From positions 1,477-65,476 of the forward strand of contig DAOPOS010000011.1 of NCBI GenBank assembly GCA_035358035.1: a DNA stretch of 64,000 nt, in the 5' to 3' direction. The stretch comes from Syntrophales bacterium. Lineage in GTDB: Bacteria > Desulfobacterota > Syntrophia > Syntrophales > UBA2251. Within the stretch, counting starts at the first letter, position 1. The number at the start of each line of letters is the position of its first letter. A program made the translations under genes and the position numbers. The notes beneath the pieces were generated by a model that was not told the DNA's origin, made no database searches, and saw nothing but the letters and a program-made list of their open reading frames with translations. Shown here piece after piece: positions 1 through 64,000 of this stretch.

Positions 1-574
1 CGATCACGGAGACGGTGAGAAGCACTGCGAGCGGAACGACGATGATCGTGGCGAGCAGACCCCAGAGGAAGGCCCGGAAGGTATGGTGCCGGATGGCGGT
101 GGCGATGGTCTCGAAGGGCTTGGGCATCAGGGTGACCGTGATCAGCGCAATCACCAGGATCATGAAAAAGATGCAGATCGAGAGGATGGCAAACACCCAG
201 GACCAGCCCTCCCAGTCCTCCGTCAGGACGGTGGAAACGGCCGTGGTGAGCTGAGTGGAATTGATCTCGATGAGATCGCCCCGGACGTCCGCTCCCCGCC
301 CCTTGACGATGACCCCGCCGATGGAGATGCAATCCCCCGCCACGACGGCGCCGCTTCCCAGAACGACGGAACCCCCGATGGCCACGGCATCTCCCTGAAC
401 CGTGCCGTCCACGGTCACCTGTCCCCCGATGGCCGTGGCGTTCTTGACGGTGACGCCTTCACTGACGATCACGTCATTGCCGATTTTGGTGACGGACGAC
501 ACCTCCGCCCGGGCCATGGCCGCCATCCAAAGCACCAGACCGACGGACAGAAGAATGATCAAGGGTCGTTTCAT
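1..574 (-). CDS. exported beta-helix repeat (bactofilin/polymer-forming-like) protein with polytopic membrane tail; 3' end runs off the window
   Basis: Not in the ORF track. Reverse-complement reading starts at ATG 574-572, preceded by GAGGAG. It gives MKRPLIILLSVGLVLWMAAMARA (signal-like), then repeats GGQVTVDGTVQGDAVAIGGSVVLGSGAVVAGDCISIGGVIVKG, then hydrophobic helices. The frame stays open to position 1. Confidence 0.6.
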   Translation of the reverse strand, partial: MKRPLIILLSVGLVLWMAAMARAEVSSVTKIGNDVIVSEGVTVKNATAIGGQVTVDGTVQGDAVAIGGSVVLGSGAVVAGDCISIGGVIVKGRGADVRGDLIEINSTQLTTAVSTVLTEDWEGWSWVFAILSICIFFMILVIALITVTLMPKPFETIATAIRHHTFRAFLWGLLATIIVVPLAVLLTVSVI

Positions 575-744
575 CGTTTCTCCTCGCGGCAGGGGCCGCT
601 GCCGGGCCGGGAATGGCCTGGCGCAGGCCGGCGGGACGCATCGCGCCCCTGCCCGCTCGAACCTGACACGCGCCAAGCTGGCCGGAGTATAGAGAAGCGT
701 CACGCGCGTGTCAATTGGAAAGACGGCGTTATCGCCGGAAGGGA

Positions 745-773
745 TTGTTTTTCCGGGGGAGGGGTGGTATAAA
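745..773 (+). promoter_or_regulatory. putative sigma-70 promoter for hypAB (TTGTTT-N17-TATAAA)
   Basis: TTGTTT at 745-750, a 17-nt spacer, TATAAA at 768-773; about 60 nt upstream of the hypA ATG. Confidence 0.3.
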
Positions 774-834
774 TTCGGCCCCGGTCGCAGGGATGGCCGA
801 GGCGTGGAAGGGAAGCGGACCGGGGGAGGGGCGG

Positions 835-1185
835 ATGCACGAGCTGGCGGTGACGGAGAGCATTCTGAATGTGGTGCTCAGGCACGCGGGACAGAACGGC
901 GTCCGCCGGGTCCTGGGAATCGCCCTGAGGATCGGGGAGCTCAGCGACCTGGAGGACACGTGGCTGCAGCGCTACTTCGACTACCTGAGCAAGGATACCC
1001 TGGCTGCCGGCGCCCGGCTGCACATCGAGCGCGTTCCCGTGGTCTTCCGCTGCGAGCCCTGCCGCCACGACTTTCCCGTCAATGTCCGCGAGATGGATCA
1101 GGTCCGCTGCCCCAGGTGCGGCGGGGAGCGGATGACGCTCGTCTCCGGTCGCGAATATTTCATTAAAAATATCGAGGTGATATGA
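835..1185 (+). CDS. hypA: hydrogenase nickel-insertion protein HypA
   Basis: MHELAVTESILNVV N-terminus and CxxC...CPxCG zinc motifs (CEPC, CPRCG). Internal ATG at 835 of ORF 715..1185. Confidence 0.85.
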   Translation: MHELAVTESILNVVLRHAGQNGVRRVLGIALRIGELSDLEDTWLQRYFDYLSKDTLAAGARLHIERVPVVFRCEPCRHDFPVNVREMDQVRCPRCGGERMTLVSGREYFIKNIEVI

Positions 1186-1859
1186 TGTCAGACGTCCGCT
1201 TGATCGACATTCGGGAAGAGATCCTCTCCGATAACCAGGAACTCGCCGGAAAGATCCGCGCCGACCTGGGCCGGCATGGCGTCTTCATGCTGAACCTGAT
1301 GTCCTCTCCCGGCGCCGGGAAAACCAGCCTGATCCTCCGAACCCTGTCGGCCTTGAGGGACCGCGTGCGGATCGGCGTCATCGAGGGGGACATCGCCTCC
1401 TCCGTGGATGCCGAGAAGGTGAGCCGCGAGGGGGTGCCGGCGGTGCAGCTGCGAACGGGAGGCTTCTGTCACCTCGACGCGCCGATGATTGAGCGGGCGC
1501 TCAAGGAGCTCGACCTCGCGGATCTGGATTGCATCATCATCGAGAACGTGGGGAACCTGGTCTGCCCCGCCGAGTTCGACACCGGTTCCCAGAAGCGCGC
1601 CATGATCCTGAGCGTTCCGGAAGGGGACGACAAGCCCCTGAAATACCCGCTCATGTTTTCCGTCTGCGATGCCCTGGTCGTCAACAAGGTCGACTATCTG
1701 GGGACCTCGGACTTCGATCTGGAACGGCTGAGCGAGCGGGTTTGCAGGCTCAATCCCGCCATCCGGATCTTCCCCGTCTCCTGCAAGACCGGTGAGGGGA
1801 TCGCGGAATGGACCGGCTGGCTTGCCGAACAGGTCGCAGGCGCCAGGCCGCCCGCCTGA
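1182..1859 (+). CDS. hypB: hydrogenase maturation GTPase HypB
   Basis: P-loop SSPGAGKTS, plus ENVGNLVCPA and NKVD motifs. ATGA overlap with the hypA stop. Confidence 0.9.
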   Translation: MMSDVRLIDIREEILSDNQELAGKIRADLGRHGVFMLNLMSSPGAGKTSLILRTLSALRDRVRIGVIEGDIASSVDAEKVSREGVPAVQLRTGGFCHLDAPMIERALKELDLADLDCIIIENVGNLVCPAEFDTGSQKRAMILSVPEGDDKPLKYPLMFSVCDALVVNKVDYLGTSDFDLERLSERVCRLNPAIRIFPVSCKTGEGIAEWTGWLAEQVAGARPPA

Positions 1860-1868
1860 CGGTCCCCG

Positions 1869-3176
1869 ATGAATGCCCGGACTTCGGATCTCGATGCCAT
1901 CTTCGCCGCGGCGCTGGCCGCCGTGGATCCGGAGCCGGCCGTCCGCGACCAGCTGGACGGTGTCCGCGCCCTCTATCAGCGCGAGGGGCATCGCCGCCTG
2001 ATCGTGACCGGATTCGGAAAGGCCGCCTTCGCCATGGCGCGGGCCGTGCGGCGGGAATTGGCGGATCTGATTGCGGACGGGTGCATCGTCACCAAGGACG
2101 GTCACCGCGTCCCGGATGTCTCCCTGGACCCGATCCGGGTGCGGGAGGCCGGGCATCCCCTGCCGGATGAGCGGGGGCTGGCGGCGACGGCCGAGATCCT
2201 TCGTCTGGGGGCGGGAGACGAGCGGATCCTGGTCGTCAATCTGGTCTCCGGCGGCGGATCGGCCCTCCTGGTTGCCCCCGCCCCCGGCGTTTCCCTCGCG
2301 GAAAAGCAGCGGGTGACGGAGCAGCTCCTGAAGGCCGGCGCCACGATTCAGGAATTGAACGCCGTCCGCAAGCACCTCTCCCGGGTCAAGGGGGGACGCC
2401 TGGCGGCGCACCTCCACCCCGCGCGAACCCTTTCTTTTATCCTGTCCGATGTCATCGGAGACGCGGTCGACGTGATCGCCTCCGGGCCGACGGCGCCCGA
2501 TCCGACCACCTACGACGAGGCGTGGGCCGTCCTCGAGCGTCACCGGCTCTTTTCGGACGTTCCCGACGCCGTCCGGGCGCTGCTGAACCGGGGCCGGCGC
2601 GGGGAGCTTCCGGAAACACCGAAGCCGGGGGATCCGGTTTTCTCCCGGGTGGAAAACCGGATCGTCGGCAGCAACCGTCTGGCCCTGGCCGCGGCCGGCC
2701 GCCGCGCCGAATCCCTGGGGTACGCGGTCCGGATCCTCTCGGCGGAGCTGGCCGGAGAGGCGGTCGAGGTCGGGAAGGCGCTGGCGGCGGTCGCCCTGCG
2801 GGCGAGAACCGAAGATGGAAAAGGCCGGAACAGGCTCTGTCTGCTCGCCGGCGGCGAGACGACGGTGACGGTCCGGGGCGCGGGGCGCGGGGGACGGAAC
2901 CAGGAGCTGGCCCTCGCCTTTGCGATGGAAATCGCCGGCGTCGAGGGCATCACGATGCTGTCCGCGGGAACGGACGGGACGGACGGTCCGACGGACGCCG
3001 CCGGCGCCCGGGTGGACGGTCGGACCGTGATCCGGGCGGAGCGCAGGGGCCTGGCGGCGGGCGACCATCTCGCGCGCAACGACAGCCACACCTTTTTCGA
3101 GCGGCTCGGCGAACGGTTCGTCACGGGTCCCACGGGAACGAATGTCATGGACATCCAGGTCATCCTCATCGGATAA
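1869..3176 (+). CDS. glycerate 2-kinase / hydroxypyruvate reductase-like (DUF4147 + MOFRL family)
   Basis: GFGKAAFAMA, LVSGGGSALL, KHLSRVKGGRLA, LSDVIGD, and C-terminal TGTNVMD typical of the TtuD/GckA family. Confidence 0.75.
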   Translation: MNARTSDLDAIFAAALAAVDPEPAVRDQLDGVRALYQREGHRRLIVTGFGKAAFAMARAVRRELADLIADGCIVTKDGHRVPDVSLDPIRVREAGHPLPDERGLAATAEILRLGAGDERILVVNLVSGGGSALLVAPAPGVSLAEKQRVTEQLLKAGATIQELNAVRKHLSRVKGGRLAAHLHPARTLSFILSDVIGDAVDVIASGPTAPDPTTYDEAWAVLERHRLFSDVPDAVRALLNRGRRGELPETPKPGDPVFSRVENRIVGSNRLALAAAGRRAESLGYAVRILSAELAGEAVEVGKALAAVALRARTEDGKGRNRLCLLAGGETTVTVRGAGRGGRNQELALAFAMEIAGVEGITMLSAGTDGTDGPTDAAGARVDGRTVIRAERRGLAAGDHLARNDSHTFFERLGERFVTGPTGTNVMDIQVILIG

Positions 3177-3206
3177 AGACACCGCTGCTCATCGGAGGTC
3201 AGGATC

Positions 3207-4562
3207 ATGTGCGACACCTTTGTGGCAACACCCGATTTCACGGCGACGGGGCATCTCATTTTCGGAAAGAATTCGGACCGGGAGCCGAATGAGGCGCAGG
3301 CCATCGTGCGGTATCCGGCCGCCGAGACGGACGCGCCCGATGTCCAAGCGACCTATATCCGCATCCCGCAGGTTCCCCGGACCTTCGAGGTCCTCCTCTC
3401 CCAACCCTTCCACATGTGGGGGGGCGAGATGGGGGTCAATGAGCGCGGGGTGGTGATCGGCAACGAGGCCGTCTTCACGCGGGTCGGGATCGACCGGAAG
3501 ACGCCGGGCTTGACCGGCATGGACCTCTTGCGGTTCGCCCTGGAGCGCAGCGCCTCCGCCACGGCGGCCCTGGAGACGGTGACCGGTCTGCTCGAGCGTT
3601 ACGGCCAGGACGCCTGCGGCGGGTACGAGAACCGCCGGATGTTCTACCACAACAGTTTTCTCATCGCCGATCCGAACGAGGCCTATTGCATGGAAACCGC
3701 CGGACGGCACTGGGCCGCCCTCCGCGTGCGGGGCTTCCGCTCCATTTCCAACGGCCTCACCATCGAGTCGGACTACGACCGGATCAGCGGCGGGTGCATC
3801 GACTTCGCGCGCCGCCGGGGATGGCTGAAGCGGGGCGCGACCTTCAGCTTCCGCGGGTGCTTCAGCGACGTCTTTTACACCCACTTCAGCGGCTCGCGCC
3901 TCCGGAGGGAACGAACCATGCGGGCGGGCCTGGCGGCGCACGGGCGCCTGACGGCGGCGGCGGCGATGGACATCCTCCGCATGGAGGGCGACCCGGACCG
4001 GACGGGGCCGTTCCACCCGGCCCGCTCGGACATGGGGTCGATCTGCATGCACGCCACCGGTCTGTTCACGCCCTCCCAGACAGCGGGTTCGCTCGTCGCG
4101 GAGATGCGCCCCGCCGGACCGTCCACATGCTGGATGACCGGAACGTCGATCCCGAGCACGGCCGTCTTCCTTCCCCTGACCCTGCCCGGGACAACCCTGC
4201 TGGATGCCGGCGGGCGCATGCCCGCGGCGCGGGCCGACGACTCCCTGTGGTGGCGGCACGAGCGGCTCTACCGGTTGTGCCTCACGAACTATCCCGCGGC
4301 CCTGGACGCCTTCCGGCGGGAGCAGGCGGAGCTAGAGGACGCGTTCGTCCGCGGGGAGAGGGCCCTGTTCGACGGCGACGCTCCGGCCGCCGCCGCGCTC
4401 GACGCCTATTCCGCGGACTGCCTGGCGCGCGTCCAGGAGGCGTACCGGGCCTGGCACGACCGGGTGGCGGCGCTCCGGCTGAAGCCCGCGCCCCGCGCCC
4501 CCCTGTACCGGCGGCGGTGGCGGCTCTGGAACCGCCGGGCGGGGCTTTCTCTGCCCGCCTGA
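3207..4562 (+). CDS. secernin-like peptidase C69 family Ntn hydrolase
   Basis: Starts MCDTFVA...GHLIFGKNSDREPNEAQ (Cys2 nucleophile pattern of secernin/C69). GGAGG RBS upstream. Confidence 0.65.
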   Translation: MCDTFVATPDFTATGHLIFGKNSDREPNEAQAIVRYPAAETDAPDVQATYIRIPQVPRTFEVLLSQPFHMWGGEMGVNERGVVIGNEAVFTRVGIDRKTPGLTGMDLLRFALERSASATAALETVTGLLERYGQDACGGYENRRMFYHNSFLIADPNEAYCMETAGRHWAALRVRGFRSISNGLTIESDYDRISGGCIDFARRRGWLKRGATFSFRGCFSDVFYTHFSGSRLRRERTMRAGLAAHGRLTAAAAMDILRMEGDPDRTGPFHPARSDMGSICMHATGLFTPSQTAGSLVAEMRPAGPSTCWMTGTSIPSTAVFLPLTLPGTTLLDAGGRMPAARADDSLWWRHERLYRLCLTNYPAALDAFRREQAELEDAFVRGERALFDGDAPAAAALDAYSADCLARVQEAYRAWHDRVAALRLKPAPRAPLYRRRWRLWNRRAGLSLPA

Positions 4563-4582
4563 CGGAACGGTCGGGGCGACCG

Positions 4583-5698
4583 TTAGCGGAAGGTCGCCCG
4601 GAAGCGGAAAAGCGCGGCGAGAAAGAGGACGGCGCCGATGAGCGCCATGGTCGCGAGGGCCTCCCAGACGATCGCCGTTCCGGCCCCGCGGATGAGAACC
4701 GCCGACGAGAACTGGACGTAGTGCGTTGTCGGAAAGACCGACATCGCCGTCTGCAGGAACGGCGGCATGGCCTCGAGCGGCGTCATGGCGCCGGAGAGCA
4801 TCGTGATCGGCGTGATGACGGGCACGCAGAGCAGTCCCAGTTGCGGCCCGTTCCGGGCGATGGTGGCGAGGAGGATGCCGAGCCCGGTGGTGGCGAAAAG
4901 ATAGACGACCGTCCCGGCGAGAAAGAGCGGGAACGAGCCCGCCGCCGGCGCCCCCAAAACCCCCCGGACCACGAGCCACAGCGAGAAGATGGCGCCCGTC
5001 AGGACGACGAGGCTGTTTGCCCAGACCTTGGCGATCATGATCTCCGGCGGGGACAGCGGCATGACCAGCAGGTGCTCCACCGTCCCGTGCTCCCGTTCCC
5101 GGAGCAGCGCGGCCGCGGGCAGGATGATGGAGAGCATGGTGATCATGTTGACGAGCATCATGAGCCCCATGAACCAGGTGTTCTGGCGGTTCGGGTTGTA
5201 ACGGACGCGGACGGCCTGCTGCACGGCGGGCGCCGGCGCCTGCCGCTCGCCCAGCAAATAGGCCGAGATCTCGGCGGCGATCATTTTCTTCAGGTAGGTG
5301 GTTCCCATCTTCGCATGACCGATGGCCGTTCCGTCGACATCGATCCGGATCTCGGCCGGCCGGCCGGCCAGGACGTCCGACTGGAAACCGGGCGGGATGT
5401 CGATGACGAAGGTCACGGCGCTGCGGGCCAGGGTTCCGCCGATCTCCGGGAAGGTCAGGTCCCGGGGCGTCTGAAAATAGGGTTTGCGAATGGACGCGCG
5501 GATGCGGGCCGAAAGGGGGCTTTGGTCCTCGTCGACGATCGCGACGGAGGCGTTGTTCACCTGAAGCCCGGTTCCCTTCGCCGTCACGACGATCAGGGCG
5601 GAAAACGAATACACGAGGAAAAAGATCAGGATGTATTCGTGGCGGATGCTGATGAGCTCCTTCAAGCCCAGCCGGTAGATGTGGGCGATCCGGTTCAT
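4583..5698 (-). CDS. ABC-2 type transporter permease (YhhJ-like)
   Basis: Internal ATG at 5698 (MNRIAHIYRLGLKEL) of the 626-aa ORF. Large periplasmic loop, then 5-6 TM helices. Starts 3 nt after the upstream gene's stop. Confidence 0.8.
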   Translation of the reverse strand: MNRIAHIYRLGLKELISIRHEYILIFFLVYSFSALIVVTAKGTGLQVNNASVAIVDEDQSPLSARIRASIRKPYFQTPRDLTFPEIGGTLARSAVTFVIDIPPGFQSDVLAGRPAEIRIDVDGTAIGHAKMGTTYLKKMIAAEISAYLLGERQAPAPAVQQAVRVRYNPNRQNTWFMGLMMLVNMITMLSIILPAAALLREREHGTVEHLLVMPLSPPEIMIAKVWANSLVVLTGAIFSLWLVVRGVLGAPAAGSFPLFLAGTVVYLFATTGLGILLATIARNGPQLGLLCVPVITPITMLSGAMTPLEAMPPFLQTAMSVFPTTHYVQFSSAVLIRGAGTAIVWEALATMALIGAVLFLAALFRFRATFR

Positions 5699-5700
5699 CG

Positions 5701-8463
5701 TTATTTCTCCTGCTTGGTGAGCAGCGCGACCGTCGTGACCGTCAGGGCGACGCACATCGCAGCCAGGACCAGATAATGGGTCGCCAGTTCCGGAAACCCG
5801 ATGGCCTTGGTGAAGGTCCCCACGCTGATGTCGAGAAAGTAGTGGGCGGGGAAGGTCCGGGCCATGAAGGCGGCGCCGCCCGTGAGCGACGAGACCGGCG
5901 TCAGGAGGCCGGAGAACTGGAACGCGGGAACCATCGTCAGGACGAAGGCCGCCACCAGCGCCGCGATCTGCGTCCGGGTGAAGGTGGAGACGAGCAGCCC
6001 GAGCCCCGTGCTGGCGAAGAGATAGAGCAGGGTCCCGACGGCGAGGGCCGGGAAGCTGCCCCGGAAGGGGATCTGAAACACCCCGAGAATGATCGCGATC
6101 AGCGCGAGGAAATTGGCGGCGTTGACGACGATGTAGGGGAGCTGCTTCCCCCACAGAAACTCCAGCCGCGTGACCGGACTGGTGTAGAGGTTCGTGATGG
6201 AGCCGAGCTCCTTTTCCCGTACCACGGCCACCGCCGTCAGCAGGGTGGGCACGAGCAGCAGGACCGCCGCCAGAACGCCCGGGACGATGGCCAGGCGGCT
6301 CCGGACGTTGGGGTTGTACCAGTAGCGGGATTCGATCTGTACCGCGCCCCCCGCGGCCGTCAGGGCGGCCGCCCCCGGCCGTTCGGCCAGATACGCCAGA
6401 TGGACGGCCTCCGCGTAATTCTTCGCCGTTTCCGCGCGGAACGGCATGGTCCCGTCGATCCACACCCCCACCGCGGGGTTGCGTTCCCGCTTCAGGTCTC
6501 TGGCGAACCCTGGCGGAATCTCGATGACCAGGGAGTAATTCAGCTTCTGAAACCCGCGCTCCATCTCCAGCGGAGACAGGATGCGTCCCCGGTCCCGGAA
6601 ATAGGGCGAGCCGGTGTAATGCTCGACGTACGCGCGGCTTGCCGCCGTTCCGTCATGGTCGAGGACGGCGAAGCGGATCGCATCGAGATCCGTGTTGATC
6701 CCGTAGCCGTACACCAAAAGCAGCAGCGGTGCCACGAGGAGGGCAAAGAGCAGGAGGACCGGGTCCCGGAGGAGTTCGAGCGTCTCCTTGTGCGCCACGG
6801 CGAATAGACGGTGGATATCGAAGCGGCGCCGGGATTCCGGCCGCGCCGGAGGCGCCAGGACCGTGGCGGGACGTTCGGGGCCGCCGGCTTCGCCCGCGTC
6901 CGCTTCACGGTCGTCCCCGCCGGCATCCTCCCGCATGTAGGCGATGAACGCCTCTTCCAGGGTCCGGCACTGCCGGCGACGCGTGAGTTCCGCAGGGCTG
7001 TCGCAGGCCAGGACGCGCCCCTGGCTCATCAGGGCCACCCGGTCGCAGCGGCCGGCCTCGTTCATGTAGTGGGTCGTGATGAAGATCGTCACTTGGCGCT
7101 CGCGGGAAAGTCCGGCCAGGAGTTCCCAGAAGTGATCCCGGGCGATGGGATCCACCCCCGAGGTGGGTTCGTCCAGGATCAGGACCTCCGGATCGTGGAT
7201 CGCGGCCACGGCGAGGGACAGCCGCTGGCGGATGCCGAGGGGCAGCCGCTCCGCCTGGTCGTCCATGACGCCGCCCAGATCGAAATCTGCACTCATTTCC
7301 TCCACCCGGGCGGGGATCGCGGCCGCGGGCAGGTCGAAGAGGTGGGCATGCAGGGTCAGGTTCTGCCGGACGGTCAGCTCGCCGTACAGGGAAAAGGTCT
7401 GGGACATGTACCCGATGCGTTTGCGCATGGCGATGCTGCCGGCGTCGACCGCGCTGCCGAACAGGTACGCCTCGCCCGCCGTGGGAGGGAGAAGCCCCGT
7501 CACCATCCTCATCGTGGTCGTCTTGCCGCAGCCGTTGGAGCCGACAAAGCCGAAGATTTCGCCTTTCGGGATCGTGAAGGAGACGTCCTCGACGGCGGTG
7601 AAGGCCCCGAAACGCTTGGTGAGGTGCTGGGCCTCGATGGCCGCGCCATCCGCGGAGAGGATGCGGGGGGGGACGGCAAAGACGCGATGACCGGCACGCC
7701 CCTCCTCCGGGAGCAGGGCGATGTAGGCCTCCTCGATCGTCTCTTTGCCGCTGAGCGCCTTTAACTCCCCCGGGGTTCCCGCGGCCAGCACGCGTCCCCC
7801 CGCCATCATGACCAGCCAGTCGAGGTGCTCCGCCTCTTCCATGTAGGCCGTGGCGACGAGAATGCTCATGCCGCGATGCCGAAGCCGCATCTCGTCGATC
7901 AATTTCCAGAACTGCTGCCGGGATAGGGGGTCCACCCCCGTCGTCGGCTCGTCCATGACGAGAACGTCGGGATCGTGGATCAGGGCGCAGCACAGCCCCA
8001 GCTTTTGCTTCATGCCCCCGGACAGCTTGCCGGCCGGGCGGTCGGCGAAGGGGGCCAGACGGGTCGCGGCGAGCAGTTCGCGGATGCGCGCTTCGCGCTC
8101 CGGACGGGAGAAATTGTAGAGGCGGCCGAAGAAATCGCAGTTCTCCCGGACCGAAAGGGTGGTGTAAAGATTCTGCCCCAGCCCCTGCGGCATGAACGCA
8201 ATCCGGGAACAGACCTGAAGCCGGTACGATGCGGAACGCATATCGCCGCCGAGGACGGCGACGTCTCCGCGCTGAATCTTTTTCATGCCGGCCAGCACGC
8301 CCAGGATCGTCGACTTGCCGACACCGTCGGGACCGATGAAGCCGACGCGTCGCCCCGCGGGAATCTCCAGGGAGACGTCGTCCAGGGCCCGCCGGGCGCC
8401 GTACCGGTGCCGGAGGCCGGCGATGCGGCAGACGGGGGGCGGGATGTCCGTCTGGTCGTTCAT
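5701..8463 (-). CDS. fused double ABC ATPase + ABC-2 permease (RbbA/YhiH-like)
   Basis: Two Walker A motifs (GPDGVGKST, GSNGCGKTT), two LSGG signatures, and a C-terminal ABC-2 membrane domain; 920 aa. Confidence 0.85.
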   Translation of the reverse strand: MNDQTDIPPPVCRIAGLRHRYGARRALDDVSLEIPAGRRVGFIGPDGVGKSTILGVLAGMKKIQRGDVAVLGGDMRSASYRLQVCSRIAFMPQGLGQNLYTTLSVRENCDFFGRLYNFSRPEREARIRELLAATRLAPFADRPAGKLSGGMKQKLGLCCALIHDPDVLVMDEPTTGVDPLSRQQFWKLIDEMRLRHRGMSILVATAYMEEAEHLDWLVMMAGGRVLAAGTPGELKALSGKETIEEAYIALLPEEGRAGHRVFAVPPRILSADGAAIEAQHLTKRFGAFTAVEDVSFTIPKGEIFGFVGSNGCGKTTTMRMVTGLLPPTAGEAYLFGSAVDAGSIAMRKRIGYMSQTFSLYGELTVRQNLTLHAHLFDLPAAAIPARVEEMSADFDLGGVMDDQAERLPLGIRQRLSLAVAAIHDPEVLILDEPTSGVDPIARDHFWELLAGLSRERQVTIFITTHYMNEAGRCDRVALMSQGRVLACDSPAELTRRRQCRTLEEAFIAYMREDAGGDDREADAGEAGGPERPATVLAPPARPESRRRFDIHRLFAVAHKETLELLRDPVLLLFALLVAPLLLLVYGYGINTDLDAIRFAVLDHDGTAASRAYVEHYTGSPYFRDRGRILSPLEMERGFQKLNYSLVIEIPPGFARDLKRERNPAVGVWIDGTMPFRAETAKNYAEAVHLAYLAERPGAAALTAAGGAVQIESRYWYNPNVRSRLAIVPGVLAAVLLLVPTLLTAVAVVREKELGSITNLYTSPVTRLEFLWGKQLPYIVVNAANFLALIAIILGVFQIPFRGSFPALAVGTLLYLFASTGLGLLVSTFTRTQIAALVAAFVLTMVPAFQFSGLLTPVSSLTGGAAFMARTFPAHYFLDISVGTFTKAIGFPELATHYLVLAAMCVALTVTTVALLTKQEK

Positions 8464-9431
8464 TGCAGGGAGGGGGGCCAGGGGGCCCGGGGATCGAGGC
8501 GCACCCAGGAGACGCCCGGCAGACCCGGTTTCAGGCGGGATTCGCGGTGGGGCTCCAGGCGGACCTTGACCCGGAACGTGAGCTTCTGGCGCTCCTCGGC
8601 CGTTTCCACCTCCTTCGGCGTGAACTGGGCCTTGGCCGAGACGAAGACGACGCGCGCCTTAAAGGGGCGCTCCGGAAAGGCGTCGGACACGACCCGCGCC
8701 TCGGCGCCCAGGGCGAGAGTCCCCGCCTCCTTTTCCGGCAGAAAGACGGTCATGTACATCTCCTCCGGGTCGATGACCGTCAGGACCTTGCCCCCGGCCG
8801 GCAGCACCTCGCCCGGCTCGGCGAGGCGTGCGAGCACGCGCCCCCGGACGGGGCTCCAGAGGGACCCGTCGGCGATTTCGGCCTTCAGGTAGTCCGTCCG
8901 GGCGACGGCCGCCGCGATTGCGGCCTCGGCTTCGGCCACCCTGGCCCGGGCCGCGGCCAAGTCGGCCTCGGCGCTCTGCCGGTTGGTCTGATCGTGCTCC
9001 AGCCGCTGCTGGGTGGCGATTCCCTTGGCCAGAAGCCGCTCCGACCGCTCCAGCTCCCGGCGGGCGAGGACCACCCGGCTCTGGCTCTCATCGACCTTGG
9101 CCAGTGCCGAGCGGCGGACCTCTTCGGCCCGCCGGACCTCCGCCTGGGCCTGCCGGAGCTGGGCCTCGAGCGGCGCGGTATCCATCCGCGCGAGGAGCTG
9201 ATGCGGCTGGACGGCGTCCCCCTCCCGGACAAAGACCGCCACCAGGCGCCCCGGCTGTTTCGTGGCGATATCGATCTCCGTCGCCTCGATGCGGCCGTTG
9301 CCGGCGACGAATCCCGGCGGGACGGTGTTCTGGTCCTGGCGGTGGAGAAGGGCGTAACCGGCGGCGGCCGCCAGCAGGAGCGCGGCGCCGATCCAGACGA
9401 ACCGGGAGGAGACCTTTTTCGTTCCGGCCAT
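8460..9431 (-). CDS. HlyD-family membrane fusion protein (YhiI-like)
   Basis: N-terminal TM, a coiled-coil rich in A/E/R, and a beta-barrel C-terminus. 4-nt overlap with the downstream ABC gene. Confidence 0.8.
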   Translation of the reverse strand: MAGTKKVSSRFVWIGAALLLAAAAGYALLHRQDQNTVPPGFVAGNGRIEATEIDIATKQPGRLVAVFVREGDAVQPHQLLARMDTAPLEAQLRQAQAEVRRAEEVRRSALAKVDESQSRVVLARRELERSERLLAKGIATQQRLEHDQTNRQSAEADLAAARARVAEAEAAIAAAVARTDYLKAEIADGSLWSPVRGRVLARLAEPGEVLPAGGKVLTVIDPEEMYMTVFLPEKEAGTLALGAEARVVSDAFPERPFKARVVFVSAKAQFTPKEVETAEERQKLTFRVKVRLEPHRESRLKPGLPGVSWVRLDPRAPWPPSLQ

Positions 9432-9566
9432 GGCGGTCCTTTCGTACGGGGAACATTCGCGCGGTTCGGGGCGTCCCGTTTCCCGGGGCGGGGTGAGGCG
9501 CCCGCAGCGCAGGAAACCTAACAGATTTCCGGGAAAAAGTAAAAGACCATCGGGGGGAGGGGGGCG

Positions 9567-10889
9567 TTACGTCTCCGCGTTCCGGGAGGGCGGCCGGAAG
9601 AGCGGCAGCCCCAGCTGCTTGCGGCGGGTCTTGCCGTAGGGGCAGGTTTTCTCCCGGACCGTCGGTTCGCCCCGGCGGCCCCTGCCCCGGACCTCGATCA
9701 GGTGGGAGCCCCCCAGGTGGAGGGCGTGCTTGCCGTAGCGGCGGCTCACCGCGTCCACGGCGTCGTAGAGCTCGCGGATCCTTTCCGCCTTCAGGGGGTC
9801 TTCGAAGAGGGAGTACTGGATGTTCGCGTCCGGGACGAGGTCGAGGAGAACGACCCCGGTGGCGCGGTAGAGGTCCCGGCGCCGGTAGAGGTCGTTGAAC
9901 AGGCCGCGGAGCAGGGGGGACAGCTCCAGGGGGTGGGCGCAGGGGCGGTTGAGGCGCGCCTCCCGCCCCGCGGTGTCGAAGTTCTGCCGCTTCAGGAAGG
10001 CGGCCACCCGCCGCGGGGCGAGGCCGTAGCGCCGGGCCTTGATGCAGGCGGATTCGAGGTTCCGGATCAGGTGGGCGAAGAGGTACTCCGGATCGGCGCT
10101 CGGCGGGGCGAAGGTCTTCGTCTTGCTGATGGAGGCGTAGACGCTCTTCTCCTCCGGCGAAACGGGGTAGACGGACGTCCCCCGGAGCTCCTGCCAGGTC
10201 TCGATGCCGGGCTTCGTGAGGCGCTGACGAACCGTCCGCTCCGCAAGGCGGGCGAAGTCCAGGGCGGTCCGGACGCCCAGTTTGTCGAGATAGCTCGCGG
10301 TCGCGGGGCCGATGCCCCAGACCCCGCCCACGGGAAGCGACTCGAGCAGGAGGGGGATCGCCCGGCCGGGGACGACGGTGAAGCCGGAGGGCTTCCGGTG
10401 CCTGGAGGCCGCCTTGGCGAGGACCTTGGTCAGGGAGAGGCCGACGGAGACGGTCAGGCCCAGTTCGCGCTCGACGGCGTCCTTCATCCGCAGGGCGATG
10501 GTTTCGTAGGAGGCCTTGAGCGGCCGCCTGAGGCCCGTGATGTCGGCGAAGGCCTCGTCGATGGAGTATTCCTCGACCTGGGGGGTGAAGCGGCGCATGA
10601 CGTTGAACATCCGCCGGGAGAAGAGGCTGTAGGTCTCGTAGTCGGAGGGGAGGACGACGAGGTCGGGACAGAGCCGTTTCGCCTCCGGGAGGGAAACGGC
10701 CCGCCGGATGCCCAGGGCCTTGGCCGCGTAACTCGCGCAGGCGACGATGCCCCGCTCGCCGCCGGTGACGATGGGCTTCCCGCGCAGTTCCGGGTGGAGG
10801 GCCTCCTCGCACGAGGTGAAGAAGGCGTCCCCGTCCATGTGCAGGATGGCCCGGGGCCAGGCGTGGAGCGTCAAGATCGTGTCGTTCAT
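9567..10889 (-). CDS. Y-family DNA polymerase (DinB/UmuC type)
   Basis: ILHMDGDAFFTSCEE, GIVACASYAAKALGI and SIDEAFADITG catalytic motifs. Confidence 0.8.
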   Translation of the reverse strand: MNDTILTLHAWPRAILHMDGDAFFTSCEEALHPELRGKPIVTGGERGIVACASYAAKALGIRRAVSLPEAKRLCPDLVVLPSDYETYSLFSRRMFNVMRRFTPQVEEYSIDEAFADITGLRRPLKASYETIALRMKDAVERELGLTVSVGLSLTKVLAKAASRHRKPSGFTVVPGRAIPLLLESLPVGGVWGIGPATASYLDKLGVRTALDFARLAERTVRQRLTKPGIETWQELRGTSVYPVSPEEKSVYASISKTKTFAPPSADPEYLFAHLIRNLESACIKARRYGLAPRRVAAFLKRQNFDTAGREARLNRPCAHPLELSPLLRGLFNDLYRRRDLYRATGVVLLDLVPDANIQYSLFEDPLKAERIRELYDAVDAVSRRYGKHALHLGGSHLIEVRGRGRRGEPTVREKTCPYGKTRRKQLGLPLFRPPSRNAET

Positions 10890-10991
10890 CGTATTGCCCG
10901 AAATCCTTGACCTTTGGGAAACGGCCCCCGCTTTTCAGCGGTCTCAAGGGGTTGACGGCCGGGAGAATTTTCCCCTTGCCTCCGTGGATCT

Positions 10992-11021
10992 ATTATGGTA
11001 GAACGCACGTTCTACTGTCAA
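10992..11021 (-). promoter_or_regulatory. near-consensus sigma-70 promoter toward the Y-family polymerase (TTGACA-N18-CATAAT)
   Basis: Minus strand reads TTGACA GTAGAACGTGCGTTCTAC CATAAT. The spacer is exactly the palindrome. Confidence 0.5.
10998..11015. promoter_or_regulatory. candidate LexA (SOS) operator, GTAGAAC-N4-GTTCTAC
   Basis: Perfect 7+7 inverted repeat containing the Cheo-type core GAAC-N4-GTTC. Lies between the divergent polymerase gene and the pgpA-cinA-thpR-recA genes. Confidence 0.55.
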
Positions 11022-11076
11022 GGGGTTTTTTGCTCATTGACAGGGGGGGGAAAAGAGGATAACTGAGGGCGGAAAA

Positions 11077-11604
11077 ATGAAGGCATTTTTGGCGGTTTAC
11101 GCCCGGCGGATCCCGCCGCACCGGATGCCGGAAGAGGCGCCCTTGGGCGAGAGGTTTGTCAGGATCATCGCCACCGGGCTGGGGAGCGGGTATGCCCCCT
11201 TCGCCCCCGGAACGGCGGGGACGCTCGTCGCGATTCCCGTTTATCTCGTCCTTTTCCCCCTGTCCTGGCCGCTGTATCTCCTGACGGTGGTGGCCCTGAC
11301 GTTTCTGGCGATTCACGTCTCCGGGGCGGCGGAGGTCCTCTTCGGCCGGAAGGATGCCCCGCGGATCGTGATCGACGAGATCTGCGGGTTTCTGTTCGCC
11401 CTGTTCTGCGTCACGCCGACCGTGGCGCATATCGCCGCCGGGTTTGCGCTTTTCCGGCTCTTCGACATTGCGAAGCCCTTCCCGGCCGGTCTCATTCAGC
11501 GGCGGCTTCCCGGCGGTTACGGGGTGGTGCTGGACGACGTCGCGGCGGGGATCTACGCGAACCTCGTCCTGCAGGGCCTGGTGTGGGCGGGCATTCTGGG
11601 TTAA
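11077..11604 (+). CDS. pgpA: phosphatidylglycerophosphatase A
   Basis: GLGSGYAPFAPGTAGTL, VIDEICGF, FRLFDIAKPFP and DDVAAGIYA motifs. The start could instead be the internal ATG at 11125. Confidence 0.8.
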   Translation: MKAFLAVYARRIPPHRMPEEAPLGERFVRIIATGLGSGYAPFAPGTAGTLVAIPVYLVLFPLSWPLYLLTVVALTFLAIHVSGAAEVLFGRKDAPRIVIDEICGFLFALFCVTPTVAHIAAGFALFRLFDIAKPFPAGLIQRRLPGGYGVVLDDVAAGIYANLVLQGLVWAGILG

Positions 11605-11621
11605 AGAGGGGACCTCTCGAC

Positions 11622-12878
11622 ATGAACGTCGGCATTCTGACCATCGGCAACGAACTGATCAGCGGGCGCACGCAGGACACGAACGCCTCGCTGATCGCCC
11701 GGGCCCTCCAGGTCCAGGGCTGGCCGGTGGCCGTGATCCTGTCCGTGGGGGACGACGAGGCGGCAATCCGGGCGGCCCTCGGGCTGATCCTGGCGCAGGC
11801 CGACGCCGCCATCGTGACCGGGGGGCTGGGGCCCACGGCGGACGACATCACGACCGCCGCGATCGCCCGTATCTTCGCGCTGCCGCTCGTGACGGACGAG
11901 GCGGTTCTGGCCTACATCCGGTCGATCTTCGAGAAATACCGGCTGAACTGGACGGACAATAACGCCAAGCAGGCCGTTTTTCCGGCGGGGGCGGAGGTCA
12001 TCCCCAACCCTGCGGGAACGGCGGCCGGGTTTGCCCTCCGGAAGGGCCGCCAGGTGGTGGCCGTGATTCCGGGCGTTCCCCGGGAGGTTGCACGGATGCT
12101 GCCCGAGGGGGTCATCCCGCTCCTGAGGCGCGCGTTTCCCGAGGCGGCGGCCTGCGTGGCGACCCGGACGATCAGGAGTTTCGGCCTGGGCGAAGCCGAG
12201 GTGGATCAGGCCCTGGCCGATGCCGACTGGACCGGAATGGGCGTCGAGATCGGCTTCTACCCCCACTTTCCGGAGAACCACATCGTCCTGACGGCGCGGG
12301 CGGCGACCGATGCGGAGGCCGAACGGCGGTTGCAGGCGGCGGAAGCGGCGGTAACGGGGCGCCTGGGGCGCCATGTCTTCTCCCGTGACGGGGACGCCCT
12401 CGAGGCCGTGGTGGGGCGCCTGCTCAGGGAACGGGGGCTCACCCTGGCCGTGGCCGAGTCCTGCACGGGCGGGCTCATCACGGATCGGCTGACGGACGTT
12501 CCCGGCAGTTCCGCCTACCTGGAACGGGGGCTCGTGACCTACAGCAACGCCGCCAAGGTGGCGCTCCTCGGGGTGCCGGAGGCGGTCCTCGCGGCCCACG
12601 GCGCCGTCAGCGAAGAGACGGCCCGGCGGATGGCCGCGGGGGTGAGGCGGCAGGCGGGGACGGATCTGGGCCTCGCCGTGACCGGCATTGCCGGACCGGA
12701 CGGCGGATCGGCGGCGAAGCCCGTAGGGACGGTCTTTATCGCCCTGGCGGACGCCGATGAAACGGTCTGCCGGCCGTTCGCCTTCCGCTGGGACCGCCGC
12801 CGGATCAAGATGATCGCCGCGCAGTCCGCCCTCATGATGGTGAAGCGCTACCTCGCGGGCGAGGCGCAGCAGGCGTGA
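11622..12878 (+). CDS. cinA: CinA-family protein (MoCF-like domain + nicotinamide-nucleotide amidase PncC domain)
   Basis: MNVGILTIGNELISGRTQDTNAS N-terminus; C-terminal AESCTGGL...GTVFIA. Internal ATG at 11622. Confidence 0.85.
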   Translation: MNVGILTIGNELISGRTQDTNASLIARALQVQGWPVAVILSVGDDEAAIRAALGLILAQADAAIVTGGLGPTADDITTAAIARIFALPLVTDEAVLAYIRSIFEKYRLNWTDNNAKQAVFPAGAEVIPNPAGTAAGFALRKGRQVVAVIPGVPREVARMLPEGVIPLLRRAFPEAAACVATRTIRSFGLGEAEVDQALADADWTGMGVEIGFYPHFPENHIVLTARAATDAEAERRLQAAEAAVTGRLGRHVFSRDGDALEAVVGRLLRERGLTLAVAESCTGGLITDRLTDVPGSSAYLERGLVTYSNAAKVALLGVPEAVLAAHGAVSEETARRMAAGVRRQAGTDLGLAVTGIAGPDGGSAAKPVGTVFIALADADETVCRPFAFRWDRRRIKMIAAQSALMMVKRYLAGEAQQA

Positions 12879-13486
12879 CGGACCGGGAGGGCCTTGGTGA
12901 AGCGATGAGCGAAGAAACGACCCTGCGGGCCTTCCTGGCCATCGAGCCCCCGGAGGCCGTGCGCGCAGAGATCGCCGCGATCCAGGAACGCCTGAAGAAG
13001 ACGGTCCGGGGGGTGATCCGGTGGGTCCGTCCGGAGGGGATTCACCTGACGCTCAAGTTCTTCGGGAACATCCCGCCGCCGGCCGTGGAGCGAATTTCGG
13101 CGGCGGTCGCGGCGCGGACCGCCGGGGTCGCCCCGTTCGACCTGACGGTCGGGACGGTCGGCGTTTTCCCCGATTTGAACCGCCCCCGGGTCGTCTGGCT
13201 GGGGATGGCGGGGGAGGTGGACCGTCTGCTCGGCCTGCAGAAGTCGCTCGATCGGGAATTCGGGGCCCTGGGGTTTCCGCGGGAGGAGCGGCCCTTCCGG
13301 GCGCACCTGACCCTGGGGCGGATCAAGACCCCGAAGGGGCTGGTCGGTCTGGCCCGGGCGGTCGAGACCGGCGAGACGGCGACGGCCGGTCCGTTCAGGG
13401 CCGATGACCTGATCCTGTTCCGGAGCGAATTGTCGCCGCAGGGCGCCGTGTATACCCGGCTCGCCGCCTTTCCCCTTCGGGGGTGA
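12875..13486 (+). CDS. thpR: RNA 2',3'-cyclic phosphodiesterase (ThpR/LigT, 2H family)
   Basis: Two HxT motifs (HLTLKF, HLTLGR). GTG 12875 overlaps the cinA stop (GTGA); alternative ATG at 12905. Confidence 0.75.
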   Translation: MTDREGLGEAMSEETTLRAFLAIEPPEAVRAEIAAIQERLKKTVRGVIRWVRPEGIHLTLKFFGNIPPPAVERISAAVAARTAGVAPFDLTVGTVGVFPDLNRPRVVWLGMAGEVDRLLGLQKSLDREFGALGFPREERPFRAHLTLGRIKTPKGLVGLARAVETGETATAGPFRADDLILFRSELSPQGAVYTRLAAFPLRG

Positions 13487-13670
13487 TCCGTCCCGGCCGG
13501 AAACGGAACGGGGGCGGGGATGAGCCGGCTCCCGCCGGGAAGCCGGGTTTCAAGGGGTCCGACGGACCCGGAGATGAGGATTGGCAGGAATCACGCTTTC
13601 GCAAAAGCGGGAAAAGGAAGAGGCATCCCCAAGAATGTTGAAGAGGAAAGATCATTATCAGGAGGTGGCT

Positions 13671-14687
<1,017 letters not shown>

Positions 14688-14691
14688 CGCC

Positions 14692-15168
14692 GTGGCGGAC
14701 CCCCTCTCCGACCAGGAGACCCTGGAGCGGGCCTTCCGGATGCTGGCCCGCCGCCCCCACAGCGAGCGGGAGATCCACCGGAAGCTCAGGGAAAAGGGGG
14801 CGGACGGAGCGGGCATCGCCCGCGTGCTGGAGCGGCTGCGGGAGCTGGGATACGTCGACGATGCCGCCTTTGCCCGGGGCTGGGCGAAGGGCCGGGCCGG
14901 CGGGCGGCTCTGGGGAAACCGCCGGATCGCGGCGGGACTTCGGGAGAAGGGCATCCCGGCGGAGATCATCCAGGCGACGCTGGCCGAGCTTCGCGAGGAG
15001 GTGGACGAGGGCGAATCCCTGCGGCTCTGGCTGGTCCGGAAGCTGCGCGGGCGGGACCCGGCGACCCTGGAGGAGCGGGAACGGCGGCGCCTGGCGCGAG
15101 GCCTGGCCGCGCGGGGGTTCCCGTCGGACCTGATCGTGCGGGCGTTGAAAGCGGGCACCGGGGATTAG
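14692..15168 (+). CDS. recX: RecA regulator RecX
   Basis: LARRPHSEREIHRKLREKG and repeated helical RecX pattern. GTG 14692 lies 5 nt after the recA stop; the ORF track start TTG 14656 is an alternative. Confidence 0.75.
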   Translation: MADPLSDQETLERAFRMLARRPHSEREIHRKLREKGADGAGIARVLERLRELGYVDDAAFARGWAKGRAGGRLWGNRRIAAGLREKGIPAEIIQATLAELREEVDEGESLRLWLVRKLRGRDPATLEERERRRLARGLAARGFPSDLIVRALKAGTGD

Positions 15169-15215
15169 GCGTTGGACGGCGGACAATTCATTTTCACGGG
15201 AGGCGGTTGTTTCAC

Positions 15216-17852
<2,637 letters not shown>

Positions 17853-17881
17853 GGAGGGTCCCGCTCGCTCTCCGGTGCGGC

Positions 17882-18367
17882 TCATGCCTCCCGTTCGTAT
17901 CGATCGTAGGTGTCCAGATCCGGCGTGTAGATCAGGAAGGTGCCGTCGCTCCGTCGCCGGACGACGGTGCGCGCGGAAATCAGCGAGTACCAGACGCCGA
18001 TCGCCTGCCCGGCGTCGTCCCGGAGGATGAAGCCCTGCTGGTAGCGTCGCAGGGCGAGCGCGCGGAGCCGCATGCGGTCGATGAGGTCCCTGAAGGCCGC
18101 GGGATCGGCGGGAAGCGGTTTCCAGAGGGTTTCACCCAGGGACGCCCCTTTCTTGAGGCCCATCACCGCGTTGGGGCAGGCGTCGGAGCCGCTGATAAAG
18201 TAGTCGTATCCGGGGTTCATTTCGTAGCGTTCGAACGCCCCGGTGACGCCCTCATCCGGGTCGAACCGGCCCGTCTGCCAGGACGACGGCCATCCGGCGC
18301 AGCCGATCGCCAGCAGGATCAGTCCGGTCATGGCGAGCCGGACGCGCAGGGTCGTCGTTCGTTTCAT
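17882..18367 (-). CDS. lipoprotein of unknown function
   Basis: MKRTTTLRVRLAMTGLILLAIGC lipobox. GAGGAGG RBS before ATG 18367 (internal to ORF 17882..18451). Confidence 0.6.
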   Translation of the reverse strand: MKRTTTLRVRLAMTGLILLAIGCAGWPSSWQTGRFDPDEGVTGAFERYEMNPGYDYFISGSDACPNAVMGLKKGASLGETLWKPLPADPAAFRDLIDRMRLRALALRRYQQGFILRDDAGQAIGVWYSLISARTVVRRRSDGTFLIYTPDLDTYDRYEREA

Positions 18368-18425
18368 GGCGGTTTTCCTCCTCATCGGGTCTGGGGTCAA
18401 CCGGTCCCCGTGACCCGGAAAACGG

Positions 18426-18454
18426 TTGACCGGAAGCTCGGGATCGCGCATAAT
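18426..18454 (+). promoter_or_regulatory. putative sigma-70 promoter (TTGACC-N17-CATAAT)
   Basis: Sits 47 nt upstream of the 92-aa membrane ORF. The -35 box is part of a 9-bp inverted repeat GGTCAACCG/CGGTTGACC (18395-18403 and 18423-18431). Confidence 0.4.
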
Positions 18455-18500
18455 CCGCTCCCGTATGGATCAAACCTAACGTCGCCACCCCAAGGGGGAA

Positions 18501-18779
18501 ATGATGGACCCTCTGTCCGCAACGCACCTGTCGGTGCCGATCTTCCAGATCTGTCTGCTTTTGTTGCTGAGCACGCTGGCCCTCGTCTTCGGGCGGATCA
18601 AGCTCGCGCTCCTGATCAATTATTGCTTCACCCTCTACTGGGGCTACATCCTTTCGATCGACGCCTTTGCCGAGCAGGGGATGTTCGACTTCAACACCTT
18701 TACCTTCACCTATTTCGGATTCGGCATGGTGATCGTCTTTCTGGCGATGATCGGTCTCGTCTATTACCGGACGGATTAG
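18501..18779 (+). CDS. small three-helix membrane protein, unknown function
   Basis: 92 aa, strongly hydrophobic, lower GC than the flanks; GGGGGAA RBS and a promoter-like element upstream. Confidence 0.5.
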   Translation: MMDPLSATHLSVPIFQICLLLLLSTLALVFGRIKLALLINYCFTLYWGYILSIDAFAEQGMFDFNTFTFTYFGFGMVIVFLAMIGLVYYRTD

Positions 18780-18869
18780 CCCGGGCCGCTCCCGCAACGC
18801 TCCGCCGGCCCGGTTCCGTCCGGCTTCTCGTCCCGTCCGGAAGCCCCCGTTGCCCCCGCCGGGGTGCCG

Positions 18870-21839
18870 TCAGACCAGCGGCTCCAGCGCCAGCGCATTT
18901 CCGAGGGTTTGATTCGCCTGCCGGAGGCGATCCTCCGGTGCCAGGACGGCGATATCCGCCCGCGGCTCCGCCTCCGGGAAGTAGCGCGCCGCCGCTTCCC
19001 GAAGGCCCTGCGGCGTCGTTTCCAGGATGGCGCTCCGCAGGCGCCACCGCCGTTCGTCCGTCAATCCGACGAACTCCCGAACCATGGCCACCTGGCCGCG
19101 TCCGGCCGGGTCCAGGGGTTTGTCCAGGGCGCCGATGGTGCCGATGACGGCCTTGGTCAGCTCCTCGGCCGGGATCGGCGCATCGATCAGGGTCTTCACC
19201 GCGTCCGTATAGGCCGCGAGGGTCTGCACGATGTGGGGGTCCCGGTAGGAGAGAAAGGCAAAAACACCGGCCAGGGGATCGTAGGCGGCCATGCCTCCGT
19301 AGGCCCCGCCCTGGAGCCGGACGTGCTTGTAGAGGTACCCGCCGGCGAGGTGGCGGGCGGCGACCATCAGGGCGGCCGCCAGGGGATCGTCGTAGGCGGG
19401 GGCGGGGAGGAGCCTGGCCACGTAGCAGACCTGCGCGGCGATCGCGATGCCCGGATGATGCGACGGCGGCAGGACGGGCGCGGCGGGCGCCGCGTCTTCC
19501 CCCTCCGGGAGGGCGCCGAGCCGGGGCGCCAGTGCCGCCGCGACACCGTCCAGCCCCGCCGCGTCCGCGGTCAGATTGAGGGTCAGACCCGCGCGCCGGA
19601 AGATCATCGGCCTGAGCGCGCCCAGGGTCTTCCGAAGCGCGGCCGGATCGGCGCTTGCCTCTTCCGCCCGTGCATGCATAAACTTGAGTTGCGTCCGCCC
19701 GTGCCATTGCTCGTCCCGGCAGGCCGGAAGGGAGAGCGCCAGCCCCGCTGCCCGGCGGGCAAAAATGTGGCCGGAGGGAATGACGGACGCCTGGAGGCCG
19801 TTTTTCCGCTCGGCGATCAGGTCCTTCAGCCGTGCGGCGTCGTCCAGGTCGCCGGCCGTCAGCAGGTCGATCAGGATCGCGACGGCCTCCCCGATGTTCC
19901 GGTGCAGGGCCTTGACGTGAAACGTCATCTTCTGCCAGTGGCCCCGCCCGTCCGCCACGAGCCCCGCCTGCAGGCCGTAGCCGAGCCCCCCCGTCTTCAG
20001 GGCGATCCTCCGGGCCATGTCCGCATAGTCGTGTCCGGCTGCTCCCATGTGGGTTGTGCACTTGCCCAGGAGCGGCAGCCAGGGATGGAGCGCCTCCGGG
20101 AGGTGGGAGAGGTCGAAGGCCAGGTCCAGATACGCGATGCCGTTGGTGAACAGTTCGTGCTTGAGGACGGGTACGCCGGCGATCGTCGTCTTCTTCGTCG
20201 GAACGGTTTCCACGTCGCGCCCGATGTCGTTGAGCCCCAGCTTCGGCAGCGTGGACAGGGCCGTCGGAGAATCCGGCTCGGCCTGATAGGCCCGGAGCGC
20301 CTTGGCCTCGGTCCGGATCTCCTCCAGCCGCGTGACCGGCAGGGACGCCTTGAGGCGGGCCATCCGCTCCCGGAAGGCCGCCTCCCGGCGGGGGAGATCG
20401 TCCGGGTCCGGCGCCATGACGGACAGGACCCGGTGGGGATTTTCGATGAACCACTGCCGGACGATGTCCTGGAAGAGGGTCGGCCGGTCCGACCAGCGTT
20501 CCCGGATGCGCCCGATGATGCGGGGGAAGTTGAGACCGGCGAAGGGGTCGCCGTCGTACAGCCAGGTGTGATAGGCCCTCCCCATCAGGACGATCCCGTA
20601 GGGGTAGGCGCCGCGGACGATTTCCCGGCCGTGAAATTCCACCTGATGGAGGGCGCCCTCGATGAGGTCGCGCTCGAAGCCCTCGCGGGCCACGCGTTCG
20701 AGGGTGGCGAGGATCAGCGCCTCGATCCGGCCGGCCCGGTCGGCGTCCGTGCCCCGGAGACCGACGGCAAAGGCGACCTGCCGCAGGTCCCGTTCCATCC
20801 CCGTGGCCGACGAGAGATCCTCGCCGAGACCGGAATCGATCAGGGCCTTGCGGAGGGGGCCCGCGGCGCTGCCCACGAGGGCGTCCGCGGCGATTTCCAG
20901 GAGGGTCACCGTTTCCCCGTCGAGATTCTCCGCCAGCATCCAGGCCATGTTCACGACGCCCTTGCCGGCGGCGGATTCGTCGCGGGCGATGGGGTAGGTG
21001 CCGCTGACGGCGACGGGCTTCTCCCAGTGGGGCTGCGCGGGAATCGCGGAATCGACCTTTACGCGCGGGAACCCGGCCAGCATCTCGGCGAGAAAGACGA
21101 GATGATCCTCCGTGGGGATGTCTCCGTAGAGGAAGATCCGGGCGTTGGAGGGCGAATAGTACGTCCGGTGAAAGTCCCGGAAGGCCTCGTAGGTCAGCGC
21201 GGGGATGACGTCCGGGTCCCCTCCGGAATCGCAGGCGTAGGGCGTCTGCGGGTAGAGCGCCTCCTGAATGGCCTTCACCATCAGGGCGTCCGGCGATGAA
21301 TAGACCCCCTTCATTTCATTGTAGACGACCCCTGAGACGGTCAGGTCGCTGGCGATGTCGTCCGGCACGGTGAATTCCAGGTGGTGCCCCTCCTGCAGGA
21401 AGGTCTCCCGCCGCAGCCGGGGCCGGAGGGTGAGATCGACGTATACCCGGGCCAGGTTGTAGAAGTCCTGCCGGGTCTGGCTGGCGACGGGATAGACCGT
21501 CTTGTCCGGATACGTGAAGGCATTGAGAAACGTCTGCAGCGTGCCGCGCAGGAGTTCGTTGAAGGCGTCCTTCACCGGGTAGCGCTCGGAGCCGGCGAGG
21601 ACCGAGTGCTCCAGGATGTGGGGGAGCCCCGTGGAATCCGGGGGCGGGGTTCGGAAGCCGATCGCGAAGAGGTTCTCCCGGTCGTGGGCCTGGAGGTGGA
21701 CAACCCGGGCGCCGGTGGCCTCGTGGAGGAGCTCGCATGCTGTGACGCAGAGGTCCGGGATGGCTTCGACCCGCTGGACGAGAAACCCGTGGCGGACGTC
21801 TCCCGCTTTGAGGGGGGATTCTGGACAGACTGGGGACAT
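18870..21839 (-). CDS. PreP-like insulinase, peptidase M16C family
   Basis: HILEHSVLAGSERYPVKDAFNELLRGTLQTFLNAFTYPDKTVYPVAS (HxxEH zinc motif and PreP signature); 989 aa. Confidence 0.85.
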   Translation of the reverse strand: MSPVCPESPLKAGDVRHGFLVQRVEAIPDLCVTACELLHEATGARVVHLQAHDRENLFAIGFRTPPPDSTGLPHILEHSVLAGSERYPVKDAFNELLRGTLQTFLNAFTYPDKTVYPVASQTRQDFYNLARVYVDLTLRPRLRRETFLQEGHHLEFTVPDDIASDLTVSGVVYNEMKGVYSSPDALMVKAIQEALYPQTPYACDSGGDPDVIPALTYEAFRDFHRTYYSPSNARIFLYGDIPTEDHLVFLAEMLAGFPRVKVDSAIPAQPHWEKPVAVSGTYPIARDESAAGKGVVNMAWMLAENLDGETVTLLEIAADALVGSAAGPLRKALIDSGLGEDLSSATGMERDLRQVAFAVGLRGTDADRAGRIEALILATLERVAREGFERDLIEGALHQVEFHGREIVRGAYPYGIVLMGRAYHTWLYDGDPFAGLNFPRIIGRIRERWSDRPTLFQDIVRQWFIENPHRVLSVMAPDPDDLPRREAAFRERMARLKASLPVTRLEEIRTEAKALRAYQAEPDSPTALSTLPKLGLNDIGRDVETVPTKKTTIAGVPVLKHELFTNGIAYLDLAFDLSHLPEALHPWLPLLGKCTTHMGAAGHDYADMARRIALKTGGLGYGLQAGLVADGRGHWQKMTFHVKALHRNIGEAVAILIDLLTAGDLDDAARLKDLIAERKNGLQASVIPSGHIFARRAAGLALSLPACRDEQWHGRTQLKFMHARAEEASADPAALRKTLGALRPMIFRRAGLTLNLTADAAGLDGVAAALAPRLGALPEGEDAAPAAPVLPPSHHPGIAIAAQVCYVARLLPAPAYDDPLAAALMVAARHLAGGYLYKHVRLQGGAYGGMAAYDPLAGVFAFLSYRDPHIVQTLAAYTDAVKTLIDAPIPAEELTKAVIGTIGALDKPLDPAGRGQVAMVREFVGLTDERRWRLRSAILETTPQGLREAAARYFPEAEPRADIAVLAPEDRLRQANQTLGNALALEPLV

Positions 21840-22111
21840 GTGTGGCCTCGCTTGCGGGGGCGCCCGCGACCCGGGACGTTGCCGCCCGGGGGGCTCCGGC
21901 CGTTGATGCGGGCCGGGACCGACGCGTCGGGCGCGACCCGCGGCCGGGGAGGGGGAGCCGCCGGTTGATGGGTCTGGGTTACACCGTTTCCGTCCGGGGC
22001 GTCAAGCGCAAATCCCGCCGGGCGCCGAGCCCGTCCGCGGCTCGATCCCGCGTCGCGCACGCGAGCCCTCCCATCCCGGACAAATCCCGGTTCTCAACGG
22101 TCTTCCGGCAT

Positions 22112-22138
22112 AAAAAAAGGGGGACGGTCCGTCCCCCC
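22112..22138 (-). terminator. rho-independent terminator of gdh
   Basis: Minus strand reads GGGGGACGG-a-CCGTCCCCC followed by TTTTTTT, about 40 nt after the gdh stop. Confidence 0.75.
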
Positions 22139-22176
22139 TGGGTTGAGATTCCGGTCGCTCGGCCCGGCGGCGGTTT

Positions 22177-23424
22177 TCAGACCCAGCCGCGGAGCTTCAT
22201 GGCCTCCACCACGCGCTCGACCGCGACGACGTACGCGGCCTGCCGCATGTTGATGTTGTACTTCTTGGACGTCGCGTGGACCTTGTGATACGCGGCGGTC
22301 ATCTTCCTGTCGAGACGCTTGTGCACCTCCTCCTCGTCCCAGTAGTACATGTAGAAGTTCTGGACCATTTCGAAGTAGGACACGGTCACGCCGCCGGCGT
22401 TGCACAGGAAGTCCGGAATGACATGGACGCCGTTCTTGTGGAGGATCTCGTCGGCCTCCGGCGTCGTCGGTCCGTTGGCCAGCTCGGCGATGATCTTCGC
22501 CTTGATCTTGGGGGCGTTGGCCTCGGTGATGACGTTCTCCAGGGCGGAGGGGAAGAGGATGTCCACGTCCATTTCCAGGAGCGCTTCGTTGGAGATGGCG
22601 TCCGTTTCGGGGAAGCTGCAGACGCTCGAGGTCTGGGCCTTGTGCTCGCCCACGGCCACTGGATCGAACCCGCTGTCGCAGCAGATGCCGCCCTTGGAGT
22701 CGCTGACCGCCACGATCCTGGAGCCGAACATGGACTGGGCGAGGCAGGCGGCGTAATAGCCGGCGTTGCCGTAGCCCTGGACGGCGATGGTCGCCTTGGA
22801 GAGGTCGATCCCCAGGACCTTGGCGGCCTCGCGCACGGTGTACAGACCGCCCCGGGCGGTGGCGTCGCCGCGGCCGGCGGATCCGCCGAGCGCCAGGGGC
22901 TTGCCCGTGATCACGCCGAACTGGTTCTTGCCGCAGAGCTTGGAGTACTCGTCCATCATCCAGGCCATGATCTGCGGATTGGTGTACACATCCGGAGCCG
23001 GCACGTCGTTTTCCGGGCCGATGATCCGCCAGACCTGGTCGATGTAGACACGGCTCAGGCGCTCCAGTTCGCCCTGGGACATCTCCTTCGGGTTGCAGAT
23101 GACGCCGCCCTTCCCGCCGCCCAGGGGCAGGTCGACGAGGGAGCATTTCCAGGTCATCCAGGCGGCGAGCGCCTTGACGGTGTCGATGGTTTCGTCCGGG
23201 TGGAACCGGATGCCGCCCTTCGTCGGGCCTTTGGCGTCGTTGTACTGAACGCGGAACCCCTGAAAGACCTTCACCGTGCCGTCGTCCATGCGGACCGGCA
23301 GGGAGACGTGCAATTCACGGACGGGGACCCGGAGCATGGCCTGGATGCCGGGGTCCAGGTTCAGGATCTTGGCGCACTGGTCCAACTGCTTCTGCGCCAC
23401 TGCAAAGGGATTCAATTCTGCCAT
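22177..23424 (-). CDS. gdh: glutamate dehydrogenase
   Basis: [27 protein letters not shown] and GYGNAGYY Rossmann motif. Confidence 0.9.
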
Positions 23425-23489
23425 ACACTCTTCCTCCTTGAAAAAATGAATTAAATGTTCGAATCGTCGCGGTGTCCGGACGATCCGTC

Positions 23490-24557
23490 TTATCCGTCGT
23501 ATTTGATGTTCCGCTGGTCCATCAGATGCCAGAAATTCTGAAGATCGTTGAAGTCCAGCACGGTGGACATGGCCCGGTTTTCCGTCATCAGCCCGTCTTC
23601 GTGGGCGCAGGCGACGGGGTTCAGGCCGCCGACCAGGATGATGCCGACCTTGTTGGCATCGACGGGCGTCTGGCCCACGGGCTCGCCCATCTCCCCGAGG
23701 GACAAATCGCCCCGAATCCCCGCCCGCTTGAGTTTCAGGAGGAGATCCTCGGCCAGCGCCCGGCTGAGCGCGGGAATCTCCCGGAAGTTGGCCAGGATCT
23801 TTCCCTCGCCCGTCTCGATGACCCGCTTGACGGAGGTCATCCGGCCCAGGATGAAAACCTCCGAGGGATCGAGGGACGAACCGGAGTAGTAGATCAGCTC
23901 CACGAACCGCATGACCTGGCCATTCTTGACCTGGAGGATGCCCCCGAACTTGGAGTCCATCGGGATGCCGCTTTTCAAAAGCACGCCGTTGACGACGATG
24001 CTGCAGACCGTCGCGAACCCGATGCGGTCCGCAGGGACCCGCACCTCGCCCAGCCGCTGCCCCTCGTCGGCGACGGCCACGAGGTCGCTGACCGCGAGGC
24101 CGCGTCTGAAAGCCGGCGCCATGGCGGCCAGGGCCGTATCGAACTGGGACCGGGGGAAAAAGGAGACATTGACGGGCAGGACGCCGTTCATGGTCTGGGG
24201 GTTGAACGTCGTCCGGTAGGCCAGTGATTCGATCCGGGAGATGGCCAGACCGATCTTGTCCCGGACGCGGGCATCGGCCGTTTCATCGACGCCCATCTCC
24301 GTGATGAGCCGCCCGTCGCGCCGCCCGACAAGGCGGGTGAGGCCCCGTTCATCCATGAGTTTAAGGTGATACCGGACGGCCCGCTCGCTCAGCAGAACGC
24401 CGAAATCCTGCATGCGCCGCGCAATGAGACGGGCCCCCATCGGGTCCGGAGACTCCTTGAGAATGCGGAGGATGAGGAGGATCTTGCGCTCGACGTCTTC
24501 GCTGTTCGATAATGGGTTCATCGGCAAACGGCAATGTTTTGCCGTATTCCCTAACAT
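23490..24557 (-). CDS. nrpR: NrpR-type nitrogen regulator (winged HTH + DUF128 domains)
   Basis: [50 protein letters not shown] resembles methanogen NrpR. Start is either ATG 24557 or ATG 24521. Confidence 0.7.
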
Positions 24558-24821
24558 GCCGAAACCGGTCTGTCAAGCGAAAAAGGGGGTGCCGGGCGAT
24601 GCAGGGATGTTCTTGAATTTCTTGCTTTTATAGATTAAACTGACCGGACGAAGATGATATCTGCATCAGAGCGGTCATGAGATTTGCCGGCCCCAGGATG
24701 ATGCTGGCGCATCCGATTCTCACGGCCAGGCACTTTTGGGACGCGCGAAGAGGCCCCGGGAGGCCCCGTGCGACAGGATAGCCTGCTCCGGGACGTCCTC
24801 GACCCGGCGAAGGGCATGGGC

Positions 24822-25319
24822 TTATGTGCCCTTGCCCGGGTTCAGCGGGCACGCGTAATTGATGCAGTTGGGACAGCCCGACCAGAGGAGATTGGAAACC
24901 CAAAACAGGATGAAGATCAGACCCAGCAGGATGCCTTCAAAAACCAGCCGATCCTGAAGGATGACCCCGACGGGGAGTCCGACCCGGAGCACATAGGCGA
25001 TCGAGGCGTATAAGATGGCAGACCCCGTGAACGGCTTTTCGCTTTTCGGGATTACACGGCAGACGAGGGAGCCTTCAAGCGGGATGGGGCAGGACCTCCC
25101 GTAATAGGCGCATCGCCGGCACGTGCCTGCAAAGAGGATAAGGTAGGATGCCACCCATAGAAGGACGTACGCGACGGAGGCCCAGAGGCCCCACTGCGCG
25201 CTGATATAGAGACCCAAGAGGAACAGTGCGATGAGGGTGAGCCGGGTGGCAAGGTTGTCCTTCCAGGAAAATTTTTCAATGGAACCCCTCCGCTTCGCCA
25301 GAGCCATTCTGAACGCCAT
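24822..25319 (-). CDS. Cys-rich polytopic membrane protein, unknown function
   Basis: Internal ATG 25319 (MAFRMALAKRRG). Four predicted helices, with CRRCAYYGRSCP and CPNCINYACP motifs. Confidence 0.45.
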   Translation of the reverse strand: MAFRMALAKRRGSIEKFSWKDNLATRLTLIALFLLGLYISAQWGLWASVAYVLLWVASYLILFAGTCRRCAYYGRSCPIPLEGSLVCRVIPKSEKPFTGSAILYASIAYVLRVGLPVGVILQDRLVFEGILLGLIFILFWVSNLLWSGCPNCINYACPLNPGKGT

Positions 25320-25647
25320 GGTGTCACCTCGTACGGATTCATTCCCCGCCCCCACCCTTTCCGTCTGCGCCGGTGTCGGAGTTGCGGGAGGTTGCCTGCC
25401 GGTGTTCATTCACGTTTTCCCCTCATGGGAACAGAGAGAACCAGAGCCGCGGCGGTGTATGATGCATACCACCCTGATCCGCGATGTCAAGGCAAAACGG
25501 GGTGCGGGCGCCGGGACAGGGCCACCCGGAAGGGAAGGGGGTGAATCGGGCAGGGCGGGCACCCTTATTGTGTCTGCAGTCTGGAAATTCATCTCTCGAA
25601 AGGGGGAAAGGGGCGGGAAACCTTCTCTGACGGATGGGTTTTATGAT

Positions 25648-25723
25648 TGGCGTCCCCACGGGGAGTCGAACCCCGGTTACCGGCGTGAAAGGCCGGTGTC
25701 CTAGGCCACTAGACGATGGGGAC
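25648..25723 (-). tRNA. tRNA-Glu (anticodon UUC), CCA encoded
   Basis: Minus strand GTCCCCATCGTCTAGTGGCCTAGGACACCGGCCTTTCACGCCGGTAACCGGGGTTCGACTCCCCGTGGGGACGCCA folds as a cloverleaf with a 7-bp acceptor stem, anticodon loop CTTTCAC and T-loop TTCGACT. Confidence 0.95.
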
Positions 25724-25765
25724 GTGGATGAACCATGCTTGGACGGGCCCTGTCAAAGGTCGGCC

Positions 25766-25795
25766 TATATAGATGGTTATCCCCCGGGATGTCAA
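25766..25795 (-). promoter_or_regulatory. putative sigma-70 promoter of tRNA-Glu (TTGACA-N18-TATATA)
   Basis: Minus strand reads TTGACATCCCGGGGGATAACCATCTATATA, about 45 nt upstream of the tRNA 5' end. Confidence 0.45.
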
Positions 25796-25802
25796 GCAGA
25801 AT

Positions 25803-27935
25803 TTACGTAAACTGCACCGGTTCCTTCAGGATGGCCTCCCGCGCGTTCCACGCCAGGGCGGCCGTTTCCGGATGCGTTTCGTGCAGGGAGGCGATCTGGC
25901 GAAGATTGTCCGCGGTGCGTAGAACGAGCATGGCCAGATCGCCCTCGCCGATGCCGGTTCGGTCGCCGATGCGGTCCCAGTCGGCACCTCGGGCCCAGTC
26001 GTAGAGGATGGAGGCCGCCCCGAAGCGCAGCGGGTGCGTTGCGAAACCGGCGGCCTCCAGGCGCGCCGCAAACGGCTGCAGCGCCCTCGCCACGCGGTTG
26101 CAGGCCGTGACCAGCCGGCGCGGCAGACGGTCCTTTTCCGGGAACGGGTCCTCGTCGCCCTCATAGACGAAGGGCGCCACCACCGCGGCGAGGAGTTTGG
26201 CGTCCTCGCGGGGAAAGGCGCCCCGCCGGAGGCATTCTGCGATGAGCAGAGGCTGATCCAGCCGGAGTTTCGAGGCCCAGACGCCGCTTTCCGTCAAGCG
26301 ATCGTCCGTGTCGACAAAGCCCTCGGCCTTCAGAAACGCCAGGTGGCAGAGAAAATCCTCCCAGAGGTCCGCCGTTGCGGTCCGCATCGGAGGGGAGGCG
26401 GTGCGCCGTCGGTCGCGGGACCGTTCCCCCGCGGCGGGAACGGCGCCGGTCCGGGATCCGCGTTTCTGCTGGAAGGCCGCGAAGGAACTGGCGAAGATCT
26501 CCCGGATATCCTCCGGTGTCTGGGAAAGCAGCAGGTTCAGGACCATGGAAAAGTCGCTCCGGATGCGGCTGTGCACGGGCTCCGCCGCCTTGAAGAGCAG
26601 GTCCCGGACATGCGTCAGATCCATGAAACGGCCGGGTATGGCGAGCAGGAATCCGATCTTGTCCTTGCCGCGCCGGCCGGCCCGCCCTGTCATCTGATGA
26701 AATTCCGTGCCGTTCATGGGGCTGAAGGCCTGGCCGTCGAACAGGTCCGAATTGAACAGGACGATGGTCCGCGCGGGAAAATTGACGCCGGCGGCGACGG
26801 TCGAGGTCGCGAAAATCGCGTCGAGGCAGCCCTGCTTCATCAGGGTCTCCACGAGAAACTTCCAGGCCGGGAGCTGGCCGCCGTGGTGAGCCGCCACCCG
26901 GGCGCCATCGAGATGCACGCGTTGCTTGTGGTTCACCAGGTAGGGAAAGCGGTCCAGGAGTTCGTCCCGGACGAGGGGAAAGGGGTCGGACGCGGCGTCA
27001 GGGGCGTGTATCCGGCAGGACTTGAGGGCTGCGTCGCATTCCGCGCGGGACTTGAGGAAAAAGATCGCCGGGGTCAGGTGAAACGTCTTCAGGACAGCCA
27101 GGATATGTCCGAAGTCCGGCCGGGAGGGACGGTGCCCGCCCCCGTGCGATCGGTGCAGATATTCGCGGACCGGGCCGTAGAGCTTCTCCCTGGCCAAGAG
27201 GGGCATGACGCGGCCCCTGGGGTGGAGGAACAGCGGATACAGGGGGACGGGGCGCCCGGTTTCGTTCACCACGGCACAGGCCTTGCCCCGGATCTTTTCC
27301 AGCCAGGCGGCGATCTCCTCCCCGTTGCTGATCGTGGCCGACAGGAGGAGGAGATGGATCCGGGCGGGGAGGTAGATCATGATCTCCTCCCAGACGACGC
27401 CCCGGTCCCGGTCCCCCAGGAAGTGGGCCTCGTCCAGTATCACGAGCTCGCAGCCCAGATCCTCGCCGGAATGCATCGCGTCGTAGAGCTGGTTTCTCAG
27501 GATCTCCGTCGTTCCGACCAGGATGGGGGCGTCCGTGTTCTCCTTGGTGTCGCCCGTGACGATGCCGACATGGTCCGCACCGAAGATCTTTCCGAACTCC
27601 ACCCACTTGGAGTTGGTCAGGGCCTTGAGGGGGGAGGTGTACCACGCGCGTCCGCCGCGCAGAAAGACCTCCCGGATGGCCTGCACGGCGATCCAGGTCT
27701 TGCCGGATCCGGTCGGGGCGGTGACCAGACAGTCCGTATGGCGGATCGCCTCGACGGCCCGGCACTGGAACGGATCCGGCACGAAGGGGGCCTCCAGCGG
27801 TTTGCCGATCCGCTGGAACACCGTCTTCAGGAGCGGGTCCGCCTCGATGGCCCGGCATTCGTTGGCGGCCTCCCGGCGGGGAGCGCGGGATTTTCTCGCC
27901 CGCCTGGCGGGGGGAGGGGTGGATTTCCGGATCAC
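25803..27935 (-). CDS. Ski2-like DEAD/DEAH-box helicase (HelY-like)
   Basis: APTGSGKT, YTSPLKALTNSK, DEAHFL, SAT and TSTVAAGVNFPART motifs. Confidence 0.8.
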   Translation of the reverse strand: MIRKSTPPPARRARKSRAPRREAANECRAIEADPLLKTVFQRIGKPLEAPFVPDPFQCRAVEAIRHTDCLVTAPTGSGKTWIAVQAIREVFLRGGRAWYTSPLKALTNSKWVEFGKIFGADHVGIVTGDTKENTDAPILVGTTEILRNQLYDAMHSGEDLGCELVILDEAHFLGDRDRGVVWEEIMIYLPARIHLLLLSATISNGEEIAAWLEKIRGKACAVVNETGRPVPLYPLFLHPRGRVMPLLAREKLYGPVREYLHRSHGGGHRPSRPDFGHILAVLKTFHLTPAIFFLKSRAECDAALKSCRIHAPDAASDPFPLVRDELLDRFPYLVNHKQRVHLDGARVAAHHGGQLPAWKFLVETLMKQGCLDAIFATSTVAAGVNFPARTIVLFNSDLFDGQAFSPMNGTEFHQMTGRAGRRGKDKIGFLLAIPGRFMDLTHVRDLLFKAAEPVHSRIRSDFSMVLNLLLSQTPEDIREIFASSFAAFQQKRGSRTGAVPAAGERSRDRRRTASPPMRTATADLWEDFLCHLAFLKAEGFVDTDDRLTESGVWASKLRLDQPLLIAECLRRGAFPREDAKLLAAVVAPFVYEGDEDPFPEKDRLPRRLVTACNRVARALQPFAARLEAAGFATHPLRFGAASILYDWARGADWDRIGDRTGIGEGDLAMLVLRTADNLRQIASLHETHPETAALAWNAREAILKEPVQFT

Positions 27936-28165
27936 TGTGGCGGGAGGTGTCCTTTCAGACGCCCGGATGCGGAGGCGATCCGCCGTGGGGAGGGCCTGCC
28001 CTCCCGCGGCGCCATCCGTCCGCGGCCGGCGATGGGATTTTCTGCGCGCAATTTTGTATCACACTCTCGCCATTTTGGGAAAGGAAAAGGGGACGATCGC
28101 GGTTGACAAACGGGGGGATTCATCATAAACGTGCACAGACTTTTCACCGGGCGAAGGAGCGAGGG

Positions 28166-29413
28166 ATGAAGCGTGAAGGGGGGCTGTACTGGGGATGGTA
28201 CGTGGTGATGGGCGCATTCCTGATTTTGGGGATCAACTACGGGTCCCGGTACTGTTTCGGCGTCTTCGTCAAGCCCATGGCCCTGGAGTACGGCTGGTCG
28301 CGTTCGGTGATTTCCCTGGGCGCCTCCCTGATGATCCTGGCCTACGGCATTGGCGGCATCCTTTCCGGCCGGCTTTTGGACCGGATGGCCCCGAAGTGGC
28401 TCATGACCCTAGGGGCGCTGGTGGTGTCCGCGGGATTCATCGCCATGGGTTACATCCGCGCACCCTGGCAGTTCTATCTCGTCTACGGGCTGATTTGCGG
28501 CGGCGGGGCGGCCTTCTTCGGCGTCGTCGTCAACAGCTCCTATGTGGGCAAGTGGTTCGTGAAAAGGCGGGGAACGGCGATCGGCATCGCCACGATCGGG
28601 ATCGGGATCGGCACGATGCTCCTGGCGCCTCTTTCCGGCTATATCGTGAAGGTCTACGGGTGGCGGATGGGATTTTCGTTCCTCGGGATCCTGATTCTCG
28701 GGATCGGCGTCCTGCTCTCCCAGGGGCTCATGGGGAAAACCAAGCCCGAGGACTACGGGCTGGCGCCGGACGGCGACCCTTCCGGCTCGCCTACGGCTTC
28801 CGCCGGAGCGACGGCGAACGCCGCACCGGTCGGATGGGTCCTGAAGGATTCCCGGTTCTGGATTCTCGCCGTCTGTTACAGCCTGGCGGTGATGGCGGAG
28901 ATGTCCGCCTTCGTGCATCAGGTCGCCTATGCCCGGGACAACCACATCGAAGAGGTGGTCGCCGCCTCCTCCCTGGGATTCATCGGCATCGGCAGCATCG
29001 GGGGGCGGTTCTTCTTCGGCTGGCTGAGCGATCACATCCCCGATGCGAAATACTCCGCCTCGCTGGGCTTCATCTTCATGGCCGCGGGGATGATTGTCCT
29101 GCTCAACACCACGTCCGCGACCCTGCTGATGGTCTACGCCCTGCTCTTCGGCTTCGGTTACGGGTCCATCGCCACCATGATGCCGTATCTTCTGGCGGAC
29201 CGTTTCGGCCGGGAGGTCCTGGGGACGGCCTATGGCATTCTGACGTTCTTCGTGGCGGGAATCGGCGGGAGCATCGGGCCGGTGCTGGGCGGCGCCCTTT
29301 ATGACCGCCTGGGCTCTTACACCTACGCGTGGCAGCTCAACCTGGTGGTCCTGATCCTGGCCGTTTTCCTGATCCTGGCGATGAAACCGCGGATCGAAAA
29401 CCCGGGACGCTGA
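28166..29413 (+). CDS. MFS transporter (oxalate/formate antiporter-like)
   Basis: Internal ATG 28166 after a GAAGGAG RBS. 12 predicted TM helices; N-terminus YGSRYCFGVFVKPM typical of OFA-type MFS. Confidence 0.75.
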   Translation: MKREGGLYWGWYVVMGAFLILGINYGSRYCFGVFVKPMALEYGWSRSVISLGASLMILAYGIGGILSGRLLDRMAPKWLMTLGALVVSAGFIAMGYIRAPWQFYLVYGLICGGGAAFFGVVVNSSYVGKWFVKRRGTAIGIATIGIGIGTMLLAPLSGYIVKVYGWRMGFSFLGILILGIGVLLSQGLMGKTKPEDYGLAPDGDPSGSPTASAGATANAAPVGWVLKDSRFWILAVCYSLAVMAEMSAFVHQVAYARDNHIEEVVAASSLGFIGIGSIGGRFFFGWLSDHIPDAKYSASLGFIFMAAGMIVLLNTTSATLLMVYALLFGFGYGSIATMMPYLLADRFGREVLGTAYGILTFFVAGIGGSIGPVLGGALYDRLGSYTYAWQLNLVVLILAVFLILAMKPRIENPGR

Positions 29414-29435
29414 AGGGGACTGACGCGTCCCCCGG

Positions 29436-30695
29436 CTAAAGATCCTCGCCCTGCTCCATGATCCAGTTCAGCCAGCGCTGCGCGTCCCGGTTGCCCAGCG
29501 CCACCGCCGCCCGCAGGTCCTGAACCGCTCCGGAGCGGTCTCCCAGCTTTTCGCGGGCGAGCCCGCGCTGGACGAACACGCCGGCCTCCTCGGCATAGTC
29601 CCGGTTCAGGTCGATCGCCTCGTCGAAATCCTTCAGGGCGAGGTTGAACTCCCCCAGCTTGAAATACGCCATCCCCCGGCTGAAGTAGGCCCCGGCATAG
29701 CGGGCGTCCTGACCAATGGCGCGCGTGAATTCCTCGATGGCGCCCTCGTAGTCGTTCCGGTAAAACAGCAGGAAAAGTCCCTTCGTCCGCGCTTCCTCAC
29801 CCGCGGAGGCGGGGGCGGACTTCGAGGCAATCCGGACCGGCTTCACGATCGCGGTTGCGGGGGGTTCCGCGGCGCCCATATCAATGTCCAGCGGCGCCTC
29901 CGCGTCCGGCTCCGCTTCGTCGTCTTCACGCCGCCGCGCGACCGGGACCGCTCCCGAAAGCCGGCGGTACACGTGGGCATAGGCGATCAGCGAGAGGGGC
30001 ACGGTGACAAAGAGGCCGATCATCAGGGCCAGCATCCCCAGGAAATTGATCCCGATGATGAGCAGGCCGAAGAGGAAAAGGTCCACCTTGGCGCCGTCGG
30101 TCACCCTGGCGCTCTCCCGGATGGCCTCCACCGGCCCCAAACCCCGGTCGACGATGAGGTAGCCGAAAAACTGGTACTTGATGGCCCAGACGACGGTCAG
30201 GGGTAGAAGGACGAGAAAGAGAACACCGAGGGCGATGGCCGCGATCAGGGTCGTGGACGGGGCCTGCGTCTTGAGGCCGGGGATCAGGATGGCGGCGACG
30301 ATGCCCAGGAGGAAGACGGGCCAGAAGCAGCGGATGCCGTACAGGATCGCCCCGAGGAGGTATTTGAAAAACAGGCGCCAGGACGAGAAGAGGTCGGCGA
30401 AGCCGTGGGGAGACCCGTCGTGGAGATTGAGGGAGATCCGGATGAATCCCATCTGCAGGATCAGATAGAGGACGGAACTCAGGAGGGAGAAGAGCAGACC
30501 GATCCCCATGAATACGAGCCCCAGGCCCCGCGCCTGTTCGTCGGCGAGGCCGCTCAACGCCTTTCCGATGCCGTCGGGGACGAGGACGATCAGAAATGCC
30601 GCCAGCAGGATCCCGACGAAGAAGAGAAAGTGGCTCTTCGTCGTGACCCAGCCGAACCGTACGGCCTCCCGCATGGAAAATCTGTCCGTTGACAT
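29436..30695 (-). CDS. polytopic membrane protein with C-terminal TPR domain
   Basis: ATG 30695 preceded by GAAGGAGG. About 6 TM helices, an acidic linker, then TPR repeats (AYFSRGMAYFKLGEFNLALKDFDEAI). Confidence 0.6.
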   Translation of the reverse strand: MSTDRFSMREAVRFGWVTTKSHFLFFVGILLAAFLIVLVPDGIGKALSGLADEQARGLGLVFMGIGLLFSLLSSVLYLILQMGFIRISLNLHDGSPHGFADLFSSWRLFFKYLLGAILYGIRCFWPVFLLGIVAAILIPGLKTQAPSTTLIAAIALGVLFLVLLPLTVVWAIKYQFFGYLIVDRGLGPVEAIRESARVTDGAKVDLFLFGLLIIGINFLGMLALMIGLFVTVPLSLIAYAHVYRRLSGAVPVARRREDDEAEPDAEAPLDIDMGAAEPPATAIVKPVRIASKSAPASAGEEARTKGLFLLFYRNDYEGAIEEFTRAIGQDARYAGAYFSRGMAYFKLGEFNLALKDFDEAIDLNRDYAEEAGVFVQRGLAREKLGDRSGAVQDLRAAVALGNRDAQRWLNWIMEQGEDL

Positions 30696-30708
30696 GGCCT
30701 CGCCTCCT

Positions 30709-31386
30709 TCAGGGAGCGGGTTCAAGAACGATCAGGGCATCCACGGCGATGGGTTTCCCCTGCGCAATGATGAGCGGGTTGATGTCGATTTCCTTGACCC
30801 GGTCGTTTTCAAGACCGATCCGGCCGACGCGGATCAGGATCTCCGTCATCGCCTCGAGATCCACCGCCGGCATGCCTCTCAGGGCGCCCAGAATCTTGTG
30901 CCCCTTGATTTCCTGCATCATCTCCAAGGCGTCGGCGCGTTCCAGCGGGGCCTTCCGGAAGGAGACGTCGCGAAGAATCTCCGTGAAGATTCCACCCAGT
31001 CCGAACATGACGCAGGGGCCGAACTGGGGATCGCGGGTCATCCCGACGACGAGCTCCCGCTGGCCCCGGATGAAGGCCTGTACGAGGACCGCGCCCCCCG
31101 TTTCCGCGAGGGCCTCCCGGAGGGTGGAGAAGGCCTGGCGCGCTTCCGCTTCGCTGCGGACATCCACGTGGATGAGGCCCTTTTCCGTTTTGTGGGCGAT
31201 GGCGGCCGCGCACCCCTTCATGACCACGGGGTAGCCGACCTGCCGGAGCGCGTCGGTCAGGTCCGCCTCCTTTTCGACCAGGACTTCCCGGGTCACGGGA
31301 ATGCCGTAGGCGGACAGAACCTGTTTGGCCTCGTATTCGGAAAGGGCAAGGCGACCGTCTCCGAGGGCCTTCTCGATGATGTTCAT
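30709..31386 (-). CDS. ADP-forming acyl-CoA synthetase beta subunit-like ATP-grasp protein
   Basis: YGIPV..., GYPVVMK and VGMTRDPQFGPCVMFGLGGIFTEILRDVSFRKAP closely match archaeal ACD beta. No alpha subunit nearby. Confidence 0.75.
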   Translation of the reverse strand: MNIIEKALGDGRLALSEYEAKQVLSAYGIPVTREVLVEKEADLTDALRQVGYPVVMKGCAAAIAHKTEKGLIHVDVRSEAEARQAFSTLREALAETGGAVLVQAFIRGQRELVVGMTRDPQFGPCVMFGLGGIFTEILRDVSFRKAPLERADALEMMQEIKGHKILGALRGMPAVDLEAMTEILIRVGRIGLENDRVKEIDINPLIIAQGKPIAVDALIVLEPAP

Positions 31387-31664
31387 GAATACCTCCCGTT
31401 TGGCGATGGACGTTGCGATGGCGGTTGCTTCTGAAAGGGTTGTGCACGAAATTGCGGGGCGCGCCGGCCCAACGGGTGCCGCGGGTGGACCCCGGTGCGA
31501 CGAAAACCCCGTCCCGTGTCGAAACGCATAACAAAAATGTGGGACAAGATCAATGGGAAAAGTTTTTTCGGTTGCATTTCTTGCCCGATGCCCTTATAGC
31601 CGGTGAGAACTCCGGATCGCCGCGCCGATCCGGGAGCGAAGAATGACGACAAGAAGGAGGGAAC

Positions 31665-33206
31665 ATGAAGCTGTCGTTTACGAACATCAGGGAGATGGTG
31701 GAGATTCAGGCCCGCCGCTACGGGGACCGGATCGCCATCCGCTACTACGAACGGGACATCACCTATCGGGAGCTTGACGGGCGGAGCAACCGGGTGGCCA
31801 ACGGCCTTCTCAAGCTGGGGGTCCGGAAGGGCGACCGGGTCTGCATCCTGATGGACAACAGCCCGGAGTTCTATGAGGCCTATTTCGGCATCATCAAGAT
31901 CGGGGCGATCGCGGGTCCGGTCAACTGCTGGTGGCAGACCGGTGAGATCCAGTACCTGCTCAACGATTCCGGGGCGGTGGCCCTGTTTTGCGATCATGCC
32001 TACCGGGGGCACGTCGACAAGATCATCGACGGGACGCCGGCCCTGAAGCACGTCATCGAACGGGAGGCGACCGACGACCGGTTTCTGAAGTTCGAGGACC
32101 TGCAAAAGGAGGCGGCCGAGCTCACCCCCGTCGAGATCGCGCTCGACGACGTGGCGACGATCGTCTACACTTCGGGGACGACGGGCAACCCCAAGGGGGT
32201 GCTGCTCACCCACAGGAACATCCTGACAAACTCCTGGCAGGCGAGCCTGCTCGCCAACATCGACGAGAACGACGTCATCATGTGCTTCCTCCCCCTGTTC
32301 CACGTCAACGGCCTCGTCATCACCGGGACGTCTCCGCTGTCGAAGGGGTCCCAGATCATCCTGCGCCGGAACTTCTCGGCCTCCGAGTTCTGGGAGTGCG
32401 TCGCGAAGTACCGCGTCTCGATCTTCAGCGGCGTGCCGACGGTGTACCAGATTCTCCTGAACACGCCGGGGTTCGAGGGGGTGGACGTGTCTTCGCTGCG
32501 CTACGGCGTCTGCGGGGCGGCCCCCATGCCCGTGGAGACCATCCGGAAGTTCGAGGAGACCTTCAACATGATCATCATCGAGGGGTACGGGCTGACCGAG
32601 GGCACCGCCGGGGCGACGGCCAATCCCATCGACGGTGTCCGGAAGATCGGTTCCATCGGGATCCCCTTCGCGGAAAGCGAGATCCGGCTTCTCGACGAGC
32701 AGGACCGGGAGGTGCCCCAGGGGGAGGTCGGCGAAATCTGCGTCAAGGGCGACCACGTCATGAAGGGCTACTTCAACAAGCCGGAGGAGACGGCCCAGAC
32801 CCTGCGGGGCGGATGGCTCCACACGGGGGACATGGCCTACAAGGACGAGGAGGGGTACCTGTTCATCGTGGACCGGAAGAAGGAGATGATCATCCGGGGC
32901 GGCGAGAACATCTACCCCAAGGAACTGGAAGGCATCATCTTCCGCCACCCCCAGGTCATGGAGGTTGCGGTCGTCGGGGCGCCCGACCCGATCTACGGCG
33001 AGGAGGTGATGGCCTGCCTCGTGCTCCATCCGGGCCAGGCGCTGACGGAAGAGGCATTCAAAGCCTGGTGCCGGGAAAACATGGCCTCGTACAAGGTTCC
33101 GAAATACGTGGATATCCGGACGGCGCTGCCCAAGAACATCCTGGGCAAGATCCTCAAGAAGGAGCTGAAATCCGCGCTGAAGGCGGAGGGGAAGATCACC
33201 GCGTAA
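31665..33206 (+). CDS. AMP-forming acyl-CoA ligase
   Basis: YTSGTTGNPKGV, EGYGLTE and GWLHTGDMAYKDEEGYLFIVDRKKEMI motifs. Confidence 0.85.
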   Translation: MKLSFTNIREMVEIQARRYGDRIAIRYYERDITYRELDGRSNRVANGLLKLGVRKGDRVCILMDNSPEFYEAYFGIIKIGAIAGPVNCWWQTGEIQYLLNDSGAVALFCDHAYRGHVDKIIDGTPALKHVIEREATDDRFLKFEDLQKEAAELTPVEIALDDVATIVYTSGTTGNPKGVLLTHRNILTNSWQASLLANIDENDVIMCFLPLFHVNGLVITGTSPLSKGSQIILRRNFSASEFWECVAKYRVSIFSGVPTVYQILLNTPGFEGVDVSSLRYGVCGAAPMPVETIRKFEETFNMIIIEGYGLTEGTAGATANPIDGVRKIGSIGIPFAESEIRLLDEQDREVPQGEVGEICVKGDHVMKGYFNKPEETAQTLRGGWLHTGDMAYKDEEGYLFIVDRKKEMIIRGGENIYPKELEGIIFRHPQVMEVAVVGAPDPIYGEEVMACLVLHPGQALTEEAFKAWCRENMASYKVPKYVDIRTALPKNILGKILKKELKSALKAEGKITA

Positions 33207-33232
33207 TCCCGGCCCGGAAAATGAAGTCAGAA

Positions 33233-33263
33233 ACGCCCCCGCCTCACGGAGAGACGGGGGCGT
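33233..33263. terminator. hairpin between convergent genes (possible bidirectional terminator)
   Basis: ACGCCCCCG-N13-CGGGGGCGT with short flanking T/A stretches. Confidence 0.4.
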
Positions 33264-33330
33264 CTTTCATCCGGGCATCCCGGAAAGATTCCCCCTGCAT
33301 GTCCGGGATCAGGTGTTTCTCGAAGCGCCG

Positions 33331-35232
33331 TTATTTCTTCCCGTAGCCGATCTTCTGCGCGGCGTCGGTGATGCTCCCGAGGACGGAGGCGTCCTCGATG
33401 GTGGACGGGACATCGAAGTCCTCGCCGTTGGCGATCTTGCGCATGGTGCTCCGGAGGATCTTGCCGGACCGGGTTTTCGGGAGGGCCTTGACGACGACGC
33501 ACTGCTTGAAGCAGGCCACGGCGCCGATCTCGTCCCGGACCATCCGGACGAGCTCCTGCTCGATCTCCGCCGGGTCGCGGTCGCTGCCCGCCTTGAGAAC
33601 GACGAATCCCAGCGGCACTTCGCCCTTCAGCGTATCCTGGACGCCCAGGACGGCGCACTCCGCCACGTCCTTGTGCTTGGAGACGATCTCTTCCATGGCG
33701 CCGGTTGAGAGCCGGTGTCCCGCCACGTTGATGACATCGTCGATCCGCCCCATGATGAAGATGTAGCCGTCCTCGTCGTAATAGCCGCCGTCGCCCGTGA
33801 CGTAGCAGTCGGGGATCTTGTTGACGTATTCCAGGAACCGCTCGTCGTCCTTCCACAGGGTGGGCATGCAGCCGGGGGGCAGGGGCAGGCGGATGACGAC
33901 ATAGCCCTCCTGCCCGTTCGGGAGCTCCTCGCCGCGGAAATCCGTGATCTTCACGTTGTAGCCGGGCGCCGGCTTGGTGGGGGAGCCCGCCTTGATGGGG
34001 AAGGGCTCGACGCCCATGCAGTTGGCCGCAATGGCCCAGCCCGTTTCCGTCTGCCACCAGTGATCCACCACGGGGATCTTGAGCATGTCGCTCGCCCAGT
34101 GGTAGGTGTCCGGATCGAGGCGCTCACCGGCCAGGAAGAGGTAGCGGAGGGAACGGATATCGTACTTCTTCAGATAGGTTCCCTGCGGATCCTCCTTCTT
34201 GATGGCGCGGAAGGCCGTCGGGGCAGTGAAAAGGACGGAGACGCCGTGCTCGGAGATGACCCGCCAGAAGGCGCCGGGATCGGGGGTGCCGACGGGCTTC
34301 CCTTCATAGAGCACCGTGGTGCAGCCGGTCAACAGCGGTGCGTAGACGATATAGGAATGGCCGACCACCCAGCCCACGTCGGAGGCCGCCCAGTACACCT
34401 CGCCGGGCTTGATGTCGTAGATGTACTTCATCGACCACTTGAGGGCCACGGCATGGCCCCCGTTGTCCCGCATGACCCCCTTGGGACGGCCCGTGGTCCC
34501 GGAGGTGTAGAGGATGTACAGGGGATCCGTCGCGGCGACGGGGACGCAGGGAACCGCCTTGGCGTCGGCCATCACGGCGTCCCAGGCCAGATCGCGGCCG
34601 GGCGTCAGCTCCGCCGTCACCTGGGGGCGCTGATAGATGATGCATGTTTCGGGCTTGTGATCGGCGAGCTTGACGGCCTCGTCCAGGAGGGGCTTGTAGG
34701 GGATGGTCTTTTTCCCCTCGATGCCGCAGGAGGCGGTCACGATCAGCCTCGGCTTGGCGTCGTTGATGCGGATGGCCAGTTCGTTGGGGGCGAAGCCGCC
34801 GAAGACCACGGAATGGACGGCGCCGATGCGGGCGCAGGCCAGCATCGCCATGACGGCCTCCGGGATCATGGGCATGTAGATGATGACCGTATCGCCCTTG
34901 CGCACGCCCTGGGCGGTGAGGGCGCCGGCGAATCTGGCGACCTGATCCAGGAGCTCCCGATAGCTGATCTTCCGGACGGTTCCGGTGACGGGGCTGTCGT
35001 AGATGATGGCGGCCTGCTCACCGCGACCCGACTCCACCTGGTAATCCAGGGCGTTGAAGCAGGTGTTCAACTCCCCGCCGGCAAACCAGCGATAAAACGG
35101 CTTGTTGCTGTCGTCGAGCACCCGGTCCCACTTCTTCGTCCATTGGATCTCCTCCGCCGCCCGGCCCCAGAAAAGCTCCGGCTGGTGAATGGATTGTTCG
35201 TAAACCTCGGCATACCTCAACTGGCTGGACAT
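33331..35232 (-). CDS. prpE: propionate/acetate--CoA ligase (PrpE-like)
   Basis: ATG 35232 after GGAGGGA. FWGRAAEEIQW, RWFAGGELNTCFNALD, YTSGTTGRPKGV and INVAGHRLSTG motifs. Confidence 0.75.
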   Translation of the reverse strand: MSSQLRYAEVYEQSIHQPELFWGRAAEEIQWTKKWDRVLDDSNKPFYRWFAGGELNTCFNALDYQVESGRGEQAAIIYDSPVTGTVRKISYRELLDQVARFAGALTAQGVRKGDTVIIYMPMIPEAVMAMLACARIGAVHSVVFGGFAPNELAIRINDAKPRLIVTASCGIEGKKTIPYKPLLDEAVKLADHKPETCIIYQRPQVTAELTPGRDLAWDAVMADAKAVPCVPVAATDPLYILYTSGTTGRPKGVMRDNGGHAVALKWSMKYIYDIKPGEVYWAASDVGWVVGHSYIVYAPLLTGCTTVLYEGKPVGTPDPGAFWRVISEHGVSVLFTAPTAFRAIKKEDPQGTYLKKYDIRSLRYLFLAGERLDPDTYHWASDMLKIPVVDHWWQTETGWAIAANCMGVEPFPIKAGSPTKPAPGYNVKITDFRGEELPNGQEGYVVIRLPLPPGCMPTLWKDDERFLEYVNKIPDCYVTGDGGYYDEDGYIFIMGRIDDVINVAGHRLSTGAMEEIVSKHKDVAECAVLGVQDTLKGEVPLGFVVLKAGSDRDPAEIEQELVRMVRDEIGAVACFKQCVVVKALPKTRSGKILRSTMRKIANGEDFDVPSTIEDASVLGSITDAAQKIGYGKK

Positions 35233-35329
35233 ACGTTTCCCTCCCTGCAGTAATTTTCGGCGATCGAGGCGTCGCACTCCACCGCTCTATTCCATTCCGC
35301 GATTCAATCAAGTGATGGATACAGGAGGC

Positions 35330-35358
35330 CTCATATTCAGATCGCCGGTGAATGTCAA
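35330..35358 (-). promoter_or_regulatory. putative sigma-70 promoter of the prpE-like gene (TTGACA-N17-TATGAG)
   Basis: Minus strand reads TTGACATTCACCGGCGATCTGAATATGAG, about 100 nt upstream of ATG 35232. Confidence 0.4.
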
Positions 35359-35374
35359 GCAAAAAATCGAGATC

Positions 35375-38300
35375 CTAGGGTTGAACCGGGCCCGCCGGGG
35401 TTCTCTTGACGCCCAGTTTGTTCATCCGAAAGGCCAGCGTGGAGGGCGGAATGTCCAGAAGCTCCGCCGCACCGCCCTTCCCGCGGACTTTCCAGCCCGT
35501 TTTTTCCAGCGCCCAGAGGATATGGCGCCGTTCATTGTCGCGCAGGGTGACGACGCCCTTCCGGGGGCCGGTTTCCGGGTGCTGCATGGCGCCCAGTTCC
35601 GGAACCTTGAAGATCGGACCGGACGAGAGGATCGTGCCGCGCTCGATGATGTTTTCCAGCTCGCGGACGTTGCCGGGCCAGTCGTACTGGATGAGTTTCT
35701 CCATCTCCGCTTCGGTGATCCGGGAAAATTCCTTCCCCCGCTTCTGGGAGTAGATCCTGAGAAAATAGTATGCGAGCCGGGGGATGTCCTCTTTCCGCTC
35801 TCTCAGGGGAGGCACGTAGACGGGGAACACGGCCAGGCGGTAGTACAGGTCCGAACGAAACGTCTGGGCCTTGACCAGCCCTTCCAGGTTGCGGTTCGTG
35901 GCGACGATGAGGCGGAAGTCGGAACGCAGGGTTTCGCTTCCACCGACCCGCTCGAACTCCTTGGTCTGCAGGACCCTCAGCAGGCGGACCTGGATGTCCG
36001 GACTGATGTCGCCGATCTCGTCCAGGAACAGGGTCCCGCCGTCGGCCAGTTCGAACCGGCCCAGCCGACGCCGCATGGCCCCCGTGAAGGACCCCTTTTC
36101 ATGGCCGAACAGCTCGCTGGGGATCAGGCTCTCGGGGAGCGCGCTGCAATGGACCCGGATAAAGGGCTTGTCCCGCCGGGCGCTGTGGCGGTGGATGGCC
36201 CGGGCAACCAGTTCCTTGCCCACGCCGGTTTCTCCGACGATCATGACGGTGGCGTCCGTCTGGGCGACCTGCTCCACCTGGCTCAGGACATGTTTGATGC
36301 CGGAACTTTCGCCGACGATGTCCTCGAAGTGGAGGTTCTTCAGGTGCTCTTCCTTGTAGTACAGATTCTCCTCGGAGAGCTTGCGGTTCAGGCGCCTGAT
36401 TTCTTCATAGGCGCTGACGTTGTCCAGGGCGAAGGCCGCCCACGCCGCGAAGTAGGAGATGAGATCGAGGTCGGATTCCTTGAAGGCGCTGCTCAGAAGC
36501 CGGTTGTCGTGGTAGAGCACCCCCACGGTCTTGTCCCGCAGGATCATGGGGACGCAGATGCGGGAGCGGATGATTTCGCCGGCCGACAGGGCCTGGTTCT
36601 CCAGGTCCGACTCGAAGATTCTCCCCTGGCCGGTCGCGGCGACATCGTCGATCATCTTCATGGAGGAGGCGAAGCTCTCATGGCTGATCTGCTCCTGGGT
36701 CAGATTCTTGGAAGCCCGGAGGAGGAGTTTCCGGGGCGAACGCCCGTCTTCGAAAAGGAAGATGGCCCCCCGCTCCGCGCCGGTGATCCGGTTCAGGGTG
36801 GTGATGATGTGCTGGATCAGATCCTTGTTGTCGCGGATGGTGACCACTTCATGACCGAGCTTGATGATCTCCTTCAGGAGGCTTTCCCCCACCGGCCGGT
36901 TCTTGATCAGAACCCGCAGGTCGTCCGGAACCATCTCTTCGTTGAACGTGGCGAGGATCTTGCTCGTGATCTGCATCAGTTCCTGCGCCTTGCCCTCCTC
37001 CCCGCTGGCCAGGTATTGGCGGGCCAGCTCCAGGCGCGTCTTGGACAGTTCGATCTGGTGCCCCGCCTCGTCCAGCCACCGGACGGCATGGTTCAGAATG
37101 GGGATGATCTCCTTCGGGGGGGCGCCATCCATCTTCCGGACCAAGGCGAGGAACCGATAGGCCACCCCCTTGAGAAAGATGTTTTTCCCCTTGATCAGGA
37201 CGTTGACTTCCTTCTCGAGGGAAAGGCCGTCGATCTGGGGCAGCTTGCCCGTCTTCATGGCGAGGCACAGTTCCAGGAGGTACGGGTACAGGTAGACGGT
37301 GGCCTGGACTTTCTTGCTCTGCTGCAGGAAATCCCTGAGGTGCCGAACGGCCGGTTTCGTTTCGCCCCGGAGGTAGTAGAGGTAGGACAGGTTGATGTTG
37401 ATGGACATTCCGACCCAGTCGTTGTGGGACTTCTTCGCTTCCCGGCCCGAGGTTTCCAGAAAGGACAGGGCGTCTTCCCGCCGGCCGATGTCGAGCAGGA
37501 TGTTGCCGATGTTTCCCGCGGTATGGCAAGCCAGGTACAGATCCCCCCGCTCCAGGCAGTGGTTCCGGATGGCGTCCAGCATCCCCAGGCCCTGCGTCAC
37601 TTGGCCGATCTGGGCGTAGCAGTAGCCGATGGTGATGTTGGCCAGCAGATTGAAGCTCTCCCGGGGATAGTTTTCGATGTCGGAAACGGACTGTTCGTAG
37701 ATCTGGATGGCGTCCTTGAAGCGTCCCTGCCAGTACAGGAAAAAGGTTGAGAAATTCATGGCCGAGCGCATCAATCTCGGTTCGTTCAGTTCTTTGGCCA
37801 GGGCCCAGCCCTGATCGAACCACTGCATGGCGCTGTCGTAGCGGGAACGGAGCCACTCGTTCTTGGCCATGTGCATTTTGAGAATCGCCTGGGTGTCCTT
37901 CAGGTTGCGCTTTTCCGCCCTTTCCAGGGCCGCCTGCAGGATGGAGAGGACGTGGGCGGTGTCGTGGCGGGCGGTCGAAACCTTGGAATACTGGATGGCC
38001 GTGCGGGCAAACAGGCGGTCCTCATCCTCGCCGTACCGGGTCGCGAGGTCGTCGAGGACCTTGGTGTAGCACTGGAGGGCGTCTTCGGCCCGAAAGGCGT
38101 TCCGGTGAAGGTCGCCGGCGGCGGTCAGGTACTGGCACCGTTCCGTGTCGTTGACGATGTGGATGAGGTGATGGGCCAGGGCGTGGGCCTTCTGGTCATC
38201 GTCCGGCAACTGGCGCATCAGGGTGTCCGCGATGAAACCGTGCGCGATGGTCTCCTCCTGTTCGGAAAGGCGCTGCTTCCAGTCATCCTTTTTCCTGGGA

Positions 38301-38497
38301 TGCGAAAAGCGGTACTGACCGGGACCCTCCTGGCGCAGCACGCCCTCGCCGACGCCGTTGGCGAGCAGGGAAAGGATTTCGGAAGGTTTCTTGTCCGAAA
38401 AGAGATCCATCAGCCAGTCGATCGAAAAGGTCTCCTGAAAAAGCGCGGCCGTGGCCAACAAGCGCTGGTAATCGTTCTGCACGGGATCGGTTTCCAC
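35375..38497 (-). CDS. sigma-54-dependent transcriptional activator with long TPR-like N-terminal region, GAF domain, AAA+ domain and Fis-type HTH
   Basis: GETGVGKE Walker A; ELFGHEKGSFTGA (GAFTGA-type loop); C-terminal AAELLDIPPSTLAFRMNKLG. GTG start after AAGGAG. Confidence 0.85.
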   Translation of the reverse strand: METDPVQNDYQRLLATAALFQETFSIDWLMDLFSDKKPSEILSLLANGVGEGVLRQEGPGQYRFSHPRKKDDWKQRLSEQEETIAHGFIADTLMRQLPDDDQKAHALAHHLIHIVNDTERCQYLTAAGDLHRNAFRAEDALQCYTKVLDDLATRYGEDEDRLFARTAIQYSKVSTARHDTAHVLSILQAALERAEKRNLKDTQAILKMHMAKNEWLRSRYDSAMQWFDQGWALAKELNEPRLMRSAMNFSTFFLYWQGRFKDAIQIYEQSVSDIENYPRESFNLLANITIGYCYAQIGQVTQGLGMLDAIRNHCLERGDLYLACHTAGNIGNILLDIGRREDALSFLETSGREAKKSHNDWVGMSININLSYLYYLRGETKPAVRHLRDFLQQSKKVQATVYLYPYLLELCLAMKTGKLPQIDGLSLEKEVNVLIKGKNIFLKGVAYRFLALVRKMDGAPPKEIIPILNHAVRWLDEAGHQIELSKTRLELARQYLASGEEGKAQELMQITSKILATFNEEMVPDDLRVLIKNRPVGESLLKEIIKLGHEVVTIRDNKDLIQHIITTLNRITGAERGAIFLFEDGRSPRKLLLRASKNLTQEQISHESFASSMKMIDDVAATGQGRIFESDLENQALSAGEIIRSRICVPMILRDKTVGVLYHDNRLLSSAFKESDLDLISYFAAWAAFALDNVSAYEEIRRLNRKLSEENLYYKEEHLKNLHFEDIVGESSGIKHVLSQVEQVAQTDATVMIVGETGVGKELVARAIHRHSARRDKPFIRVHCSALPESLIPSELFGHEKGSFTGAMRRRLGRFELADGGTLFLDEIGDISPDIQVRLLRVLQTKEFERVGGSETLRSDFRLIVATNRNLEGLVKAQTFRSDLYYRLAVFPVYVPPLRERKEDIPRLAYYFLRIYSQKRGKEFSRITEAEMEKLIQYDWPGNVRELENIIERGTILSSGPIFKVPELGAMQHPETGPRKGVVTLRDNERRHILWALEKTGWKVRGKGGAAELLDIPPSTLAFRMNKLGVKRTPAGPVQP

Positions 38498-38692
38498 GTT
38501 TCCGGTCTCCTTTAACCCCTGAAAAACCTGCAGGCGCCGTTGCCGGCCGCGACGGACGGCAGCGCCCCGAACCTGATCCGAACGCTATCACAAGACGTGA
38601 ACTCAATCAAGGACCCTGCCCCGGATGGGTTCATCCGGCCGTCACGGGATTGCGGCGGGTCGGGGCGGGGGGGCGGAACCGAACGGCGGGGT

Positions 38693-38941
38693 TCAGTGTT
38701 CGAGCTTGACGAAATCCGGAATGTTCTCCAAACGGATCCCGTCCTGAACCTGCTCGAGAAAGGTTCTCCCTTCGCGGGTAATGTGGACGAGACCCTCCAG
38801 GTTGAGGATGACGCTGTACTTTGTCTGAAGGCGGTTCTGGCATGTATGGTTGAGAACGGCGGAGGCGTCCTGGTCCAGCACCCCGTCCACCTTCATGACG
38901 ATCGTGCGGTCATCGACGAACTTTTCCTTGATGTAGATCAT
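38693..38941 (-). CDS. small STAS-like protein (by-eye assignment)
   Basis: ATG 38941. 82 aa: MIYIKEKFVDDRTIVMKVDGVLDQDASAVL...SVILNLEGLVHITREGRTFL resembles an anti-sigma antagonist fold. Upstream of, and co-oriented with, the activator gene. Confidence 0.4.
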   Translation of the reverse strand: MIYIKEKFVDDRTIVMKVDGVLDQDASAVLNHTCQNRLQTKYSVILNLEGLVHITREGRTFLEQVQDGIRLENIPDFVKLEH

Positions 38942-39142
38942 GCTTCGACACCGTCGGCCTGAATTTGCCTGCTCAATACCTCGCAATTTACATGCCCGCG
39001 CCCGTAGTCACACCGATTGACGGGCGAAAACCGCGGGGGGAATGGCCCCCGGATCCATGGCGGTTCGGCCTCTCCGGGCCGTGGTCTTTTCCCGGGGGGC
39101 GCCCCCGGAACGACACCCTCGGCTGAAAGGGAGAGGCGTCCA

Positions 39143-39181
39143 TGCACAACATCCCGATGGCCGGAAACAGCATGTTGCGCA
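39143..39181. promoter_or_regulatory. candidate enhancer (UAS) inverted repeat TGCACAACAT-N19-ATGTTGCGCA
   Basis: 9 of 10 positions complementary. Ends 75 nt upstream of the sigma-54 promoter at 39257. The same half-sites recur at 46364-46401. Confidence 0.55.
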
Positions 39182-39256
39182 ATTGACCGGGGCCCCGGGG
39201 CGCCCGCGAGGGACAAGATATGGTGTTCATGAGTGAGAATGAGGGGTTGTGATGCT

Positions 39257-39272
39257 TGGCTTCAATTTTGCG
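39257..39272 (+). promoter_or_regulatory. sigma-54 promoter (TGGCTT-N5-TTGCG)
   Basis: GG at 39258-39259 and GC at 39270-39271 have canonical -24/-12 spacing. Upstream of the ABC/ligase operon. Confidence 0.65.
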
Positions 39273-39458
39273 TAGAAGGATAGATCCGGAAGGCAGGCCA
39301 ATCCCCCCATCAATAGCAGGTTGCCCGGGAGGGGTCCCGGTCTTTCGGGGCCGACCGCGGGCGCCTTGGCCGATCGGCCTTCATCATGCGGGGGGCAGGA
39401 TCAGCGGACGACTGTGCGTCAGGCGTCGACGTTTGCCGACGGGAGCCAGGGGGTTCAG

Positions 39459-40253
39459 ATGCTGAGGGTCACCAATCTCGAAACCACCTACAACGACATC
39501 ATTCTGGCCTTGAAGGGCATTTCCCTCGAGGTCCCGACGGGACGCATCGTTGCCCTCCTCGGCGCCAACGGCGCCGGCAAGACCACGACGATCAACACCG
39601 TCTCCGGGATCCGGAAAGCCATCGACCTTGAGATCGAGGACGGGAAGGTGGAGTTCGACGGCCGGGACATCGGCGCCCTCGAACCGCACGAGGTGGTCTC
39701 CCTGGGCATCTCACAGGTCCCGGAAGGACGTCGTATCTTTGCCGAACTGACGGTGGAAGAAAACATCCTTATTGGTTCCTATGGCCTGAAGGAGAGAAAA
39801 AACTTCATTCGCAACGAGGAGATGGTCTTTAACTATTTCCCGATTCTCAAGGAGCGGCGGCGGCAGCAGGCCGGCTATCTCAGCGGCGGGGAGCAGCAGA
39901 TGCTGGCCATCGCTCGGGCCCTCATCGCCGAGCCCCGGCTGATCATGCTGGACGAACCGTCCCTCGGGCTGGCGCCCCTGGTCGTGAGAGAAATATTCGA
40001 CATCCTCGGCCATATCAACCGGGAGCGGGGGGTGGCCATCCTGCTGGTGGAGCAGAACGCCAACGTGGCCCTGTCGATCGCCCACTATGGATACATTATG
40101 GAGACCGGCCGCATCGTGATGGAGGGGCCCAGTGACGTGCTTCGCGAAAATCGGGACATCAAGGAATTTTACCTGGGCCTGACGGATGTGGGCACCCAAA
40201 AAAGCTTCCGGGACGTCAAACATTACAAGAGACGGAAACGATGGCTGTCATGA
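39459..40253 (+). CDS. liv-type ABC transporter ATP-binding protein (LivF-like) with basic C-terminal tail
   Basis: Internal ATG 39459. GANGAGKTT, LSGGEQQML and LDEPSLGLAP motifs. Tail: GLTDVGTQKSFRDVKHYKRRKRWLS. Confidence 0.85.
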   Translation: MLRVTNLETTYNDIILALKGISLEVPTGRIVALLGANGAGKTTTINTVSGIRKAIDLEIEDGKVEFDGRDIGALEPHEVVSLGISQVPEGRRIFAELTVEENILIGSYGLKERKNFIRNEEMVFNYFPILKERRRQQAGYLSGGEQQMLAIARALIAEPRLIMLDEPSLGLAPLVVREIFDILGHINRERGVAILLVEQNANVALSIAHYGYIMETGRIVMEGPSDVLRENRDIKEFYLGLTDVGTQKSFRDVKHYKRRKRWLS

Positions 40254-41029
40254 ATCAGGAGGCTTCCCTTCAACTCGAGATCGCGGATCTGTCCATGAGT
40301 TTTGGCGGGATCCAGGCCATTCGAGGCGTCTCCTTTGGGGTCCAGCGGGGCGAGATCTATTCCATCATCGGACCGAACGGGGCCGGGAAGACCACCATCT
40401 TCAACTGTATCAGCGGGATTTACCGGGCCAAAACGGGCAGCATCCGCTTCGAAAACCGCGAACTGATCGGCCTCAAGCCGGACCGGATCGCGCAACTCGG
40501 CGTCTCCAGGGCGTTTCAGAACATCGCCCTGTTCAAGGGAATGACCGTTCTCGACAACCTGATGTCGGCGCGCGTCCACCTCATGAAGTACGGATTGCTC
40601 GGGGCCGCCGTTTACCTCGGCCGCTGTCTTCGGGAAGAGGTTCAGAACCGCGACGAAGTCGAAGACGTGATCGAGTTTCTCGATCTGCAGCCGGTGCGCA
40701 AATCGCCGGTCGGGAGCCTGTCGTACGGCCTGCAGAAGCGGGTGGAGCTGGCCCGGGCCCTGGCCATGAAGCCGAAGCTGATGCTGGTCGACGAACCCGT
40801 GAGCGGCATGAATCTCGAAGAACGCGAGGACATGGCGCGGTACATCATCGACATCAACGAGGAGAGGGACATCACGGTGATCCTCATCGAACATGACATG
40901 GGACTCGTCATGGACCTGTCCGATCGCGTGACGGTCCTGAATTTCGGCACCAAGATCGCTGAGGGCGCCCCGGGGGACGTCAGCAGGAATCCGGAGGTGG
41001 TCCAGGCGTACCTCGGGGAGGCGGGATGA
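40241..41029 (+). CDS. liv-type ABC transporter ATP-binding protein (LivG-like)
   Basis: GPNGAGKTT, and the LivG-type insertion before the signature YGLQKRVELARAL. 13-nt overlap with the upstream gene. Confidence 0.85.
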   Translation: MAVMNQEASLQLEIADLSMSFGGIQAIRGVSFGVQRGEIYSIIGPNGAGKTTIFNCISGIYRAKTGSIRFENRELIGLKPDRIAQLGVSRAFQNIALFKGMTVLDNLMSARVHLMKYGLLGAAVYLGRCLREEVQNRDEVEDVIEFLDLQPVRKSPVGSLSYGLQKRVELARALAMKPKLMLVDEPVSGMNLEEREDMARYIIDINEERDITVILIEHDMGLVMDLSDRVTVLNFGTKIAEGAPGDVSRNPEVVQAYLGEAG

Positions 41030-41078
41030 CATCGCGCGGCCCGATGCCTTGTCCCGACCGGTTGGGGGAAAGGGATTC

Positions 41079-42890
41079 ATGGAGAGGGTAGAGACCACGC
41101 TGCCGAAACTCCTGTTGGAGAAGGCCCGGATCTATGGGGGGCGGGTCGCCATGCGGGAGAAGTACAAGGGCATCTGGCAGGAAATCTCGTGGAACGCCTA
41201 CCGGGACAAGGTCGAGGCCTTCTCGCTGGGCCTTGTAGCGCTGGGCATGACGAAGGGGGATCAGGTCTCGATCTTGGGAGAGAACTGCCCGGAGTGGATC
41301 TTTGCCGACCTCGCGATCCAGAGCGTGGGTGGCGTGGCGGTCGGCATCTATCCGACGAATTCGGCCGACCAGGTCCGGTATATCCTCGACCACAGCGAAT
41401 CCCGGTTCGTGGTCGTCAAGGACCAGGAGCAGGCGGACAAGGTACTCGCGGCCCAGGCGTCGCTGCTCCGCCTTGCGAAGATCATCGTGATCGACATGAA
41501 GGGGCTGCGCCATTACGAAGAGCCCCTCATCGTCAGCTATCGGGAGGTGGAAGCGGCCGGCCGGGAGGCGGCCCGTCAGGACCCGGAACGCTTTCCCCGG
41601 CTCGCGGCGGCGACCCGGCCCGAGGATGTGGCCTTTATCGTCTACACCTCGGGCACCACGGGGCATCCCAAGGGCGCCATGATTTCGCACCGGAACATCA
41701 TCCATCAGATCGTCAACGGCCTGCAGCCGATCCTGCGCTTCACGGATCGGGACACCCTGCTGTCCTATCTGCCGCTGTGCCATATCCTGGAGCGAAACCT
41801 GTCCATGGCAATGCCCCTGGTGTTCGGCTACACTATTAACTTTGCCGAGTCGATCGAGACGGTTCAGCAGAATATTCAGGAGATCGGTCCGACGTTCTTT
41901 GCCGCCGTTCCGCGGATCCTCGAAAAGCTCCACTCGAGCGTCCAGATCCGGATGGGGGATTCAACGCGGTTCAAGCGCTGGGTGTATCGGGCCTGGCAAC
42001 CGGTCGGGCGCCGGGTTTCGCAGTTTGAAATGAGCGGCGAGCCGGTTCCCTGGGGCTGGCGGCTCCTGTACGCCCTGGGTTATCTCTTCAGCTATCGCGC
42101 CATCCGGGACAAGATCGGAATGCTCAACTGCCGTTGCCTGATGAGCGGCGGCGCCCCCATTGCGCCCGAGATCCTGAGTTTCTTCCGTTCGCTGGGCGTG
42201 CGGACCATCGAGATGTACGGGATCACGGAAACGGCGGGAACGGTGTCCGGTCCCCAGGGCACAATCAAGCATGGCTCCGTGGGCGAGCCGTGCCGGGCGC
42301 TGGAACTCAAACTGGCCGAGGACGGGGAGATCCTGCTGCGCGGGGATTCGATCTTTGTCGGATACTACCGGGATCCCGAGGCGACCCACGATGTCCTTCC
42401 AGACGGCTGGTTCCATACGGGCGATGTCGGCGAACTCGACGCGGACGGCCATCTTTACATCGTCGACCGCAAGAAGGACATCATCATCACCTCCGGAGGG
42501 AAAAACATCTCTCCCTCGGAGATCGAAAACAAACTCAAGTGCAGCACCTACATCAAGGAGGCCATCGTCATCGGGGATCGCCGCAACTACATCACCGCCC
42601 TGATCCAGATCGATTACGACAACGTGGGCAACTGGGCGCAGAAGAACAGGATCCCCTACACGACCTACCGGAGTCTGGCGGAAAATCCGTCCGTCCACGA
42701 TCTGATCCGCGAGGAGGTCCATGCCGCGAACGAAGGTCTCGCCCAGGTGGAAACCGTCAAGAAGTTCAAGATCCTGGAGAAGGAACTGGACCAGGATGAC
42801 GAGGAACTGACGGCCACGCAGAAGGTGAAACGCAAAATCATCGAGGAGCGGTTCAAAGGGGAAATCGACGCGATGTACACGGGGCGGTGA
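41079..42890 (+). CDS. long-chain-type AMP-forming acyl-CoA ligase embedded in the ABC operon
   Basis: YTSGTTGHPKGA, YGITETAG and GWFHTGDVGELDADGHLYIVDRKKDII motifs. Internal ATG 41079. Confidence 0.85.
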   Translation: MERVETTLPKLLLEKARIYGGRVAMREKYKGIWQEISWNAYRDKVEAFSLGLVALGMTKGDQVSILGENCPEWIFADLAIQSVGGVAVGIYPTNSADQVRYILDHSESRFVVVKDQEQADKVLAAQASLLRLAKIIVIDMKGLRHYEEPLIVSYREVEAAGREAARQDPERFPRLAAATRPEDVAFIVYTSGTTGHPKGAMISHRNIIHQIVNGLQPILRFTDRDTLLSYLPLCHILERNLSMAMPLVFGYTINFAESIETVQQNIQEIGPTFFAAVPRILEKLHSSVQIRMGDSTRFKRWVYRAWQPVGRRVSQFEMSGEPVPWGWRLLYALGYLFSYRAIRDKIGMLNCRCLMSGGAPIAPEILSFFRSLGVRTIEMYGITETAGTVSGPQGTIKHGSVGEPCRALELKLAEDGEILLRGDSIFVGYYRDPEATHDVLPDGWFHTGDVGELDADGHLYIVDRKKDIIITSGGKNISPSEIENKLKCSTYIKEAIVIGDRRNYITALIQIDYDNVGNWAQKNRIPYTTYRSLAENPSVHDLIREEVHAANEGLAQVETVKKFKILEKELDQDDEELTATQKVKRKIIEERFKGEIDAMYTGR

Positions 42891-42932
42891 GATCGCGGCC
42901 GTGACGTCCGGATCGGGAAGAGGGGTGGAGGC

Positions 42933-43832
42933 ATGGAGAAGATTCTGGAGATCCTGTTGAACGGCCTGTCCATGGGGGCCATTTACGCCCTGCTGGCCCT
43001 GGGGTTCGTCCTCATCTTCAAATCGACCGGCGTCATCAATTTTGCCCAGGGCGAACTGGCCATGGTGGGGGCCTTCATCTGCTACAGCTTCGCGACGCTC
43101 ATGGACGTGCCTTATGTCTATGCCTTCCTTATCGCCCTGATCGGCGGCCTCGTTCTGGGCGCGATCGTCTATCAGGTCTTCTTCCGGACGATGGTGGGCG
43201 AGCCCCTGTTCTCGACGATCATGGTGACCGTCGGGCTCGCGAGCATCCTCACCTGCGTGGCCGGCCTCATCTGGGGACACGACGTCTATTCGCTCCGCTC
43301 CCCCTTCACGGACAAGATCTTCAACCTCGGGGGGATCATCTTCGCCCAGGGTTCGTTCTTCACCATTATCGTGTCCGTTGCCCTGTTCGCCCTGTTTGTC
43401 CTGTTTTTCAATCGCTCGCTCCTCGGGATCTCCATGCGCGGGACGGCCGAGGACCCCGATACCGCGGGGCTCATGGGCATCAACGTGAAGCGGATCCACA
43501 TGGCGGCCTGGGCGCTGGGGGCGCTGGTCGCGGCAGTGGCGGGCATGTTCCTCGCGGAGCAGAGTTTCGTCCGCCTTTCCATGAGCCATACGGGGATCAA
43601 GGCCATGGCGGCGGCGATTCTCGGGGGGATGGACAGCATCAGCGGTGCCATCCTGGGCGGGATCCTCATCGGCCTGGTCGAAGGCCTGGCCGCGAGCTAT
43701 CTGAGCGGCATGGAGCTGGGGAACTTCCACCTGGGGGACATCAAGGATGTGGCCGCCTTCGCGATCATGATCCTCGTGCTCATGGTCCGGCCGCACGGCA
43801 TCTTCGGCCGGGAAAAGGTGGAGAGGGTGTAG
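42933..43832 (+). CDS. branched-chain-type ABC permease (LivH-like)
   Basis: LLNGLSMGAIYALLALGFVLIF N-terminus; about 8 TM helices. Confidence 0.85.
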   Translation: MEKILEILLNGLSMGAIYALLALGFVLIFKSTGVINFAQGELAMVGAFICYSFATLMDVPYVYAFLIALIGGLVLGAIVYQVFFRTMVGEPLFSTIMVTVGLASILTCVAGLIWGHDVYSLRSPFTDKIFNLGGIIFAQGSFFTIIVSVALFALFVLFFNRSLLGISMRGTAEDPDTAGLMGINVKRIHMAAWALGALVAAVAGMFLAEQSFVRLSMSHTGIKAMAAAILGGMDSISGAILGGILIGLVEGLAASYLSGMELGNFHLGDIKDVAAFAIMILVLMVRPHGIFGREKVERV

Positions 43833-43840
43833 GGACCGCC

Positions 43841-44875
43841 ATGGCGAACTTCAAGGTCAGCTATCAGGCAGATACGGCGCTGTTCCAGAACCTCTGGGTC
43901 AAGTCCTGGCTGGCGATCTTCGTGGTGGCGATGATTGCGTTCCCCTTCCTGATGTCCCGTTATCAGTTGAGCATCTTGAACGAGATGGGCATTGCCGTCA
44001 TCGGCGCCCTGGGGCTGAATCTTTTGACGGGCTACACGGGACAGATTTCCCTGGGGCACGGGGCCTTCGTGGCCATCGGCGCCTACACCACCGGTCTGCT
44101 GGCCGGAACGCTTGGCGTTCCCTTTGTGATCTCGCTGCCCCTCTCCGGTCTGATGGCCGCCCTTCTGGGCATGATCGTGGGGATCCCTTCCCTGCGCCTC
44201 AAGGGGCTCTATCTGGCCCTGGGGACGCTGGCCTTCGGCTTCATCGTGGAATACGTCCTCTTCCACTGGGACCTCACCCAGGGGGATATGGGCATGGCCG
44301 TTCCCAAGATCGGCGCGGGAGGGGTGCTCATCGAAACGGAGCGGCAGTATTTCTTTCTGATCATGTCGTTTGCGGTCCTGGCCACGCTTGTCGCGAAGAA
44401 TCTCGTGCGCACCAAGATCGGCCGCTGCTTCGTGGCCATCCGGGACCGGGACATCGCCGCGGAGGCCATGGGAATCTCGCTCGCCAAGTACAAGATCATG
44501 GCTTTTGCCGTCAGCGCCTTCTACGCCGGCGTGGCGGGATGTCTGATGGCCCATTACCAGAAATGGATCGTCCCCGGAAACTTTGACATCTCCCTGTCCA
44601 TCGCGTATATTGCCATGATCGTTCTCGGGGGGATGGGAACCATCCTGGGGTCTATCCTCGGGGCCATCCTGATTACCGGCATTCCTCACGGCATTGTTTT
44701 TCTGACCGACACCTTTCGCGATACGTATCCCGGCCTCAGCGGGCTGATTGTGGATATCAAGCTGGGCATTTTCGGCCTCATCATCGTCCTCACGCTGCTG
44801 TTCGAGCCCCAGGGGCTGTTCGGGATCTATCGGCGGATCAAGGTCTACTGGAAGACCTGGCCCTTCAAGTATTGA
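43841..44875 (+). CDS. branched-chain-type ABC permease (LivM-like)
   Basis: GQISLGHGAFVAIGAY motif; polytopic. Confidence 0.85.
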   Translation: MANFKVSYQADTALFQNLWVKSWLAIFVVAMIAFPFLMSRYQLSILNEMGIAVIGALGLNLLTGYTGQISLGHGAFVAIGAYTTGLLAGTLGVPFVISLPLSGLMAALLGMIVGIPSLRLKGLYLALGTLAFGFIVEYVLFHWDLTQGDMGMAVPKIGAGGVLIETERQYFFLIMSFAVLATLVAKNLVRTKIGRCFVAIRDRDIAAEAMGISLAKYKIMAFAVSAFYAGVAGCLMAHYQKWIVPGNFDISLSIAYIAMIVLGGMGTILGSILGAILITGIPHGIVFLTDTFRDTYPGLSGLIVDIKLGIFGLIIVLTLLFEPQGLFGIYRRIKVYWKTWPFKY

Positions 44876-45033
44876 GCGGCGGGCCTGCCGTTCGCAGATA
44901 CGCGGCGGCGTCCGCCGATTTTCGTCGAAGGAGGCCGTTGTTCCGGCACAGGGATGCGGAAAGGGCCCTCGACCCCCCGGGGAGGGGCGGGGGAGACATC
45001 GATGGATCCAACCATGACAAAGGAGGGGAAGCG

Positions 45034-46248
45034 ATGAAAATCAGAACGTGGAGATGGAGTGTCGTTTTGGCGGTCGTCCTGTGCCTGTCGGTCGGCAGCG
45101 CCTGGGCGGCGGCCGTGCGCGGGGTGACGGACAAGGAAATCAAGCTGGCCTGTCTCGTGGACCTGTCGGGTCCGGGGAAGTACGGCGGACCGCCCATTGC
45201 CGATGCCTTCCGGGATTACGTGGCCTGGGTGAACGACACGGGCGGCATCAACGGCCGGAAGATCAACCTGATCGTCGAGGACAACGGGATTCTGCCCACC
45301 ACGACGATGAACGCCGCCAAGAAGGTGATCCTCAAGGACGAGGTCCTCGCCATCGCCTTCAACCTGGGCAGTGCCGGGTCGAGTGCCATCCTGCCCCTGT
45401 GTGAGGAGAACCAGGTCGTCCTGATGCCCCACGGGGCCAACAAGGAGTTCTATTCCCCCGGCAACAAATGGGTCTTCGTGCCCCATACGGTCCAGTTCAG
45501 CATGGCGTCGCGGGCGGTCGAATACATTCTCGGAAAGAACAAAAAAGCGAAGATCGGGATGATTTATCAGGACGACGATTTCGGGAAGGAAGGTCTGGAA
45601 GGCGCCCGCGCGGCGGCCAAGTTCATGAAGACCAAGCTGGTGGCGGAGGCCCCCTACAAGACCGGGACCATCGATTTCACGCCGCACATGAACGCCATGA
45701 AGGAGGCCAACGTGGACACCATCGTCCTCTGGACGTACCTGCCCCAGTCGGCCGCCATCATCAAGCAGAAGGTCAAGATGGGCTGGGATGTCCAGCTGAT
45801 CTCCAACAACACGACCGGCGTCCCGCCGCTGTTCGCCCTGACGGGAGAGGCGGCGGACGGCTACATGCTCGTCACGCCCTACGCCCCGGGACACATGGAC
45901 CTGCCGGGGATCAAGCGCATCAAGGCAATCAACGCGAAATACGGCAACCCCGCCAAGACCCTGGGCAACCCCATGTACCCGGATTACCTGTATCTGGCGG
46001 GCTGGGGGTACATCGAGGCCATGGGCCAGGGGCTCCGCAAGGCGGGGCGGAACCTGAACCCCGAAACGCTGGTCAAGGGGCTCGAAAGCGTCAAGAACTT
46101 CGACATGGGGGGGCTTTCCCCGAACATCACCTTCGGTCCGAAACAGCACGTGAGCAGCTTTTCCAGCCTCGTTCTCCGGGCGGATGGAAAGGCCAAACGT
46201 TTTGTCATCGTCGATTCGATCAAGGCGCCGCGGACGCCCCAGAAGTGA
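45034..46248 (+). CDS. periplasmic substrate-binding protein (Leu/Ile/Val-binding family fold)
   Basis: ATG 45034 after AGGAGGGG. Signal peptide MKIRTWRWSVVLAVVLCLSVGSAWA, then GVTDKEIKLACLVDLSGPG. Confidence 0.8.
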   Translation: MKIRTWRWSVVLAVVLCLSVGSAWAAAVRGVTDKEIKLACLVDLSGPGKYGGPPIADAFRDYVAWVNDTGGINGRKINLIVEDNGILPTTTMNAAKKVILKDEVLAIAFNLGSAGSSAILPLCEENQVVLMPHGANKEFYSPGNKWVFVPHTVQFSMASRAVEYILGKNKKAKIGMIYQDDDFGKEGLEGARAAAKFMKTKLVAEAPYKTGTIDFTPHMNAMKEANVDTIVLWTYLPQSAAIIKQKVKMGWDVQLISNNTTGVPPLFALTGEAADGYMLVTPYAPGHMDLPGIKRIKAINAKYGNPAKTLGNPMYPDYLYLAGWGYIEAMGQGLRKAGRNLNPETLVKGLESVKNFDMGGLSPNITFGPKQHVSSFSSLVLRADGKAKRFVIVDSIKAPRTPQK

Positions 46249-46363
46249 CCGGGTGAATCGCCCGACCCGGTCGGACACGCCGCCGATCAGGGGCCCGGAG
46301 GCGGATGCGCCCGTCGTCCGGCCCCTGCCCCCCGGGGGGTGAACAACCCCCCGACGCGCGCCC

Positions 46364-46401
46364 GCGCAACATGTGGAGGGTCAGGAAACCGTATGTTGTG
46401 C
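46364..46401. promoter_or_regulatory. candidate enhancer (UAS) inverted repeat GCGCAACAT-N20-ATGTTGTGC
   Basis: Half-sites match those at 39143-39181, and both spacers contain GGAAAC. Ends 73 nt upstream of the sigma-54 promoter at 46475. Confidence 0.55.
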
Positions 46402-46474
46402 CTCCCGAGGGGGTTTTCGGGCGGCATGAATGGCAAGCCTTTGAAATCATGGCGATCTGTTTGTGAATGAGGAG

Positions 46475-46490
46475 TGGCACCCATTTTGCT
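46475..46490 (+). promoter_or_regulatory. sigma-54 promoter, consensus TGGCAC-N5-TTGCT
   Basis: Exact match to TGGCAC-N5-TTGCW, 58 nt upstream of the SDR gene's GTG. Confidence 0.8.
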
Positions 46491-46547
46491 AACGAGACGG
46501 GATACGTATTCCAGCACGCCATCAATCATTCGGAAAGGAGAAAAAAC

Positions 46548-47312
46548 GTGGATACATCCTATCTGTCACTGCAGGGAAAAGTCGCCGTCGTCACCGGAGG
46601 GAGCCGGGGCATCGGCCGGGCCGTGGCGTTGGCGCTCGCCGATGCCGGGGCCGATGTCGTCGTCGGCAGCCGCAAGCTGGCCGATCTTGAAAAGGTCGCC
46701 GAGGAGATCAGGGCCATGGGGCGAAAGGCCCTGGCGGTGGCAATGCACAACCGCGAGGTCGAAAGCATCAGGAATTTCGTCGATACCGTCGTGAAGGAAT
46801 TCGGTCGCATCGACATCCTCGTGAACAATGCGGCCACCAATCCCGGCATGGGGCTGCTCGTCGACATGGACGAGAAGATGTACGACCAGATCATGATCAC
46901 CAACCTCAAGGGCTATACCATCCTGAGCCAGCTCGTGGGAAAGGTCATGCAGCAGCAGAAGAGCGGCAATATCGTCAACATCTCCTCCGTCGGCGGCGTG
47001 AGCCCCGATATCGGACTGGGGTTGTACTGCATCAGCAAGGCCGGGATCGGCATGCTGACCCGGGCGATGGCCAAGGAACTGGGTGATTTCGGCGTCCGCG
47101 TCAACTGCATCGCTCCCGGCGTGGTCCGGACGAAGTTCAGCCAGGCCCTGTGGAGCAATGAGCCGATGATGAAGCAGGAACTCGCCCACACGCCGATCAA
47201 ACGCATCGCCGAGCCGGAAGAGATCGGGCGGATCGCCCTGTTCCTGGCGTCGGACGCCTCGGCCTACATGACGGGGCAGATCCTGGTCGTCGACGGCGGC
47301 GGATCGATCTGA
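46548..47312 (+). CDS. short-chain dehydrogenase/reductase (FabG-like)
   Basis: GTG 46548 after AAAGGAG. TGGSRGIG, NNAA and YCISKAG (YxxxK) motifs. Confidence 0.85.
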   Translation: MDTSYLSLQGKVAVVTGGSRGIGRAVALALADAGADVVVGSRKLADLEKVAEEIRAMGRKALAVAMHNREVESIRNFVDTVVKEFGRIDILVNNAATNPGMGLLVDMDEKMYDQIMITNLKGYTILSQLVGKVMQQQKSGNIVNISSVGGVSPDIGLGLYCISKAGIGMLTRAMAKELGDFGVRVNCIAPGVVRTKFSQALWSNEPMMKQELAHTPIKRIAEPEEIGRIALFLASDASAYMTGQILVVDGGGSI

Positions 47313-47370
47313 GGACGGGTCGTCAATTCATCCCTCAGCCGGAGAGAATGCATAAGGAGGCACGGGTACC

Positions 47371-48813
47371 ATGGGTTTAATGACCGCACAGGAGTACAAG
47401 GACAGTTTGAATGACGGGCGCATCGTCTACTACAAGGGACGAAAGATCGACAACGTCGCCACGGATCCGGATTTGAAGGCCTGCGTCGAGACCCTCGCCG
47501 TCGACTACGAAATGGCCCACGATCCTCAGTACAAGGAGCTTGCCCTCGTGTACGACGAGCAGCTGGGCGAGAATATCAGCCGCTATTACCACACGCCGCA
47601 GAACGGGCAGGACCTCCTCAAGCAGCTCGAGCTCATCATCAAGGCCACGGAACTCGGCGATGGCTATATCCCCCTGGCCCACGACATCGGCGCGGACGCC
47701 CTGAATGCGATCGCCATCACGGCGCGGTCGATGAAGGACGCCGGCAAGGTCTATCTGGAGCGCATCGAGAACTTCCGCACGTACCTGAAAAAGACGGACA
47801 AGTGCATCGTCGCGGGCGTGACGGACGTCAAGGGCGATCGGAGCCTGCGGCCTTCCGATCCGAAACAGAATCACCCCGATTTCAACGTCCGGATCGTGGA
47901 GCGGAACGACCAGGGCATCATCGTGCGCGGCGCCAAGGTCCATATCACCGGGGCGGCCTATGCCCACGAATTCTTCGTCATCCCCTGCCGGGCCATGACG
48001 GATGCGGATTCGGATTACGCCGTGGCCTTCGCCATCCAGGCGAACGCCAAGGGGATCCGGCAGATCGTTCGCCCTTTCCACGGACGGATCAGCGATATGG
48101 AGTTTCCGGTCAAGCGGGAGCTGCGCCGGATGCACACCGATTCTCTCATCATCTTCGACGATGTCTTCGTCCCCTGGGACCGGGTCTTCCTGTGCGGCGA
48201 GGTGAAGTTCGCCGCCTCCATCGTCTACAACTTCGCCCTGATGCACCGCCGCACGGGCTGCGCCTACCGCATTCCCCTGAGCGAGCAGCTCCTGGGGGCC
48301 GCCGTGGCGATCGCCGACTACAACGGCGTGGCCGATGCTCCGCACGTCAAGGAAAAGATCACGGAGTGCGTCATCTATCTGGAAACCCTTTCTGCCCTGT
48401 CCCGGTCCGCCTGTCTCGACTTCGTGGACCATGCGGGCATTCCGGTGCCCAATCCCATGACCACGAACATCGCGAAGTACCACTTCGCCCACAATTATCA
48501 CAAGATCGTCGAGATCGTTCAGGACCTGGCGGGCGGACTCCTCGTCACCGCCCCGACGTATCAGGACTGGTGCAATCCCGAGACGCACGGCGACATCGAC
48601 AAGTACCTGGGTGGAAAGGCCGGCCTGCCGACGGAAACGCGTCTGCGCATGTTCGACCTCATCCGCCGGATGACCTCGGCGGACCTGGAGACGATCTGTC
48701 TCCACGGGGAGGGTTCGCCCTACGCCGAGCGGATGACGATCCTGATGGAGGCCCGCGGGCTCATCAAGAAGTGCAAGCAGATCGTCGAGGAACTGGCCGC
48801 GATCAAGAAGTGA
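47371..48813 (+). CDS. 4-hydroxybutyryl-CoA dehydratase / HpaB-family flavoprotein homologue, apparently lacking the N-terminal Fe-S cysteines
   Basis: The C-terminal half (ADYNG, HVKEKI, LAGGLLVT, RLRMF, HGEGSPYAERMTI) resembles AbfD. The region aligned to the AbfD CxxxC reads GDGYIPLAHDIGADALNA. Confidence 0.65.
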   Translation: MGLMTAQEYKDSLNDGRIVYYKGRKIDNVATDPDLKACVETLAVDYEMAHDPQYKELALVYDEQLGENISRYYHTPQNGQDLLKQLELIIKATELGDGYIPLAHDIGADALNAIAITARSMKDAGKVYLERIENFRTYLKKTDKCIVAGVTDVKGDRSLRPSDPKQNHPDFNVRIVERNDQGIIVRGAKVHITGAAYAHEFFVIPCRAMTDADSDYAVAFAIQANAKGIRQIVRPFHGRISDMEFPVKRELRRMHTDSLIIFDDVFVPWDRVFLCGEVKFAASIVYNFALMHRRTGCAYRIPLSEQLLGAAVAIADYNGVADAPHVKEKITECVIYLETLSALSRSACLDFVDHAGIPVPNPMTTNIAKYHFAHNYHKIVEIVQDLAGGLLVTAPTYQDWCNPETHGDIDKYLGGKAGLPTETRLRMFDLIRRMTSADLETICLHGEGSPYAERMTILMEARGLIKKCKQIVEELAAIKK

Positions 48814-48976
48814 AGGCCTCCCGGTGGGAATGTCCCGGATGCGCTTTCCGCCCGCGGGCGGGGGTGCGTCCGGGCGGGGCGCCTTTTCGGGGAGTTTCGT
48901 GCCGCGCCGCTGAAGTCCGGCGTCAAGCCACGGAGGCGGGGAAGGCGCGAAGCGTTTGTTGGTGAGGAGGAGAATC

Positions 48977-50443
48977 ATGATCGGTATCACATCTTTTGGG
49001 GGGTACATCCCCCGTTTGCGATTGAGCCGGAAGCTGATTGCCCAGAACGTGGCGTGGTACTCGCCGGTCATCTGGGGCGCGGCCCAGGGGGAGAAGGCCG
49101 TGGCGAACTGGGATGAAGACGCCCTGAGCATGGCCGTGGCGGCCGCGCAGGACTGCCTGCTGGGACGGGACAGAACGCAGGTTGACGGCGTCTATGCCGC
49201 CTCGACGACCTTCCCGTTTACGGACCGTCTCAACGCCGATATTCTGGCGACGGCCCTGAACCTGAACGAGGACGGGACGGCCTGTGCGGATTTCACGGGC
49301 TGTCTGAAGGCCGGAACGACGGCCGTCATCTCGGCCCTGGAGGCGATTCAGGCCGGCGGAAAGACGCGCGTCCTCGTGGCGGCGGGCGACCAGCGGCGGA
49401 CGAAGATGGCGACCAACTTCGAAATGTTCCTGGGGGATGGGGCGGCCGCCCTGCTGCTGGGCAGCCAGGAGGTGATTGCCGAATTCAAGGGCGGCTATTC
49501 CCTCAGCTGCGATTTCATCGATCATTATCGCGGCGCCGGCAAGGAGTTCGACTACGCGTGGGAGGAGCGCTGGGTCCGGGATGAGGGATACGGCAAGATC
49601 ATCCCCCGGGCCATCGCCGGCTTCCTCAAGAAAACGGGCCTGACCATCGGCGAGTTCGACAAGGTCGTCTATCCCTGCTACTTCAGCGCCACCCACAGGG
49701 GGATCGCCAAGAAGCTCGGGCTCGATCCGGCGAAGGTGCAGAGCAACCTTCACGAGGTCTGCGGAGACACGGGCGCGGCGCACCCGCTGGTCATGTTCGT
49801 GGCGGCCCTGGAAGACGCCAGGCCCGGCGACAAGATCCTCCTCGTGGGGTTCGGCCAGGGCTGCGACGTCCTGTATTTCCAGATCACGGACGCGATGTCG
49901 GAGTATCGCGGCGGTCAGGGCGTCAAGGGCTCGCTCGCGAAGCGGGCGGAATTGACGAGTTATACGAAATTCATGAAGTTCCGGGATATCGTCACCGCGG
50001 ATCTGGGCATTCGCGGCGAGGCCAATCCGAATTCGTCGCTCAACATCCTGTGGCGGAACCGCAAGAAGCTCATCGGCCTGGTCGGCAGCCGCTGCAAAAA
50101 ATGCGGAACGCCCCAATACACCTTTACACCCGTCTGCGTGAATCCGGACTGCAACGCCGTCGGCGATATGGAAGACTACGCGTTCTCCGGTCAGAAGGGG
50201 ACGGTCTTCATGTATACGGGCGACATGCTGGCCGCTTCGGTCGATCCGCCGGCGATCTACGGGATCGTGAACATCGAGGGCGGGGGCCGGCTGCTGGCCG
50301 ATTTCACGGACTGCACGCTGGAGGATATCAAGGTGGGGCTTCCCGTCCAGATGTCGTTCCGCCGGAGGTCGAAGGACCCCGTGCGCGGGTTCAGCGGCTA
50401 TTTCTGGAAAGTCGTCCCGCAGGCGACCGAGAAGGGGGTGTAA
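48977..50443 (+). CDS. HMG-CoA synthase-like condensing enzyme fused to a DUF35 zinc-ribbon/OB-fold domain
   Basis: ATG 48977 after GAGGAGG. DEDALSMAV and FTGCLKAGT (Glu and Cys motifs). C-terminal CKKCGTPQYTFTPVCVNPDC plus an OB-fold. Confidence 0.7.
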   Translation: MIGITSFGGYIPRLRLSRKLIAQNVAWYSPVIWGAAQGEKAVANWDEDALSMAVAAAQDCLLGRDRTQVDGVYAASTTFPFTDRLNADILATALNLNEDGTACADFTGCLKAGTTAVISALEAIQAGGKTRVLVAAGDQRRTKMATNFEMFLGDGAAALLLGSQEVIAEFKGGYSLSCDFIDHYRGAGKEFDYAWEERWVRDEGYGKIIPRAIAGFLKKTGLTIGEFDKVVYPCYFSATHRGIAKKLGLDPAKVQSNLHEVCGDTGAAHPLVMFVAALEDARPGDKILLVGFGQGCDVLYFQITDAMSEYRGGQGVKGSLAKRAELTSYTKFMKFRDIVTADLGIRGEANPNSSLNILWRNRKKLIGLVGSRCKKCGTPQYTFTPVCVNPDCNAVGDMEDYAFSGQKGTVFMYTGDMLAASVDPPAIYGIVNIEGGGRLLADFTDCTLEDIKVGLPVQMSFRRRSKDPVRGFSGYFWKVVPQATEKGV

Positions 50444-50445
50444 CG

Positions 50446-51654
50446 ATGGCTACGGGAATCAGGGACAAGGTTGCCATTATTGGCATGGGATGCACCAAAT
50501 TCGGCGAACGCTGGGATTGCGGTCCGGAAGACCTGATGGTGGAGGCGTTTCAGGAATGCCTGAGCGACGCCGGGATCGGGAAGAACGAGCTCCAGGCGGC
50601 CTGGTTCGGCTCCTGCCTGGATGAGGTGAACGTCGGGAAGAGCGCGCTGCCGCCCTCCCTGGCCCTGCGCCTGCCCAACATCGGCGTGACGAGGGTGGAA
50701 AATTACTGCGCGAGCGGCACGGAGGCCTTCCGGGGCGCCGTCTACGCCGTCGCGTCGGGGGCCTATGACATCTGCCTGGCCATCGGCGCCGAGAAGCTCA
50801 AGGACATCGGGTACGCGGGGCTGCCGGAATTCTCGGCCGGGATGGGCCTGACCAACCAGCAGTGGTTCCCCAACATGACCGCGCCGGGGTGCTTTGCCAT
50901 GCTGGCCAGCGGTTACAGCGCCAAATACGGGGTGGACATGAAGGAACTGAAGCGCGCGATGGCCCACATCTCGGCGAAAAGCCACGCCAACGGTGCCCTC
51001 AATCCCAAGGCGCACCTGCGGGCGCCGGTGACGGAAGAGGTCATCCTGAAGGCCCCCATGGTGGCCTATCCCCTGGGGCTTTTCGACTGCTGCGGCGTCA
51101 GTGACGGCTCGGCCTGCGCCATTGTCGCGACGCCGGAGGTGGCCCGGCGCCTCGGGAAGAAGGATTTCGTGACGGTCAAGGCCCTGCAGATGTCGCTGAG
51201 CAACGGCGAGGAGATGTCCTACACCAACTGGGACGGCTCCGGCTTCGTCACGACGGCCAAGGCGAGCGCCGCGGCCTACCGGGAGGCCGGGATTACGAAC
51301 CCCCGGGAGGAGATCAGCATGATGGAGGTCCATGACTGCTTCTCCATTACGGAACTCGTGACCATGGAGGATCTGCACATCTCCGCGCGGGGGGAAGCGA
51401 CGAAGGACATCATGGACGGCTTCTACGACCTGAACGGCAAGGTGCCCTGCCAGGTGGACGGAGGGCTCAAGTGCTTCGGACATCCGATCGGCGCCTCGGG
51501 GCTGAGGATGATTTACGAGATGTACCTCCAGCTTCACGGCCGTGCCGGCCAGCGGCAGCTCGAGAATCCCCGATACGGTCTGACCCACAACCTGGGCGGA
51601 TTCCCGTTCATGAACGTCTGCAGCATTGCCATCGTCGGCAGGAACGAGGCCTGA
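50446..51654 (+). CDS. SCP-x/archaeal-type thiolase
   Basis: ATG 50446, 3 nt after the upstream stop. ENYCASG nucleophile motif, plus HDCFS and CFGHPIGASG. Confidence 0.8.
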   Translation: MATGIRDKVAIIGMGCTKFGERWDCGPEDLMVEAFQECLSDAGIGKNELQAAWFGSCLDEVNVGKSALPPSLALRLPNIGVTRVENYCASGTEAFRGAVYAVASGAYDICLAIGAEKLKDIGYAGLPEFSAGMGLTNQQWFPNMTAPGCFAMLASGYSAKYGVDMKELKRAMAHISAKSHANGALNPKAHLRAPVTEEVILKAPMVAYPLGLFDCCGVSDGSACAIVATPEVARRLGKKDFVTVKALQMSLSNGEEMSYTNWDGSGFVTTAKASAAAYREAGITNPREEISMMEVHDCFSITELVTMEDLHISARGEATKDIMDGFYDLNGKVPCQVDGGLKCFGHPIGASGLRMIYEMYLQLHGRAGQRQLENPRYGLTHNLGGFPFMNVCSIAIVGRNEA

Positions 51655-51748
51655 TGGATGTCCCGGGCCGGGGGAGTGCCGGGACAGACGGCGGCCCCCC
51701 GGCGATCCAGGATGATTCTGCAAGGATGAGAGGAGCGCAGGAACCGGA

Positions 51749-52657
51749 ATGCCGCCCTTGATTCAGACGGAATTCACCTCCGTGATGGGCATCCGCTATC
51801 CCATCATCGGGGCGCCCATGTTTCTGGTCTCCTACGAGGAGCTCGTCGTGGCCGTCTGCGAGGCCGGGGGGCTCGGCATGCTTCCCCTGCCGAATTACCG
51901 GACAGCGGAGCAGCTGCGGCGGGCCCTGGACGTCATCCGCTCCCGGACGGAGGCGCCGGTGGGTGTCAACATCCACCTCTCCGGAAAATTTCCCTGGCAG
52001 GAACAGCTCGATCTCTGTCTCGATCATGGGGTGAAGTTCTTCATTACGTCGCTCGGCGATCCCCGCCTGATCCTGGATGCCGTGCATGCGCACGGGGGAT
52101 GGGTGTTCGCCGACGTCGTCTCGCTCGCCCAGGGACTGAAGGCGAAAGCGGGCGGCGTGGACGGTCTGGTGGCGGTGGGGGCCGGCGCCGGCGGTCATGG
52201 TGGCCGGATCTCGACGCTTGTTCTCGTTCCGTACCTGAAGGAGGCGATCGGACTGCCCGTGGTCGCGGCGGGTGGCATCGCGACCGGCGCTCAGATGGCG
52301 GCGGCTCTCGCGGTCGGCGCCTGTGCGGTGATCGTGGGGACTCGGTTCATCGCCACGCCCGAATCCAGGGCCTCCGCGGCTTACAAGCAGGCGGTCATCG
52401 ACGCCGACCCGGACGGCATCGTCTGCACGGATCGAATCACGGGCAATCCGGCGAACTGGATCGCCGCGAGCATCGCGGACATGGAGGAGCGTCCGCCGCT
52501 CACCTCGAAAAAATGGCTGGATTTCTGGAGCGCGGGACAGAGCGTGGCCCAGGTGAGGAACATCCGGCCGGCGGCGGAGATCGTCGCCGAGATGGTGCGC
52601 GAGTATGGTGAGACGTGCCGACGCATGCAGGGCACGGTGGTATCGAACGGAACGTGA
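51749..52657 (+). CDS. nitronate monooxygenase / FabK-like FMN oxidoreductase
   Basis: YPIIGAPMFLVS, GGLGMLP and VVAAGGIATG motifs of the NMO/enoyl-reductase II family. Confidence 0.75.
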   Translation: MPPLIQTEFTSVMGIRYPIIGAPMFLVSYEELVVAVCEAGGLGMLPLPNYRTAEQLRRALDVIRSRTEAPVGVNIHLSGKFPWQEQLDLCLDHGVKFFITSLGDPRLILDAVHAHGGWVFADVVSLAQGLKAKAGGVDGLVAVGAGAGGHGGRISTLVLVPYLKEAIGLPVVAAGGIATGAQMAAALAVGACAVIVGTRFIATPESRASAAYKQAVIDADPDGIVCTDRITGNPANWIAASIADMEERPPLTSKKWLDFWSAGQSVAQVRNIRPAAEIVAEMVREYGETCRRMQGTVVSNGT

Positions 52658-52676
52658 TCAAGGGAGGAGGTCCACC

Positions 52677-53861
52677 ATGAGTAAACTGAAGGGAAAGGTC
52701 GCCATCATCGGGATCGGCGAAGTCCCCACGGGGAGATTTCCGGAGACGGCGGCCATCTATCACGCCATTGCCTCGGCCAGGCTGGCCATCCGGGATGCCG
52801 GAATCCAGAAGGACGAGATCGACTATGTCATGCCCACGGCGGCGCTGTTCAGCCCCCAGTTCAACACGGAACTCGTGACCTGTCGGGTGGCCGAGGAACT
52901 GGGGCTCAAGAACGTGAAGAAGAACTGCCAGGTGTTCGCGGGCGGTTCCAGTAGCACCTGCGCCCTGGAAATCGCCGCGAGCCTCATCAACAGCGGCGCG
53001 GCGAACATGATCCTGTTCGTCCATGCCGACCGCCTGGGGACGGGCGTCTCCGCGCAGGGCGGCATCGATCTGTTCTCCACCGCCGGGATCTCCGCGGAGT
53101 GGGAAGTGCCGTTCGGCCAGCATTACTCGGCGATCGCCGCCATGTCGACCATGCGCTACAAGTACGAGACGGGCTGTACGGACGAGCACCTCTCGGCGGT
53201 CTGCGTCTCCAACCGAAAGTGGGCGCAGCTGAACCCCAACGCGATGTTCAAGAAGGACCTGACGGTCGAGGAGATCATGGCCTCCAAGCAACTCTCCACG
53301 CCGCTGAGGGTCAAGCACTCCAACGTCCTGGCGGATGGCGGGGCGGCCTTCATCGTGACCTCGGCCGAGCGGGCGAGGGCCATCTGCGAGCGTCCCGTGT
53401 ACCTGCTGGGCGAGGGGGGCGTCGTGACCCACTTCGTCTTTTCCCAGGAACCCGATGTCAGCCGGTTCGGATGGGCCAGGGCGGGGCGGATGGCCTTCGA
53501 GGAGGCCGGGCTCACCCCCAAGGACGTCGACGTGGCGGAGATCTACGATTCCTATCCGATCTACCAGCTGATCGGCTTCGAGGAGCTCGGTTTCGCCGAG
53601 CGGGGACAGGGCGGCGAGATGTTCCTGAAGGGCGATACCTGGCCCGGCGGGAAGATTCCGACGACGACCAATGGCGGCATGCTGTCGCAGGGGCATACGG
53701 GTGCCGGCGGCGCCGTGGCCCTGATGGTCGAGACGACGCGCCAGTTGATGGGCAAGGCCGGCGTGCGGCAGGTCCAGGGGGCGCGCTTCGCGGTCGAGAC
53801 GGCCGTCGGAGGGACGTACATGGACGCCCAGGTCACCATCCTGGGAACGGAAATTCCGTAG
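52677..53861 (+). CDS. thiolase-superfamily protein lacking the catalytic cysteines (Ltp2-like?)
   Basis: ATG 52677 after GGAGGAGG. Aligned by eye to the neighbouring thiolase: NYCASG becomes FAGGSS, HDCFS becomes YDSYP, and GH is retained (SQGHTGAGG). Confidence 0.7.
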   Translation: MSKLKGKVAIIGIGEVPTGRFPETAAIYHAIASARLAIRDAGIQKDEIDYVMPTAALFSPQFNTELVTCRVAEELGLKNVKKNCQVFAGGSSSTCALEIAASLINSGAANMILFVHADRLGTGVSAQGGIDLFSTAGISAEWEVPFGQHYSAIAAMSTMRYKYETGCTDEHLSAVCVSNRKWAQLNPNAMFKKDLTVEEIMASKQLSTPLRVKHSNVLADGGAAFIVTSAERARAICERPVYLLGEGGVVTHFVFSQEPDVSRFGWARAGRMAFEEAGLTPKDVDVAEIYDSYPIYQLIGFEELGFAERGQGGEMFLKGDTWPGGKIPTTTNGGMLSQGHTGAGGAVALMVETTRQLMGKAGVRQVQGARFAVETAVGGTYMDAQVTILGTEIP

Positions 53862-53877
53862 GGAGAGGAGGTCAGTC

Positions 53878-54297
53878 ATGGATACACCCGTTAAACCCAA
53901 ACCAGTTCCGGTCGTCAATCCCTGGGCCAGGCCCTTCTGGGAGGCGGCGCGGGAAAACAAGCTGATCATCCAGCAATGCAAGGATTGCGGCACCTACATC
54001 TTCTACCCGCGGATCGCCTGCACGAACTGCTTTTCGGACAACGTGGCCTGGGTGCCGGCGTCGGGCCGGGGGAAGGTCTATACGTACACGGTCGTCGAGA
54101 GCTATCCGCCCTCGGCCTTCATTCCCGATCTGCCCTTTGTGGTCGCCGTGGTCCGCCTGGAGGAAGGGGTGCAGATGCTGAGCAACATCGTCGGCTGCGA
54201 TCCGCACAGCGTCTATTGCGAAATGCCGGTGACGGTCGTTTTCGAGAAATTGAACGAGGAATTCACCCTGCCGAAGTTCAAGCCGGTGGAAGCGTAA
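53878..54297 (+). CDS. DUF35 zinc-ribbon/OB-fold protein
   Basis: CKDCGTYIFYPRIACTNC four-Cys ribbon, followed by GKVYTYTVV OB-fold; 139 aa. Confidence 0.8.
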   Translation: MDTPVKPKPVPVVNPWARPFWEAARENKLIIQQCKDCGTYIFYPRIACTNCFSDNVAWVPASGRGKVYTYTVVESYPPSAFIPDLPFVVAVVRLEEGVQMLSNIVGCDPHSVYCEMPVTVVFEKLNEEFTLPKFKPVEA

Positions 54298-54341
54298 GGT
54301 TCCGCGGCTCGGACGGGGCGGTTGGATCAAGGAGGTGGATC

Positions 54342-54791
54342 ATGTCGCAGAAGTGCTGGGAAGATTTCGATATCGGCTTCAATTTCCGGACGCCGTCCAT
54401 CACGGTGACGGAGACGCATGTGGTGAACTGGGCGGGCTTGACCATGGATTTTTACCCCCTCCACATGGACGCGGAGTATTGCGCAAAGACGGTCTTCAAG
54501 GAGCGGATCGCCCACGGGCCGCTCATCTTCGGGATGGCCGTCGGCATGGCGGGCCTGGCGAAGGTGGAGGGCGGGTCGATCCTCGCCTGGATGGGCGTGG
54601 ATCAGATGCGCATGAAGGCCCCGGTCAAGTTCGGGGACACGATTACGGTCCATATCGAAACGGTGGAGAAGAAGGAGACGAGCAAGCCCTCGCAGGGATT
54701 GCAGACCTGGCGTTATACGGTGAAGAACCAGCGCGACGAGGCCGTCATGGTTTTCGACATGAAGTTTCTGATGCGCCGGAAAGGCGCCTGA
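54342..54791 (+). CDS. MaoC-like (R-specific) enoyl-CoA hydratase
   Basis: ATG 54342 after GGAGGTGG. Hot-dog fold motifs DFYPLHMD and IAHGPLIF. Confidence 0.8.
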   Translation: MSQKCWEDFDIGFNFRTPSITVTETHVVNWAGLTMDFYPLHMDAEYCAKTVFKERIAHGPLIFGMAVGMAGLAKVEGGSILAWMGVDQMRMKAPVKFGDTITVHIETVEKKETSKPSQGLQTWRYTVKNQRDEAVMVFDMKFLMRRKGA

Positions 54792-54857
54792 CGCCCGCGC
54801 GGACGGTCCCCCTCCCTGCCGGGGGAGGCGCCGGACGTGTTTGGAAGGAGACGGAAC

Positions 54858-56015
54858 GTGGATTTCAATTTCAGCGAGAAGCAGAATGCGTTGCGGGAGA
54901 AGGTGCGGGGATATACCGAGGCCAACATTTCCCGGGCCGTGGTTCGTGAAATCGAGGAGAGGGACGAGTTCCCCCACGATCTCGTGGAAAAATTCTGCGA
55001 ACTGGGGCTGGCCAGGATCAATATCCCCGAGGCCTACGGAGGCCTGAACGGCGACATCGTGGACTTGATGATCGTCTTCGAGGAGATCGCCAAGCGGTCC
55101 CCCGTCCTGTGCTGGAACCTCGGCAACATCCTCCTGTACGGCAACGAGATCATCGGCGTGAACGGCAACCGGGCCCAGAAGGACGAATATCTCCCGAAAC
55201 TGGCCCGGGGCGAGATCATGTTCAGCTTCGCCATTACGGAGCCCAACGCCGGTTCGGATGCCGCCAGCATCAAGACGCGGGCGCTGGAGGCGGTTCCGAA
55301 GGACGGGTCCTACGTGATCAACGGCGGCAAGATGTTCATCACCGGGGCGGGTGTGACGCAGTACACGGTGACGTTCGCCCGGACCGCCGAATCGAAATAC
55401 GGCGGCATCACGTCCTTCGTCGTCGACACGTCCCTGGCGGGTTACAGCGCGAAGCCGATCAAGAAGCTCGGCTTCCACGGGTCGAATACCTGCGAGGTGG
55501 TCTACGACAACGTCCGGGTGCCCCCGCAATCCATTCTCGGCGGGGAGGAAAAGGGGCTCAACAACGGCTGGAAGCAGGAGATGAAGCTCTTGAACCAGGA
55601 GCGGCTCGTCCTGTCGTCCATGACGCTGGGCATGGCGCAGTCCTCCTTCGACGAGGCCCTGCAGTTTGCCCGGGAGAAGATGCAGCGGACCGATCCGGGC
55701 ACGGACGTGCAGTCGATCCAGCACGACATCGCCGAGATGGCTTCGGAGCTGGAGGCCATGAAGGTCCTGGCCTACAGCGCGGCCTGGAAGGAGGCGCAGG
55801 GGTTGAACCCGGTCCGGGAAACCTCCATGACCAAGTACTTCTGCGCCGAGACGGCCAAGCAGATCATCCTGAAAGGGATGAACGTCCTGGGCGAGAGCGC
55901 CTCCTCCATGGACTACGAGATGCAGAGAAACCTCCGGGAGATTCTCATCTTCTCCATCGGTGGAGGGACGTCGCAAATCCAGAAGAACATCATCTGCAAG
56001 ACCTTTGGACTTTGA
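54858..56015 (+). CDS. acyl-CoA dehydrogenase
   Basis: GTG 54858 after GGAAGGAG. FNFSEKQNALREKV and ITEPNAGSD motifs; C-terminal IGGGTSQIQKNII. Confidence 0.85.
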   Translation: MDFNFSEKQNALREKVRGYTEANISRAVVREIEERDEFPHDLVEKFCELGLARINIPEAYGGLNGDIVDLMIVFEEIAKRSPVLCWNLGNILLYGNEIIGVNGNRAQKDEYLPKLARGEIMFSFAITEPNAGSDAASIKTRALEAVPKDGSYVINGGKMFITGAGVTQYTVTFARTAESKYGGITSFVVDTSLAGYSAKPIKKLGFHGSNTCEVVYDNVRVPPQSILGGEEKGLNNGWKQEMKLLNQERLVLSSMTLGMAQSSFDEALQFAREKMQRTDPGTDVQSIQHDIAEMASELEAMKVLAYSAAWKEAQGLNPVRETSMTKYFCAETAKQIILKGMNVLGESASSMDYEMQRNLREILIFSIGGGTSQIQKNIICKTFGL

Positions 56016-56085
56016 GGGCCGGCCGAACCGGGGGATGAGCGGGGGGCAGCCGGACCGATTATGCGTTGACGGAAGGAGAGGGAAC

Positions 56086-58095
56086 ATGGGGCGGATTTTT
56101 ACGTGCAGCAACGAGGACGGCATCGCCGTGGTCCGGTTCGACGTGCCCGGCGAGGCGATGAACACCTGGACGGAGGAGGCCATCGCGGATTTTGCCGTTC
56201 TGCTCGAAACCCTGGAGAAGGAAAAGTCGGCCTATCGGGGTGTGATCTTCATCTCCGGCAAAAGCACGAATTTTCATGCCGGGGCGAATCTGAACATGCT
56301 GGGGGCGGAGAAGGACCTGGCGGACTTCCGGAAGGGGTGCGACGCGTTCAACGGGCTCTTCATCCGGCTGGAAAACCTCGGCATCCCCACCGTGGCCGCC
56401 ATCCATGGCCCCTGCATGGGCGGGGGGTATGAATTCGCCCTGACCATGACGGCGCGGATCGCGACCGACAGCAGGCGGACGACGATCGGCCTGCCCGAGT
56501 GCAACGTGGGCGTTATCCCCGGCGCCGGCGGCACCCAGCGTCTCCCCCGGCTCATCGGCTATCCGGCCCTGGATTTCATCCCCCGCGGCGCCGTTCTGCC
56601 CGCGGCCAAGGCCCTGGAGGTCGGCATGGTCGACCGGGTGATCCCGGAGGGGGACGACCTGCTGGCCAAGGCGAAAGGCCTGCTCGTGGAGATCATCGCC
56701 GGGACGGCCGGGCTGAAGCGTGAGAAGCCGGACCTGTCCGCACTCGACGCGACGCTCGAGGCGGCGAAAAAGAACGTGCTCAAGGCGACGCGGGGACGGG
56801 CGATACCGGCGCCGATGCTGGCGCTCAAGGCGATGAGCGAGGGACTCAAGGTGCCGATCGAGCAGGGCTTGAAGATCGAAACGGACTGTTTCATCGAGGC
56901 GCTCAAGGCCCCGGAATGCAAGGGGACGATCAACACCTTCTTCCTGAAGACCCTCTCCGACAAGCCTCAGGCCATGATTCCCAGGGGATTCGAGCCCAAG
57001 CCCATCCGGACATTCGGCGTCCTCGGCTTCGGCACGATGGGGCGCGGGATCGTCATCAACATCCTGACCCGGACAAAGCTGCCCGTCGTCGTCAAGGACG
57101 TCTCCGAAGCCCTGGAGCCGGGCATGGGCTTCATCCGGAAGATTCTGGAAGGCATGGCGGCCAAGAACCGCCTGAAGGAGCCCGTCGAGAACCTGCTCGC
57201 CCGGGTCAAGCCGGTGGCGGACTGGACAGACGACTTTACGGACGTCGATTGCGTCATCGAGGCCGTCTTCGAAGATCCCGCCGTCAAGGACCAGGTCTAC
57301 CGGGAGCTGTGCCAGACCGTCGCGGACGACTGCCTCCTGGCGACGAATACCTCGAGCCTGCCCGTGGACAAACTGGCGAAGAGCGTCTCGAACCCGGAGC
57401 GGTTCGTGGGGGCCCATTTCTTCTCCCCCGTCTGGATGATGCAGCTTCTGGAGATCATCCGGGGCCAGGCCACGAGCGACGCCACGACGAACAACATGCT
57501 GGCCGTCTGCGCCGCCCTCGGCAAGCGCCCGGTCGTCTGCAAGGACAACCCCGGGTTCGTGGTCAACGCCATGCTCTTCCCGTATTTCATCAAGGCCTTC
57601 GATCTCCTCGCGGAAGGCGTGCCCATGGACAGGATCGACGCGGCCATGATGAAGTTCGGCCTGCCCGTGGGGCCCATCCGCCTGACCGACGAGGTCGGGA
57701 TCGACGTCTCCTATCTCGTCCTGACGAAGTCCCTCGGGATGACGCCGCCGGTGGCCCTCGAGAACGTCTACCAGGCGGGTCGCTACGGCCGAAACAAGAA
57801 CGGCAAGGGATTCTACGCGGCGGACGGGTCGCCCGATCCCGAGGTCCTGCCCCTGATCAATCCGGACAACAGGCAGAAGGACTATTCCGTGACCGAGCTG
57901 CAGAACATGCTCTTCACCCCCTTCGTCCAGACGGGTCACGACCTGCTTGGGAAGGGGGTCGTCAGCGATCCGCGGTCGATCGACATCGGCGCGATCTGGG
58001 GGGTCGGTTTCCCGGCCGACAAGGGCGGTCCGATGAAATGGGGCGACCTGATCGGATTGAGCGAGAAGCTCTACGGCAAGAAATTCTACGCATAA
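56086..58095 (+). CDS. bifunctional enoyl-CoA hydratase / 3-hydroxyacyl-CoA dehydrogenase (FadB/PimF-like)
   Basis: Crotonase AIHGPCMGGGYEFAL; NAD-binding VLGFGTMGRGI; HFFSPV motif. Confidence 0.85.
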   Translation: MGRIFTCSNEDGIAVVRFDVPGEAMNTWTEEAIADFAVLLETLEKEKSAYRGVIFISGKSTNFHAGANLNMLGAEKDLADFRKGCDAFNGLFIRLENLGIPTVAAIHGPCMGGGYEFALTMTARIATDSRRTTIGLPECNVGVIPGAGGTQRLPRLIGYPALDFIPRGAVLPAAKALEVGMVDRVIPEGDDLLAKAKGLLVEIIAGTAGLKREKPDLSALDATLEAAKKNVLKATRGRAIPAPMLALKAMSEGLKVPIEQGLKIETDCFIEALKAPECKGTINTFFLKTLSDKPQAMIPRGFEPKPIRTFGVLGFGTMGRGIVINILTRTKLPVVVKDVSEALEPGMGFIRKILEGMAAKNRLKEPVENLLARVKPVADWTDDFTDVDCVIEAVFEDPAVKDQVYRELCQTVADDCLLATNTSSLPVDKLAKSVSNPERFVGAHFFSPVWMMQLLEIIRGQATSDATTNNMLAVCAALGKRPVVCKDNPGFVVNAMLFPYFIKAFDLLAEGVPMDRIDAAMMKFGLPVGPIRLTDEVGIDVSYLVLTKSLGMTPPVALENVYQAGRYGRNKNGKGFYAADGSPDPEVLPLINPDNRQKDYSVTELQNMLFTPFVQTGHDLLGKGVVSDPRSIDIGAIWGVGFPADKGGPMKWGDLIGLSEKLYGKKFYA

Positions 58096-58177
58096 AAACG
58101 GAATTGCCGCACGCCGGAGGCCGCCTGTTCTGGGAACAGGCCGGCGCCCCGGGGCCGGCGAGAAAGGAAGGAACGTC

Positions 58178-59761
58178 ATGGCAACACTGTTTCACGGCAT
58201 CACCTGCGCGGACCTGTATGACCGTTCGGTGGCGGCTTTTCGTTCCCGCACCGCCATTCTCTTCAACGACGAGACGTACACCTACGACGCGCTGCAGAAG
58301 AACGCCTATTCCCTGGCCCATGCCCTCGACAAGCTGGGGCTCAAGAAGGGCGATCGGGTCGCGTTCCTGATGGCCAACTGTCCGGAATACATCTTCTGCG
58401 AGTATGCGCTGGGAAAGCTCGGGCTGGTCCGTGTTCCCCTGGCCGTTTTGCTCAGCTCCAAGGATCACATCTACATGATGAATCAGTCCGAGTGCAAGGC
58501 CCTGATCTACCATGAACGAATGGCCGGTCGGGTTCAGGAGATGATCCCCTCGCTCGAGACGGTCAAGCAGTTCATCTGCGTGACCCAGGATCCGGCGAGC
58601 GTGATGTCCGGGCACGAGCACCTGCAGTCCCTGATCGCGGCGAACCCGCCGGAAGCGCCCCGGGTCGCGCTTGAATGCACGGACCTGGTCGCGATCTATT
58701 ACACCGGTGGCACCACCGGCCTTCCCAAGGGCGTGATGATGGACCACAACACCTGGGTGGGCACGTTTATCAGCGAGATGCTCCACCTGGGGCTGGATTG
58801 GGACGAGGTCTTCGCCTTCGCCACGCCGCTGACCCATGCGGGGGGGTGCCTGATCCTGCCAATCCTGCTGAAACGCGGGACCTGCGAGATCCAGGATCAT
58901 TTCGACCCGAAGCTCTTTCTGGAGCGGGTGGAGAAGGTCAAGGTCACGACGACCTTCATCGTGCCCACGATGATCTACGTCCTGCTCGATTATCCGGACC
59001 TCAAGAAGTACGACCTCGCCAGCCTGCGCAACATCATCTACGGCGCGTCCGCCATCGCTCCGGCGCGCCTGAAGCAGGCGGTGGACACGCTGGGGCCGAT
59101 CTTCACCCAGCTCTTCGGGCAGACGGAGTCTCCCATGATGATCAGCGCCCTGTCCCGTCAGGAGCACGTCATCGACGATCCGGAGCGGCAGATGAAGGTC
59201 TACACGTCCTGCGGGCGCCCGGTCATGACGGCCGACGTCCGCATCGTGGACGAGAACGGCAAGGAGCTGCCCCGGGGCGAGGCGGGGGATATCGTCTGCC
59301 GGACGATCAACATGATGACGGGCTACCTCAAGAATCCGGAACAGACGGCGGAGACGATCCGGGACGGCTGGCTGTGGACCGGGGACGTGGGAAAGTTCGA
59401 CGAGGAGGGGTACCTCTACATCGTGGACCGTTCCAAGGATATGATCATCAGCGGCGGGTTCAACATCTTCCCCCGGGAGATCGAGGATGTCCTCCATGAG
59501 CACCCCGCGGTGAAAAACGTGGCCGTGGTGGGCGTGCCTCACGAGAAGTGGGGCGAGGAAGTCACGGCGGTGGTGTCGCTGCATGCGGGCAAGACCGCGA
59601 GCGAAAAGGAACTCGTCCAGTTCGTCAAGGAGCGCAAGGGAAGCCTCCTGGCCCCGAAGAGCGTCAAGTTCTGGGAGGAGATTCCCCTGACGAACCTCGG
59701 CAAGCTGGACAAGAAGAAGATCCGGGAAATGTTCTGGAAGGGGATGGACCGCAAGGTGTGA
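58178..59761 (+). CDS. AMP-forming acyl-CoA ligase
   Basis: YTGGTTGLPKGV and GWLWTGDVGKFDEEGYLYIVDRSKDMI motifs. Confidence 0.85.
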   Translation: MATLFHGITCADLYDRSVAAFRSRTAILFNDETYTYDALQKNAYSLAHALDKLGLKKGDRVAFLMANCPEYIFCEYALGKLGLVRVPLAVLLSSKDHIYMMNQSECKALIYHERMAGRVQEMIPSLETVKQFICVTQDPASVMSGHEHLQSLIAANPPEAPRVALECTDLVAIYYTGGTTGLPKGVMMDHNTWVGTFISEMLHLGLDWDEVFAFATPLTHAGGCLILPILLKRGTCEIQDHFDPKLFLERVEKVKVTTTFIVPTMIYVLLDYPDLKKYDLASLRNIIYGASAIAPARLKQAVDTLGPIFTQLFGQTESPMMISALSRQEHVIDDPERQMKVYTSCGRPVMTADVRIVDENGKELPRGEAGDIVCRTINMMTGYLKNPEQTAETIRDGWLWTGDVGKFDEEGYLYIVDRSKDMIISGGFNIFPREIEDVLHEHPAVKNVAVVGVPHEKWGEEVTAVVSLHAGKTASEKELVQFVKERKGSLLAPKSVKFWEEIPLTNLGKLDKKKIREMFWKGMDRKV

Positions 59762-59847
59762 GGCGGCTCCCCGGAAGCGGAACGGAGGAGGGAGGGGGGA
59801 ACGTCCCCCCTGCCGCTCTCGGCCTGATCAGGGAAAAGGATTGAAAA

Positions 59848-60990
59848 ATGGATTTCGCACTGACGGAAGAACAACGGTCTATCAGGGATACCATCCGGAA
59901 GTTTGTGGCGAAGGAGTGCGAGCGCGAGGCCATCAAGCGGCTGGACGAGGAGGGGGCCTTCCCCGCGGAACTCTTCCGCAAGGTGGCGGACATCGGCCTT
60001 TGCGCCCTGACGATCCCCGAGGTCGACGGGGGCGCCGGTCCCAACGCGCTCGGTGCGGTGATCGTGACCGCCGAACTCGCGTCGATCCACCCGCCCCTGG
60101 CGGGAACCTTCGCCACTCAAAGTCTCTGCGGCGGAAAGGCGCTGGCCGACCTGGGGACGGAGGCGCAGCGGGAGCGCCATCTTCCAGGCGTCATCGACGG
60201 GTCGTCGCTCGTGACCCTCGCGCTGCTCGAGCCCGATCAGGGCTATGACCAGAGCGTCAGCCGGACGACGGCCCGGCGGGAAGGGGAGCGTGTGGTCCTG
60301 AACGGGACGAAGACGTTCGTGCGTCTGGCCGACCGGGCGGCCCTGATCCTCGTCCGGGCGTCCCTGGAGGACGCTGACGGGACCCCCGCCTTCTTCATCG
60401 TCGCCGCGGAAACCCCCGGAATCGGGATCCGCGCGCTAGAGACGGTCGGATTTCACGGGATGAGCCTGTGCGAGGTGGGACTGGACGCCGTCGCCGTTGG
60501 CGCGGAAGATAGGCTGGGGGGAGACGCCGATGCCCCGGCGGAGCGCAGGAAACTCGACCGGGTCATGGGCGCCGAGCATCTGGCCGTGGCGGCCTGCGGC
60601 ATGGGCATCGCCCGGGGCGCCTACGCGTACGCGCTCCAGTATGCCCGGGAGCGCGTGCAGTTCGGCCGGCCGATCATCCAGTTCGGAGCGATCCGGGAGA
60701 TGCTGGTGGAGATGGCACTGCAGGCGCGGGTGGCCGAACTGCTCACCTGCCAGGCGGCATCGCTCGTCGACCGGGGGCAGGAATGCCTGCCGGAGATCAT
60801 CCAGGCGCGCCTTGCCGCGGCGGAGGCGGCGCGCAAGACGTCCCTGCACGGCGTCCAGATTTTCGGCGGCTACGGTTACGCCATGGAATACGACGCCCAG
60901 CGCTATCTCCGGGATGCCATGGTCCTGCTCAGCGGCGGGGGCACCCGTCAGGTGCTGGGCCAGGCGCTGGGAGTGCTCTGGGGATATTGA
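59848..60990 (+). CDS. acyl-CoA dehydrogenase
   Basis: MDFALTEEQRSIRDTIRKF and YAQRYLRDAMV-type C-terminus. Confidence 0.85.
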   Translation: MDFALTEEQRSIRDTIRKFVAKECEREAIKRLDEEGAFPAELFRKVADIGLCALTIPEVDGGAGPNALGAVIVTAELASIHPPLAGTFATQSLCGGKALADLGTEAQRERHLPGVIDGSSLVTLALLEPDQGYDQSVSRTTARREGERVVLNGTKTFVRLADRAALILVRASLEDADGTPAFFIVAAETPGIGIRALETVGFHGMSLCEVGLDAVAVGAEDRLGGDADAPAERRKLDRVMGAEHLAVAACGMGIARGAYAYALQYARERVQFGRPIIQFGAIREMLVEMALQARVAELLTCQAASLVDRGQECLPEIIQARLAAAEAARKTSLHGVQIFGGYGYAMEYDAQRYLRDAMVLLSGGGTRQVLGQALGVLWGY

Positions 60991-61102
60991 AGCGGCGGAT
61001 CCGGCAAAAGGTGAAGCCGCGGAAGGGATCGGACAGGGGGGGAAAGCGCCTGAACTTTCCTCGGTGACACACACGGTGCTTTTTAAAAAAAGGAGGTGGC
61101 AT

Positions 61103-62296
61103 ATGAGGAGGGGCTTGTTTTGGATTTTGTTGATCATCATCGGTTTATCGTTGCCGGCGACCGTCCTGGCGGCCGGCACCCCCGGCGTGACGAAGGACGA
61201 GGTCACCATCGGCATGACCTGTCCCATGTCCGGGCCGGCGGCGCTGTGGAGCGCCATGGCGCTCGGAAATTCCGCCTGGGCGAAGCACATCAACGACCAG
61301 GGGGGGATTCACGGCCGCAAGATCAAGTTCGTGGTCAAGGACGACGGCTACAACCCGAGCCGGGCCCTGGCCAACCTGACGGAGATGAAGGACGACGTGC
61401 TCGCGTTCGGTTGCGTGATCGGTTCGGCGACGGCCAATGCGAGCAAGGATTTCCTCATCACGAGCAAGGTGCCGGTCGTCCACGTTCATGCCAATCCCCG
61501 CATCTGGCTGCAGACGCCGGCCGCGCAGCGGAGGAACATCTTTATCGCCTACCCGGACTACATCGACGAGTCCGAGGCGGTCACCAAATTTGCCGTCACC
61601 AAGATGGGAATCAAGACGATCGCGCTGTTCGGCCAGAACGACGACTGGGGAAAGTCGGCTGAAATCGGCATTCAGAAGGCGATCAAGGGGCTCGGCGGCA
61701 AGGGGAAGTTCGCCGGCTTCGTCACGTTCGAGGTGACGGACCGGGCCGTGGGCGGGCACGCCCTGAAGCTCAAGGAACTGGGCGCGGATGCCGTGGTCAT
61801 CTACGGGGCGCCGACGCAGGCGGCGCTGATCATCAAGGAGATGGCGAAGATCGGCTACAAGCCCAAGATTTTCACCGCCAATCCCCTGGGCGATCCCCTG
61901 ATGTACAAGATTGCCGGAGAGCTGTGGGAGGGCGCCTACCCCGCCGTCTCGGGCAACGTGTCCCTGCCGGGCGTCGATCCGCAGGCGGACCGGGTCGTCG
62001 ACATCCTCCTCAAATACGAGCCGGCGCTGAAGGGGCGGGAGTTCCTCGGCGTGACCGGCGCCACGACGATGATGCTGATCGCCGAAGGGCTGCGGAAGGC
62101 TGGGAAGAATCTGACGCGCGAGAGCTTCGTGAAGGCCATGGAGGGCATCAGGAATTTCAGGTGCGAGGGAATGGGCGCCCCCATCACCTTCTCAGCCAAG
62201 CAGAAAATGGGGCTGAACGCCATCCGGATCTGCGAGGCAAAGGGCGGCAAGCACGTGCCGATCAGCGATTTCATGATTTTCAAGCCCCTGTTTTAA
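61103..62296 (+). CDS. periplasmic substrate-binding protein (Leu/Ile/Val-binding family fold), second copy
   Basis: ATG 61103 after AGGAGGTGG. Signal peptide MRRGLFWILLIIIGLSLPATVLA, then GVTKDEVTIGM. Confidence 0.8.
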   Translation: MRRGLFWILLIIIGLSLPATVLAAGTPGVTKDEVTIGMTCPMSGPAALWSAMALGNSAWAKHINDQGGIHGRKIKFVVKDDGYNPSRALANLTEMKDDVLAFGCVIGSATANASKDFLITSKVPVVHVHANPRIWLQTPAAQRRNIFIAYPDYIDESEAVTKFAVTKMGIKTIALFGQNDDWGKSAEIGIQKAIKGLGGKGKFAGFVTFEVTDRAVGGHALKLKELGADAVVIYGAPTQAALIIKEMAKIGYKPKIFTANPLGDPLMYKIAGELWEGAYPAVSGNVSLPGVDPQADRVVDILLKYEPALKGREFLGVTGATTMMLIAEGLRKAGKNLTRESFVKAMEGIRNFRCEGMGAPITFSAKQKMGLNAIRICEAKGGKHVPISDFMIFKPLF

Positions 62297-62302
62297 GGTT
62301 CT

Positions 62303-63067
62303 TTGAAGACGATGAGCCTATTGAAGGTCCACAACCTGACCGTGCAGTTCGGCGGCATCAAGGCCCTGTCGGCCATCGATTTCGAAATGGAGGAGAAGGA
62401 AATCCTTTCGATCATCGGTCCGAACGGGGCGGGGAAGACCACCCTCTTCAACTGCGTGTCCGGCGTTTATCGTCCCACCGTGGGAGAGGTTCTGTTTGCC
62501 GGGGAGAGCCTGCTCGGGCTCTCCCCCGACAGAATCGCCCAGCGGGGCATCGGCCGGACCTTTCAGAACATCCGCTTGTTCAACAACATGTCGGTGCTCG
62601 ACAACCTGATGCTGGGCCGGCACATGAAGTTCCGGCGAAGCCTCGTCCACGCCTTTCTGCGCATCCGGAAGGAGGAGTTGATCCATCGAGAGAAGGTGGA
62701 GGAGATCATCGATTTTCTCGATCTCGCGGCCTACCGGGAATCCCGGGTCATCGACTGCCCCTACGGGGTGCAGAAGCGCGTGGAACTGGGCCGCGCCATG
62801 GTGATGGAGCCGAAGCTCCTGCTCCTGGACGAACCGGTCGCGGGATTGACGGTGGAGGAAAAAAACCGCGTGGCGTACCTGGTGACGGAGATGCGGGGCA
62901 GGTTCGGTTTTGCCGTCCTGCTCATCGAGCATGACCTGCGGATCGTGTCGCGGCTGGCCGACCGCATGGTGGTCTTGAACTTCGGAGAGAAATTGGCGGA
63001 GGGTCCTCCTGCGGAGGTGCAGAGAAACCCCGAGGTGATTCGCGCCTACGTCGGTGAAACCTCATGA
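62303..63067 (+). CDS. liv-type ABC ATP-binding protein (LivG-like), second copy
   Basis: GPNGAGKTT, YGVQKRVELGRAM and LLLLDEP motifs. Confidence 0.85.
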   Translation: MKTMSLLKVHNLTVQFGGIKALSAIDFEMEEKEILSIIGPNGAGKTTLFNCVSGVYRPTVGEVLFAGESLLGLSPDRIAQRGIGRTFQNIRLFNNMSVLDNLMLGRHMKFRRSLVHAFLRIRKEELIHREKVEEIIDFLDLAAYRESRVIDCPYGVQKRVELGRAMVMEPKLLLLDEPVAGLTVEEKNRVAYLVTEMRGRFGFAVLLIEHDLRIVSRLADRMVVLNFGEKLAEGPPAEVQRNPEVIRAYVGETS

Positions 63068-63837
63068 GCTTTCTCAGCGTCGCGAGCATCGAAACCCTCT
63101 ATTTCGACCGGATCTACGCCCTGCGGGGGATCTCCCTGACGGTAAGGGAAAACGAAATCTTCACCGTGCTCGGTCCGAACGGGGCGGGGAAGACCACGCT
63201 CCTGAAGACGATTGCGGGCCTGCTGAAGGACCAGCCCAAGAAGGGGACCATCGAGTTCCGCGGCAGGCGGATCAGTGGTCTTACGCCTGAAAAGATCGCC
63301 TCCCTGGGCATCGTCTACGTGCCGGAGGACCGCGGTCTTTTCCGGGAGCTGACGGTCGCGGAAAATCTCGATCTCGGCTGCTGGGGGCGCCGGGACCGGG
63401 ACGTGAAGAACGATCTGGATTTCATCTACGACCTCTTCCCCATCCTGAAGGAACGGGGCGGGCAGCAGGCGGAAACGCTTTCCGGCGGCGAGCAGCAGAT
63501 GCTGGCCATCGCCCGGGCCATCCTCCGCCGGCCGAAACTCCTCATGCTCGACGAACCCTCCCTGGGGCTGTCCCCCATCATGGCCCGCAGCGTGTACGAC
63601 ACCCTGCGCAAGGTCAGCGAGCGCGACATGACGATCCTCCTGGTCGAACAGAACGCCCGGATGGCCCTGGACATCGCCGACTACGGCTACATCATGGAGG
63701 CGGGTCGCATCGTGCTGAAGGGGACCTCGCGGGAACTGAAGGAGAACGACGACGTCAAGGAGCTGTATCTGGGCCTGGAGCAGGGGGACGCTTCCGAGAA
63801 GGGGTGGAAATTCTACACGAAGCGGAGGAGATGGTGA
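63064..63837 (+). CDS. liv-type ABC ATP-binding protein (LivF-like) with basic C-terminal tail, second copy
   Basis: GPNGAGKTT and LSGGEQQML motifs. Tail: GLEQGDASEKGWKFYTKRRRW. ATGA overlaps on both sides. Confidence 0.85.
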   Translation: MSFLSVASIETLYFDRIYALRGISLTVRENEIFTVLGPNGAGKTTLLKTIAGLLKDQPKKGTIEFRGRRISGLTPEKIASLGIVYVPEDRGLFRELTVAENLDLGCWGRRDRDVKNDLDFIYDLFPILKERGGQQAETLSGGEQQMLAIARAILRRPKLLMLDEPSLGLSPIMARSVYDTLRKVSERDMTILLVEQNARMALDIADYGYIMEAGRIVLKGTSRELKENDDVKELYLGLEQGDASEKGWKFYTKRRRW

Positions 63838-64000
63838 TGCCGTTGAACGCGAGGGCCGTTCCCCACGCCTTTTTTGAACAGGCGGACAAGCACCGCGCGC
63901 GCGTGGCGCTCCGGCACAAGCAGTACGGAATCTGGAACAAGGTCACCTGGGGCCGGTACGGGGAAACGGTCCGGCAAGTGGCCGCCGCCATCCTGTCGCT
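63837..64000 (+). CDS. acyl-CoA ligase, 5' fragment (runs off the window)
   Basis: MPLNARAVPHAFFEQADKHRARVALRHKQYGIWNKVTWGRYGE parallels the N-terminus of the 41079 ligase (KYKGIWQEISWNAY). Not in the ORF track. Confidence 0.6.
   Translation, partial: MPLNARAVPHAFFEQADKHRARVALRHKQYGIWNKVTWGRYGETVRQVAAAILS

Follow-up and report, generated by a model that had tools for sequence, protein, structure and literature searches.

Gene content of the block

The window analysed here is a 64,000-nucleotide stretch of a contig from an uncultured Syntrophales bacterium, in which a plus-strand block of genes begins at position 39459 with two ABC ATPases (Table 1). Pfam scans recovered every gene listed in a first-pass annotation of this DNA at or beside the coordinates given there, including the two ligase genes upstream of the block. 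Longer related contigs (L091–L093; L-numbers denote the homologous loci or contigs compared with the block) extend it by about 7 kb beyond the window edge, where the remainder of a 604-amino acid ligase, two permeases, a DUF2284 protein and a further ligase of 601 amino acids are encoded. The genes recA, alaS and dinB lie upstream of the block. Neither mobility genes as block boundaries nor terminator-like sites in its intergenic gaps were found. These approximately 25 genes appear to form a co-regulated block for the import and degradation of a carboxylic acid, probably a branched or bulky one. Membership of the 82-amino acid ORF next to the activator gene, which has no Pfam match, is uncertain.

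Table 1. Features of the block and its immediate surroundings
Feature	Coordinates	Strand	Basis or context
Neighbouring 513-aa acyl-CoA ligase	31665–33206	+	Pfam, NCBIfam
Neighbouring 648-aa ACS/PrpE-family ligase	33331–35277	−	Pfam, NCBIfam
Sigma-54 enhancer-binding activator, 1040 aa	35375–38497	−	Pfam
82-aa ORF between activator gene and P1	38693–38941	−	Read from sequence
UAS1, inverted repeat GCACAACAT-N19-ATGTTGCGC	39144–39180	+	Upstream activating sequence of P1
Sigma-54 promoter P1, TGGCTTCAATTTTGC (TGGCTT-N5-TTGC)	39257–39271	+	Before first ABC/ligase operon
Two liv-type ABC ATPases	39459–40253, 40241–41029	+	Pfam ABC_tran, BCA_ABC_TP_C
603-aa acyl-CoA ligase inside transporter operon	41079–42890	+	Pfam AMP-binding, AMP-binding_C_3
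Two liv-type permeases	42933–43832, 43841–44875	+	Pfam BPD_transp_2
Periplasmic substrate-binding protein 1	45034–46248	+	Pfam Peripla_BP_6
UAS2, inverted repeat GCGCAACAT-N20-ATGTTGTGC	46364–46401	+	Upstream activating sequence of P2
Sigma-54 promoter P2, TGGCACCCATTTTGC (TGGCAC-N5-TTGC)	46475–46489	+	Before catabolic operon
SDR oxidoreductase, 254 aa	46548–47312	+	Pfam
HpaB/AbfD-superfamily flavoprotein without [4Fe-4S] ligands	47371–48813	+	Alignment to 1U8V
HMGS-like (PhlA-like) domain fused to DUF35 zinc ribbon/OB fold	48977–50443	+	Pfam ACP_syn_III_C, DUF35
SCP2-type thiolase, partner of scaffold	50446–51654	+	Pfam; NCBIfam NF004810
NMO/FabK-family FMN oxidoreductase	51749–52657	+	Pfam, NCBIfam
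Thiolase-fold protein without catalytic cysteines, predicted retro-aldolase	52677–53861	+	Alignments; PMC12329534
Stand-alone DUF35 protein, Cys4 zinc ribbon and OB fold	53878–54297	+	Pfam
MaoC (R)-specific enoyl-CoA hydratase, Asp37 and His42	54342–54791	+	Pfam
Acyl-CoA dehydrogenase (ACAD) 1, IVD/LCAD-type catalytic base	54858–56015	+	Pfam
FadB/FadJ-like enoyl-CoA hydratase/3-hydroxyacyl-CoA dehydrogenase	56086–58095	+	Pfam, NCBIfam
527-aa acyl-CoA ligase	58178–59761	+	Pfam
ACAD 2	59848–60990	+	Pfam, NCBIfam
Second liv-type system, substrate-binding protein	61106–62296	+	Pfam; L091/L092 gene calls
Second liv-type system, two ATPases	62303–63067, 63064–63837	+	Pfam; L091/L092 gene calls
604-aa FadD11-like ligase, 5′ end	63837–64000	+	Full gene on L091–L093

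The 603-amino acid ligase matches FadD11 best in NCBIfam, below the cut-off, and no substrate-specific equivalog in that collection was found for any ligase, ACAD or substrate-binding protein. Comparison with the PDB yielded only distant relatives lacking ligand information for the first binding protein, and neither binding protein closely resembles any liganded structure. The orthologue of the 527-amino acid ligase directly follows MaoC in most sister loci. Whether the two upstream ligases belong to the system is uncertain because neither an upstream activating sequence nor a sigma-54 promoter was found for them; in L021, a copy of the 513-amino acid ligase with 73% identity is encoded on the opposite strand, some 8 kb upstream of the scaffold/thiolase pair.

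Sigma-54 regulation

Pfam divides the activator into a TPR region, a GAF sensor, an AAA+ Sigma54_activat domain and a Fis-type HTH_8 domain, and its NCBIfam matches are generic enhancer-binding proteins only. The two sigma-54 promoters with one shared enhancer that had been proposed are both real, and P2 is an exact sigma-54 consensus. Upstream of each promoter, the enhancer starts at a distance of about 110 bp (113 bp from the start of UAS1 to that of P1), and the common motif, GCRCAACAT-N19/20-ATGTTGYGC, has just these two copies in 64 kb. Related Syntrophales genomes share this arrangement: UAS1 together with P1 is kept in L005, and UAS2 with P2 precedes sdr in L005–L008, L094, L101 and L102, where the proteins are 65–98% identical. 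As originally suggested, the results support a single sigma-54 regulon that combines genes for uptake, for CoA activation and for a non-standard beta-oxidation. That the activator is dedicated to the block is plausible from its adjacency, the one argument for it; homologues with 50–61% identity adjoin the sister clusters L096, L128 and L129, three of the 20 sister loci.

The scaffold/thiolase pair

The HMGS-like domain of the DUF35 fusion protein had been credited with aldol/Claisen C–C chemistry. The catalytic Glu, Cys and His of HMGS correspond to Thr77, Leu110 and Pro233 in this protein, and none of the three residues is found at its position in any of 165 aligned homologues. This pattern points to a catalytically inert, PhlA-like scaffold for the SCP2-type thiolase encoded directly downstream. 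The latter scores 688 bits against NF004810 (cut-off 403) and contains Cys88, His296-Asp-Cys298-Phe and Gly-His346-Pro; the Cys, HDCF and GHP elements are kept across 81 aligned homologues, and the protein is predicted to be a degradative thiolase. In architecture the pair resembles a fused complex from Pseudomonas fluorescens and represents a known kind of thiolase complex. The P. fluorescens complex performs thiolysis only; it neither makes nor uses HMG-CoA and does not condense acetyl-CoA (PMC12960953).

In a reading that builds on the first-pass annotation, both thiolase-related modules would cleave a ring or a branch through aldol/Claisen reactions, among them HMG-CoA synthase-type chemistry in reverse. 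A parallel is offered by a limonene-degrading methanogenic enrichment, in which the lrc operon of a Syntrophobacteraceae MAG is expressed. This limonene ring-cleavage operon encodes LrcC, which shares the PF08541+PF12172 fusion with the scaffold protein, the thiolase LrcD and the SDR LrcE, and its authors assigned LrcC to cleavage of 3-hydroxy-3-isopropenylglutaryl-CoA by such reversed chemistry. We nonetheless consider this version very improbable: HMG-CoA synthase-type cleavage by the fusion protein is largely refuted by the residues missing in all 165 homologues, the characterised fused complex does not turn over HMG-CoA, and no BamA/BadI-type ring hydrolase was found in the block, the sole crotonase domain detected by Pfam being that of the FadB-like protein. 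Ring opening is not indicated because such a hydrolase is lacking; at most, the island would act on products downstream of ring cleavage.

Putative accessory enzymes of beta-oxidation

The SDR gene most likely starts at a GTG codon (46548) preceded by AGGAG, and the same 254-amino acid gene call is made on L001; a start at 46467 is unlikely because it would overlap P2. With generic NCBIfam matches only, the protein is probably a 3-hydroxyacyl-CoA dehydrogenase or ketoreductase, a guess as to its role. The downstream gene had been read as encoding an AbfD-like enzyme. Alignment to 1U8V revealed that the protein has no counterparts of the Clostridium residues Cys99, Cys103, Cys299 and Tyr296, and His104-Asp105 replace the CxxxC motif in 119 homologues. 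Lacking the [4Fe-4S] ligands, the flavoprotein is therefore not a 4-hydroxybutyryl-CoA dehydratase, and this assignment was rejected; it is possibly a delta3-delta2 enoyl-CoA isomerase, again a guess. Similarly, the NMO-family protein, encoded at 10 of the 20 sister loci, is probably an enoyl- or dienoyl-CoA reductase, if we may guess. In ACAD 1 the base is Glu248 and Gly-Gly-Gly replaces Tyr-Glu-Gly, both invariant in 26 orthologues. ACAD 2 also lacks the Tyr-Glu-Gly base, having Ser-Gly-Gly-Gly-Thr and a Glu in GAEHL.

The aldolase-like/DUF35/MaoC module

The second thiolase-fold protein had been described as cysteine-less. Its catalytic cysteines are indeed missing, but six other Cys are present, five of them conserved. 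The protein has Gly89-Gly90 at the nucleophile site, Tyr290-Asp-Ser-Tyr293 and Gly-His340, and these Gly-Gly, YDSY and GH elements are invariant in its homologues. Its closest PDB relative is the uncharacterised 4U4E, followed by CtSal (5e-43), the closest named one, and it is a still uncharacterised protein related to the steroid side-chain aldolases. The stand-alone DUF35 protein is its presumed partner; three of the four zinc-ligating Cys never vary, and the remaining one is conserved in 42 of 43 sequences. Asp37 and His42 of MaoC are invariant in the homologues aligned.

These data bear on the possibility of a general island for the beta-oxidation of necromass lipids (long-chain, unsaturated or iso/anteiso-branched), with no special substrate, in which the DUF35-associated proteins would be metabolon scaffolds only, without aldol cleavage. 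The scaffold/thiolase pair is very widespread, mostly alongside an SDR and ACADs, and an ordinary thiolase can take its place, as in L088, where a FadA/BktB-type enzyme replaces the SCP2-type thiolase. Fusions to SDR or SCP2 domains, of the kind seen in peroxisomal enzymes of beta-oxidation, occur in some homologues of the scaffold, and there is an archaeal precedent in which DUF35 scaffolds a thiolase, a reductase and a dehydratase. FadD11 is the best match, though below the cut-off, of the ligases embedded among the transporter genes, the block encodes a FadB/FadJ-like protein, and the NMO and isomerase-like flavoprotein could serve unsaturated acyl-CoAs as auxiliary enzymes. However, the 76–88% identity of the aldolase-like protein across orders, with invariant residues at active-site positions (Tyr290, Ser292, Tyr293 and His340), would be unusual for a mere scaffold, the strict linkage of the aldolase-like protein to a catalytically intact MaoC has its counterpart in enzyme systems that do cleave side chains (Shy-Sal, ChsH-Ltp2), and both ACADs have the IVD/LCAD-type base, not the usual straight-chain type. 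We therefore rate a general island as unlikely.

The archaeal thiolase/DUF35/SDR/MaoC/enoyl reductase complex also raises the idea of a biosynthetic system for ACP-independent fatty-acid synthesis or reverse beta-oxidation, as all four activity types occur together here (thiolase with DUF35, SDR, MaoC and the FabK-like NMO). This is extremely improbable: the gene set placed under an inducible sigma-54 activator includes two systems for uptake, no fewer than four CoA ligases, a pair of ACADs and a FadB-like protein; the characterised fused complex fails to condense acetyl-CoA (PMC12960953); and the second thiolase-fold protein lacks a nucleophile.

Conservation across genomes

A search by gene order over other genomes, as the annotation had envisaged, showed that the block is kept as a cluster in other anaerobes. 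The order sdr-abfD-scaffold-thiolase-aldolase-like-DUF35-MaoC-ACAD-FadB-ligase is preserved in four further species-level genomes, and across 38 non-redundant metagenomic loci the aldolase-like/DUF35/MaoC triad is found again, along with the ligase and the ACAD. In neighbourhoods of the aldolase-like protein, DUF35 is adjacent in 34 of 35 and MaoC in 33 of 35; a ligase is present in 18 of 20 sister loci and an ACAD in 17 of 20. The aldolase-like protein, DUF35, MaoC, CoA ligase and IVD-type ACAD are thus a real conserved core of five parts. Where a source is named, every close homologue comes from a metagenome or metagenome-assembled genome, and, judging by their JGI project accessions, the source contigs presumably derive from digester metagenomes. 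Full-text literature searches found no characterised syntenic cluster, in agreement with the earlier view that the gene order matches no characterised pathway.

Proposed pathway

From the anatomy, catalytic-residue patterns, synteny and promoter/enhancer conservation, all directly observed, we infer every reaction and the substrate class of a pathway that we favour with some confidence. It would be inducible, take up and activate its substrate, and degrade it by a modified beta-oxidation in which a beta-substituted acyl-CoA undergoes a retro-aldol step. The TPR-GAF activator would sense an effector, bind both inverted-repeat enhancers and open P1, which would drive the uptake operon, and P2, which would drive the catabolic operon, apparently to and past the window edge. 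The two liv-type ABC systems, each with its embedded ligase, are expected from their families to import and thioesterify the carboxylic acid. The IVD-type ACADs would then form a 2-enoyl-CoA and MaoC an (R)-3-hydroxyacyl-CoA. At a beta-substituted carbon this alcohol would be non-oxidisable or sterically awkward, and the DUF35-held aldolase-like protein may cleave it to acetyl- or propionyl-CoA and a carbonyl compound or oxo-acid. Against this step, none of the loci examined encodes an aldehyde dehydrogenase or a ketone-activating enzyme that could process the predicted carbonyl product. The 527-amino acid ligase could perform the first activation or re-activate the retro-aldol product. Ordinary rounds would use FadB or the SDR and then the SCP2-type thiolase on its inert scaffold, and misplaced double bonds might be handled by the FMN reductase and the Fe-S-less flavoprotein.

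For the substrate, our best guess is a 3-alkyl-branched mono- or dicarboxylate, for instance an isoprenoid acid or an alicyclic ring-cleavage product. A branched or bulky substrate would suit four enzyme features, namely the SCP2-type thiolase, the IVD-type ACADs, the R-hydratase and the aldolase-like protein. The original interpretation is partly supported: the regulon and a branched or bulky substrate fit the data, and HMGS-type chemistry, a function like that of the AbfD dehydratase and ring opening are not supported.

Comparison with steroid side-chain aldolase systems

A related option is a steroid or bile-acid module in which a CoA ligase, an ACAD, a MaoC hydratase and a DUF35-bound aldolase would shorten the side chain of a sterol or of cholate by C2/C3 units under methanogenic conditions. 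Digesters, the presumed setting, contain bile acids and sterols in abundance. Shy-Sal and ChsH1/H2-Ltp2 follow the same enzyme logic, the solved structures closest to the aldolase-like protein include CtSal and Ltp2, and multiple CoA ligases are also seen in cholate degradation. Yet the DUF35 protein is free-standing and accompanied by one small MaoC, with neither a MaoC-DUF35 fusion nor a heteromeric hydratase; steroid-nucleus genes, an aldehyde dehydrogenase and a heteromeric ACAD are absent from the window and the sister loci examined; and the ligases score far below the cut-off of the steroid-24-oyl-CoA synthetase model. Together with a catalytic motif that is neither Sal's nor Ltp2's, this makes a steroid module quite improbable.

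The five-part core follows the hydratase/aldolase scheme of steroid side-chain degradation, with another catalytic motif. CtSal and Ltp2 share with the aldolase-like protein the replacement of the nucleophilic Cys by Gly; the catalytic Tyr of the latter is conserved. CtSal requires Cys304, and its C304S variant is inactive (PMC12329534). The Ser of YDSY occupies this position, and aldolase activity would therefore require a different acid; His340, which is invariant, is no more than a candidate for this role. The linkage of MaoC to the aldolase-like protein parallels the Shy-Sal and ChsH-Ltp2 systems, whereas the catalytic motif, YDSY plus His, differs from the YDCY of Sal and from the YDHF plus Tyr344 of Ltp2.

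Organization of the block and its flanks

Because the window is GC-rich (61-70% GC), genes were chosen by codon-position GC and then checked against Pfam; every feature named in the first-pass annotation was found at its position. The plus-strand block is uninterrupted to the window edge and encodes, in order, two ABC ATPases, a 603-aa acyl-CoA ligase, two liv-type permeases and a binding protein; a short-chain dehydrogenase (SDR), an HpaB/AbfD-family flavoprotein, an ACP_syn_III_C plus DUF35 fusion and an SCP2-type thiolase; an NMO-family FMN protein, a second, cysteine-free thiolase-fold protein, a free DUF35 protein and a MaoC hydratase; an ACAD, a FadB/FadJ-like protein, a 527-aa ligase and a second ACAD; and a second binding protein, two ATPases and the 5' start of a further ligase. 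Identical contigs are present in several metagenome assemblies, two of which are JGI projects that we take to be from anaerobic digesters, and a Syntrophales MAG carries the fusion protein at 97% identity and the whole cluster at 94-98%. On longer contigs (L091 and L092) the block extends about 7 kb past the window edge and ends at convergent ferredoxin and CdhD genes. With the 604-aa and 601-aa ligases found there, it has at least four CoA ligases.

Coordinates of the features discussed (window positions unless a sister contig is named)
Feature	Position	Strand	Source
355-aa protein, NrpR regulatory domains (PF01995) and winged helix	23493-24557	-	Pfam
tRNA-Glu	25648-25723		Rfam
Stand-alone ATP-grasp_5 protein, 225 aa	30712-31386	-	Pfam
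Sigma-54 activator, 1040 aa, TPR + GAF + AAA+ + HTH_8	35375-38497	-	Pfam
82-aa ORF, no Pfam match	38693-38941	-	
Palindrome ahead of P1	39144-39180		
Promoter P1	39257-39271		
Plus-strand block	39459 to window edge	+	Pfam
Palindrome ahead of P2	46364-46401		
Promoter P2	46475-46489		
HMGS-like/DUF35 fusion	48977-50443	+	Pfam
SCP2-type thiolase	50446-51654	+	Pfam
Cysteine-free thiolase-fold protein	52677-53861	+	Pfam
Free DUF35 protein	53878-54297	+	Pfam
MaoC hydratase	54342-54791	+	Pfam
First ACAD	54858-56015	+	Pfam
Second ACAD	59848-60990	+	Pfam
Beyond 64000: 604-aa FadD11-like ligase, two permeases, DUF2284 metal-binding protein, 601-aa ligase	L091/L092 10768-17005		
FAD oxidoreductase, sister cluster L088	8360-9976		
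FAD oxidoreductase, sister cluster L009	6740-8359		
FAD oxidoreductase, sister cluster L085	6014-7309		
FAD oxidoreductase, sister cluster L090	8180-9799		

The first 22 kb of the window hold housekeeping genes (recA, alaS, dinB and a PreP-like peptidase), and the block, earlier called an island, should therefore not be taken as a mobile element; the GC shift is modest, and the scanned upstream ORFs included no integrase. The tRNA-Glu was the sole RNA element that Rfam detected in the window. Beside it lies the NrpR-domain protein, a type of regulator known chiefly from methanogenic archaea as their nitrogen repressor and encoded here in a Syntrophales chromosome. The ATP-grasp_5 protein, encoded just upstream of two extra AMP-forming ligases, is similar to a single domain of the ADP-forming CoA ligases for acetate, 3-hydroxypropionate and 4-hydroxybutyrate. 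The 82-aa ORF, between the activator gene and P1, is immediately upstream of the activator start codon and may be co-transcribed with it.

Sigma-54 control

P2 (TGGCACCCATTTTGC) is an exact match to the sigma-54 consensus and lies 59 bp ahead of a GTG start that is preceded by AGGAG; P1 (TGGCTTCAATTTTGC) is a weaker match with correct spacing. Loose matches to the consensus number 34 in the window where 49 are expected, which is not above chance, and the evidence for the promoters is therefore their context. They occupy the only two sizeable intergenic gaps, and ahead of each lies a palindrome, GCRCAACAT-N19/20-ATGTTGYGC, at a start-to-start distance of about 110 bp, with no further copy within the 64 kb. 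Palindrome and promoter recur at equal distance before the sdr orthologue of sister loci L005-L008, L094, L101 and L102, whose proteins are just 65-98% identical to those of the window; this conservation is a phylogenetic footprint. The earlier proposal of a pair of sigma-54 promoters with a common enhancer motif is confirmed. When more distant loci were searched, the enhancer was present only in the closer Syntrophales relatives. The block has what a sigma-54-dependent operon would be predicted to have, namely a -24 GG/-12 GC promoter, an enhancer about 100 bp upstream and a nearby gene for an enhancer-binding protein, and the neighbouring activator presumably binds both palindromes. No terminator-like site was found inside any intergenic gap of the block. 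Activator homologues adjoin 3 of 20 sister loci, and some cluster variants are under TetR rather than sigma-54 control.

The HMGS-like/DUF35 fusion and its thiolase partner

The fusion combines ACP_syn_III_C, zf-ChsH2 and OB_ChsH2_C domains in a single 488-aa protein (Pfam). The nearest solved relative of its N-terminal domain is PhlA (4e-38), with archaeal HMG-CoA synthase behind (1e-22), and the C-terminal portion matches the DUF35 subunit from the archaeal complex. The first-pass annotation called the fusion HMGCS-like and counted it among the DUF35 modules that pointed to aldol/Claisen-type chemistry. We checked the Glu, Cys and His positions of the HMGS tetrad E-C-H-N by alignment to archaeal HMGS (6ESQ_I) and found Thr77, Leu110 and Pro233. 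Across 165 aligned homologues, none of the residues tallied at these three positions is Glu, Cys or His: the first is Thr in 163/165, the second is Leu, Thr, Gln or Met, and the third is mostly Pro. By its catalytic residues the fusion is not an HMG-CoA synthase. Cys109, the neighbour of Leu110, is Ser in most homologues; Cys234, next to the former His position, is conserved in 151/165.

The adjacent thiolase has Cys88-Ala-Ser (CxS), His296-Asp-Cys298-Phe and Gly-His346-Pro, and the Cys88, HDCF and GHP motifs are kept in 81 aligned homologues. A fused HMGS-DUF35 protein without the E-C-H-N tetrad, next to an ACAT that retains Cys, HDxF and GHx, is also found in a Pseudomonas fluorescens complex that thiolyses acetoacetyl-CoA and makes neither acetoacetyl-CoA nor HMG-CoA; 1,001 of the 1,030 bacterial HMGS/ACAT/DUF35 loci are of this uncharacterised kind (PMC12960953). 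Sister locus L088 has a FadA/BktB-type thiolase of the ordinary kind in the slot of the SCP2-type enzyme. The lost HMGS residues, the intact thiolase, the P. fluorescens precedent and the L088 swap together argue that the pair is a degradative thiolase mounted on an inert scaffold and not an aldol module.

The first-pass annotation had also suggested ring opening. All genes of the block are accounted for, none encodes a BamA/BadI-type 2-oxocyclohexanecarboxyl-CoA hydrolase, and the single ECH domain forms the N-terminal part of the FadB-like protein. With both the catalytic residues and the ring hydrolase missing, HMGS-type or ring-opening chemistry is highly improbable.

The scaffold/thiolase pair is very widespread, mostly with SDR and ACAD genes, in Desulfobacterota, Spirochaetota, Dehalococcoidia and Sphingopyxis. 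In the aerobic sphingomonads (Sphingopyxis/Sphingomonas, L075-L084) the copies are 42-45% identical and lie next to SDR, ACAD and ligase genes, so the scaffolded thiolase is not confined to anaerobes; a bile-acid review contained no link to the sphingomonad homologues. Some fusion homologues carry further domains, either SDR, or SCP2 and Alkyl_sulf_C, in proteins of about 800 aa (P0091, P0092, P0099, P0113-P0115) or 600-670 aa (P0095, P0106, P0117). Reminiscent of the peroxisomal multifunctional beta-oxidation proteins, these extra SDR and SCP2 fusions support a role as scaffold or metabolon. As an account of the block as a whole, a general lipid beta-oxidation metabolon in which the DUF35 proteins serve as scaffolds is rather unlikely.

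A cysteine-free thiolase-fold protein with a third residue pattern

The best PDB match of the second thiolase-fold protein is an uncharacterised "thiolase" (4U4E, 6e-55), followed by the bile-acid aldolase CtSal (9MYR, 5e-43) and, lower, Ltp2 (8e-34) and BbsB (1e-31). Gly89-Gly90 stands at the position of the nucleophilic Cys, which is Cys in 7YVY and Gly in both 9MYR and 4U4E. The HDCF motif of SCP2 thiolases is replaced by YDSY, where CtSal has YDCY and Ltp2 has YDHF. Tyr290 of this motif corresponds to the conserved Tyr of the Y-D-x-x motif, the catalytic base of the Sal/Ltp2 aldolases (PMC12329534). Ser292 is at the position of the Sal acid Cys304, and His340 at that of Ltp2 Tyr344 and CtSal Gln352. 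In 121 sequences from several orders (76-99% identical), the Gly-Gly, Tyr-Asp-Ser-Tyr (Tyr290 included) and Gly-His motifs are all invariant, which argues for a working active site. Since the C304S variant of CtSal is inactive (PMC12329534), the protein cannot use the Sal mechanism; Tyr290 may act as base, with His340 as the candidate acid.

The partners are of the kind seen with Sal and Ltp2. The free DUF35 protein has four zinc Cys, three of them invariant and the fourth present in 42/43 sequences, and the MaoC hydratase residues Asp37 and His42 are present and invariant. The protein thus shares with Sal and Ltp2 the Gly in place of Cys, the base Tyr and the DUF35 and MaoC partners, and differs from both at the acid position (Cys304 or Tyr344). 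Given this third residue pattern, we file it neither as Sal nor as Ltp2. Steroid or bile-acid side-chain removal, which these relatives bring to mind, is very unlikely for the block, as both the motif and the gene context are a misfit.

Acyl-CoA dehydrogenases and the AbfD-like flavoprotein

The first ACAD has Gly-Gly-Gly at the Tyr-Glu-Gly site of Bcd, CarC and 5LNX, and Glu248 where those enzymes have Gly (motifs IGGGT and NQERL). Both features are invariant in 26 orthologues, and the second ACAD has the same arrangement (SGGGT and GAEHL). In both proteins a helix-G Glu therefore replaces the C-terminal Tyr-Glu-Gly, as in the IVD/LCAD type. This placement of the base is known from isovaleryl-CoA and long-chain ACADs, which accept beta-branched or bulky substrates.

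The AbfD-like protein aligns over its full length with 4-hydroxybutyryl-CoA dehydratase (1U8V, 1e-71), whose fold it shares. The [4Fe-4S] ligands of 1U8V are Cys99, Cys103, Cys299 and His292, to which Tyr296 is added. Of these residues just His292 is retained; the remaining ones are replaced by a gap, Asp, Tyr and Gly, and Glu257 is replaced by Asp. The same pattern without Fe-S ligands was seen in 119 homologues, and the clade has its own invariant or near-invariant residues (His104-Asp105, Arg293-Arg294 and Tyr299). Absence of Cys99, Cys103, Cys299 and Tyr296 excludes radical dehydration, and with it the dehydratase assignment. AbfD has a second activity as a (vinylacetyl-CoA) isomerase, and by analogy one might guess at a flavin-dependent 3-enoyl/2-enoyl isomerase. 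The NMO protein is FabK-like and scores far under the cut-off of the FabK model (NCBIfam).

A conserved core in sister loci

A metagenome scan queried with the cysteine-free protein gave 80 loci, and counts were taken from the non-redundant ones. Within 4 kb downstream of the cysteine-free gene, DUF35 is present in 34/35 loci and MaoC in 33/35. Among the 20 loci flanked by 8 kb or more on each side, the gene has near it an orthologue of the 527-aa ligase in 18 and of the first ACAD in 17, followed by an SDR (13), a FadB-like protein (11), NMO (10), liv-type permeases (9), an AbfD-like protein (8), the SCP2-type thiolase (7) and the scaffold fusion (5). The smallest recurring pathway, as read from gene content, would thus consist of ligase, ACAD, MaoC hydratase and aldolase-like/DUF35 pair, a core that by analogy follows the logic of steroid side-chain removal.

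The complete gene order of the window is retained in four more species-level genomes, and variants of the cluster occur in Desulfatiglandales, Desulfobacterales and others. Cluster or core ranges over Syntrophales, Desulfatiglandales, Desulfobacterales and Desulfomonilia; MAGs labelled Spirochaetota and Planctomycetota also carry the core protein. Each of the 10 clusters checked for cultured carriers had a MAG name or a metagenome source, and every close homologue with a named source likewise came from a metagenome or a MAG. Many sister clusters contain a 538-aa FAD oxidoreductase and an MBL-fold hydrolase, both missing from the window. The oxidoreductase (about 430-540 aa, amine-oxidase/CrtI-like) directly adjoins the AbfD-like or aldolase-like gene, often together with the hydrolase. 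Its match to known enzymes is limited to the dinucleotide-(FAD-)binding motif and so gives no substrate clue.

Proposed pathway and candidate substrates

No ligase, ACAD, SDR, hydratase or flavoprotein scored above the cut-off of an NCBIfam equivalog. The thiolase passed acetyl-CoA acetyltransferase NF004810, formally an equivalog and uninformative here, and the SDR, the 513-aa ligase and the ACS-like ligase passed generic subfamily or family models only. PDB relatives of both substrate-binding proteins are distant liv-type proteins whose ligands are uninformative. Full-text literature searches returned no described syntenic pathway, in line with the earlier statement that the gene order matches no characterised one; the nearest systems were the limonene lrc operon, the Pseudomonas thiolysis complex and steroid Sal/Ltp2. 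The benzene "Magic" cluster proved unrelated on inspection of the paper.

The block is most likely an inducible regulon for uptake, activation and modified beta-oxidation. An acid would be imported and thioesterified, the IVD-type ACADs would dehydrogenate it and MaoC would hydrate the product. The SDR or the FadB-like protein could then oxidise the alcohol for thiolysis by the SCP2-type thiolase on its scaffold; thiolases of this type are linked to 3-oxoacyl-CoAs that are bulky or 2-methyl-branched. At a substituted beta-carbon, retro-aldol cleavage would take over, and double bonds would be handled by the reductase and the AbfD-like protein. An aldehyde dehydrogenase or ketone-activating enzyme for the predicted carbonyl product is not present. 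The substrates that fit best are 3-alkyl-branched mono- or dicarboxylates, for example isoprenoid acids or terpene and alicyclic ring-cleavage products. Running this chemistry backwards, as biosynthesis by reverse beta-oxidation, is extremely improbable, given the uptake systems, ligases and ACADs and a precedent that only thiolyses.

As a tentative proposal, which we consider possible rather than probable, the IVD-type ACAD, MaoC, the YDSY/His thiolase-fold protein with DUF35, and the ligase may form a new, carboxylase-independent beta-branch bypass that uses a third type of aldolase and, in this organism, is wired to sigma-54 and to dedicated uptake. In this scheme, hydration of a 3-alkyl-2-enoyl-CoA would give a tertiary alcohol for the thiolase-fold aldolase to split; the enoyl-CoA would stem from isoprenoid acids or from 3-alkyl-dicarboxylates that remain after the cleavage of alicyclic or terpene rings.

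Novelty and significance

Every component belongs to a known superfamily, the scaffold/thiolase module belongs to a recently described class, and modified beta-oxidation with a hydratase/aldolase step is of a kind already known. In the literature searched we found no description of the YDSY/His aldolase-like clade with its fixed DUF35, MaoC, ligase and IVD-type ACAD partners, of the Fe-S-less AbfD clade, or of the sigma-54 regulon as a whole, nor any characterised representative of the cluster or its core. Beta-branched and bulky acids such as isoprenoid acids, ring-cleavage products of terpenes and naphthenic acids, and sterol side chains are degraded anaerobically in digesters and sediments, and to our knowledge little has been described of the enzymology of this process in strict, syntrophic anaerobes. 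Should the cysteine-free protein be a Tyr/His aldolase, it would widen the Sal/Ltp2 class beyond steroids, give metagenome studies a set of marker genes for such degradation and add a biocatalyst for C-C cleavage or formation. The residue analysis also cautions against labelling the widespread fusions, LrcC of the lrc operon included, as HMG-CoA synthase-like lyases. We regard the block as a solid lead for the biochemistry of anaerobic degradation and, as yet, not as a surprising principle.

Comparison with known systems

The scaffold/thiolase pair resembles the P. fluorescens ACAT/HMGS-DUF35 complex (PMC12960953) in architecture and residue pattern and in the absence of PKS/NRPS context; the window pair, in contrast, belongs to a strict anaerobe and to a large catabolic operon under sigma-54 control. 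PhlACB and MucABC (5M3K, 9VBO) have the same three parts, an inactive HMGS-like subunit, a thiolase-like subunit and DUF35. PhlC and MucB, however, are without HDxF and acylate phenols or tetramic acids (PMC12960953). As the window thiolase retains an invariant HDCF, a Friedel-Crafts acylase role is unlikely. A DUF35 zinc-ribbon/OB partner of an SCP2-type thiolase is also found in BbsAB benzoylsuccinyl-CoA thiolase and in the archaeal thiolase/DUF35 fatty-acid synthase complex, where DUF35 scaffolds an SDR and a MaoC dehydratase as well. The BbsAB and archaeal thiolases are catalytically complete with defined substrates, and neither system has a cysteine-free thiolase-fold member. The AbfD-like protein differs from 1U8V at its Fe-S ligands.

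The lrc operon of Syntrophobacteraceae MAG LiM6, likewise a syntrophic member of the Desulfobacterota, has the fusion LrcC followed by the thiolase LrcD and the SDR LrcE, together with an ACAD and hydroxyacyl-CoA dehydrogenases. It comes from a methanogenic limonene enrichment of digester sludge, was expressed while a branched alicyclic compound was degraded, and has functional assignments from omics only (PMC12583861). A BamA-like ring hydrolase and separate crotonases set it apart from the window, which in turn has the AbfD-like protein, NMO and the aldolase-like/DUF35/MaoC triad, all of them absent from lrc. If LrcC has the residue pattern of its family, the lyase role proposed for it would be doubtful.

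Shy-Sal of Comamonas (9MYR) and ChsH1/ChsH2-Ltp2 (6OK1) share with the cysteine-free protein the thiolase fold, Gly for the nucleophilic Cys and the YDxx Tyr, as well as DUF35 and MaoC partners and a CoA ligase and ACAD encoded alongside. In the window, however, Sal Cys304 is replaced by Ser and Ltp2 Tyr344 by His, DUF35 and MaoC are each encoded as a small protein of their own instead of as a MaoC-DUF35 fusion, steroid genes are missing from the context, and the hosts of the YDSY protein are uncultured anaerobes of the Desulfobacterota, Spirochaetota and other groups.

Follow-up and report, generated by a model that had tools for sequence, protein, structure and literature searches.

Two inverted repeats in a Syntrophales contig are very probably the upstream activator sequences (UAS1 and UAS2) of a 1040-residue sigma-54 activator (bEBP) of TPR-GAF-AAA+-HTH architecture, with the promoters P1 and P2, and probably also a third promoter, P0, as its targets. 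The features concerned are listed in Table 1; the window is the whole stretch of DNA that was analysed, 64,000 nucleotides in length. This reading is founded on the sequences themselves, on their non-random occurrence and deep conservation, on a fixed geometry and on linkage to the activator gene, all of which are observed.

Table 1. Coordinates of the activator gene, the enhancers, the promoter elements and the operons in the window
Feature	Position	Strand	Sequence	Remarks
Sigma-54 activator (bEBP) gene	35375..38497	-		1040 aa; TPR ~120-510, GAF 558-693, Sigma54_activat 727-893, HTH_8 984-1027
STAS/SpoIIAA-like gene	38693..38941	-		82 aa; between UAS1 and activator gene
P0, probable third sigma-54 promoter	38982..38997	-	GGGCATGTAAATTGCG	3 mismatches, GG and GC intact
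UAS1 (enhancer)	39143..39181	.		Two imperfect 16-bp dyads; based on chance estimate and conservation in orthologous loci
UAS1 repeat	39143-39152; 39172-39181		TGCACAACAT; ATGTTGCGCA	19-nt spacer
UAS1 arms	39144-39156 (distal); 39168-39180 (proximal)		GCACAACATCCCG; CAGCATGTTGCGC	Arm anatomy
GGAAAC in UAS1 spacer	39163..39168	+	GGAAAC	3' C pairs with near-invariant inner G of proximal dyad
Weak IHF-like block or degenerate third activator site	39214..39226	+	CAAGATATGGTGT	3 mismatches to YAANNNNTTGATW; ~-63
P1, sigma-54 -24/-12 element	39257..39272	+	TGGCTTCAATTTTGCG	GG 39258-39259, GC 39270-39271
P1 operon	39459..46248	+		Two ABC ATPases, 613-aa acyl-CoA ligase, two LivH/LivM-type permeases, periplasmic binding protein
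UAS2	46364..46401	.		
UAS2 repeat	46364-46372; 46393-46401		GCGCAACAT; ATGTTGTGC	20-nt spacer
UAS2 arms	46364-46376 (distal); 46389-46401 (proximal)		GCGCAACATGTGG; CCGTATGTTGTGC	
GGAAAC in UAS2 spacer	46384-46389		GGAAAC	
IHF-like site	46434..46446	+	CAAGCCTTTGAAA	1 mismatch to YAANNNNTTGATW; centre ~-61
P2, perfect sigma-54 -24/-12 element	46475..46490	+	TGGCACCCATTTTGCT	0 mismatches; single perfect match in window
P2 operon	46548..56015	+		SDR, 4-hydroxybutyryl-CoA-dehydratase-like (HpaB-fold) enzyme, ChsH2/thiolase-like proteins, NMO-type reductase, MaoC hydratase, acyl-CoA dehydrogenase

The window contains two copies of the full palindrome, GCRCAAYAT-N19/20-ATRTTGYGC, where 1.3e-5 copies are expected by chance; 200 Markov-1 simulations produced none. 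This bears out the argument of the first-pass annotation that two occurrences of the same geometry are improbable by chance, and the positions it gave for the repeats, for GGAAAC and for the promoters all proved exact on re-checking against the sequence. Exact GCRCAAYAT half-sites number five (0.83 +/- 0.88 in Markov-1 simulations); four are the arms of the two palindromes and the remaining one, at 59026, lies without a partner inside the ligase gene. Each half-site is itself an imperfect 16-bp dyad, GCRCAAYA/TRTTGygc, with strong outer and weaker inner halves, and the conserved sequence extends to 13 nt (GCRCAAYATnTnG), its inner T being present in 35 of 42 arms and its inner G in 41 of the 42. 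The motif originally proposed, GCRCAACAT-N19/20-ATGTTGYGC, holds as a conserved palindrome, but its fixed C is really Y (CAAYAT), and the half-site is a 13-nt sequence that is a dyad in its own right.

The dyad axes of UAS1, 21 bp apart, lie near -131 and -110 relative to the start predicted for P1 (centre about -121), and those of UAS2, 22 bp apart, near -129 and -107 relative to that for P2 (centre about -118). A separation of approximately 21 bp (20-22 bp, some two helical turns) suggests a pair of dimer sites facing the same side of the helix, and it is from this spacing and the symmetry that a stoichiometry of two dimers per UAS is predicted. Lone 16-bp dyads are also found at the promoters of small ORFs, approximately 81 nt from the promoter T, which is the position of the proximal arm in two-arm units. 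GGAAAC, whose presence in both spacers of the window had been noticed at the outset, is separated from the proximal arm by 3 nt in each; the hexamer is not conserved as such, however, and what persists is its G/C end together with an A-tract on the promoter-proximal side of the spacer, of which the As of the UAS1 copy are part. The distance from repeat to promoter that P1 and P2 were said to have in common (92-95 nt from the palindrome centre to TGG, each palindrome lying upstream of a -24/-12 element) is real but is a strongly preferred rather than an absolute value: certain lineages repeatedly show 204 or 230 nt instead. Outside the motif blocks the P1 and P2 regions barely align. No further members of the regulon were found in the window, where coupling of a dyad to a -24/-12 element is confined to P1, P2 and P0.

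Sigma-54 promoters were recognised by GG and GC dinucleotides exactly 10 bp apart within TGGCAC-N5-TTGCW. The elements at P1, P2 and P0 are noncoding and co-oriented with the gene downstream. P2 supports the claim of a second promoter with an inverted-repeat enhancer, with its flawless element downstream of UAS2; the start is predicted at about 46501, which leaves some 47 nt of leader before the GTG of the SDR gene at 46548, which is preceded by AGGAG and lies 58 nt downstream of the element. At P1 the GG and GC dinucleotides are indeed at canonical spacing, 75-76 nt from the end of the repeat to TGG, the predicted start is at about 39283 and the leader runs for about 176 nt to the ATG of the ABC ATPase gene at 39459, the element itself being 187 nt before this ATG. 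Two shared leader motifs after P1 and P2, CCATCAAT and GGATA..TATCC, are absent from the P1 leader of L001 and from L087 and L119, and were dropped as chance resemblances. Neither an RpoN-box motif nor an IHF gene was found in the 64-kb window; rpoN is presumably present in the genome, given the activator itself and the abundance of bEBPs in Thermodesulfobacteriota (PMC12316311).

Conservation was assessed over 42 full-length activator loci from MAGs of Syntrophales, Desulfomonilaceae and Desulfatiglandales. In approximately 25 of these 42 loci (orthologues of 44-96% identity) the activator gene is preceded at 100-250 bp by the palindrome, together with a -24/-12 element that points away from the gene. 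This element has the form YGGCAY-N5-TTGCW, is borne on the opposite strand and keeps a distance of 90.5-94.5 nt to the palindrome centre and of 72-76 nt to the palindrome end. This recurrence supports the proposal, made from the window alone, that the motif is a candidate binding site of the adjacent activator. The motif is absent within +/-10 kb of about 16 orthologous loci, although their HTH is the same, so that adjacency of activator and motif is not universal. When metagenomes were scanned with the palindrome as sole query, 81 sites were obtained, and 21 of these were accompanied at 88-98 nt by a -24/-12 element, compared with 0.20 expected (Poisson P = 5e-35); elsewhere between 30 and 400 nt, the 10-nt bins contained 0-3 elements each. 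Most of the positive metagenome contigs with enough flank also carry an orthologue of the activator. Across 40 non-redundant units, GGCA at -24 and TTGC at -12 have a high information content, and in the closest relatives, L087 and L119, a P2-type unit precedes the same operon.

The activator gene is divergent from P1, with its start 760 bp away, in agreement with the first-pass annotation, and the assignment of its product to the sigma-54 activators is upheld by the Sigma54_activat, GAF, TPR and HTH_8 domains and by the sigma-54 contact loop. The AAA+ domain matches PF00158 with E = 3.7e-69 and is accompanied by AAA_lid_14; it carries the Walker motifs GETGVGKE and LFLDEIGD and the loop EKGSFTGA, whose GSFTGA is encoded at window position 36094 on the minus strand. 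GSFTGA is listed as a functional variant of GAFTGA (PMC4641369). Comparison of this domain with the solved structures of NtrC, ZraR and NifA gave E values of 1e-78 to 1e-85 (5e-85 for ZraR and NifA). The HTH_8 match is just above threshold (23.1 bits, cut-off 22), and the HTH is nearly invariant across the orthologue family; it is the same in orthologues from loci with and without the motif, which leaves no contrast from which co-evolution of HTH and motif could be read. All 25 listed NCBIfam models for named bEBP equivalogs score under their cut-offs, the best being NifA with 409 against 528.85 bits, and in order of similarity NifA (E = 3e-122) is followed by the FhlA model (NCBIfam 'FlhA') and NorR. 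The activator is the sole bEBP in the window.

Between UAS and promoter lies a block with a match to WATCAANNNNTTR, with one mismatch at P2 and three at P1, that also resembles a weak activator arm. In 13 of 40 units, with two or fewer mismatches allowed, its first base falls at a fixed column (94 or 95), against 0.57 expected per slot. The match of this -61 block to the IHF consensus is loose, the P1 copy also resembles a degenerate arm, and L015 and L016 have a perfect extra activator arm in its place, so the block may be a third activator site and not an IHF site.

On its other side, UAS1 faces a small gene that the first-pass annotation had missed. Its product has no Pfam or NCBIfam match. 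AlphaFold2 (AF2) in single-sequence mode returned one model with pLDDT 80 and four with 42-51, and a Foldseek search with this STAS-like model retrieved SpoIIAA and RsbV (TMq 0.6-0.7, E = 7e-4); at 82 residues the protein is some 30 residues shorter than typical STAS proteins. Homologues occur at 10 genome loci and at further metagenome loci, and the gene is the first behind the unit in L028, L040, L053, L057 and L125. P0 lies 56 nt upstream of its ATG at 38941 and 165 nt from the centre of UAS1, on the side opposite P1, with a start predicted near 38971 on the minus strand; a match as stringent as P0 has a probability of 0.016 of turning up within a 40-nt slot. The homologues in L018 and L034 have almost the same element in front of them (GGGCACGTAAATTGCA and GGGCACGTAAATTGCT, respectively), and a -24/-12 element is found upstream of the STAS-like gene in 17 of 18 other lineages. 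UAS1 probably also serves the divergent P0 for the STAS-like gene, and UAS1 and P0 possibly serve the activator gene itself.

The genes behind P1 and P2 belong together in relatives. Orthologues of the P1 operon (62-77% identity) share one sigma-54 operon with HpaB-like and SDR genes, and in most relatives P1-type (ABC, ligase) and P2-type (SDR, HpaB-like) genes stand behind a single unit. One such operon in relatives comprises FAD-oxidase, HpaB-like, SDR, ABC ATPase 1, ABC ATPase 2 and 613-aa ligase genes. This implies that the genes divided between P1 and P2 in the window are co-regulated elsewhere. The P2 operon may extend further downstream than indicated in Table 1, and there is no intrinsic terminator between the P1 operon and UAS2, which makes read-through possible.

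The mechanism that we infer, which extends to the identity and stoichiometry of the binding protein, the part played by IHF, an effector and the positions of the transcription starts, would be as follows. Two HTH dimers would bind one face of the DNA at each UAS, and sensing of an effector by the N-terminal GAF and/or TPR region would relieve inhibition. The AAA+ ring would then assemble and, by looping of the DNA, contact a sigma-54 holoenzyme that waits as a closed complex on the -24/-12 element approximately 118-121 bp downstream of the UAS, probably with the help of an IHF-type bend at about -61, and ATP hydrolysis would drive formation of the open complex. P1 would thereby drive the operon for the ABC transporter and acyl-CoA ligase, and P2 that for the SDR, the 4-hydroxybutyryl-CoA-dehydratase-like enzyme and the beta-oxidation-type proteins.

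P1 is a weak match to the consensus and is credible only through its position and context. An improbable alternative is that sigma-54 promoter function is genuine at P2 alone, or perhaps at P2 and P0, that the match at P1 is accidental, and that UAS1 serves the STAS-like and activator genes while the ABC/ligase operon is transcribed in some other way. P1 has three mismatches (TGGCTT, TTGCG) beyond its intact GG and GC, two of them in the -24 hexamer, and the window holds 51 elements with both dinucleotides intact and three or fewer other mismatches; even at two or fewer mismatches, matches to TGGCAC-N5-TTGC are not enriched over shuffles (34 against 48.9 expected). At 76 nt from the end of the palindrome it reaches the limit of the observed range of 72-76 nt, its IHF-like block is weak, and UAS1 has a plausible promoter, P0, on the other side. 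Against this, P1 falls within the narrow slot of 90.5-94.5 nt, for which the chance of an element of its quality is about 0.004 (4e-4 per position), and it is the sole -24/-12-like element in the 280-bp region between UAS1 and the ABC ATPase gene, where a simple scan also gave no sigma-70-like promoter, either for P1 or for the activator gene (38400-39500, as in 46200-46600). The element is, moreover, retained in the 96%-identical relatives L001 and L047, and orthologous ABC and ligase genes lie within a sigma-54 operon in at least 10 relatives.

It is considerably less probable that the dyads are the operator of a different protein, a repressor or global regulator encoded elsewhere, which merely co-occurs with sigma-54 promoters while the bEBP binds another sequence. 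In its favour are the roughly 16 activator orthologues that have no dyad within 10 kb, and the units L059, L063, L087 and L119, in which no activator gene is found within the fetched flank. A repressor of sigma-54 transcription would be expected to lie over the promoter, however, whereas the dyads are at about -118, a classic enhancer distance, and their spacing to the -24 element is fixed to +/-2 bp across lineages with otherwise unalignable flanks. They are also tightly linked to a bEBP gene with an invariant HTH; no other transcription-factor gene is present near the locus or conserved nearby, and there is no alternative conserved block that could be used as a UAS. A 9-10 bp inverted repeat that occurs twice in 7 kb, in intergenic regions where GC-rich hairpins are common, might be taken for a terminator, attenuator or cruciform, or for a duplicated or mobile repeat with no regulatory role. 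That explanation is effectively refuted. Variable positions do not covary between the arms (position 7 is identical in both at 5 of 21 sites), and both arms keep one consensus, as expected of a protein site and not of a hairpin. The predicted start sites are downstream of the repeat, the 19-nt loop is not followed by a T-run, the terminator scan does not report the repeat, and no Rfam match at E <= 1, whether riboswitch or other, was obtained over 38400-47000. Finally, the motif blocks persist in orthologues down to 44% identity, while P1 and P2 barely align elsewhere. Binding of both UASs by the TPR-GAF activator remains our preferred explanation.

An arrangement of this kind has well-known counterparts. 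At glnAp2 of enteric bacteria, NtrC binds two strong dyad sites upstream of the sigma-54 promoter, with extra weak sites closer in; its core is TGCACC-N5-GGTGCA and the sites are spaced by about 32 bp. The units described here resemble it in their tandem dyads for an HTH_8 (Fis-type) domain, placed along one DNA face between about -140 and -110, in a core (TGCRCA-N6-TGYGCA) of similar form, and in that the sites are proposed to nucleate an AAA+ oligomer that activates the sigma-54 holoenzyme by looping. They differ in a site spacing of about 21 bp, degenerate inner half-sites and a catabolic regulon, and the activator lacks a receiver domain and does not belong to a two-component system (313.9 bits to the NCBIfam ntrC model, cut-off 558.6). 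NifA, which acts at nifH-type promoters, and FhlA are GAF-domain one-component bEBPs; the UAS of NifA is TGT-N10-ACA, with an IHF site between UAS and promoter. The GAF-AAA+-HTH architecture, a dyad UAS between about -130 and -100 and perhaps an intervening IHF site are common to these systems and the present one, whereas the TPR-rich N-terminal region of about 540 residues, the recognition sequence, the double UAS and targets unrelated to nitrogen fixation or formate metabolism are not. XylR at Pu and DmpR at Po of Pseudomonas combine a V4R/XylR-N sensor domain with paired inverted-repeat UASs and IHF. Here too one regulator, which would be an effector-sensing one-component bEBP encoded divergently from adjacent catabolic operons, appears to serve several promoters through paired inverted repeats and perhaps an IHF site, but the sensor consists of TPR and GAF domains, the motif is different and the hosts are anaerobic Thermodesulfobacteriota; the score to the NCBIfam model of the phenol regulator MobR is 272.5 bits, with a cut-off of 999.

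The closest precedent in method is the comparative-genomics reconstruction of bEBP regulons in Desulfovibrio vulgaris (Kazakov et al., 2015; PMC4641369), in which palindromes are likewise conserved upstream of conserved sigma-54 promoters beside bEBP genes in relatives that reduce sulfate; that study does not include this regulator, its motif or Syntrophales. A literature search found no paper on the motif with sigma-54, on a TPR-GAF bEBP with a STAS partner or on the gene cluster.

Mechanistically this would be the textbook arrangement of enhancer, IHF and sigma-54; the results are of use for annotating these organisms and designing experiments on them, and introduce no new principle. The conserved, probably sigma-54-dependent STAS-like mini-protein is a candidate co-regulator. 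A bolder and rather doubtful extension is that the TPR-GAF bEBP and this protein form an undescribed sensory module based on feedback or partner binding, in which the STAS-like protein would act as a modulator of the activator, perhaps via the TPR region. Such a module would control a widespread, uncharacterised anaerobic catabolic pathway of uncultured Syntrophales, Desulfomonilaceae and Desulfatiglandales, comprising ABC uptake, a CoA ligase, a 4-hydroxybutyryl-CoA-dehydratase-like radical enzyme, an amine-oxidase-like flavoprotein and an SDR; were this so, the dyad motif would define its regulon in genomes and metagenomes. More immediately, the results supply a predicted binding motif of high confidence, with its promoter geometry, for an unnamed, widely distributed family of sigma-54 activators of uncultured anaerobes. 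Members of the regulon should be predictable from sequence alone; the metagenome scan has already located units far from any activator gene. The ABC-transporter/CoA-ligase module is thereby tied to the 4-hydroxybutyryl-CoA-dehydratase-like cluster as one co-regulated pathway, which would narrow the search for its substrate.

Two enhancer-promoter units in the window are built to one plan, each comprising a proposed inverted-repeat enhancer (upstream activator sequence; UAS1 and UAS2) and a predicted sigma-54 promoter of the -24/-12 type, P1 for the ABC/ligase operon and P2 for the SDR/HpaB-like operon. The first-pass annotation had described these elements from the sequence alone, and its coordinates for all of them proved exact when the sequence was checked; its observation is confirmed, and its interpretation is supported and refined. 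Its judgement that two such repeats are unlikely to be a product of chance holds, the window containing two palindromes where about 1.3e-5 are expected; four of the five exact half-sites in the window make up these two palindromes. Taken by itself, the P1 -24/-12 match is ordinary: at a tolerance of two mismatches the window holds 34 matches, fewer than the 49 expected. If GG and GC are kept and as many as three further mismatches are allowed, 51 elements qualify, and the sole perfect match is that of P2.

Features of the enhancer-promoter units and their surroundings
Feature	Position	Strand	Sequence	Basis or remark
Activator gene	35375..38497	-		predicted sigma-54 enhancer-binding protein
82-aa gene	38693-38941	-		STAS/SpoIIAA-like predicted fold; between activator gene and UAS1
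P0 (probable promoter)	38997..38982	-	GGGCATGTAAATTGCG	56 nt ahead of the ATG of the 82-aa gene
P1 unit, distal arm	39143-39152		TGCACAACAT	direct sequence check
P1 unit, spacer (19 nt)	39163-39168 (GGAAAC)		GGAAAC inside	direct sequence check
P1 unit, proximal arm	39172-39181		ATGTTGCGCA	75 nt before -24/-12 element
P1 unit, IHF-like block	39214-39226		CAAGATATGGTGT	3 mismatches to IHF consensus
P1 -24/-12 element	39257-39272		TGGCTTCAATTTTGCG	direct sequence check
P1 operon	39459-46248	+		two ABC ATPases, 613-aa acyl-CoA ligase, two LivH/LivM permeases, binding protein (domain search)
P2 unit, distal arm	46364-46372		GCGCAACAT	direct sequence check
P2 unit, spacer (20 nt)			GGAAAC	offset from proximal arm as in P1 (direct sequence check)
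P2 unit, proximal arm	46393-46401		ATGTTGTGC	73 nt before -24/-12 element
P2 unit, IHF-like block	46434-46446		CAAGCCTTTGAAA	1 mismatch to IHF consensus
P2 -24/-12 element	46475-46490		TGGCACCCATTTTGCT	direct sequence check
P2 operon				SDR, HpaB-fold enzyme, thiolase/ChsH2-like, NMO-type reductase, MaoC hydratase, acyl-CoA dehydrogenase

The divergent gene that had been read as a sigma-54 activator has the domains of a bacterial enhancer-binding protein (bEBP). In the domain search its 1040-aa product combines TPR repeats and a GAF domain with a Sigma54_activat AAA+ domain (E = 3.7e-69) and HTH_8, and Walker A, Walker B and a GSFTGA loop, an accepted functional variant (PMC4641369), are all present in the sequence; every bEBP feature open to testing was thus found. 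The protein falls under the cut-off of all NCBIfam equivalog models, leaving it without a named equivalog, and a literature search found no paper describing either the activator or the dyad motif. Neither rpoN nor IHF genes lie within the 64-kb window. When the genome collection was queried with the activator, 42 full-length orthologues sharing 44-96% identity with it came up, in MAGs assigned to Syntrophales, Smithellaceae, Desulfomonilaceae and Desulfatiglandales, the closest (96%) being that of the Syntrophales MAG L001 (L-numbers denote loci of relatives, in MAGs or on metagenome contigs).

In about 25 of the 42 orthologous loci, GCRCAAYAT-N18/19-ATRTTGYGC precedes the activator gene by 100-250 bp, and on the opposite strand the same loci carry YGGCAY-N5-TTGCW at 90.5-94.5 nt from the palindrome centre, or 72-76 nt from its end. 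As the flanks are otherwise unalignable, palindrome and promoter together constitute a phylogenetic footprint with fixed geometry. The UAS is kept in L013 and L021 with the promoter 230 nt off, the unit of L032 has a distance of 204 nt, and in L007 the unit lies 3.7 kb away, ahead of a porin-like gene. Both of these enhancer-promoter distances recur, against the usual 92 nt (230 nt in L013, L021, L080, L095 and L113; 204 nt in L032, L049 and L082); an activator orthologue is nearby in all of these loci, and no inserted element was identified. In a Smithella-like group and at some Syntrophaceae loci the HTH is identical and the motif is absent within +/-10 kb; the targets there are presumably elsewhere.

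Metagenome contigs were also scanned with the palindrome alone (N19 form, including the inner G and C). A -24/-12 element with up to two mismatches stands 88-98 nt from the palindrome centre at 21 of the 81 sites, where the background rate predicts 0.20 (Poisson P 5e-35), and each remaining 10-nt bin from 30 to 400 nt holds 0-3. Most positive contigs with sufficient flank encode an activator orthologue, and L120, like the window, carries two units, there 12 kb apart. The sites without such an element are sequences that recur but are unrelated. Many of the exact palindromes (in L054, L062, L077, L083, L091, L102 and others) lack any sigma-54 element and belong to recurrent sequences such as GCGCAATATCGGGACATATCTCCGCGAGATATTGCGC (several soil contigs) and GCACAACATAATGAAGTAGTAGCTCTTGATATTGTGC, which probably represent either conserved coding sequence or a different family of repeats.

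The motif put forward in the first-pass annotation, GCRCAACAT, recurs as a palindrome, with the amendment that position 7 is Y and that the arm extends further inwards. Alignment of 42 arms from 21 independent units defines a 13-nt arm, GCRCAAYAT-n-T-n-G, with the inner T in 35 and the inner G in 41, so that each arm is itself an imperfect 16-bp dyad (GCRCAAYA/TRTTGygc) with a strong outer and a weaker inner half. Spacers of N18-20 place the dyad axes 20-22 bp, or about two helical turns, apart. Independent support for the dyad reading comes from lone 16-bp dyads (e.g., GAACAACATGTTGTGC) at the small-ORF promoters of L013, L015, L018, L034 and L038, their axes being separated from the promoter T by about 81 nt, which is precisely the place of the proximal arm in two-arm units; a single dyad may be sufficient at some targets. 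The GGAAAC to which attention had been drawn is explained by this anatomy: the C at its 3' end is the partner of the proximal dyad's near-invariant inner G, and the As before it are part of an A-tract that is conserved in the spacer on the side nearer the promoter. Covariation between the arms is absent, both having the same base at position 7 at only 5 of 21 sites (the distal arm favours T, the proximal arm C), which indicates constraint on sequence and not on base pairing.

Between enhancer and promoter, at about -65 to -52, lies a conserved block, yAAC-N4/5-TGAAAtt. When 40 non-redundant units were compared with the IHF consensus, taken in the YAANNNNTTGATW orientation, an IHF-like block began at one fixed column in 13, against 0.57 per slot. 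The block may be an IHF site, which is rated the likelier reading, or a third, weak activator site; in L015 and L016 it reads as a perfect additional activator arm, and the P1 copy resembles a degenerate one.

Among solved structures, the nearest relative of the P2 operon's HpaB-fold enzyme is 4-hydroxybutyryl-CoA dehydratase (1u8v, E = 1e-71), a predicted likeness that fits an anaerobic acyl-CoA pathway. This 'HpaB' protein (47371-48813, +) is nearer to 4-hydroxybutyryl-CoA dehydratase/vinylacetyl-CoA isomerase, an oxygen-sensitive radical enzyme, than to 4-hydroxyphenylacetate hydroxylases. In most relatives, and in at least 10 of them (e.g., L005, L010, L015, L017, L068), one operon follows a single unit, in the order amine-oxidase-like flavoprotein, HpaB-like, SDR, ABC ATPase 1, ABC ATPase 2 and 613-aa ligase, its proteins being 60-77% identical to those of the window (genes at 39459-46248 and 46548-48813 compared). 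Judged from this gene order, the operon is split in the window's lineage into two halves, the unit having been duplicated to give one copy to each; the leading flavoprotein is absent in the window. A P2-type operon (81-85% identity) stands behind the enhancer-promoter unit in L087 and L119, and these loci and the single operon of the relatives offer an independent argument for placing P1 and P2 in one regulon. In a Desulfatiglandales clade the unit instead fronts DUF362, an enoyl-CoA-hydratase-like protein and a 161-aa protein.

Further acyl-CoA/acetyl-CoA synthetase-like genes are abundant nearby (31665-33206, +; 33331-35277, -; 58178-59761, +), and another set of Liv-type binding-protein and ABC ATPase genes, the second, lies at 60497-63837; neither a dyad nor a -24/-12 element was found ahead of any of these. 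No terminator was found between the P1 operon and UAS2; the GC-rich stretch 46245-46365 (+) has three stable hairpins (-68.7 kcal/mol, z = -2.3) and no T-run of the kind that marks a terminator. Transcription from P1 may continue into the P2 operon.

The 82-aa gene, omitted from the first-pass annotation, has no Pfam or NCBIfam family, and its product is modelled as a short STAS/SpoIIAA-like fold (single-sequence AF2 pLDDT 80; Foldseek TMq 0.6-0.7). The gene accompanies this activator family: homologues occur at 10 genome loci and several metagenome loci, and in L028, L040, L053, L057 and L125 the homologue leads the genes that follow the unit. A -24/-12 element precedes the homologue in 17 of 18 other lineages, and the protein is a candidate for a partner of the activator or a feedback element acting on it. 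P0, ahead of the window's copy, is probably a third sigma-54 promoter. Its sequence is almost that of the elements in L018 (GGGCACGTAAATTGCA) and L034 (GGGCACGTAAATTGCT), the small proteins being only about 35% identical, and the chance of such a match in a 40-nt slot is 0.016. UAS1 thus probably lies between two divergent sigma-54 promoters, its centre 94.5 nt from P1 and 165 nt from P0. At the usual distance of 81 nt P0 lacks a dyad of its own; the closer of the two UAS1 dyads stands at 154.5 nt, farther off by 73 bp (about seven turns).

In the 21 units with TTGACW beside the UAS, a sigma-70-type promoter (TTGACA-17-TAnnnT; -10 in 19) lies 6-7 bp outside the distal arm and is oriented toward the activator gene's side (e.g., L017 9822-9870, L053, L125), which would place bound activator immediately ahead of its own -35 element. 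This promoter is absent in the window and L001, and no sigma-70-like promoter was found in 38400-39500; the activator gene could therefore be co-transcribed from P0, which may constitute positive autoregulation. If P0 is a genuine promoter, UAS1 would be a bidirectional enhancer, and P0 might drive the activator gene too.

In the proposed mechanism, the tandem dyads would be taken up by two HTH dimers, and the GAF and/or TPR region would sense a signal and permit assembly of the AAA+ ring. The DNA would loop between about -107 and -26, helped by a bend at about -61, and the GSFTGA loops would remodel sigma-54 holoenzyme at -24/-12. The arrangement of enhancer and sigma-54 promoter is that of NtrC at glnAp2, NifA at nifH and XylR at Pu, and the methodological precedent is the study of Kazakov et al. 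(2015; PMC4641369). The main use of the dyad-promoter unit is as a key to the regulon in uncultured anaerobes.

Follow-up and report, generated by a model that had tools for sequence, protein, structure and literature searches.

A putative sigma-54 promoter with an upstream enhancer repeat precedes an enzyme operon in a Syntrophales metagenome contig

Analysis of a 64-kb stretch of Syntrophales DNA (hereafter the window) indicated that the -24/-12 element upstream of an SDR gene, designated P2, is very likely a functional sigma-54 (RpoN) promoter for an operon of enzyme genes, activated by the product of a neighbouring regulator gene that would also drive a second promoter, P1, in front of a transport operon. 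The operon served by P2 would begin with the SDR gene (46548) and reach ~59.7 kb or beyond. At the level of sequence, the P2 unit contains everything that is expected of a sigma-54 promoter together with its enhancer (Table 1).

Table 1. Positions of promoter, enhancer and gene features in the window
Feature	Position	Strand	Description
Presumed cognate enhancer-binding protein	35375-38497	-	1040 aa: TPR region, GAF, AAA+, HTH_8
Putative enhancer UAS1 (transport operon)	39144-39180	n/a	GCACAACAT-N19-ATGTTGCGC
Putative sigma-54 promoter P1	39257-39272	+	TGGCTTCAATTTTGCG; 8/11 specified positions; conserved in L004
Transport operon	39459-46248	+	2 ABC ATPases, AMP-dependent ligase, 2 permeases, Peripla_BP_6 binding protein
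Three GC-rich hairpins	46246-46273, 46288-46327, 46333-46353	+	3' of the binding-protein stop; none with a U-tract
Putative enhancer UAS2	46364-46401	n/a	GCGCAACATGTGG-N12-CCGTATGTTGTGC; inverted 13-nt arms at 46364-46376 and 46389-46401
IHF-like bend site	46434-46448	-	CAAGCCTTTGAAATC on +, TTTCAAAGGCTTG on -; ~-67 to -53
Putative sigma-54 promoter P2	46475-46490	+	TGGCAC-CCATT-TTGCT = TGGCACCCATTTTGCT; GG at -25/-24, GC at -13/-12
Predicted transcription start	46500-46502 (~46501)	+	12 nt past the C of the -12 GC
Ribosome-binding site and SDR gene	46533-47312	+	RBS GGAAAGGAG; GTG 46548 to 47312, 254 aa; adh_short_C2, 9e-62
Rest of the enzyme array	47371-59761	+	All co-directional: AbfD-like dehydratase, HMG-CoA-synthase-like/DUF35 fusion, thiolase, NMO/FabK-like reductase, thiolase-like protein + DUF35, MaoC hydratase, acyl-CoA dehydrogenase, enoyl-CoA hydratase/3-hydroxyacyl-CoA dehydrogenase, AMP-ligase

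Results

Promoter P2 and its predicted transcription start

The preliminary description of this DNA had reported an exact match to the sigma-54 consensus at 46475-46490, located 58 nt ahead of the SDR start, and both statements were borne out. All 11 of the 11 specified positions agree with the consensus, the GG and GC dinucleotides (the latter at 46488-89) are spaced exactly 10 nt, and the distance holds between the end of the element at 46490 and the GTG at 46548. The element is intergenic and oriented toward the SDR gene, the first gene of the enzyme operon, which has an AGGAG ribosome-binding site 6 nt 5' of its GTG. A motif scan of the 64 kb window returned P2 as the sole zero-mismatch TGGCAC-N5-TTGCW, a perfect -24/-12 element being expected by chance between 0.005 (Markov simulation) and 0.05 (analytic) times per window. 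No sigma-70-like promoter was detected by scanning 46000-46800. Standard sigma-54 geometry would place the start of transcription at ~46501, giving a predicted 5' UTR of ~47 nt.

In front of the orthologous genes of two related loci, the -24/-12 element reads TGGCATCCATTTTGCT (L004) and TGGCACTAATCTTGCA (L048), and the corresponding comparison across further loci sets GGCACCCATTTTGCT of P2 against GGCACCCATCTTGCA of L005, L021 and L035. On this comparison it is P2, and not P1, that resembles the family-typical promoter, and the 73 nt gap upstream of P2 is likewise typical.

Two further near-consensus -24/-12 elements, at 6719-6734 (-) and 43635-43650 (-), read TGGCACCGCTGCTGCT and TGGCACCGCTGATGCT and have 15 of 16 bases in common. 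The latter lies antisense within a permease gene, both are without an enhancer upstream, and they were taken as chance or coding-sequence similarity. No rpoN gene was found within the 64 kb window, which is part of a metagenome contig; identical pieces of this contig are present in ENA and Logan assemblies.

The enhancer repeats

The inverted repeat previously noted upstream of P2, GCGCAACAT (46364-46372)-N20-ATGTTGTGC (46393-46401), was recovered at the same positions, with 73 nt from its end to the T of the -24 element, which puts UAS2 at ~-137 to -100 relative to the predicted start. The repeat had been described as a pair of half-sites, of which the coordinates were right, but two quasi-palindromic arms of 13 nt each are the more fitting description. 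A logo of 40 arms from 20 non-redundant modules gave the consensus (T)GCRCAAYATnTnG, extending each arm to 13 nt rather than 9, and positions 4-13 of the arm form a partial palindrome (CAAYA/TnTnG). The arm centres lie ~20-22 bp apart, or two helical turns, and each arm is probably the site of one dimer, with both dimers on the same side of the helix.

The same enhancer motif had been proposed for P1 and P2, and this held insofar as the repeat is present at both; the two copies nonetheless differ in their spacers (19 vs 20 nt) and P1 is the weaker promoter (8/11). UAS1 ends 76 nt from P1. The exact 9-mer GCRCAACAT occurs five times in the window, and four of these copies are the arms at 39144/39172 and 46364/46393. 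The fifth, at 59026, lies inside a coding region and is unpaired, with no partner arm. The paired motif GCRCAAYAT-N17-22-ATRTTGYGC was observed twice against a chance expectation of 2.6e-5 per window, and was absent from all of 200 simulated windows. Both copies in the 64 kb are intergenic, lie 73-76 nt 5' of a -24/-12 element and face an operon, and no additional enhancer-promoter module was found anywhere in the window. The possibility that P2 is a recent copy of P1 was rejected, as the GGAAAC shared by the two spacers belongs to the right arm throughout the family rather than to P1 and P2 in particular.

When the modules were aligned with MAFFT, a third conserved block, YAAC-N4-5-TGAAAT, emerged ~40 nt 5' of the -24 element; this block corresponds to the IHF consensus WATCAANNNNTTR in reverse. 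At P2, the IHF-like site agrees with 8 of the 9 specified positions of that consensus, which may not be the consensus of the host phylum. When the best IHF match was determined for the linkers of 20 modules, the mean mismatch was 1.85, compared with 2.47 +/- 0.15 for shuffled linkers, and none of 1000 shuffles reached 1.85. The position of the IHF-like site at -41 from the -24 element is kept in several loci, and the match is poor in some modules, including that of P1. The site between the enhancer and P2 had been overlooked in the preliminary description.

The enhancer-binding protein

The regulator gene adjoins P1 and is divergent from the transport operon. Its product matches Sigma54_activat (PF00158, 3.7e-69) in addition to HTH_8, and contains a Walker A motif (GETGVGKE), the motif LFLDEIG and a GSFTGA loop, a loop variant that has been reported to be compatible with activation (PMC4641369). 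When compared with the NCBIfam equivalogs (NifA, FhlA, NorR, AtoC, PrpR, PrdR and others), the regulator fell below every cutoff, the best match being to NifA with 409 bits against a cutoff of 529. The N-terminal 538 aa had no relative in the PDB except for weak TPR matches, and the sensor region corresponded to no named family in Pfam, NCBIfam or PDB. A search of the literature found no paper on the regulator, the motif or the gene cluster.

Conservation of the C-terminal HTH (NERRHILWAL..T.WKVRG.GGAAE.L...STL.FRM.K..I.R) is 90% or more in every orthologue, and the HTH of two outgroup enhancer-binding proteins differs from it. Such conservation fits one shared DNA specificity and thus one regulator for P1 and P2, as had been suggested from the window itself; that suggestion gains further support from the association between module and regulator that is described below.

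An 82-aa ORF (38693-38941, -) lies immediately 5' of the regulator gene and is co-directional with it; this ORF is 90% conserved in L004, is absent in more distant relatives and matched no Pfam family. In 12 of the 13 relatives checked (L005, L008, L009, L013, L016, L018, L020-L022, L024, L037 and L043), a TTGACA hexamer is located 6-8 nt past the enhancer and faces the regulator gene, and in most of these it is followed after ~17 nt by a -10 hexamer of the TAnnnT type. This pair is probably the regulator's own sigma-70 promoter and, because it abuts the enhancer, gives a hint of autoregulation. The window has no TTGACA element beside UAS1, where the 82-aa ORF intervenes.

Distribution of the module across related loci

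A scan of genomes with the regulator retrieved 42 full-length orthologues with identities of 44-96%, their loci originating from metagenome-assembled genomes of the Syntrophales, Smithellaceae, Desulfomonilaceae and Desulfatiglandales. A search for the exact CAACAT/ATGTTG core returned four loci only, and the search was relaxed to GCRCAAYAT/ATRTTGYGC tied to a nearby -24/-12. With a module defined by no more than 2 mismatches in the 18 arm positions and by a -24/-12 element matching at 8 or more of 11 positions, modules were found in 21 of the 42 orthologue loci (22 modules in 713 kb), as against none of 79 control loci (786 kb), and the control loci still yielded none when 3 mismatches were allowed. 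The half of the orthologue loci that was free of modules included many short contigs, or loci in which the operon start lay beyond the fetched flank. The geometry of the modules was confined to an arm spacer of 18-20 nt and a gap of 70-77 nt between the repeat and the -24 element.

In ~13 relatives the regulator gene is divergent from one module, behind which flavoprotein, AbfD-like, SDR and transporter genes follow. The lineage of the window and L004 has a rearranged gene order and two modules. The regulator of L004 is 96% identical to that of the window and its intergenic DNA 85-91% identical (91% in the P2 gap), a similarity too high for the comparison to have much footprinting power, such that the P2-specific footprint is that of L048 only.

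The first gene behind the module in most relatives encodes a 527-aa FAD-dependent oxidoreductase that is phytoene-desaturase-like (L005, L008, L013, L016-L022, L024 and L037; ~7.9-9.6 kb in each). This gene has ~74-91% identity among the relatives and is absent from the entire 64-kb window. In L038, one enhancer-like repeat (~4606-4642, within 4520-4734) is situated between divergent -24/-12 elements that are 72 and 74 nt away, and looks like a bidirectional enhancer. In L018, an enoyl-CoA hydratase/dehydrogenase gene and a second transporter are preceded by a further divergent sigma-54 promoter pair near 19650/20042.

The collinear relative L048

L048 was obtained from a metagenome scan with the SDR protein, and the remaining 79 loci of that scan, mostly of unrelated SDRs, were reused as the controls referred to above. 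Its SDR is 93% identical to that of the window, and the locus is collinear with 25.8-61.0 kb of the window (66-82% nucleotide identity) on both sides, that is, with the helicase and ATP-grasp genes at the 5' side and from the SDR and AbfD-like genes onward. The interval of the window from 31.4 to 46.5 kb, which contains the ligases, the regulator and the transport operon, is absent from L048, and no regulator gene was found within 10 kb of the L048 module. Window 27.9-30.7 kb, window ~48.8-51.3 kb, the NMO-like gene and the MaoC gene are also absent, and the locus appears to be built from insertable blocks.

A complete module precedes the SDR operon of L048, consisting of an enhancer with 2 mismatches and a spacer of 19 nt, an aligned IHF-like block and the element TGGCACTAATCTTGCA, which is located 52 nt ahead of an ATG that aligns with the GTG at 46548 of the window. 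Identity between the window and L048 amounts to 85% and 69% in the enhancer arms and 46-56% in the linkers. As the gene 5' of the L048 SDR is divergent, read-through is impossible there, and the retention of the module before the SDR operon despite this divergent neighbour indicates that the enzyme operon has its own start. The earlier proposal that P2 starts the enzyme operon separately is strengthened by L048, in which the module alone fronts the SDR operon, but is weakened by the lack of a canonical terminator before P2 in the window; it is plausible that the transport and enzyme operons are separate units.

The transport operon and the inter-operon gap

Three hairpins, UAS2 and P2 are located in the 299 nt that separate the binding-protein gene from the SDR gene, and no other gap of the array is as large. 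The stem GACCGGGT-N10-ACCCGGTC, which had been placed at 46247-46272, was found there, partly covering the stop codon of the binding-protein gene (TGA, 46246-48). Its interpretation as a canonical terminator was ruled out, as a U-tract is absent. A scan of 46000-46800 for canonical intrinsic terminators gave 0 terminator-like sites, the stems having no T-run, and in view of this, transcription from P1 may extend into the enzyme genes as well.

Folding of 46240-46362 gave -68.2 kcal/mol (z = -2.8). In the second hairpin, one compensatory change was identified relative to L004 (G46293/C46322 to T/A), and this double change is a weak hint that the structure may be under selection as a terminator, an attenuator or a stabiliser of the mRNA 3' end. 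Between P1 and the start called for the first ABC ATPase lies a long leader of ~176 nt (39283-39459), which is GC-rich, with hairpin-forming stretches. The sole match of an Rfam scan was a tRNA, with neither a riboswitch nor a leader identified in the 5' UTR of P1 or P2.

The enzyme array and the wider window

The AbfD-like protein of the array has the HpaB fold, and its closest solved relative is the 4-hydroxybutyryl-CoA dehydratase AbfD (1u8v, 1e-71). Beside the thiolase, the HMG-CoA-synthase-like/DUF35 (OB-fold) fusion (48977-51654) recalls the archaeal thiolase/HMG-CoA synthase/DUF35 complex, and a second pair comprising a thiolase-like protein and DUF35 (52677-54297) resembles the BbsAB pair. 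Past the enzyme array, co-directional with it and cut off by the window end, is a second LIV-type transporter set, encoding a Peripla_BP_6 protein and two ABC ATPases (60497-63837, +). Elsewhere in the window, a gene for an NrpR-type regulator (NRD1_2 and HTH_12; 22177-24557, -) lies beside a glutamate dehydrogenase gene. NrpR is known mainly as a nitrogen repressor of methanogenic archaea.

Discussion

In the mechanism that we propose, sigma-54 holoenzyme would occupy TGGCAC-N5-TTGCT as a closed complex unable to open by itself. The TPR-GAF-AAA+-HTH_8 protein would bind at 46364-46401, where two dimers, probably on one face of the helix, would seed the regulator hexamer, and an IHF-like bend at ~-60 would loop the enhancer onto the promoter. 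The N-terminal TPR/GAF part would sense an effector, presumably a substrate of the pathway or an acyl-CoA intermediate, whereupon ATP hydrolysis would open the P2 promoter and transcription would begin near 46501. With the same regulator acting on P1 and P2, uptake and catabolism would constitute one regulon with two enhancer-dependent starts. Such a mechanism is ordinary for sigma-54, and the regulator family is uncharacterised and belongs to no named family.

P2 could be real but minor, with the transport and enzyme genes transcribed mainly as one message from P1 and P2 serving to top up or fine-tune the distal genes. The missing U-tract terminator between the binding-protein and SDR genes would permit such an arrangement, the transport and enzyme genes are all co-directional, and ~13 relatives have their AbfD-like, SDR and transporter genes in one array behind a single module. 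Against this, P2 is closer than P1 both to the consensus (11/11 vs 8/11) and to the geometry of the family (73 vs 76), the L048 module would drive the SDR operon alone, and the gap contains three stable hairpins, one of them with a compensatory change; we regard a supplementary role of P2 as rather unlikely.

It is improbable that the repeat is instead bound by another factor, for example a repressor of another family encoded elsewhere, with the adjacent regulator binding at another place or nowhere. The retention of the repeat in L048, where the regulator gene is absent within 10 kb, speaks for such a factor. The fixed distance of 70-77 nt to the -24 element over loci of 44-96% identity, the association of the repeat with loci that encode regulator orthologues (21/42 vs 0/79) and the conserved HTH of the regulator all speak against it, as does the location at ~-100 to -140, which is typical of this class of enhancer and not of repressor operators. 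In Desulfovibrio, enhancer sites are mostly found within ~100 nt of the promoter (PMC4641369). The remaining alternative, that the matches arose by chance or that the repeat is an RNA hairpin such as a terminator of the transport operon, with neither promoter nor enhancer present, has only a very slight probability and is effectively refuted by the chance figures and the distribution of the module. The repeat is transcribable in principle, being downstream of a co-directional operon, but by chance the repeat would be expected 2.6e-5 times and the promoter no more than 0.05 times per window; the repeat also occurs in divergent intergenic regions without an upstream co-directional gene (L048 and most relatives), and its A/T-rich arms of 9-13 nt with a loop of 12-20 nt would make a poor hairpin in comparison with the GC-rich stems nearby.

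The reading of P2 as an enhancer-dependent promoter can be set beside several known systems. Pu/XylR and Po/DmpR are catabolic sigma-54 promoters of Pseudomonas with their regulators. As in those systems, the window encodes a one-component enhancer-binding protein beside the pathway genes, and has dyad enhancer sites ~100-180 bp 5' of the -24/-12 element; the known promoters have an IHF bend site in between, for which the IHF-like site of P2 is a candidate counterpart. The effector there is the pathway substrate, and the same is presumed here. The sensor differs, being a TPR and GAF region of ~700 aa rather than a V4R/XylR-N domain, the arms read GCRCAAYATnTnG, the host belongs to a strictly anaerobic lineage of the Thermodesulfobacteriota, and the present system is described from sequence alone. 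At glnAp2 (NtrC) and atoDAEB (AtoC), adjacent dyad sites on the same face of the helix recruit dimers into the active oligomer, AtoC being the regulator of short-chain acyl-CoA catabolism. The two adjacent dyad sites described here would likewise lie on one helical face; unlike NtrC and AtoC, which are two-component regulators activated by phosphorylation, the regulator has no receiver domain.

The enhancer-binding proteins RedR1 and RedR2 of Aromatoleum anaerobium are reported to control three sigma-54 promoters of one anaerobic catabolic pathway (PMC10084136), and so share with the present case the control of several enhancer-dependent units by one regulator system. The regulators of the resorcinol pathway differ in architecture as well as in the pathway controlled, whereas here there are two promoters and a single nearby regulator gene. 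In Desulfovibrio vulgaris, studies of OrpR/orp and of the sigma-54 regulome have described operons, including divergent ones, that are co-regulated by an enhancer-binding protein, IHF and sigma-54 (PMC8359166, PMC4641369). That work concerned the same broad group of anaerobes and similarly used comparative genomics for the reconstruction of regulons, but its regulators are not orthologous to the one described here, and both the motif and the target pathway differ.

There is, in our estimation, an even chance that the 37-38 bp enhancer module is the signature of an undescribed family of one-component enhancer-binding proteins that controls an AbfD-like pathway, and that the cassette is mobile. 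Members of this family may have the architecture TPR-GAF-AAA+-HTH with ~1030 aa and be widespread in the Syntrophales, Smithellaceae, Desulfomonilaceae and Desulfatiglandales. The pathway may comprise a 4-hydroxybutyryl-CoA-dehydratase-like enzyme, an SDR and a LIV-type transporter with an embedded acyl-CoA ligase, joined in most relatives by the phytoene-desaturase-like flavoprotein, and the enhancer-promoter cassette may move as a unit when operons are rearranged. If this were true, the motif would define the regulon directly and the regulator would lead to the substrate of the pathway.

Knowledge of sigma-54 transcription itself is left unchanged by these findings. For an uncultured syntroph, they provide a regulatory annotation in which two putative starts depend on one regulator and on enhancers with a defined DNA motif, and this motif could help to follow the regulon through dozens of Thermodesulfobacteriota genomes. 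The compact and portable pair of promoter and regulator is a candidate biosensor for the substrate of the AbfD-like pathway, and the predicted regulon would tie a transporter to a pathway that is beta-oxidation-like and includes an AbfD-type dehydratase.

Follow-up and report, generated by a model that had tools for sequence, protein, structure and literature searches.

We propose that genes A and B, which lie side by side in the window (the whole stretch of 64,000 nucleotides from a Syntrophales bacterium that was analyzed), form a two-protein thiolase complex of the bacterial fused HMGS-DUF35/ACAT kind. In this likely reading, A is the scaffold and B the sole catalyst. Gene A carries a domain with the fold of HMG-CoA synthase (HMGCS) joined to a DUF35 domain, and gene B encodes an SCP2-type thiolase with intact catalytic residues. 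The carbon-carbon chemistry of the pair most likely belongs to thiolase B and not to the HMGCS-like domain. Complexes of this kind, with an inactive HMGS unit and an active thiolase, are already known and were first assayed in Pseudomonas in 2026 (PMC12960953, Nat Commun 2026;17:2196). What is new here is the beta-oxidation context, the conserved ten-gene operon, and the SDR and SCP2 fusions of close homologues. Coordinates of the features are collected in Table 1.

Table 1. Genes A and B, their domains, and the surrounding operon (positions in the window).
Feature	Position	Strand	Basis or remark
Sigma-54 promoter TGGCACCCATTTTGCT	46475-46490	+	exact consensus match; 59 nt upstream of the operon's first gene
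SDR (FabG-like) oxidoreductase, first operon gene	46549..47312	+	Pfam adh_short_C2; GTG start with RBS
AbfD/HpaB-family flavoprotein, two [4Fe-4S] cysteines absent	47371..48813	+	conserved upstream neighbor of gene A in this operon type
Gene A (P0001, 488 aa), pseudo-HMG-CoA-synthase-like + DUF35 (most likely)	48977..50443	+	translation, RBS, Pfam/NCBIfam/PDB matches, AF2 model
HMGCS/PhlA-like thiolase-fold domain, residues 1-340	48977..49996	+	alignment to 6esq_I and PhlA 5m3k_A; Foldseek
DUF35 domain, residues 359-481: zinc ribbon, then OB fold	50051..50419	+	PF12172, PF01796, 6esq_E match
Gene B (P0002, 402 aa), SCP2-type thiolase, catalytic residues intact	50446..51654	+	NF004810, PDB matches, invariant residues
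NMO/FabK-like FMN oxidoreductase	51749..52657	+	also in the conserved operon and beside A-SDR/B in locus L004
Thiolase-like protein without catalytic Cys and His, second module	52677-53861	+	
Free-standing DUF35, second module	53878-54297	+	
MaoC hydratase, second module	54342-54791	+	
Acyl-CoA dehydrogenase, FadJ-like hydratase/dehydrogenase, acyl-CoA ligase	54837..59761	+	start codons approximate

Gene A is a single open frame that runs from its ATG to a TAA stop (50441-50443) with no internal stops, and its ribosome-binding site, GAGGAGGAG, lies 5 nt upstream of the start. The 163-nt spacer that precedes the gene contains a GC-rich hairpin, which is not significantly more stable than shuffled sequences (z = -1.5). 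The first-pass annotation, which was made from the letters alone, had described an HMGCS-like domain joined to DUF35, and Pfam and PDB searches agree with it. The single-chain AF2 model gives one confident fold (pLDDT 86.5, pTM 0.90). A frame break or a mis-assembly had been named as a possible explanation of the fusion; we find the frame intact and the same full-length architecture in over 4000 database proteins, in 573 clusters formed at 50% identity, and in a genome of the same genus at 97% identity. Because the architecture recurs in thousands of sequences, we rule out a mis-assembly. In the DUF35 part, the OB fold (PF01796, OB_ChsH2_C) passes its cut-off of 27.1 bits with a score of 36.7, while the zinc ribbon (PF12172) reaches 22 bits, slightly under its cut-off of 23.2, with all four cysteines present. 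Against the PDB, this part matches chain 6esq_E, an archaeal DUF35, with an E value of 3.6e-17. All 50 orthologues compared have the ribbon cysteines (Cys373, Cys376, Cys387, and Cys392; nt 50093-50152), which 113-120 of 124 family representatives also retain.

The start codon of gene B lies 3 nt past the last base of the gene A stop (a 2-nt spacer), in keeping with the tight coupling of gene A to an SCP2/SCP-x-type thiolase that had been described before. The protein scores 688.4 bits against the SCP2-type thiolase model NF004810/PRK06157 (cut-off 403), and matches 7yvy_A and 6esq_A in the PDB with E values of about 1e-55 to 6.5e-53. Its catalytic motifs, Cys88 (CASG), His296-Asp-Cys298-Phe (HDCF), and Gly-His346-Pro (GHP), are invariant in all 67 gene B orthologues. 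In the Pseudomonas fluorescens complex, an ACAT mutant in the His of the corresponding HDxF motif is nearly dead (PMC12960953). Overall, gene B is more strongly conserved (mean identity 74%) than gene A (51-67%).

We searched for related loci with a profile built from an 11-sequence alignment of closer gene A homologues. Among loci with at least 6 kb on either side, gene B follows gene A in 37 of 38, and the two genes are neighbors in every metagenome context that we read. Four further genomes have kept the ten-gene operon that contains them. In Syntrophales and other Thermodesulfobacteriota, a gene A-type protein is present in about half of the genomes sampled, and homologues at 30-45% identity are found in cultured Proteobacteria and in Rhodococcus. 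The usual partners of the family are an MFE-2-type SDR, a split hydratase-2 (MaoC), SCP2 domains, and an SCP2-type thiolase. The beta-oxidation partners found in the operon here recur in Syntrophales relatives, beside the paralogue in the same genome, and in the aerobe Variovorax. In addition, 51 of 74 complete gene A homologues have extra C-terminal domains, 42 of them matching by length the form with SDR and SCP2.

The surroundings of the pair are degradative, as the first-pass annotation had noted, and its sigma-54 promoter is an exact consensus match for which 0.05 occurrences are expected by chance. Between 39321 and 63837, every gene encodes a transport protein or an acyl-CoA enzyme, including an ABC importer, ligases, an ACAD, a FadJ-like enzyme, MaoC, and an SDR. 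Within the operon, neither a sigma-70 promoter nor a convincing terminator was found. The SDR encoded by the first gene is a candidate for the 3-hydroxyacyl-CoA dehydrogenase that feeds thiolase B.

We propose that the operon encodes a beta-oxidation-like route for an organic acid, linked to an importer and controlled by sigma-54, and that the pair performs its thiolytic step. Gene B would use Cys88 to carry the acyl group and its HDCF and GHP motifs for acid/base catalysis, cleaving a 3-oxoacyl-CoA with free CoA to give a shortened acyl-CoA together with acetyl-CoA (or propionyl-CoA). Gene A probably binds and stabilizes gene B in a physical complex. By analogy with the archaeal and PhlACB/MucABC complexes, it may also add to a shared CoA-binding chamber, and by analogy with its SDR-fused relatives and the archaeal KT/DUF35 complex, it may dock the preceding 3-hydroxyacyl-CoA dehydrogenase.

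A more ambitious form of this proposal is that gene A is the hub of a bacterial beta-oxidation metabolon, docking the SDR and perhaps MaoC beside B so that the 3-oxoacyl-CoA is channelled. We offer this tentatively, as something possible rather than probable. Most of the closest gene A homologues from the genomes of other species carry an SDR dehydrogenase and an SCP2 domain as additional fusions, which would hard-wire such docking. The archaeal KT/DUF35 complex is described as binding an SDR reductase and a MaoC dehydratase (bioRxiv 10.1101/2024.07.05.601840); if the metabolon exists, it would mirror this archaeal fatty-acid-synthase complex in the degradative direction.

The same components could instead run mainly in the condensing direction, in an ACP-independent chain elongation that resembles reverse beta-oxidation or the archaeal FAS. 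Here B would condense, the scaffold-recruited SDR and MaoC would draw the unfavorable Claisen step forward, and the FabK-like protein would reduce the enoyl-CoA. Syntrophales are known for reversible pathways. The operon encodes all four of the activities involved (SDR, MaoC, NMO/FabK-like, and thiolase); SDR fusions are common; and in locus L004 an A-SDR fusion, B, and NMO form a compact unit. The archaeal KT/DUF35/KR/HCD complex would be the precedent. However, an importer, acyl-CoA ligases, an ACAD, and a FadJ-like NAD-dependent enzyme are typical of degradation, the common partners of the gene A family elsewhere are ACADs and CoA transferases, and no condensation of acetyl-CoA was seen with the P. 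fluorescens complex (PMC12960953). We regard a mainly condensing module as improbable, and favor the thiolytic direction.

On the evidence of aligned residues, the HMGCS-like domain of gene A is most likely a pseudoenzyme that has kept the fold and lost the Glu-Cys-His-Asn tetrad. In the HMMER alignment, E82, C114, H238, and N270 of the archaeal HMGCS 6esq_I fall on T77, L110, P233, and D264. The motifs quoted in the first-pass annotation are all present (DEDALS at 46, FTGCLKAGT at 106, and VVYPCYF at 230), but the first two had been taken for the catalytic Glu and Cys, and neither identification holds: Glu82 aligns with Thr77, the DED at 46-48 being a structural motif common to PhlA and HMGCS, and Cys114 aligns with Leu110. 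The third reading, that the His of the FHxPN motif is missing at VVYPCYF, is correct, with Pro233 in its place. Across the 124 family representatives, none has Glu at 77 and none has Cys at 110. Because the catalytic Glu and Cys are not kept, the domain is most likely not a catalyst of condensation or cleavage. A condensation or cleavage used catabolically had been suggested from the sequence; the catabolic setting stands, whereas we assign the carbon-carbon chemistry to the thiolase.

We placed gene A relative to HMGCS by curated cut-offs, residue columns, and PDB ranking. It was suggested that the domain be compared with bona fide HMGCS by HMM, and gene A falls below all three curated cut-offs: 186 bits for the archaeal-type model NF003274 (cut-off 244; E 9.5e-55), 126.5 bits for TIGR00748 (cut-off 353.35), and 39.2 bits for TIGR01835 (cut-off 360.35). 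The closest PDB sequence match is PhlA (5m3k_A, E 3.9e-38), which is also the best structure match in Foldseek (TMt 0.84, E 9e-30); 6esq_I has a TMt of 0.90. At the position of Cys109, which immediately precedes the nucleophile position, the family has a small residue throughout (Ser 105, Cys 6, Thr 6, Gly 3, and Ala 2 among the 124 representatives).

These data bear on the idea that A is a working archaeal-type HMGCS, or a variant condenser, that channels acetoacetyl-CoA from B in an isoprenoid or catabolic role. The fold and the best family matches are those of archaeal-type HMGCS, the three components of the archaeal complex are all present, and Cys109 adjoins the nucleophile position. Against this, the tetrad is replaced at all four positions here and family-wide, and mutation of the tetrad kills the archaeal enzyme (PMC12960953). 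Cys109 alternates with Ser (24 each among 50 close orthologues), and the paralogue in the same genome has Ser. The assayed homologous architecture makes no HMG-CoA (PMC12960953). Our check for other mevalonate genes covered HMG-CoA reductase (PF00368): the 98.5% complete genome yielded no hit, although the control profiles matched, and GcpE/IspG of the MEP pathway is present. This agrees with the first-pass view that the locus does not serve isoprenoid HMG-CoA synthesis. We reject a true HMGCS, which now appears very unlikely, because the tetrad is lost, the curated cut-offs are not reached, and a mevalonate pathway is missing as judged by HMG-CoA reductase.

Equally unlikely is that the pair is a PhlACB/MucABC-type Friedel-Crafts C-acyltransferase, CoA-independent or using acetyl-CoA, that acts on a phenolic or tetramic-acid-like molecule: gene A resembles PhlA most in both sequence and structure, and PhlA, like MucA, also lacks the tetrad, but the HDxF motif, invariant as HDCF in gene B, has been lost from PhlC and MucB (PMC12960953), gene B is far closer to archaeal thiolases (190 and 183 bits) than to PhlC-like chains (83 bits), and the operon has no type III PKS or NRPS-PKS, its neighbors all being acyl-CoA enzymes. 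We reject this reading because HDCF is kept and PKS is absent, no PKS/NRPS machinery being found between 39321 and 63837.

The region of the former active site in the proposed pseudoenzyme is highly conserved in the family (S76-T77-T78 and R/K111), and Cys234 and His269 are invariant within the close subfamily. Such conservation would fit a domain that still binds a ligand, or even one that catalyzes something else. In a bolder variant of our proposal, Cys234 and His269, which lie by the former His and Asn loops, would give the operon-specific subfamily a new ligand-binding or catalytic function.

The assignment matters for annotation. Pipelines label such proteins “3-hydroxy-3-methylglutaryl-CoA synthase”, “3-oxoacyl-ACP synthase III C-terminal domain protein”, or “OB-fold protein”, and the first of these labels can lead readers to credit anaerobes with a mevalonate pathway or ketogenesis when they possess neither. 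Reading gene A as the non-catalytic partner of a degradative thiolase would correct metabolic reconstructions of Syntrophales and other Thermodesulfobacteriota. The sole biochemical paper on HMGS-DUF35/ACAT complexes (PMC12960953) left their role open, and our literature search for a physiological role of the family in anaerobes found nothing. The genomic context points to complete, often R-specific, beta-oxidation cassettes as the physiological home of these bacterial complexes, and the frequent SDR and SCP2 fusions point to a substrate-channelling assembly.

Several known systems share parts of this arrangement. With peroxisomal MFE-2 (HSD17B4) and SCPx, the gene A family and its partners share an MFE-2-type SDR, hydratase-2, SCP2 domains, and an SCP2-type thiolase; the arrangement of these domains differs, and the putatively inactive HMGS-DUF35 scaffold is without a peroxisomal counterpart. 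In BbsAB (benzoylsuccinyl-CoA thiolase, 7PXP), Ltp2-ChsH2(DUF35), and Sulfolobus KT/DUF35, a zinc-ribbon/OB protein is likewise the obligatory partner of a thiolase-fold protein, and the docking of SDR and MaoC by archaeal KT/DUF35 parallels the SDR fusions of the gene A family. Unlike gene A, these systems have no HMGCS-like domain, and gene B resembles BbsB only moderately (147 bits, cut-off 750). PhlACB (the Pseudomonas protegens ATase, 5M3K/5MG5) and MucABC (9VBO/9VBT) share with our pair, as we read it, a non-catalytic HMGS-like subunit, with catalysis in the thiolase-like subunit. However, their DUF35 is a separate protein, and they have phenolic or tetramic acceptors and PKS/NRPS neighbors, whereas gene B keeps its HDxF motif and lies among acyl-CoA enzymes.

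The kinship with the archaeal thiolase/HMGCS/DUF35 complex (6ESQ) that the first-pass annotation had pointed out is well founded, with matches to 6esq_I, 6esq_E, and 6esq_A. The three building blocks, their folds, and an HDxF SCP2-type thiolase are shared. Here, unlike in archaea, where DUF35 is a separate subunit, the HMGCS unit is fused to DUF35 and most likely dead, the context is catabolic, and the genome is without the mevalonate pathway as judged by HMG-CoA reductase. By the published description of its architecture, genes A and B match the kind of the P. fluorescens complex, PfACAT/HMGS-DUF35, in which the tetrad is lost and the HMGS unit is inactive, and which cleaves acetoacetyl-CoA and makes neither HMG-CoA nor acetoacetyl-CoA (PMC12960953). 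Both have the HMGS-like domain and DUF35 in one protein without the E-C-H-N tetrad, an adjacent ACAT that keeps Cys, HDxF, and GHx, no PKS/NRPS nearby, and 3-oxoacyl-CoA thiolysis as the expected activity. The differences are the gene order, here A then B, and the host, an uncultured anaerobic Syntrophales bacterium. About 1000 “minimal” bacterial HMGS-ACAT-DUF35 loci have been reported, and the Pseudomonas complex is interpreted as an evolutionary intermediate that belongs to no defined pathway (PMC12960953). In contrast, the pair here and in its relatives lies inside complete beta-oxidation-type operons.

Genes A and B lie in a 2.75-Mb genome (98.5% complete), and the nearest named relatives of gene A are from Syntrophaceae MAGs. 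Gene A (P0001) is preceded by a ribosome-binding site, GAGGAGGAG, and reads from ATG to TAA as a 488-residue protein; gene B (P0002) starts with ATG after a 2-base gap from the gene A stop codon and encodes 402 residues. Residues 1-340 of gene A are a thiolase-fold domain whose top family match is the archaeal-type HMG-CoA synthase (HMGCS) model NF003274 (E = 9.5e-55). Residues 359-481 are a DUF35 zinc ribbon and OB fold (PF12172, PF01796) that also match the DUF35 chain of the archaeal thiolase/HMGCS/DUF35 complex (6esq_E; E = 3.6e-17). Gene B is an SCP2-type thiolase (NF004810; 688 bits versus a cut-off of 403). The open frames and these matches therefore confirm the fusion and adjoining thiolase reported in the first-pass annotation, which had also considered mis-assembly. 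An assembly error is ruled out: over 4000 proteins in the database have the full-length architecture, clustering at 50% identity (E <= 1e-30) gives 573 groups, a same-genus genome carries the fused gene at 97% identity, and the AlphaFold2 model of the entire chain is confident (pLDDT 86.5, pTM 0.90).

Mutation of the archaeal HMGCS tetrad E82, C114, H238, and N270 abolishes HMG-CoA formation (PMC12960953). In the HMMER alignment of P0001 to the archaeal HMGCS chain 6esq_I, we find Thr77 (AASTTFPF versus archaeal VGSESHPY), Leu110 (ADFTGCLKAGT versus ADLEFACKAGT), Pro233 (VYPCYF versus VFHQPN), and Asp264 (GDT versus GNT) at these positions. The previously noted loss of the histidine at VVYPCYF thus holds in a real alignment, but the Glu and Cys described as retained are not the catalytic ones. 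The motif DEDALSMAV (residues 46-48) is a separate, family-invariant element also found in HMGCS and PhlA, and the presumed nucleophile is Cys109, one residue N-terminal to the nucleophile position and aligned with Ala in HMGCS and PhlA. Among 124 full-length representatives (50% clustering level), Thr occupies column 77 in 105 and Glu in none, column 110 has Leu, Gln, or other residues with Cys in 0/124, and column 233 has Pro, Tyr, or Ala; the zinc ribbon retains its four cysteines in 113-120. Column 109 is Ser in 105, Cys in 6, Thr in 6, Gly in 3, and Ala in 2, while 50 close orthologs have Cys (24) or Ser (24) and the same-genome paralog has Ser. Such a composition marks column 109 as a small, buried residue and not as a nucleophile. 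Every score of gene A against curated HMGCS models is under its cut-off. Among solved proteins, sequence and structure place gene A closest to PhlA (E = 3.9e-38; Foldseek E = 9e-30), which is the subunit of the PhlACB acyltransferase that has no catalytic role, and to archaeal HMGCS (TMt 0.90) and MucA. The former active site may have a residual or new function. Cys234 (directly C-terminal to the former His position) and His269 (5 residues past the position that held Asn) do not vary among the 50 close orthologs, and their invariance is confined to this subfamily (Cys 10/124 and His 59/124 in the wider family). The two residues might form a ligand or catalytic site specific to the subfamily, or might just reflect close relatedness.

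Gene B retains the acyl-carrying Cys88 (CASG), His296 and Cys298 (HDCF), and His346 (GHP), and these residues are invariant in 67/67 sequences (B and 66 orthologs from related loci). The B orthologs have a mean identity of 74%, a conservation above that of A; together with the invariant residues, this places the selective pressure on B as the enzyme. Its top solved relatives are the archaeal acetoacetyl-CoA thiolases 7yvy_A (E = 4.5e-55) and 6esq_A (E = 6.5e-53), followed by BbsB. The best-supported reading is that A is a pseudoenzyme partner of the thiolase B. We propose that B would carry out CoA-dependent thiolysis of a 3-oxoacyl-CoA supplied by the operon's dehydrogenases, with the DUF35 module of A clamping the thiolase, as in 6ESQ, PhlACB, MucABC, and BbsAB. 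The dead HMGS-like body of A may complete the interfacial CoA chamber, which is preserved even in non-HMGS complexes (PMC12960953).

At 46475-46490, TGGCACCCATTTTGCT matches the sigma-54 promoter consensus exactly (0.05 such matches expected by chance); the SDR, the first operon gene, begins 59 nt downstream with a GTG start codon (46549). ORF prediction gave an alternative ATG at 46467, but that start overlaps the promoter and is probably wrong. Encoded upstream are an ABC importer of the liv type, within which a ligase is embedded, and a TPR-GAF sigma-54 activator. The degradative context initially described is upheld by the promoter match and by the ligases and acyl-CoA dehydrogenase of the operon and importer region. 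The direction and substrate class of A and B are inferred from this context: the importer, ligases, acyl-CoA dehydrogenase, and sigma-54 control favor a role in degrading an organic acid that is taken up by the cell. A chain-elongating, archaeal-FAS-like module is unlikely; its SDR, MaoC, FabK-like reductase, and thiolase are all in the operon, but it fits the importer/ligase/dehydrogenase context more poorly.

Genes of the operon containing A and B (window positions)
Feature	Position	Strand
SDR	46549-47312	+
AbfD/HpaB-like flavoprotein	47371-48813	+
Gene A	48977-50443	+
Gene B	50446-51654	+
NMO/FabK-like oxidoreductase	51749-52657	+
Second thiolase-like protein	52677-53861	+
Free-standing DUF35	53878-54297	+
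MaoC hydratase	54342-54791	+
Acyl-CoA dehydrogenase	from 54837	+
FadJ-like hydratase/dehydrogenase	between acyl-CoA dehydrogenase and acyl-CoA ligase	+
Acyl-CoA ligase	58178-59761	+

That A is a true HMGCS or a new condensing enzyme is very improbable, being contradicted by the tetrad residues, the HMGCS cut-offs, and the missing mevalonate pathway. HMG-CoA reductase (PF00368) was not found in the 98.5%-complete genome, while control genomes gave matches; the MEP-pathway gene IspG/GcpE is present, and the only HMGCS-like sequences are A and one paralog. The first-pass annotation was therefore right to set the locus apart from isoprenoid synthesis, but the same evidence contradicts its proposal of catabolic condensation or cleavage by the HMGCS-like domain itself. 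A PhlACB-type Friedel-Crafts acylase is just as improbable, since B retains HDCF, PhlC-like chains match it far more weakly than archaeal thiolases, and PKS genes are absent from the operon.

Other features of the operon deserve mention. The 163-nt spacer preceding gene A (48814-48976) contains a long GC-rich hairpin and then CCUUUUC. Compared with shuffled sequences, the hairpin shows no significant gain in folding stability (z = -1.5), which gives no support to an attenuator or terminator inside the operon. For the AbfD/HpaB-family protein, the nearest matches are 1U8V, a 4-hydroxybutyryl-CoA dehydratase (E = 1e-71), and 6VJR, a vinylacetyl-CoA isomerase. In 1U8V, the segment SCFQRCVG holds the cluster ligands Cys99 and Cys103; where this segment aligns, the AbfD/HpaB-family protein lacks Cys. 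The second thiolase-like protein is without the thiolase nucleophile (GGSSST versus YCASGT in B) and has EIYDSY versus EVHDCF (His to Tyr, Cys to Ser); this Cys-less protein followed by DUF35 and MaoC recalls Ltp2/Sal-type retro-aldolases.

Four other genomes share the operon type gene by gene: G008 from the same genus, G111 and G016 from another family of the order (A 72-73%, B 89% identity), and a MAG from Spirochaetes (A 69%, B 82%). The AbfD/HpaB-family gene is the conserved upstream neighbor of A in all four (81-98% identity). In the Spirochaetes-labelled locus (L008; ERZ25039527 contig_13484), the SDR (50%), HpaB-like, A, B, Cys-less thiolase, DUF35, MaoC, acyl-CoA dehydrogenase, and FadJ-like genes are shared with 46549-58095 at otherwise 63-82% protein identity. 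This conservation suggests that the operon may have moved between phyla as one unit.

More broadly, at least 596 A-family loci occur in species-representative genomes, mainly of Syntrophaceae, Desulfobacterales, Desulfomonilaceae, Chloroflexota, and Spirochaetia, and the family is also on large plasmids of cultured aerobes (Variovorax, sphingomonads, Azoarcus KH32C, Rhodococcus). Within the order, 63/121 sampled genomes and 39/58 genera have a copy. B follows A in 37 of the 38 loci with enough flank. The pair is usually accompanied by an MFE-2-type SDR with SCP2, acyl-CoA dehydrogenases, family III CoA transferase, MaoC hydratase pairs, and crotonases. The identical set occurs in Variovorax paradoxus and at the paralog locus of the source genome (contig C31:13631-22800), which encodes a TetR regulator, an SDR-SCP2 protein, a 905-residue fusion (dead HMGS-like, DUF35, MFE-2-type SDR, and SCP2), an SCP2-type thiolase, an acyl-CoA dehydrogenase, a family III CoA transferase, a crotonase, and a MaoC-like protein. 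Among 74 complete homologs in the best 80 loci, judged by length, 23 are A alone, 9 have 600-810 residues, and 42 exceed 850 residues, which fits the four-domain A+SDR+SCP2 fusion of the paralog, the commonest form. In two Deltaproteobacteria MAG loci (L001 and L009) with different A proteins, a CoA-transferase/A/B/MaoC-pair/SDR cassette is followed by a phytoene-desaturase/amine-oxidase-like FAD protein and a FAD/NAD/2Fe-2S reductase (13361-16029, locus coordinates).

In Sulfolobus, an SDR reductase and a MaoC dehydratase dock onto the KT/DUF35 pair (bioRxiv 10.1101/2024.07.05.601840). Together with the SDR fusions, this suggests that the scaffold A may also recruit the neighboring dehydrogenase. 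A January 2026 paper described the HMGS-DUF35/ACAT architecture and its core biochemistry, counted about 1000 "minimal" loci, and viewed the complexes as evolutionary intermediates lacking a defined pathway (PMC12960953). The present locus adds the genomic context of a known complex type, and the tight, conserved beta-oxidation cassettes and frequent SDR/SCP2 fusions are at odds with that view. The mechanism that we propose for A and B matches the biochemistry described for the ACAT/HMGS-DUF35 complex of P. fluorescens.
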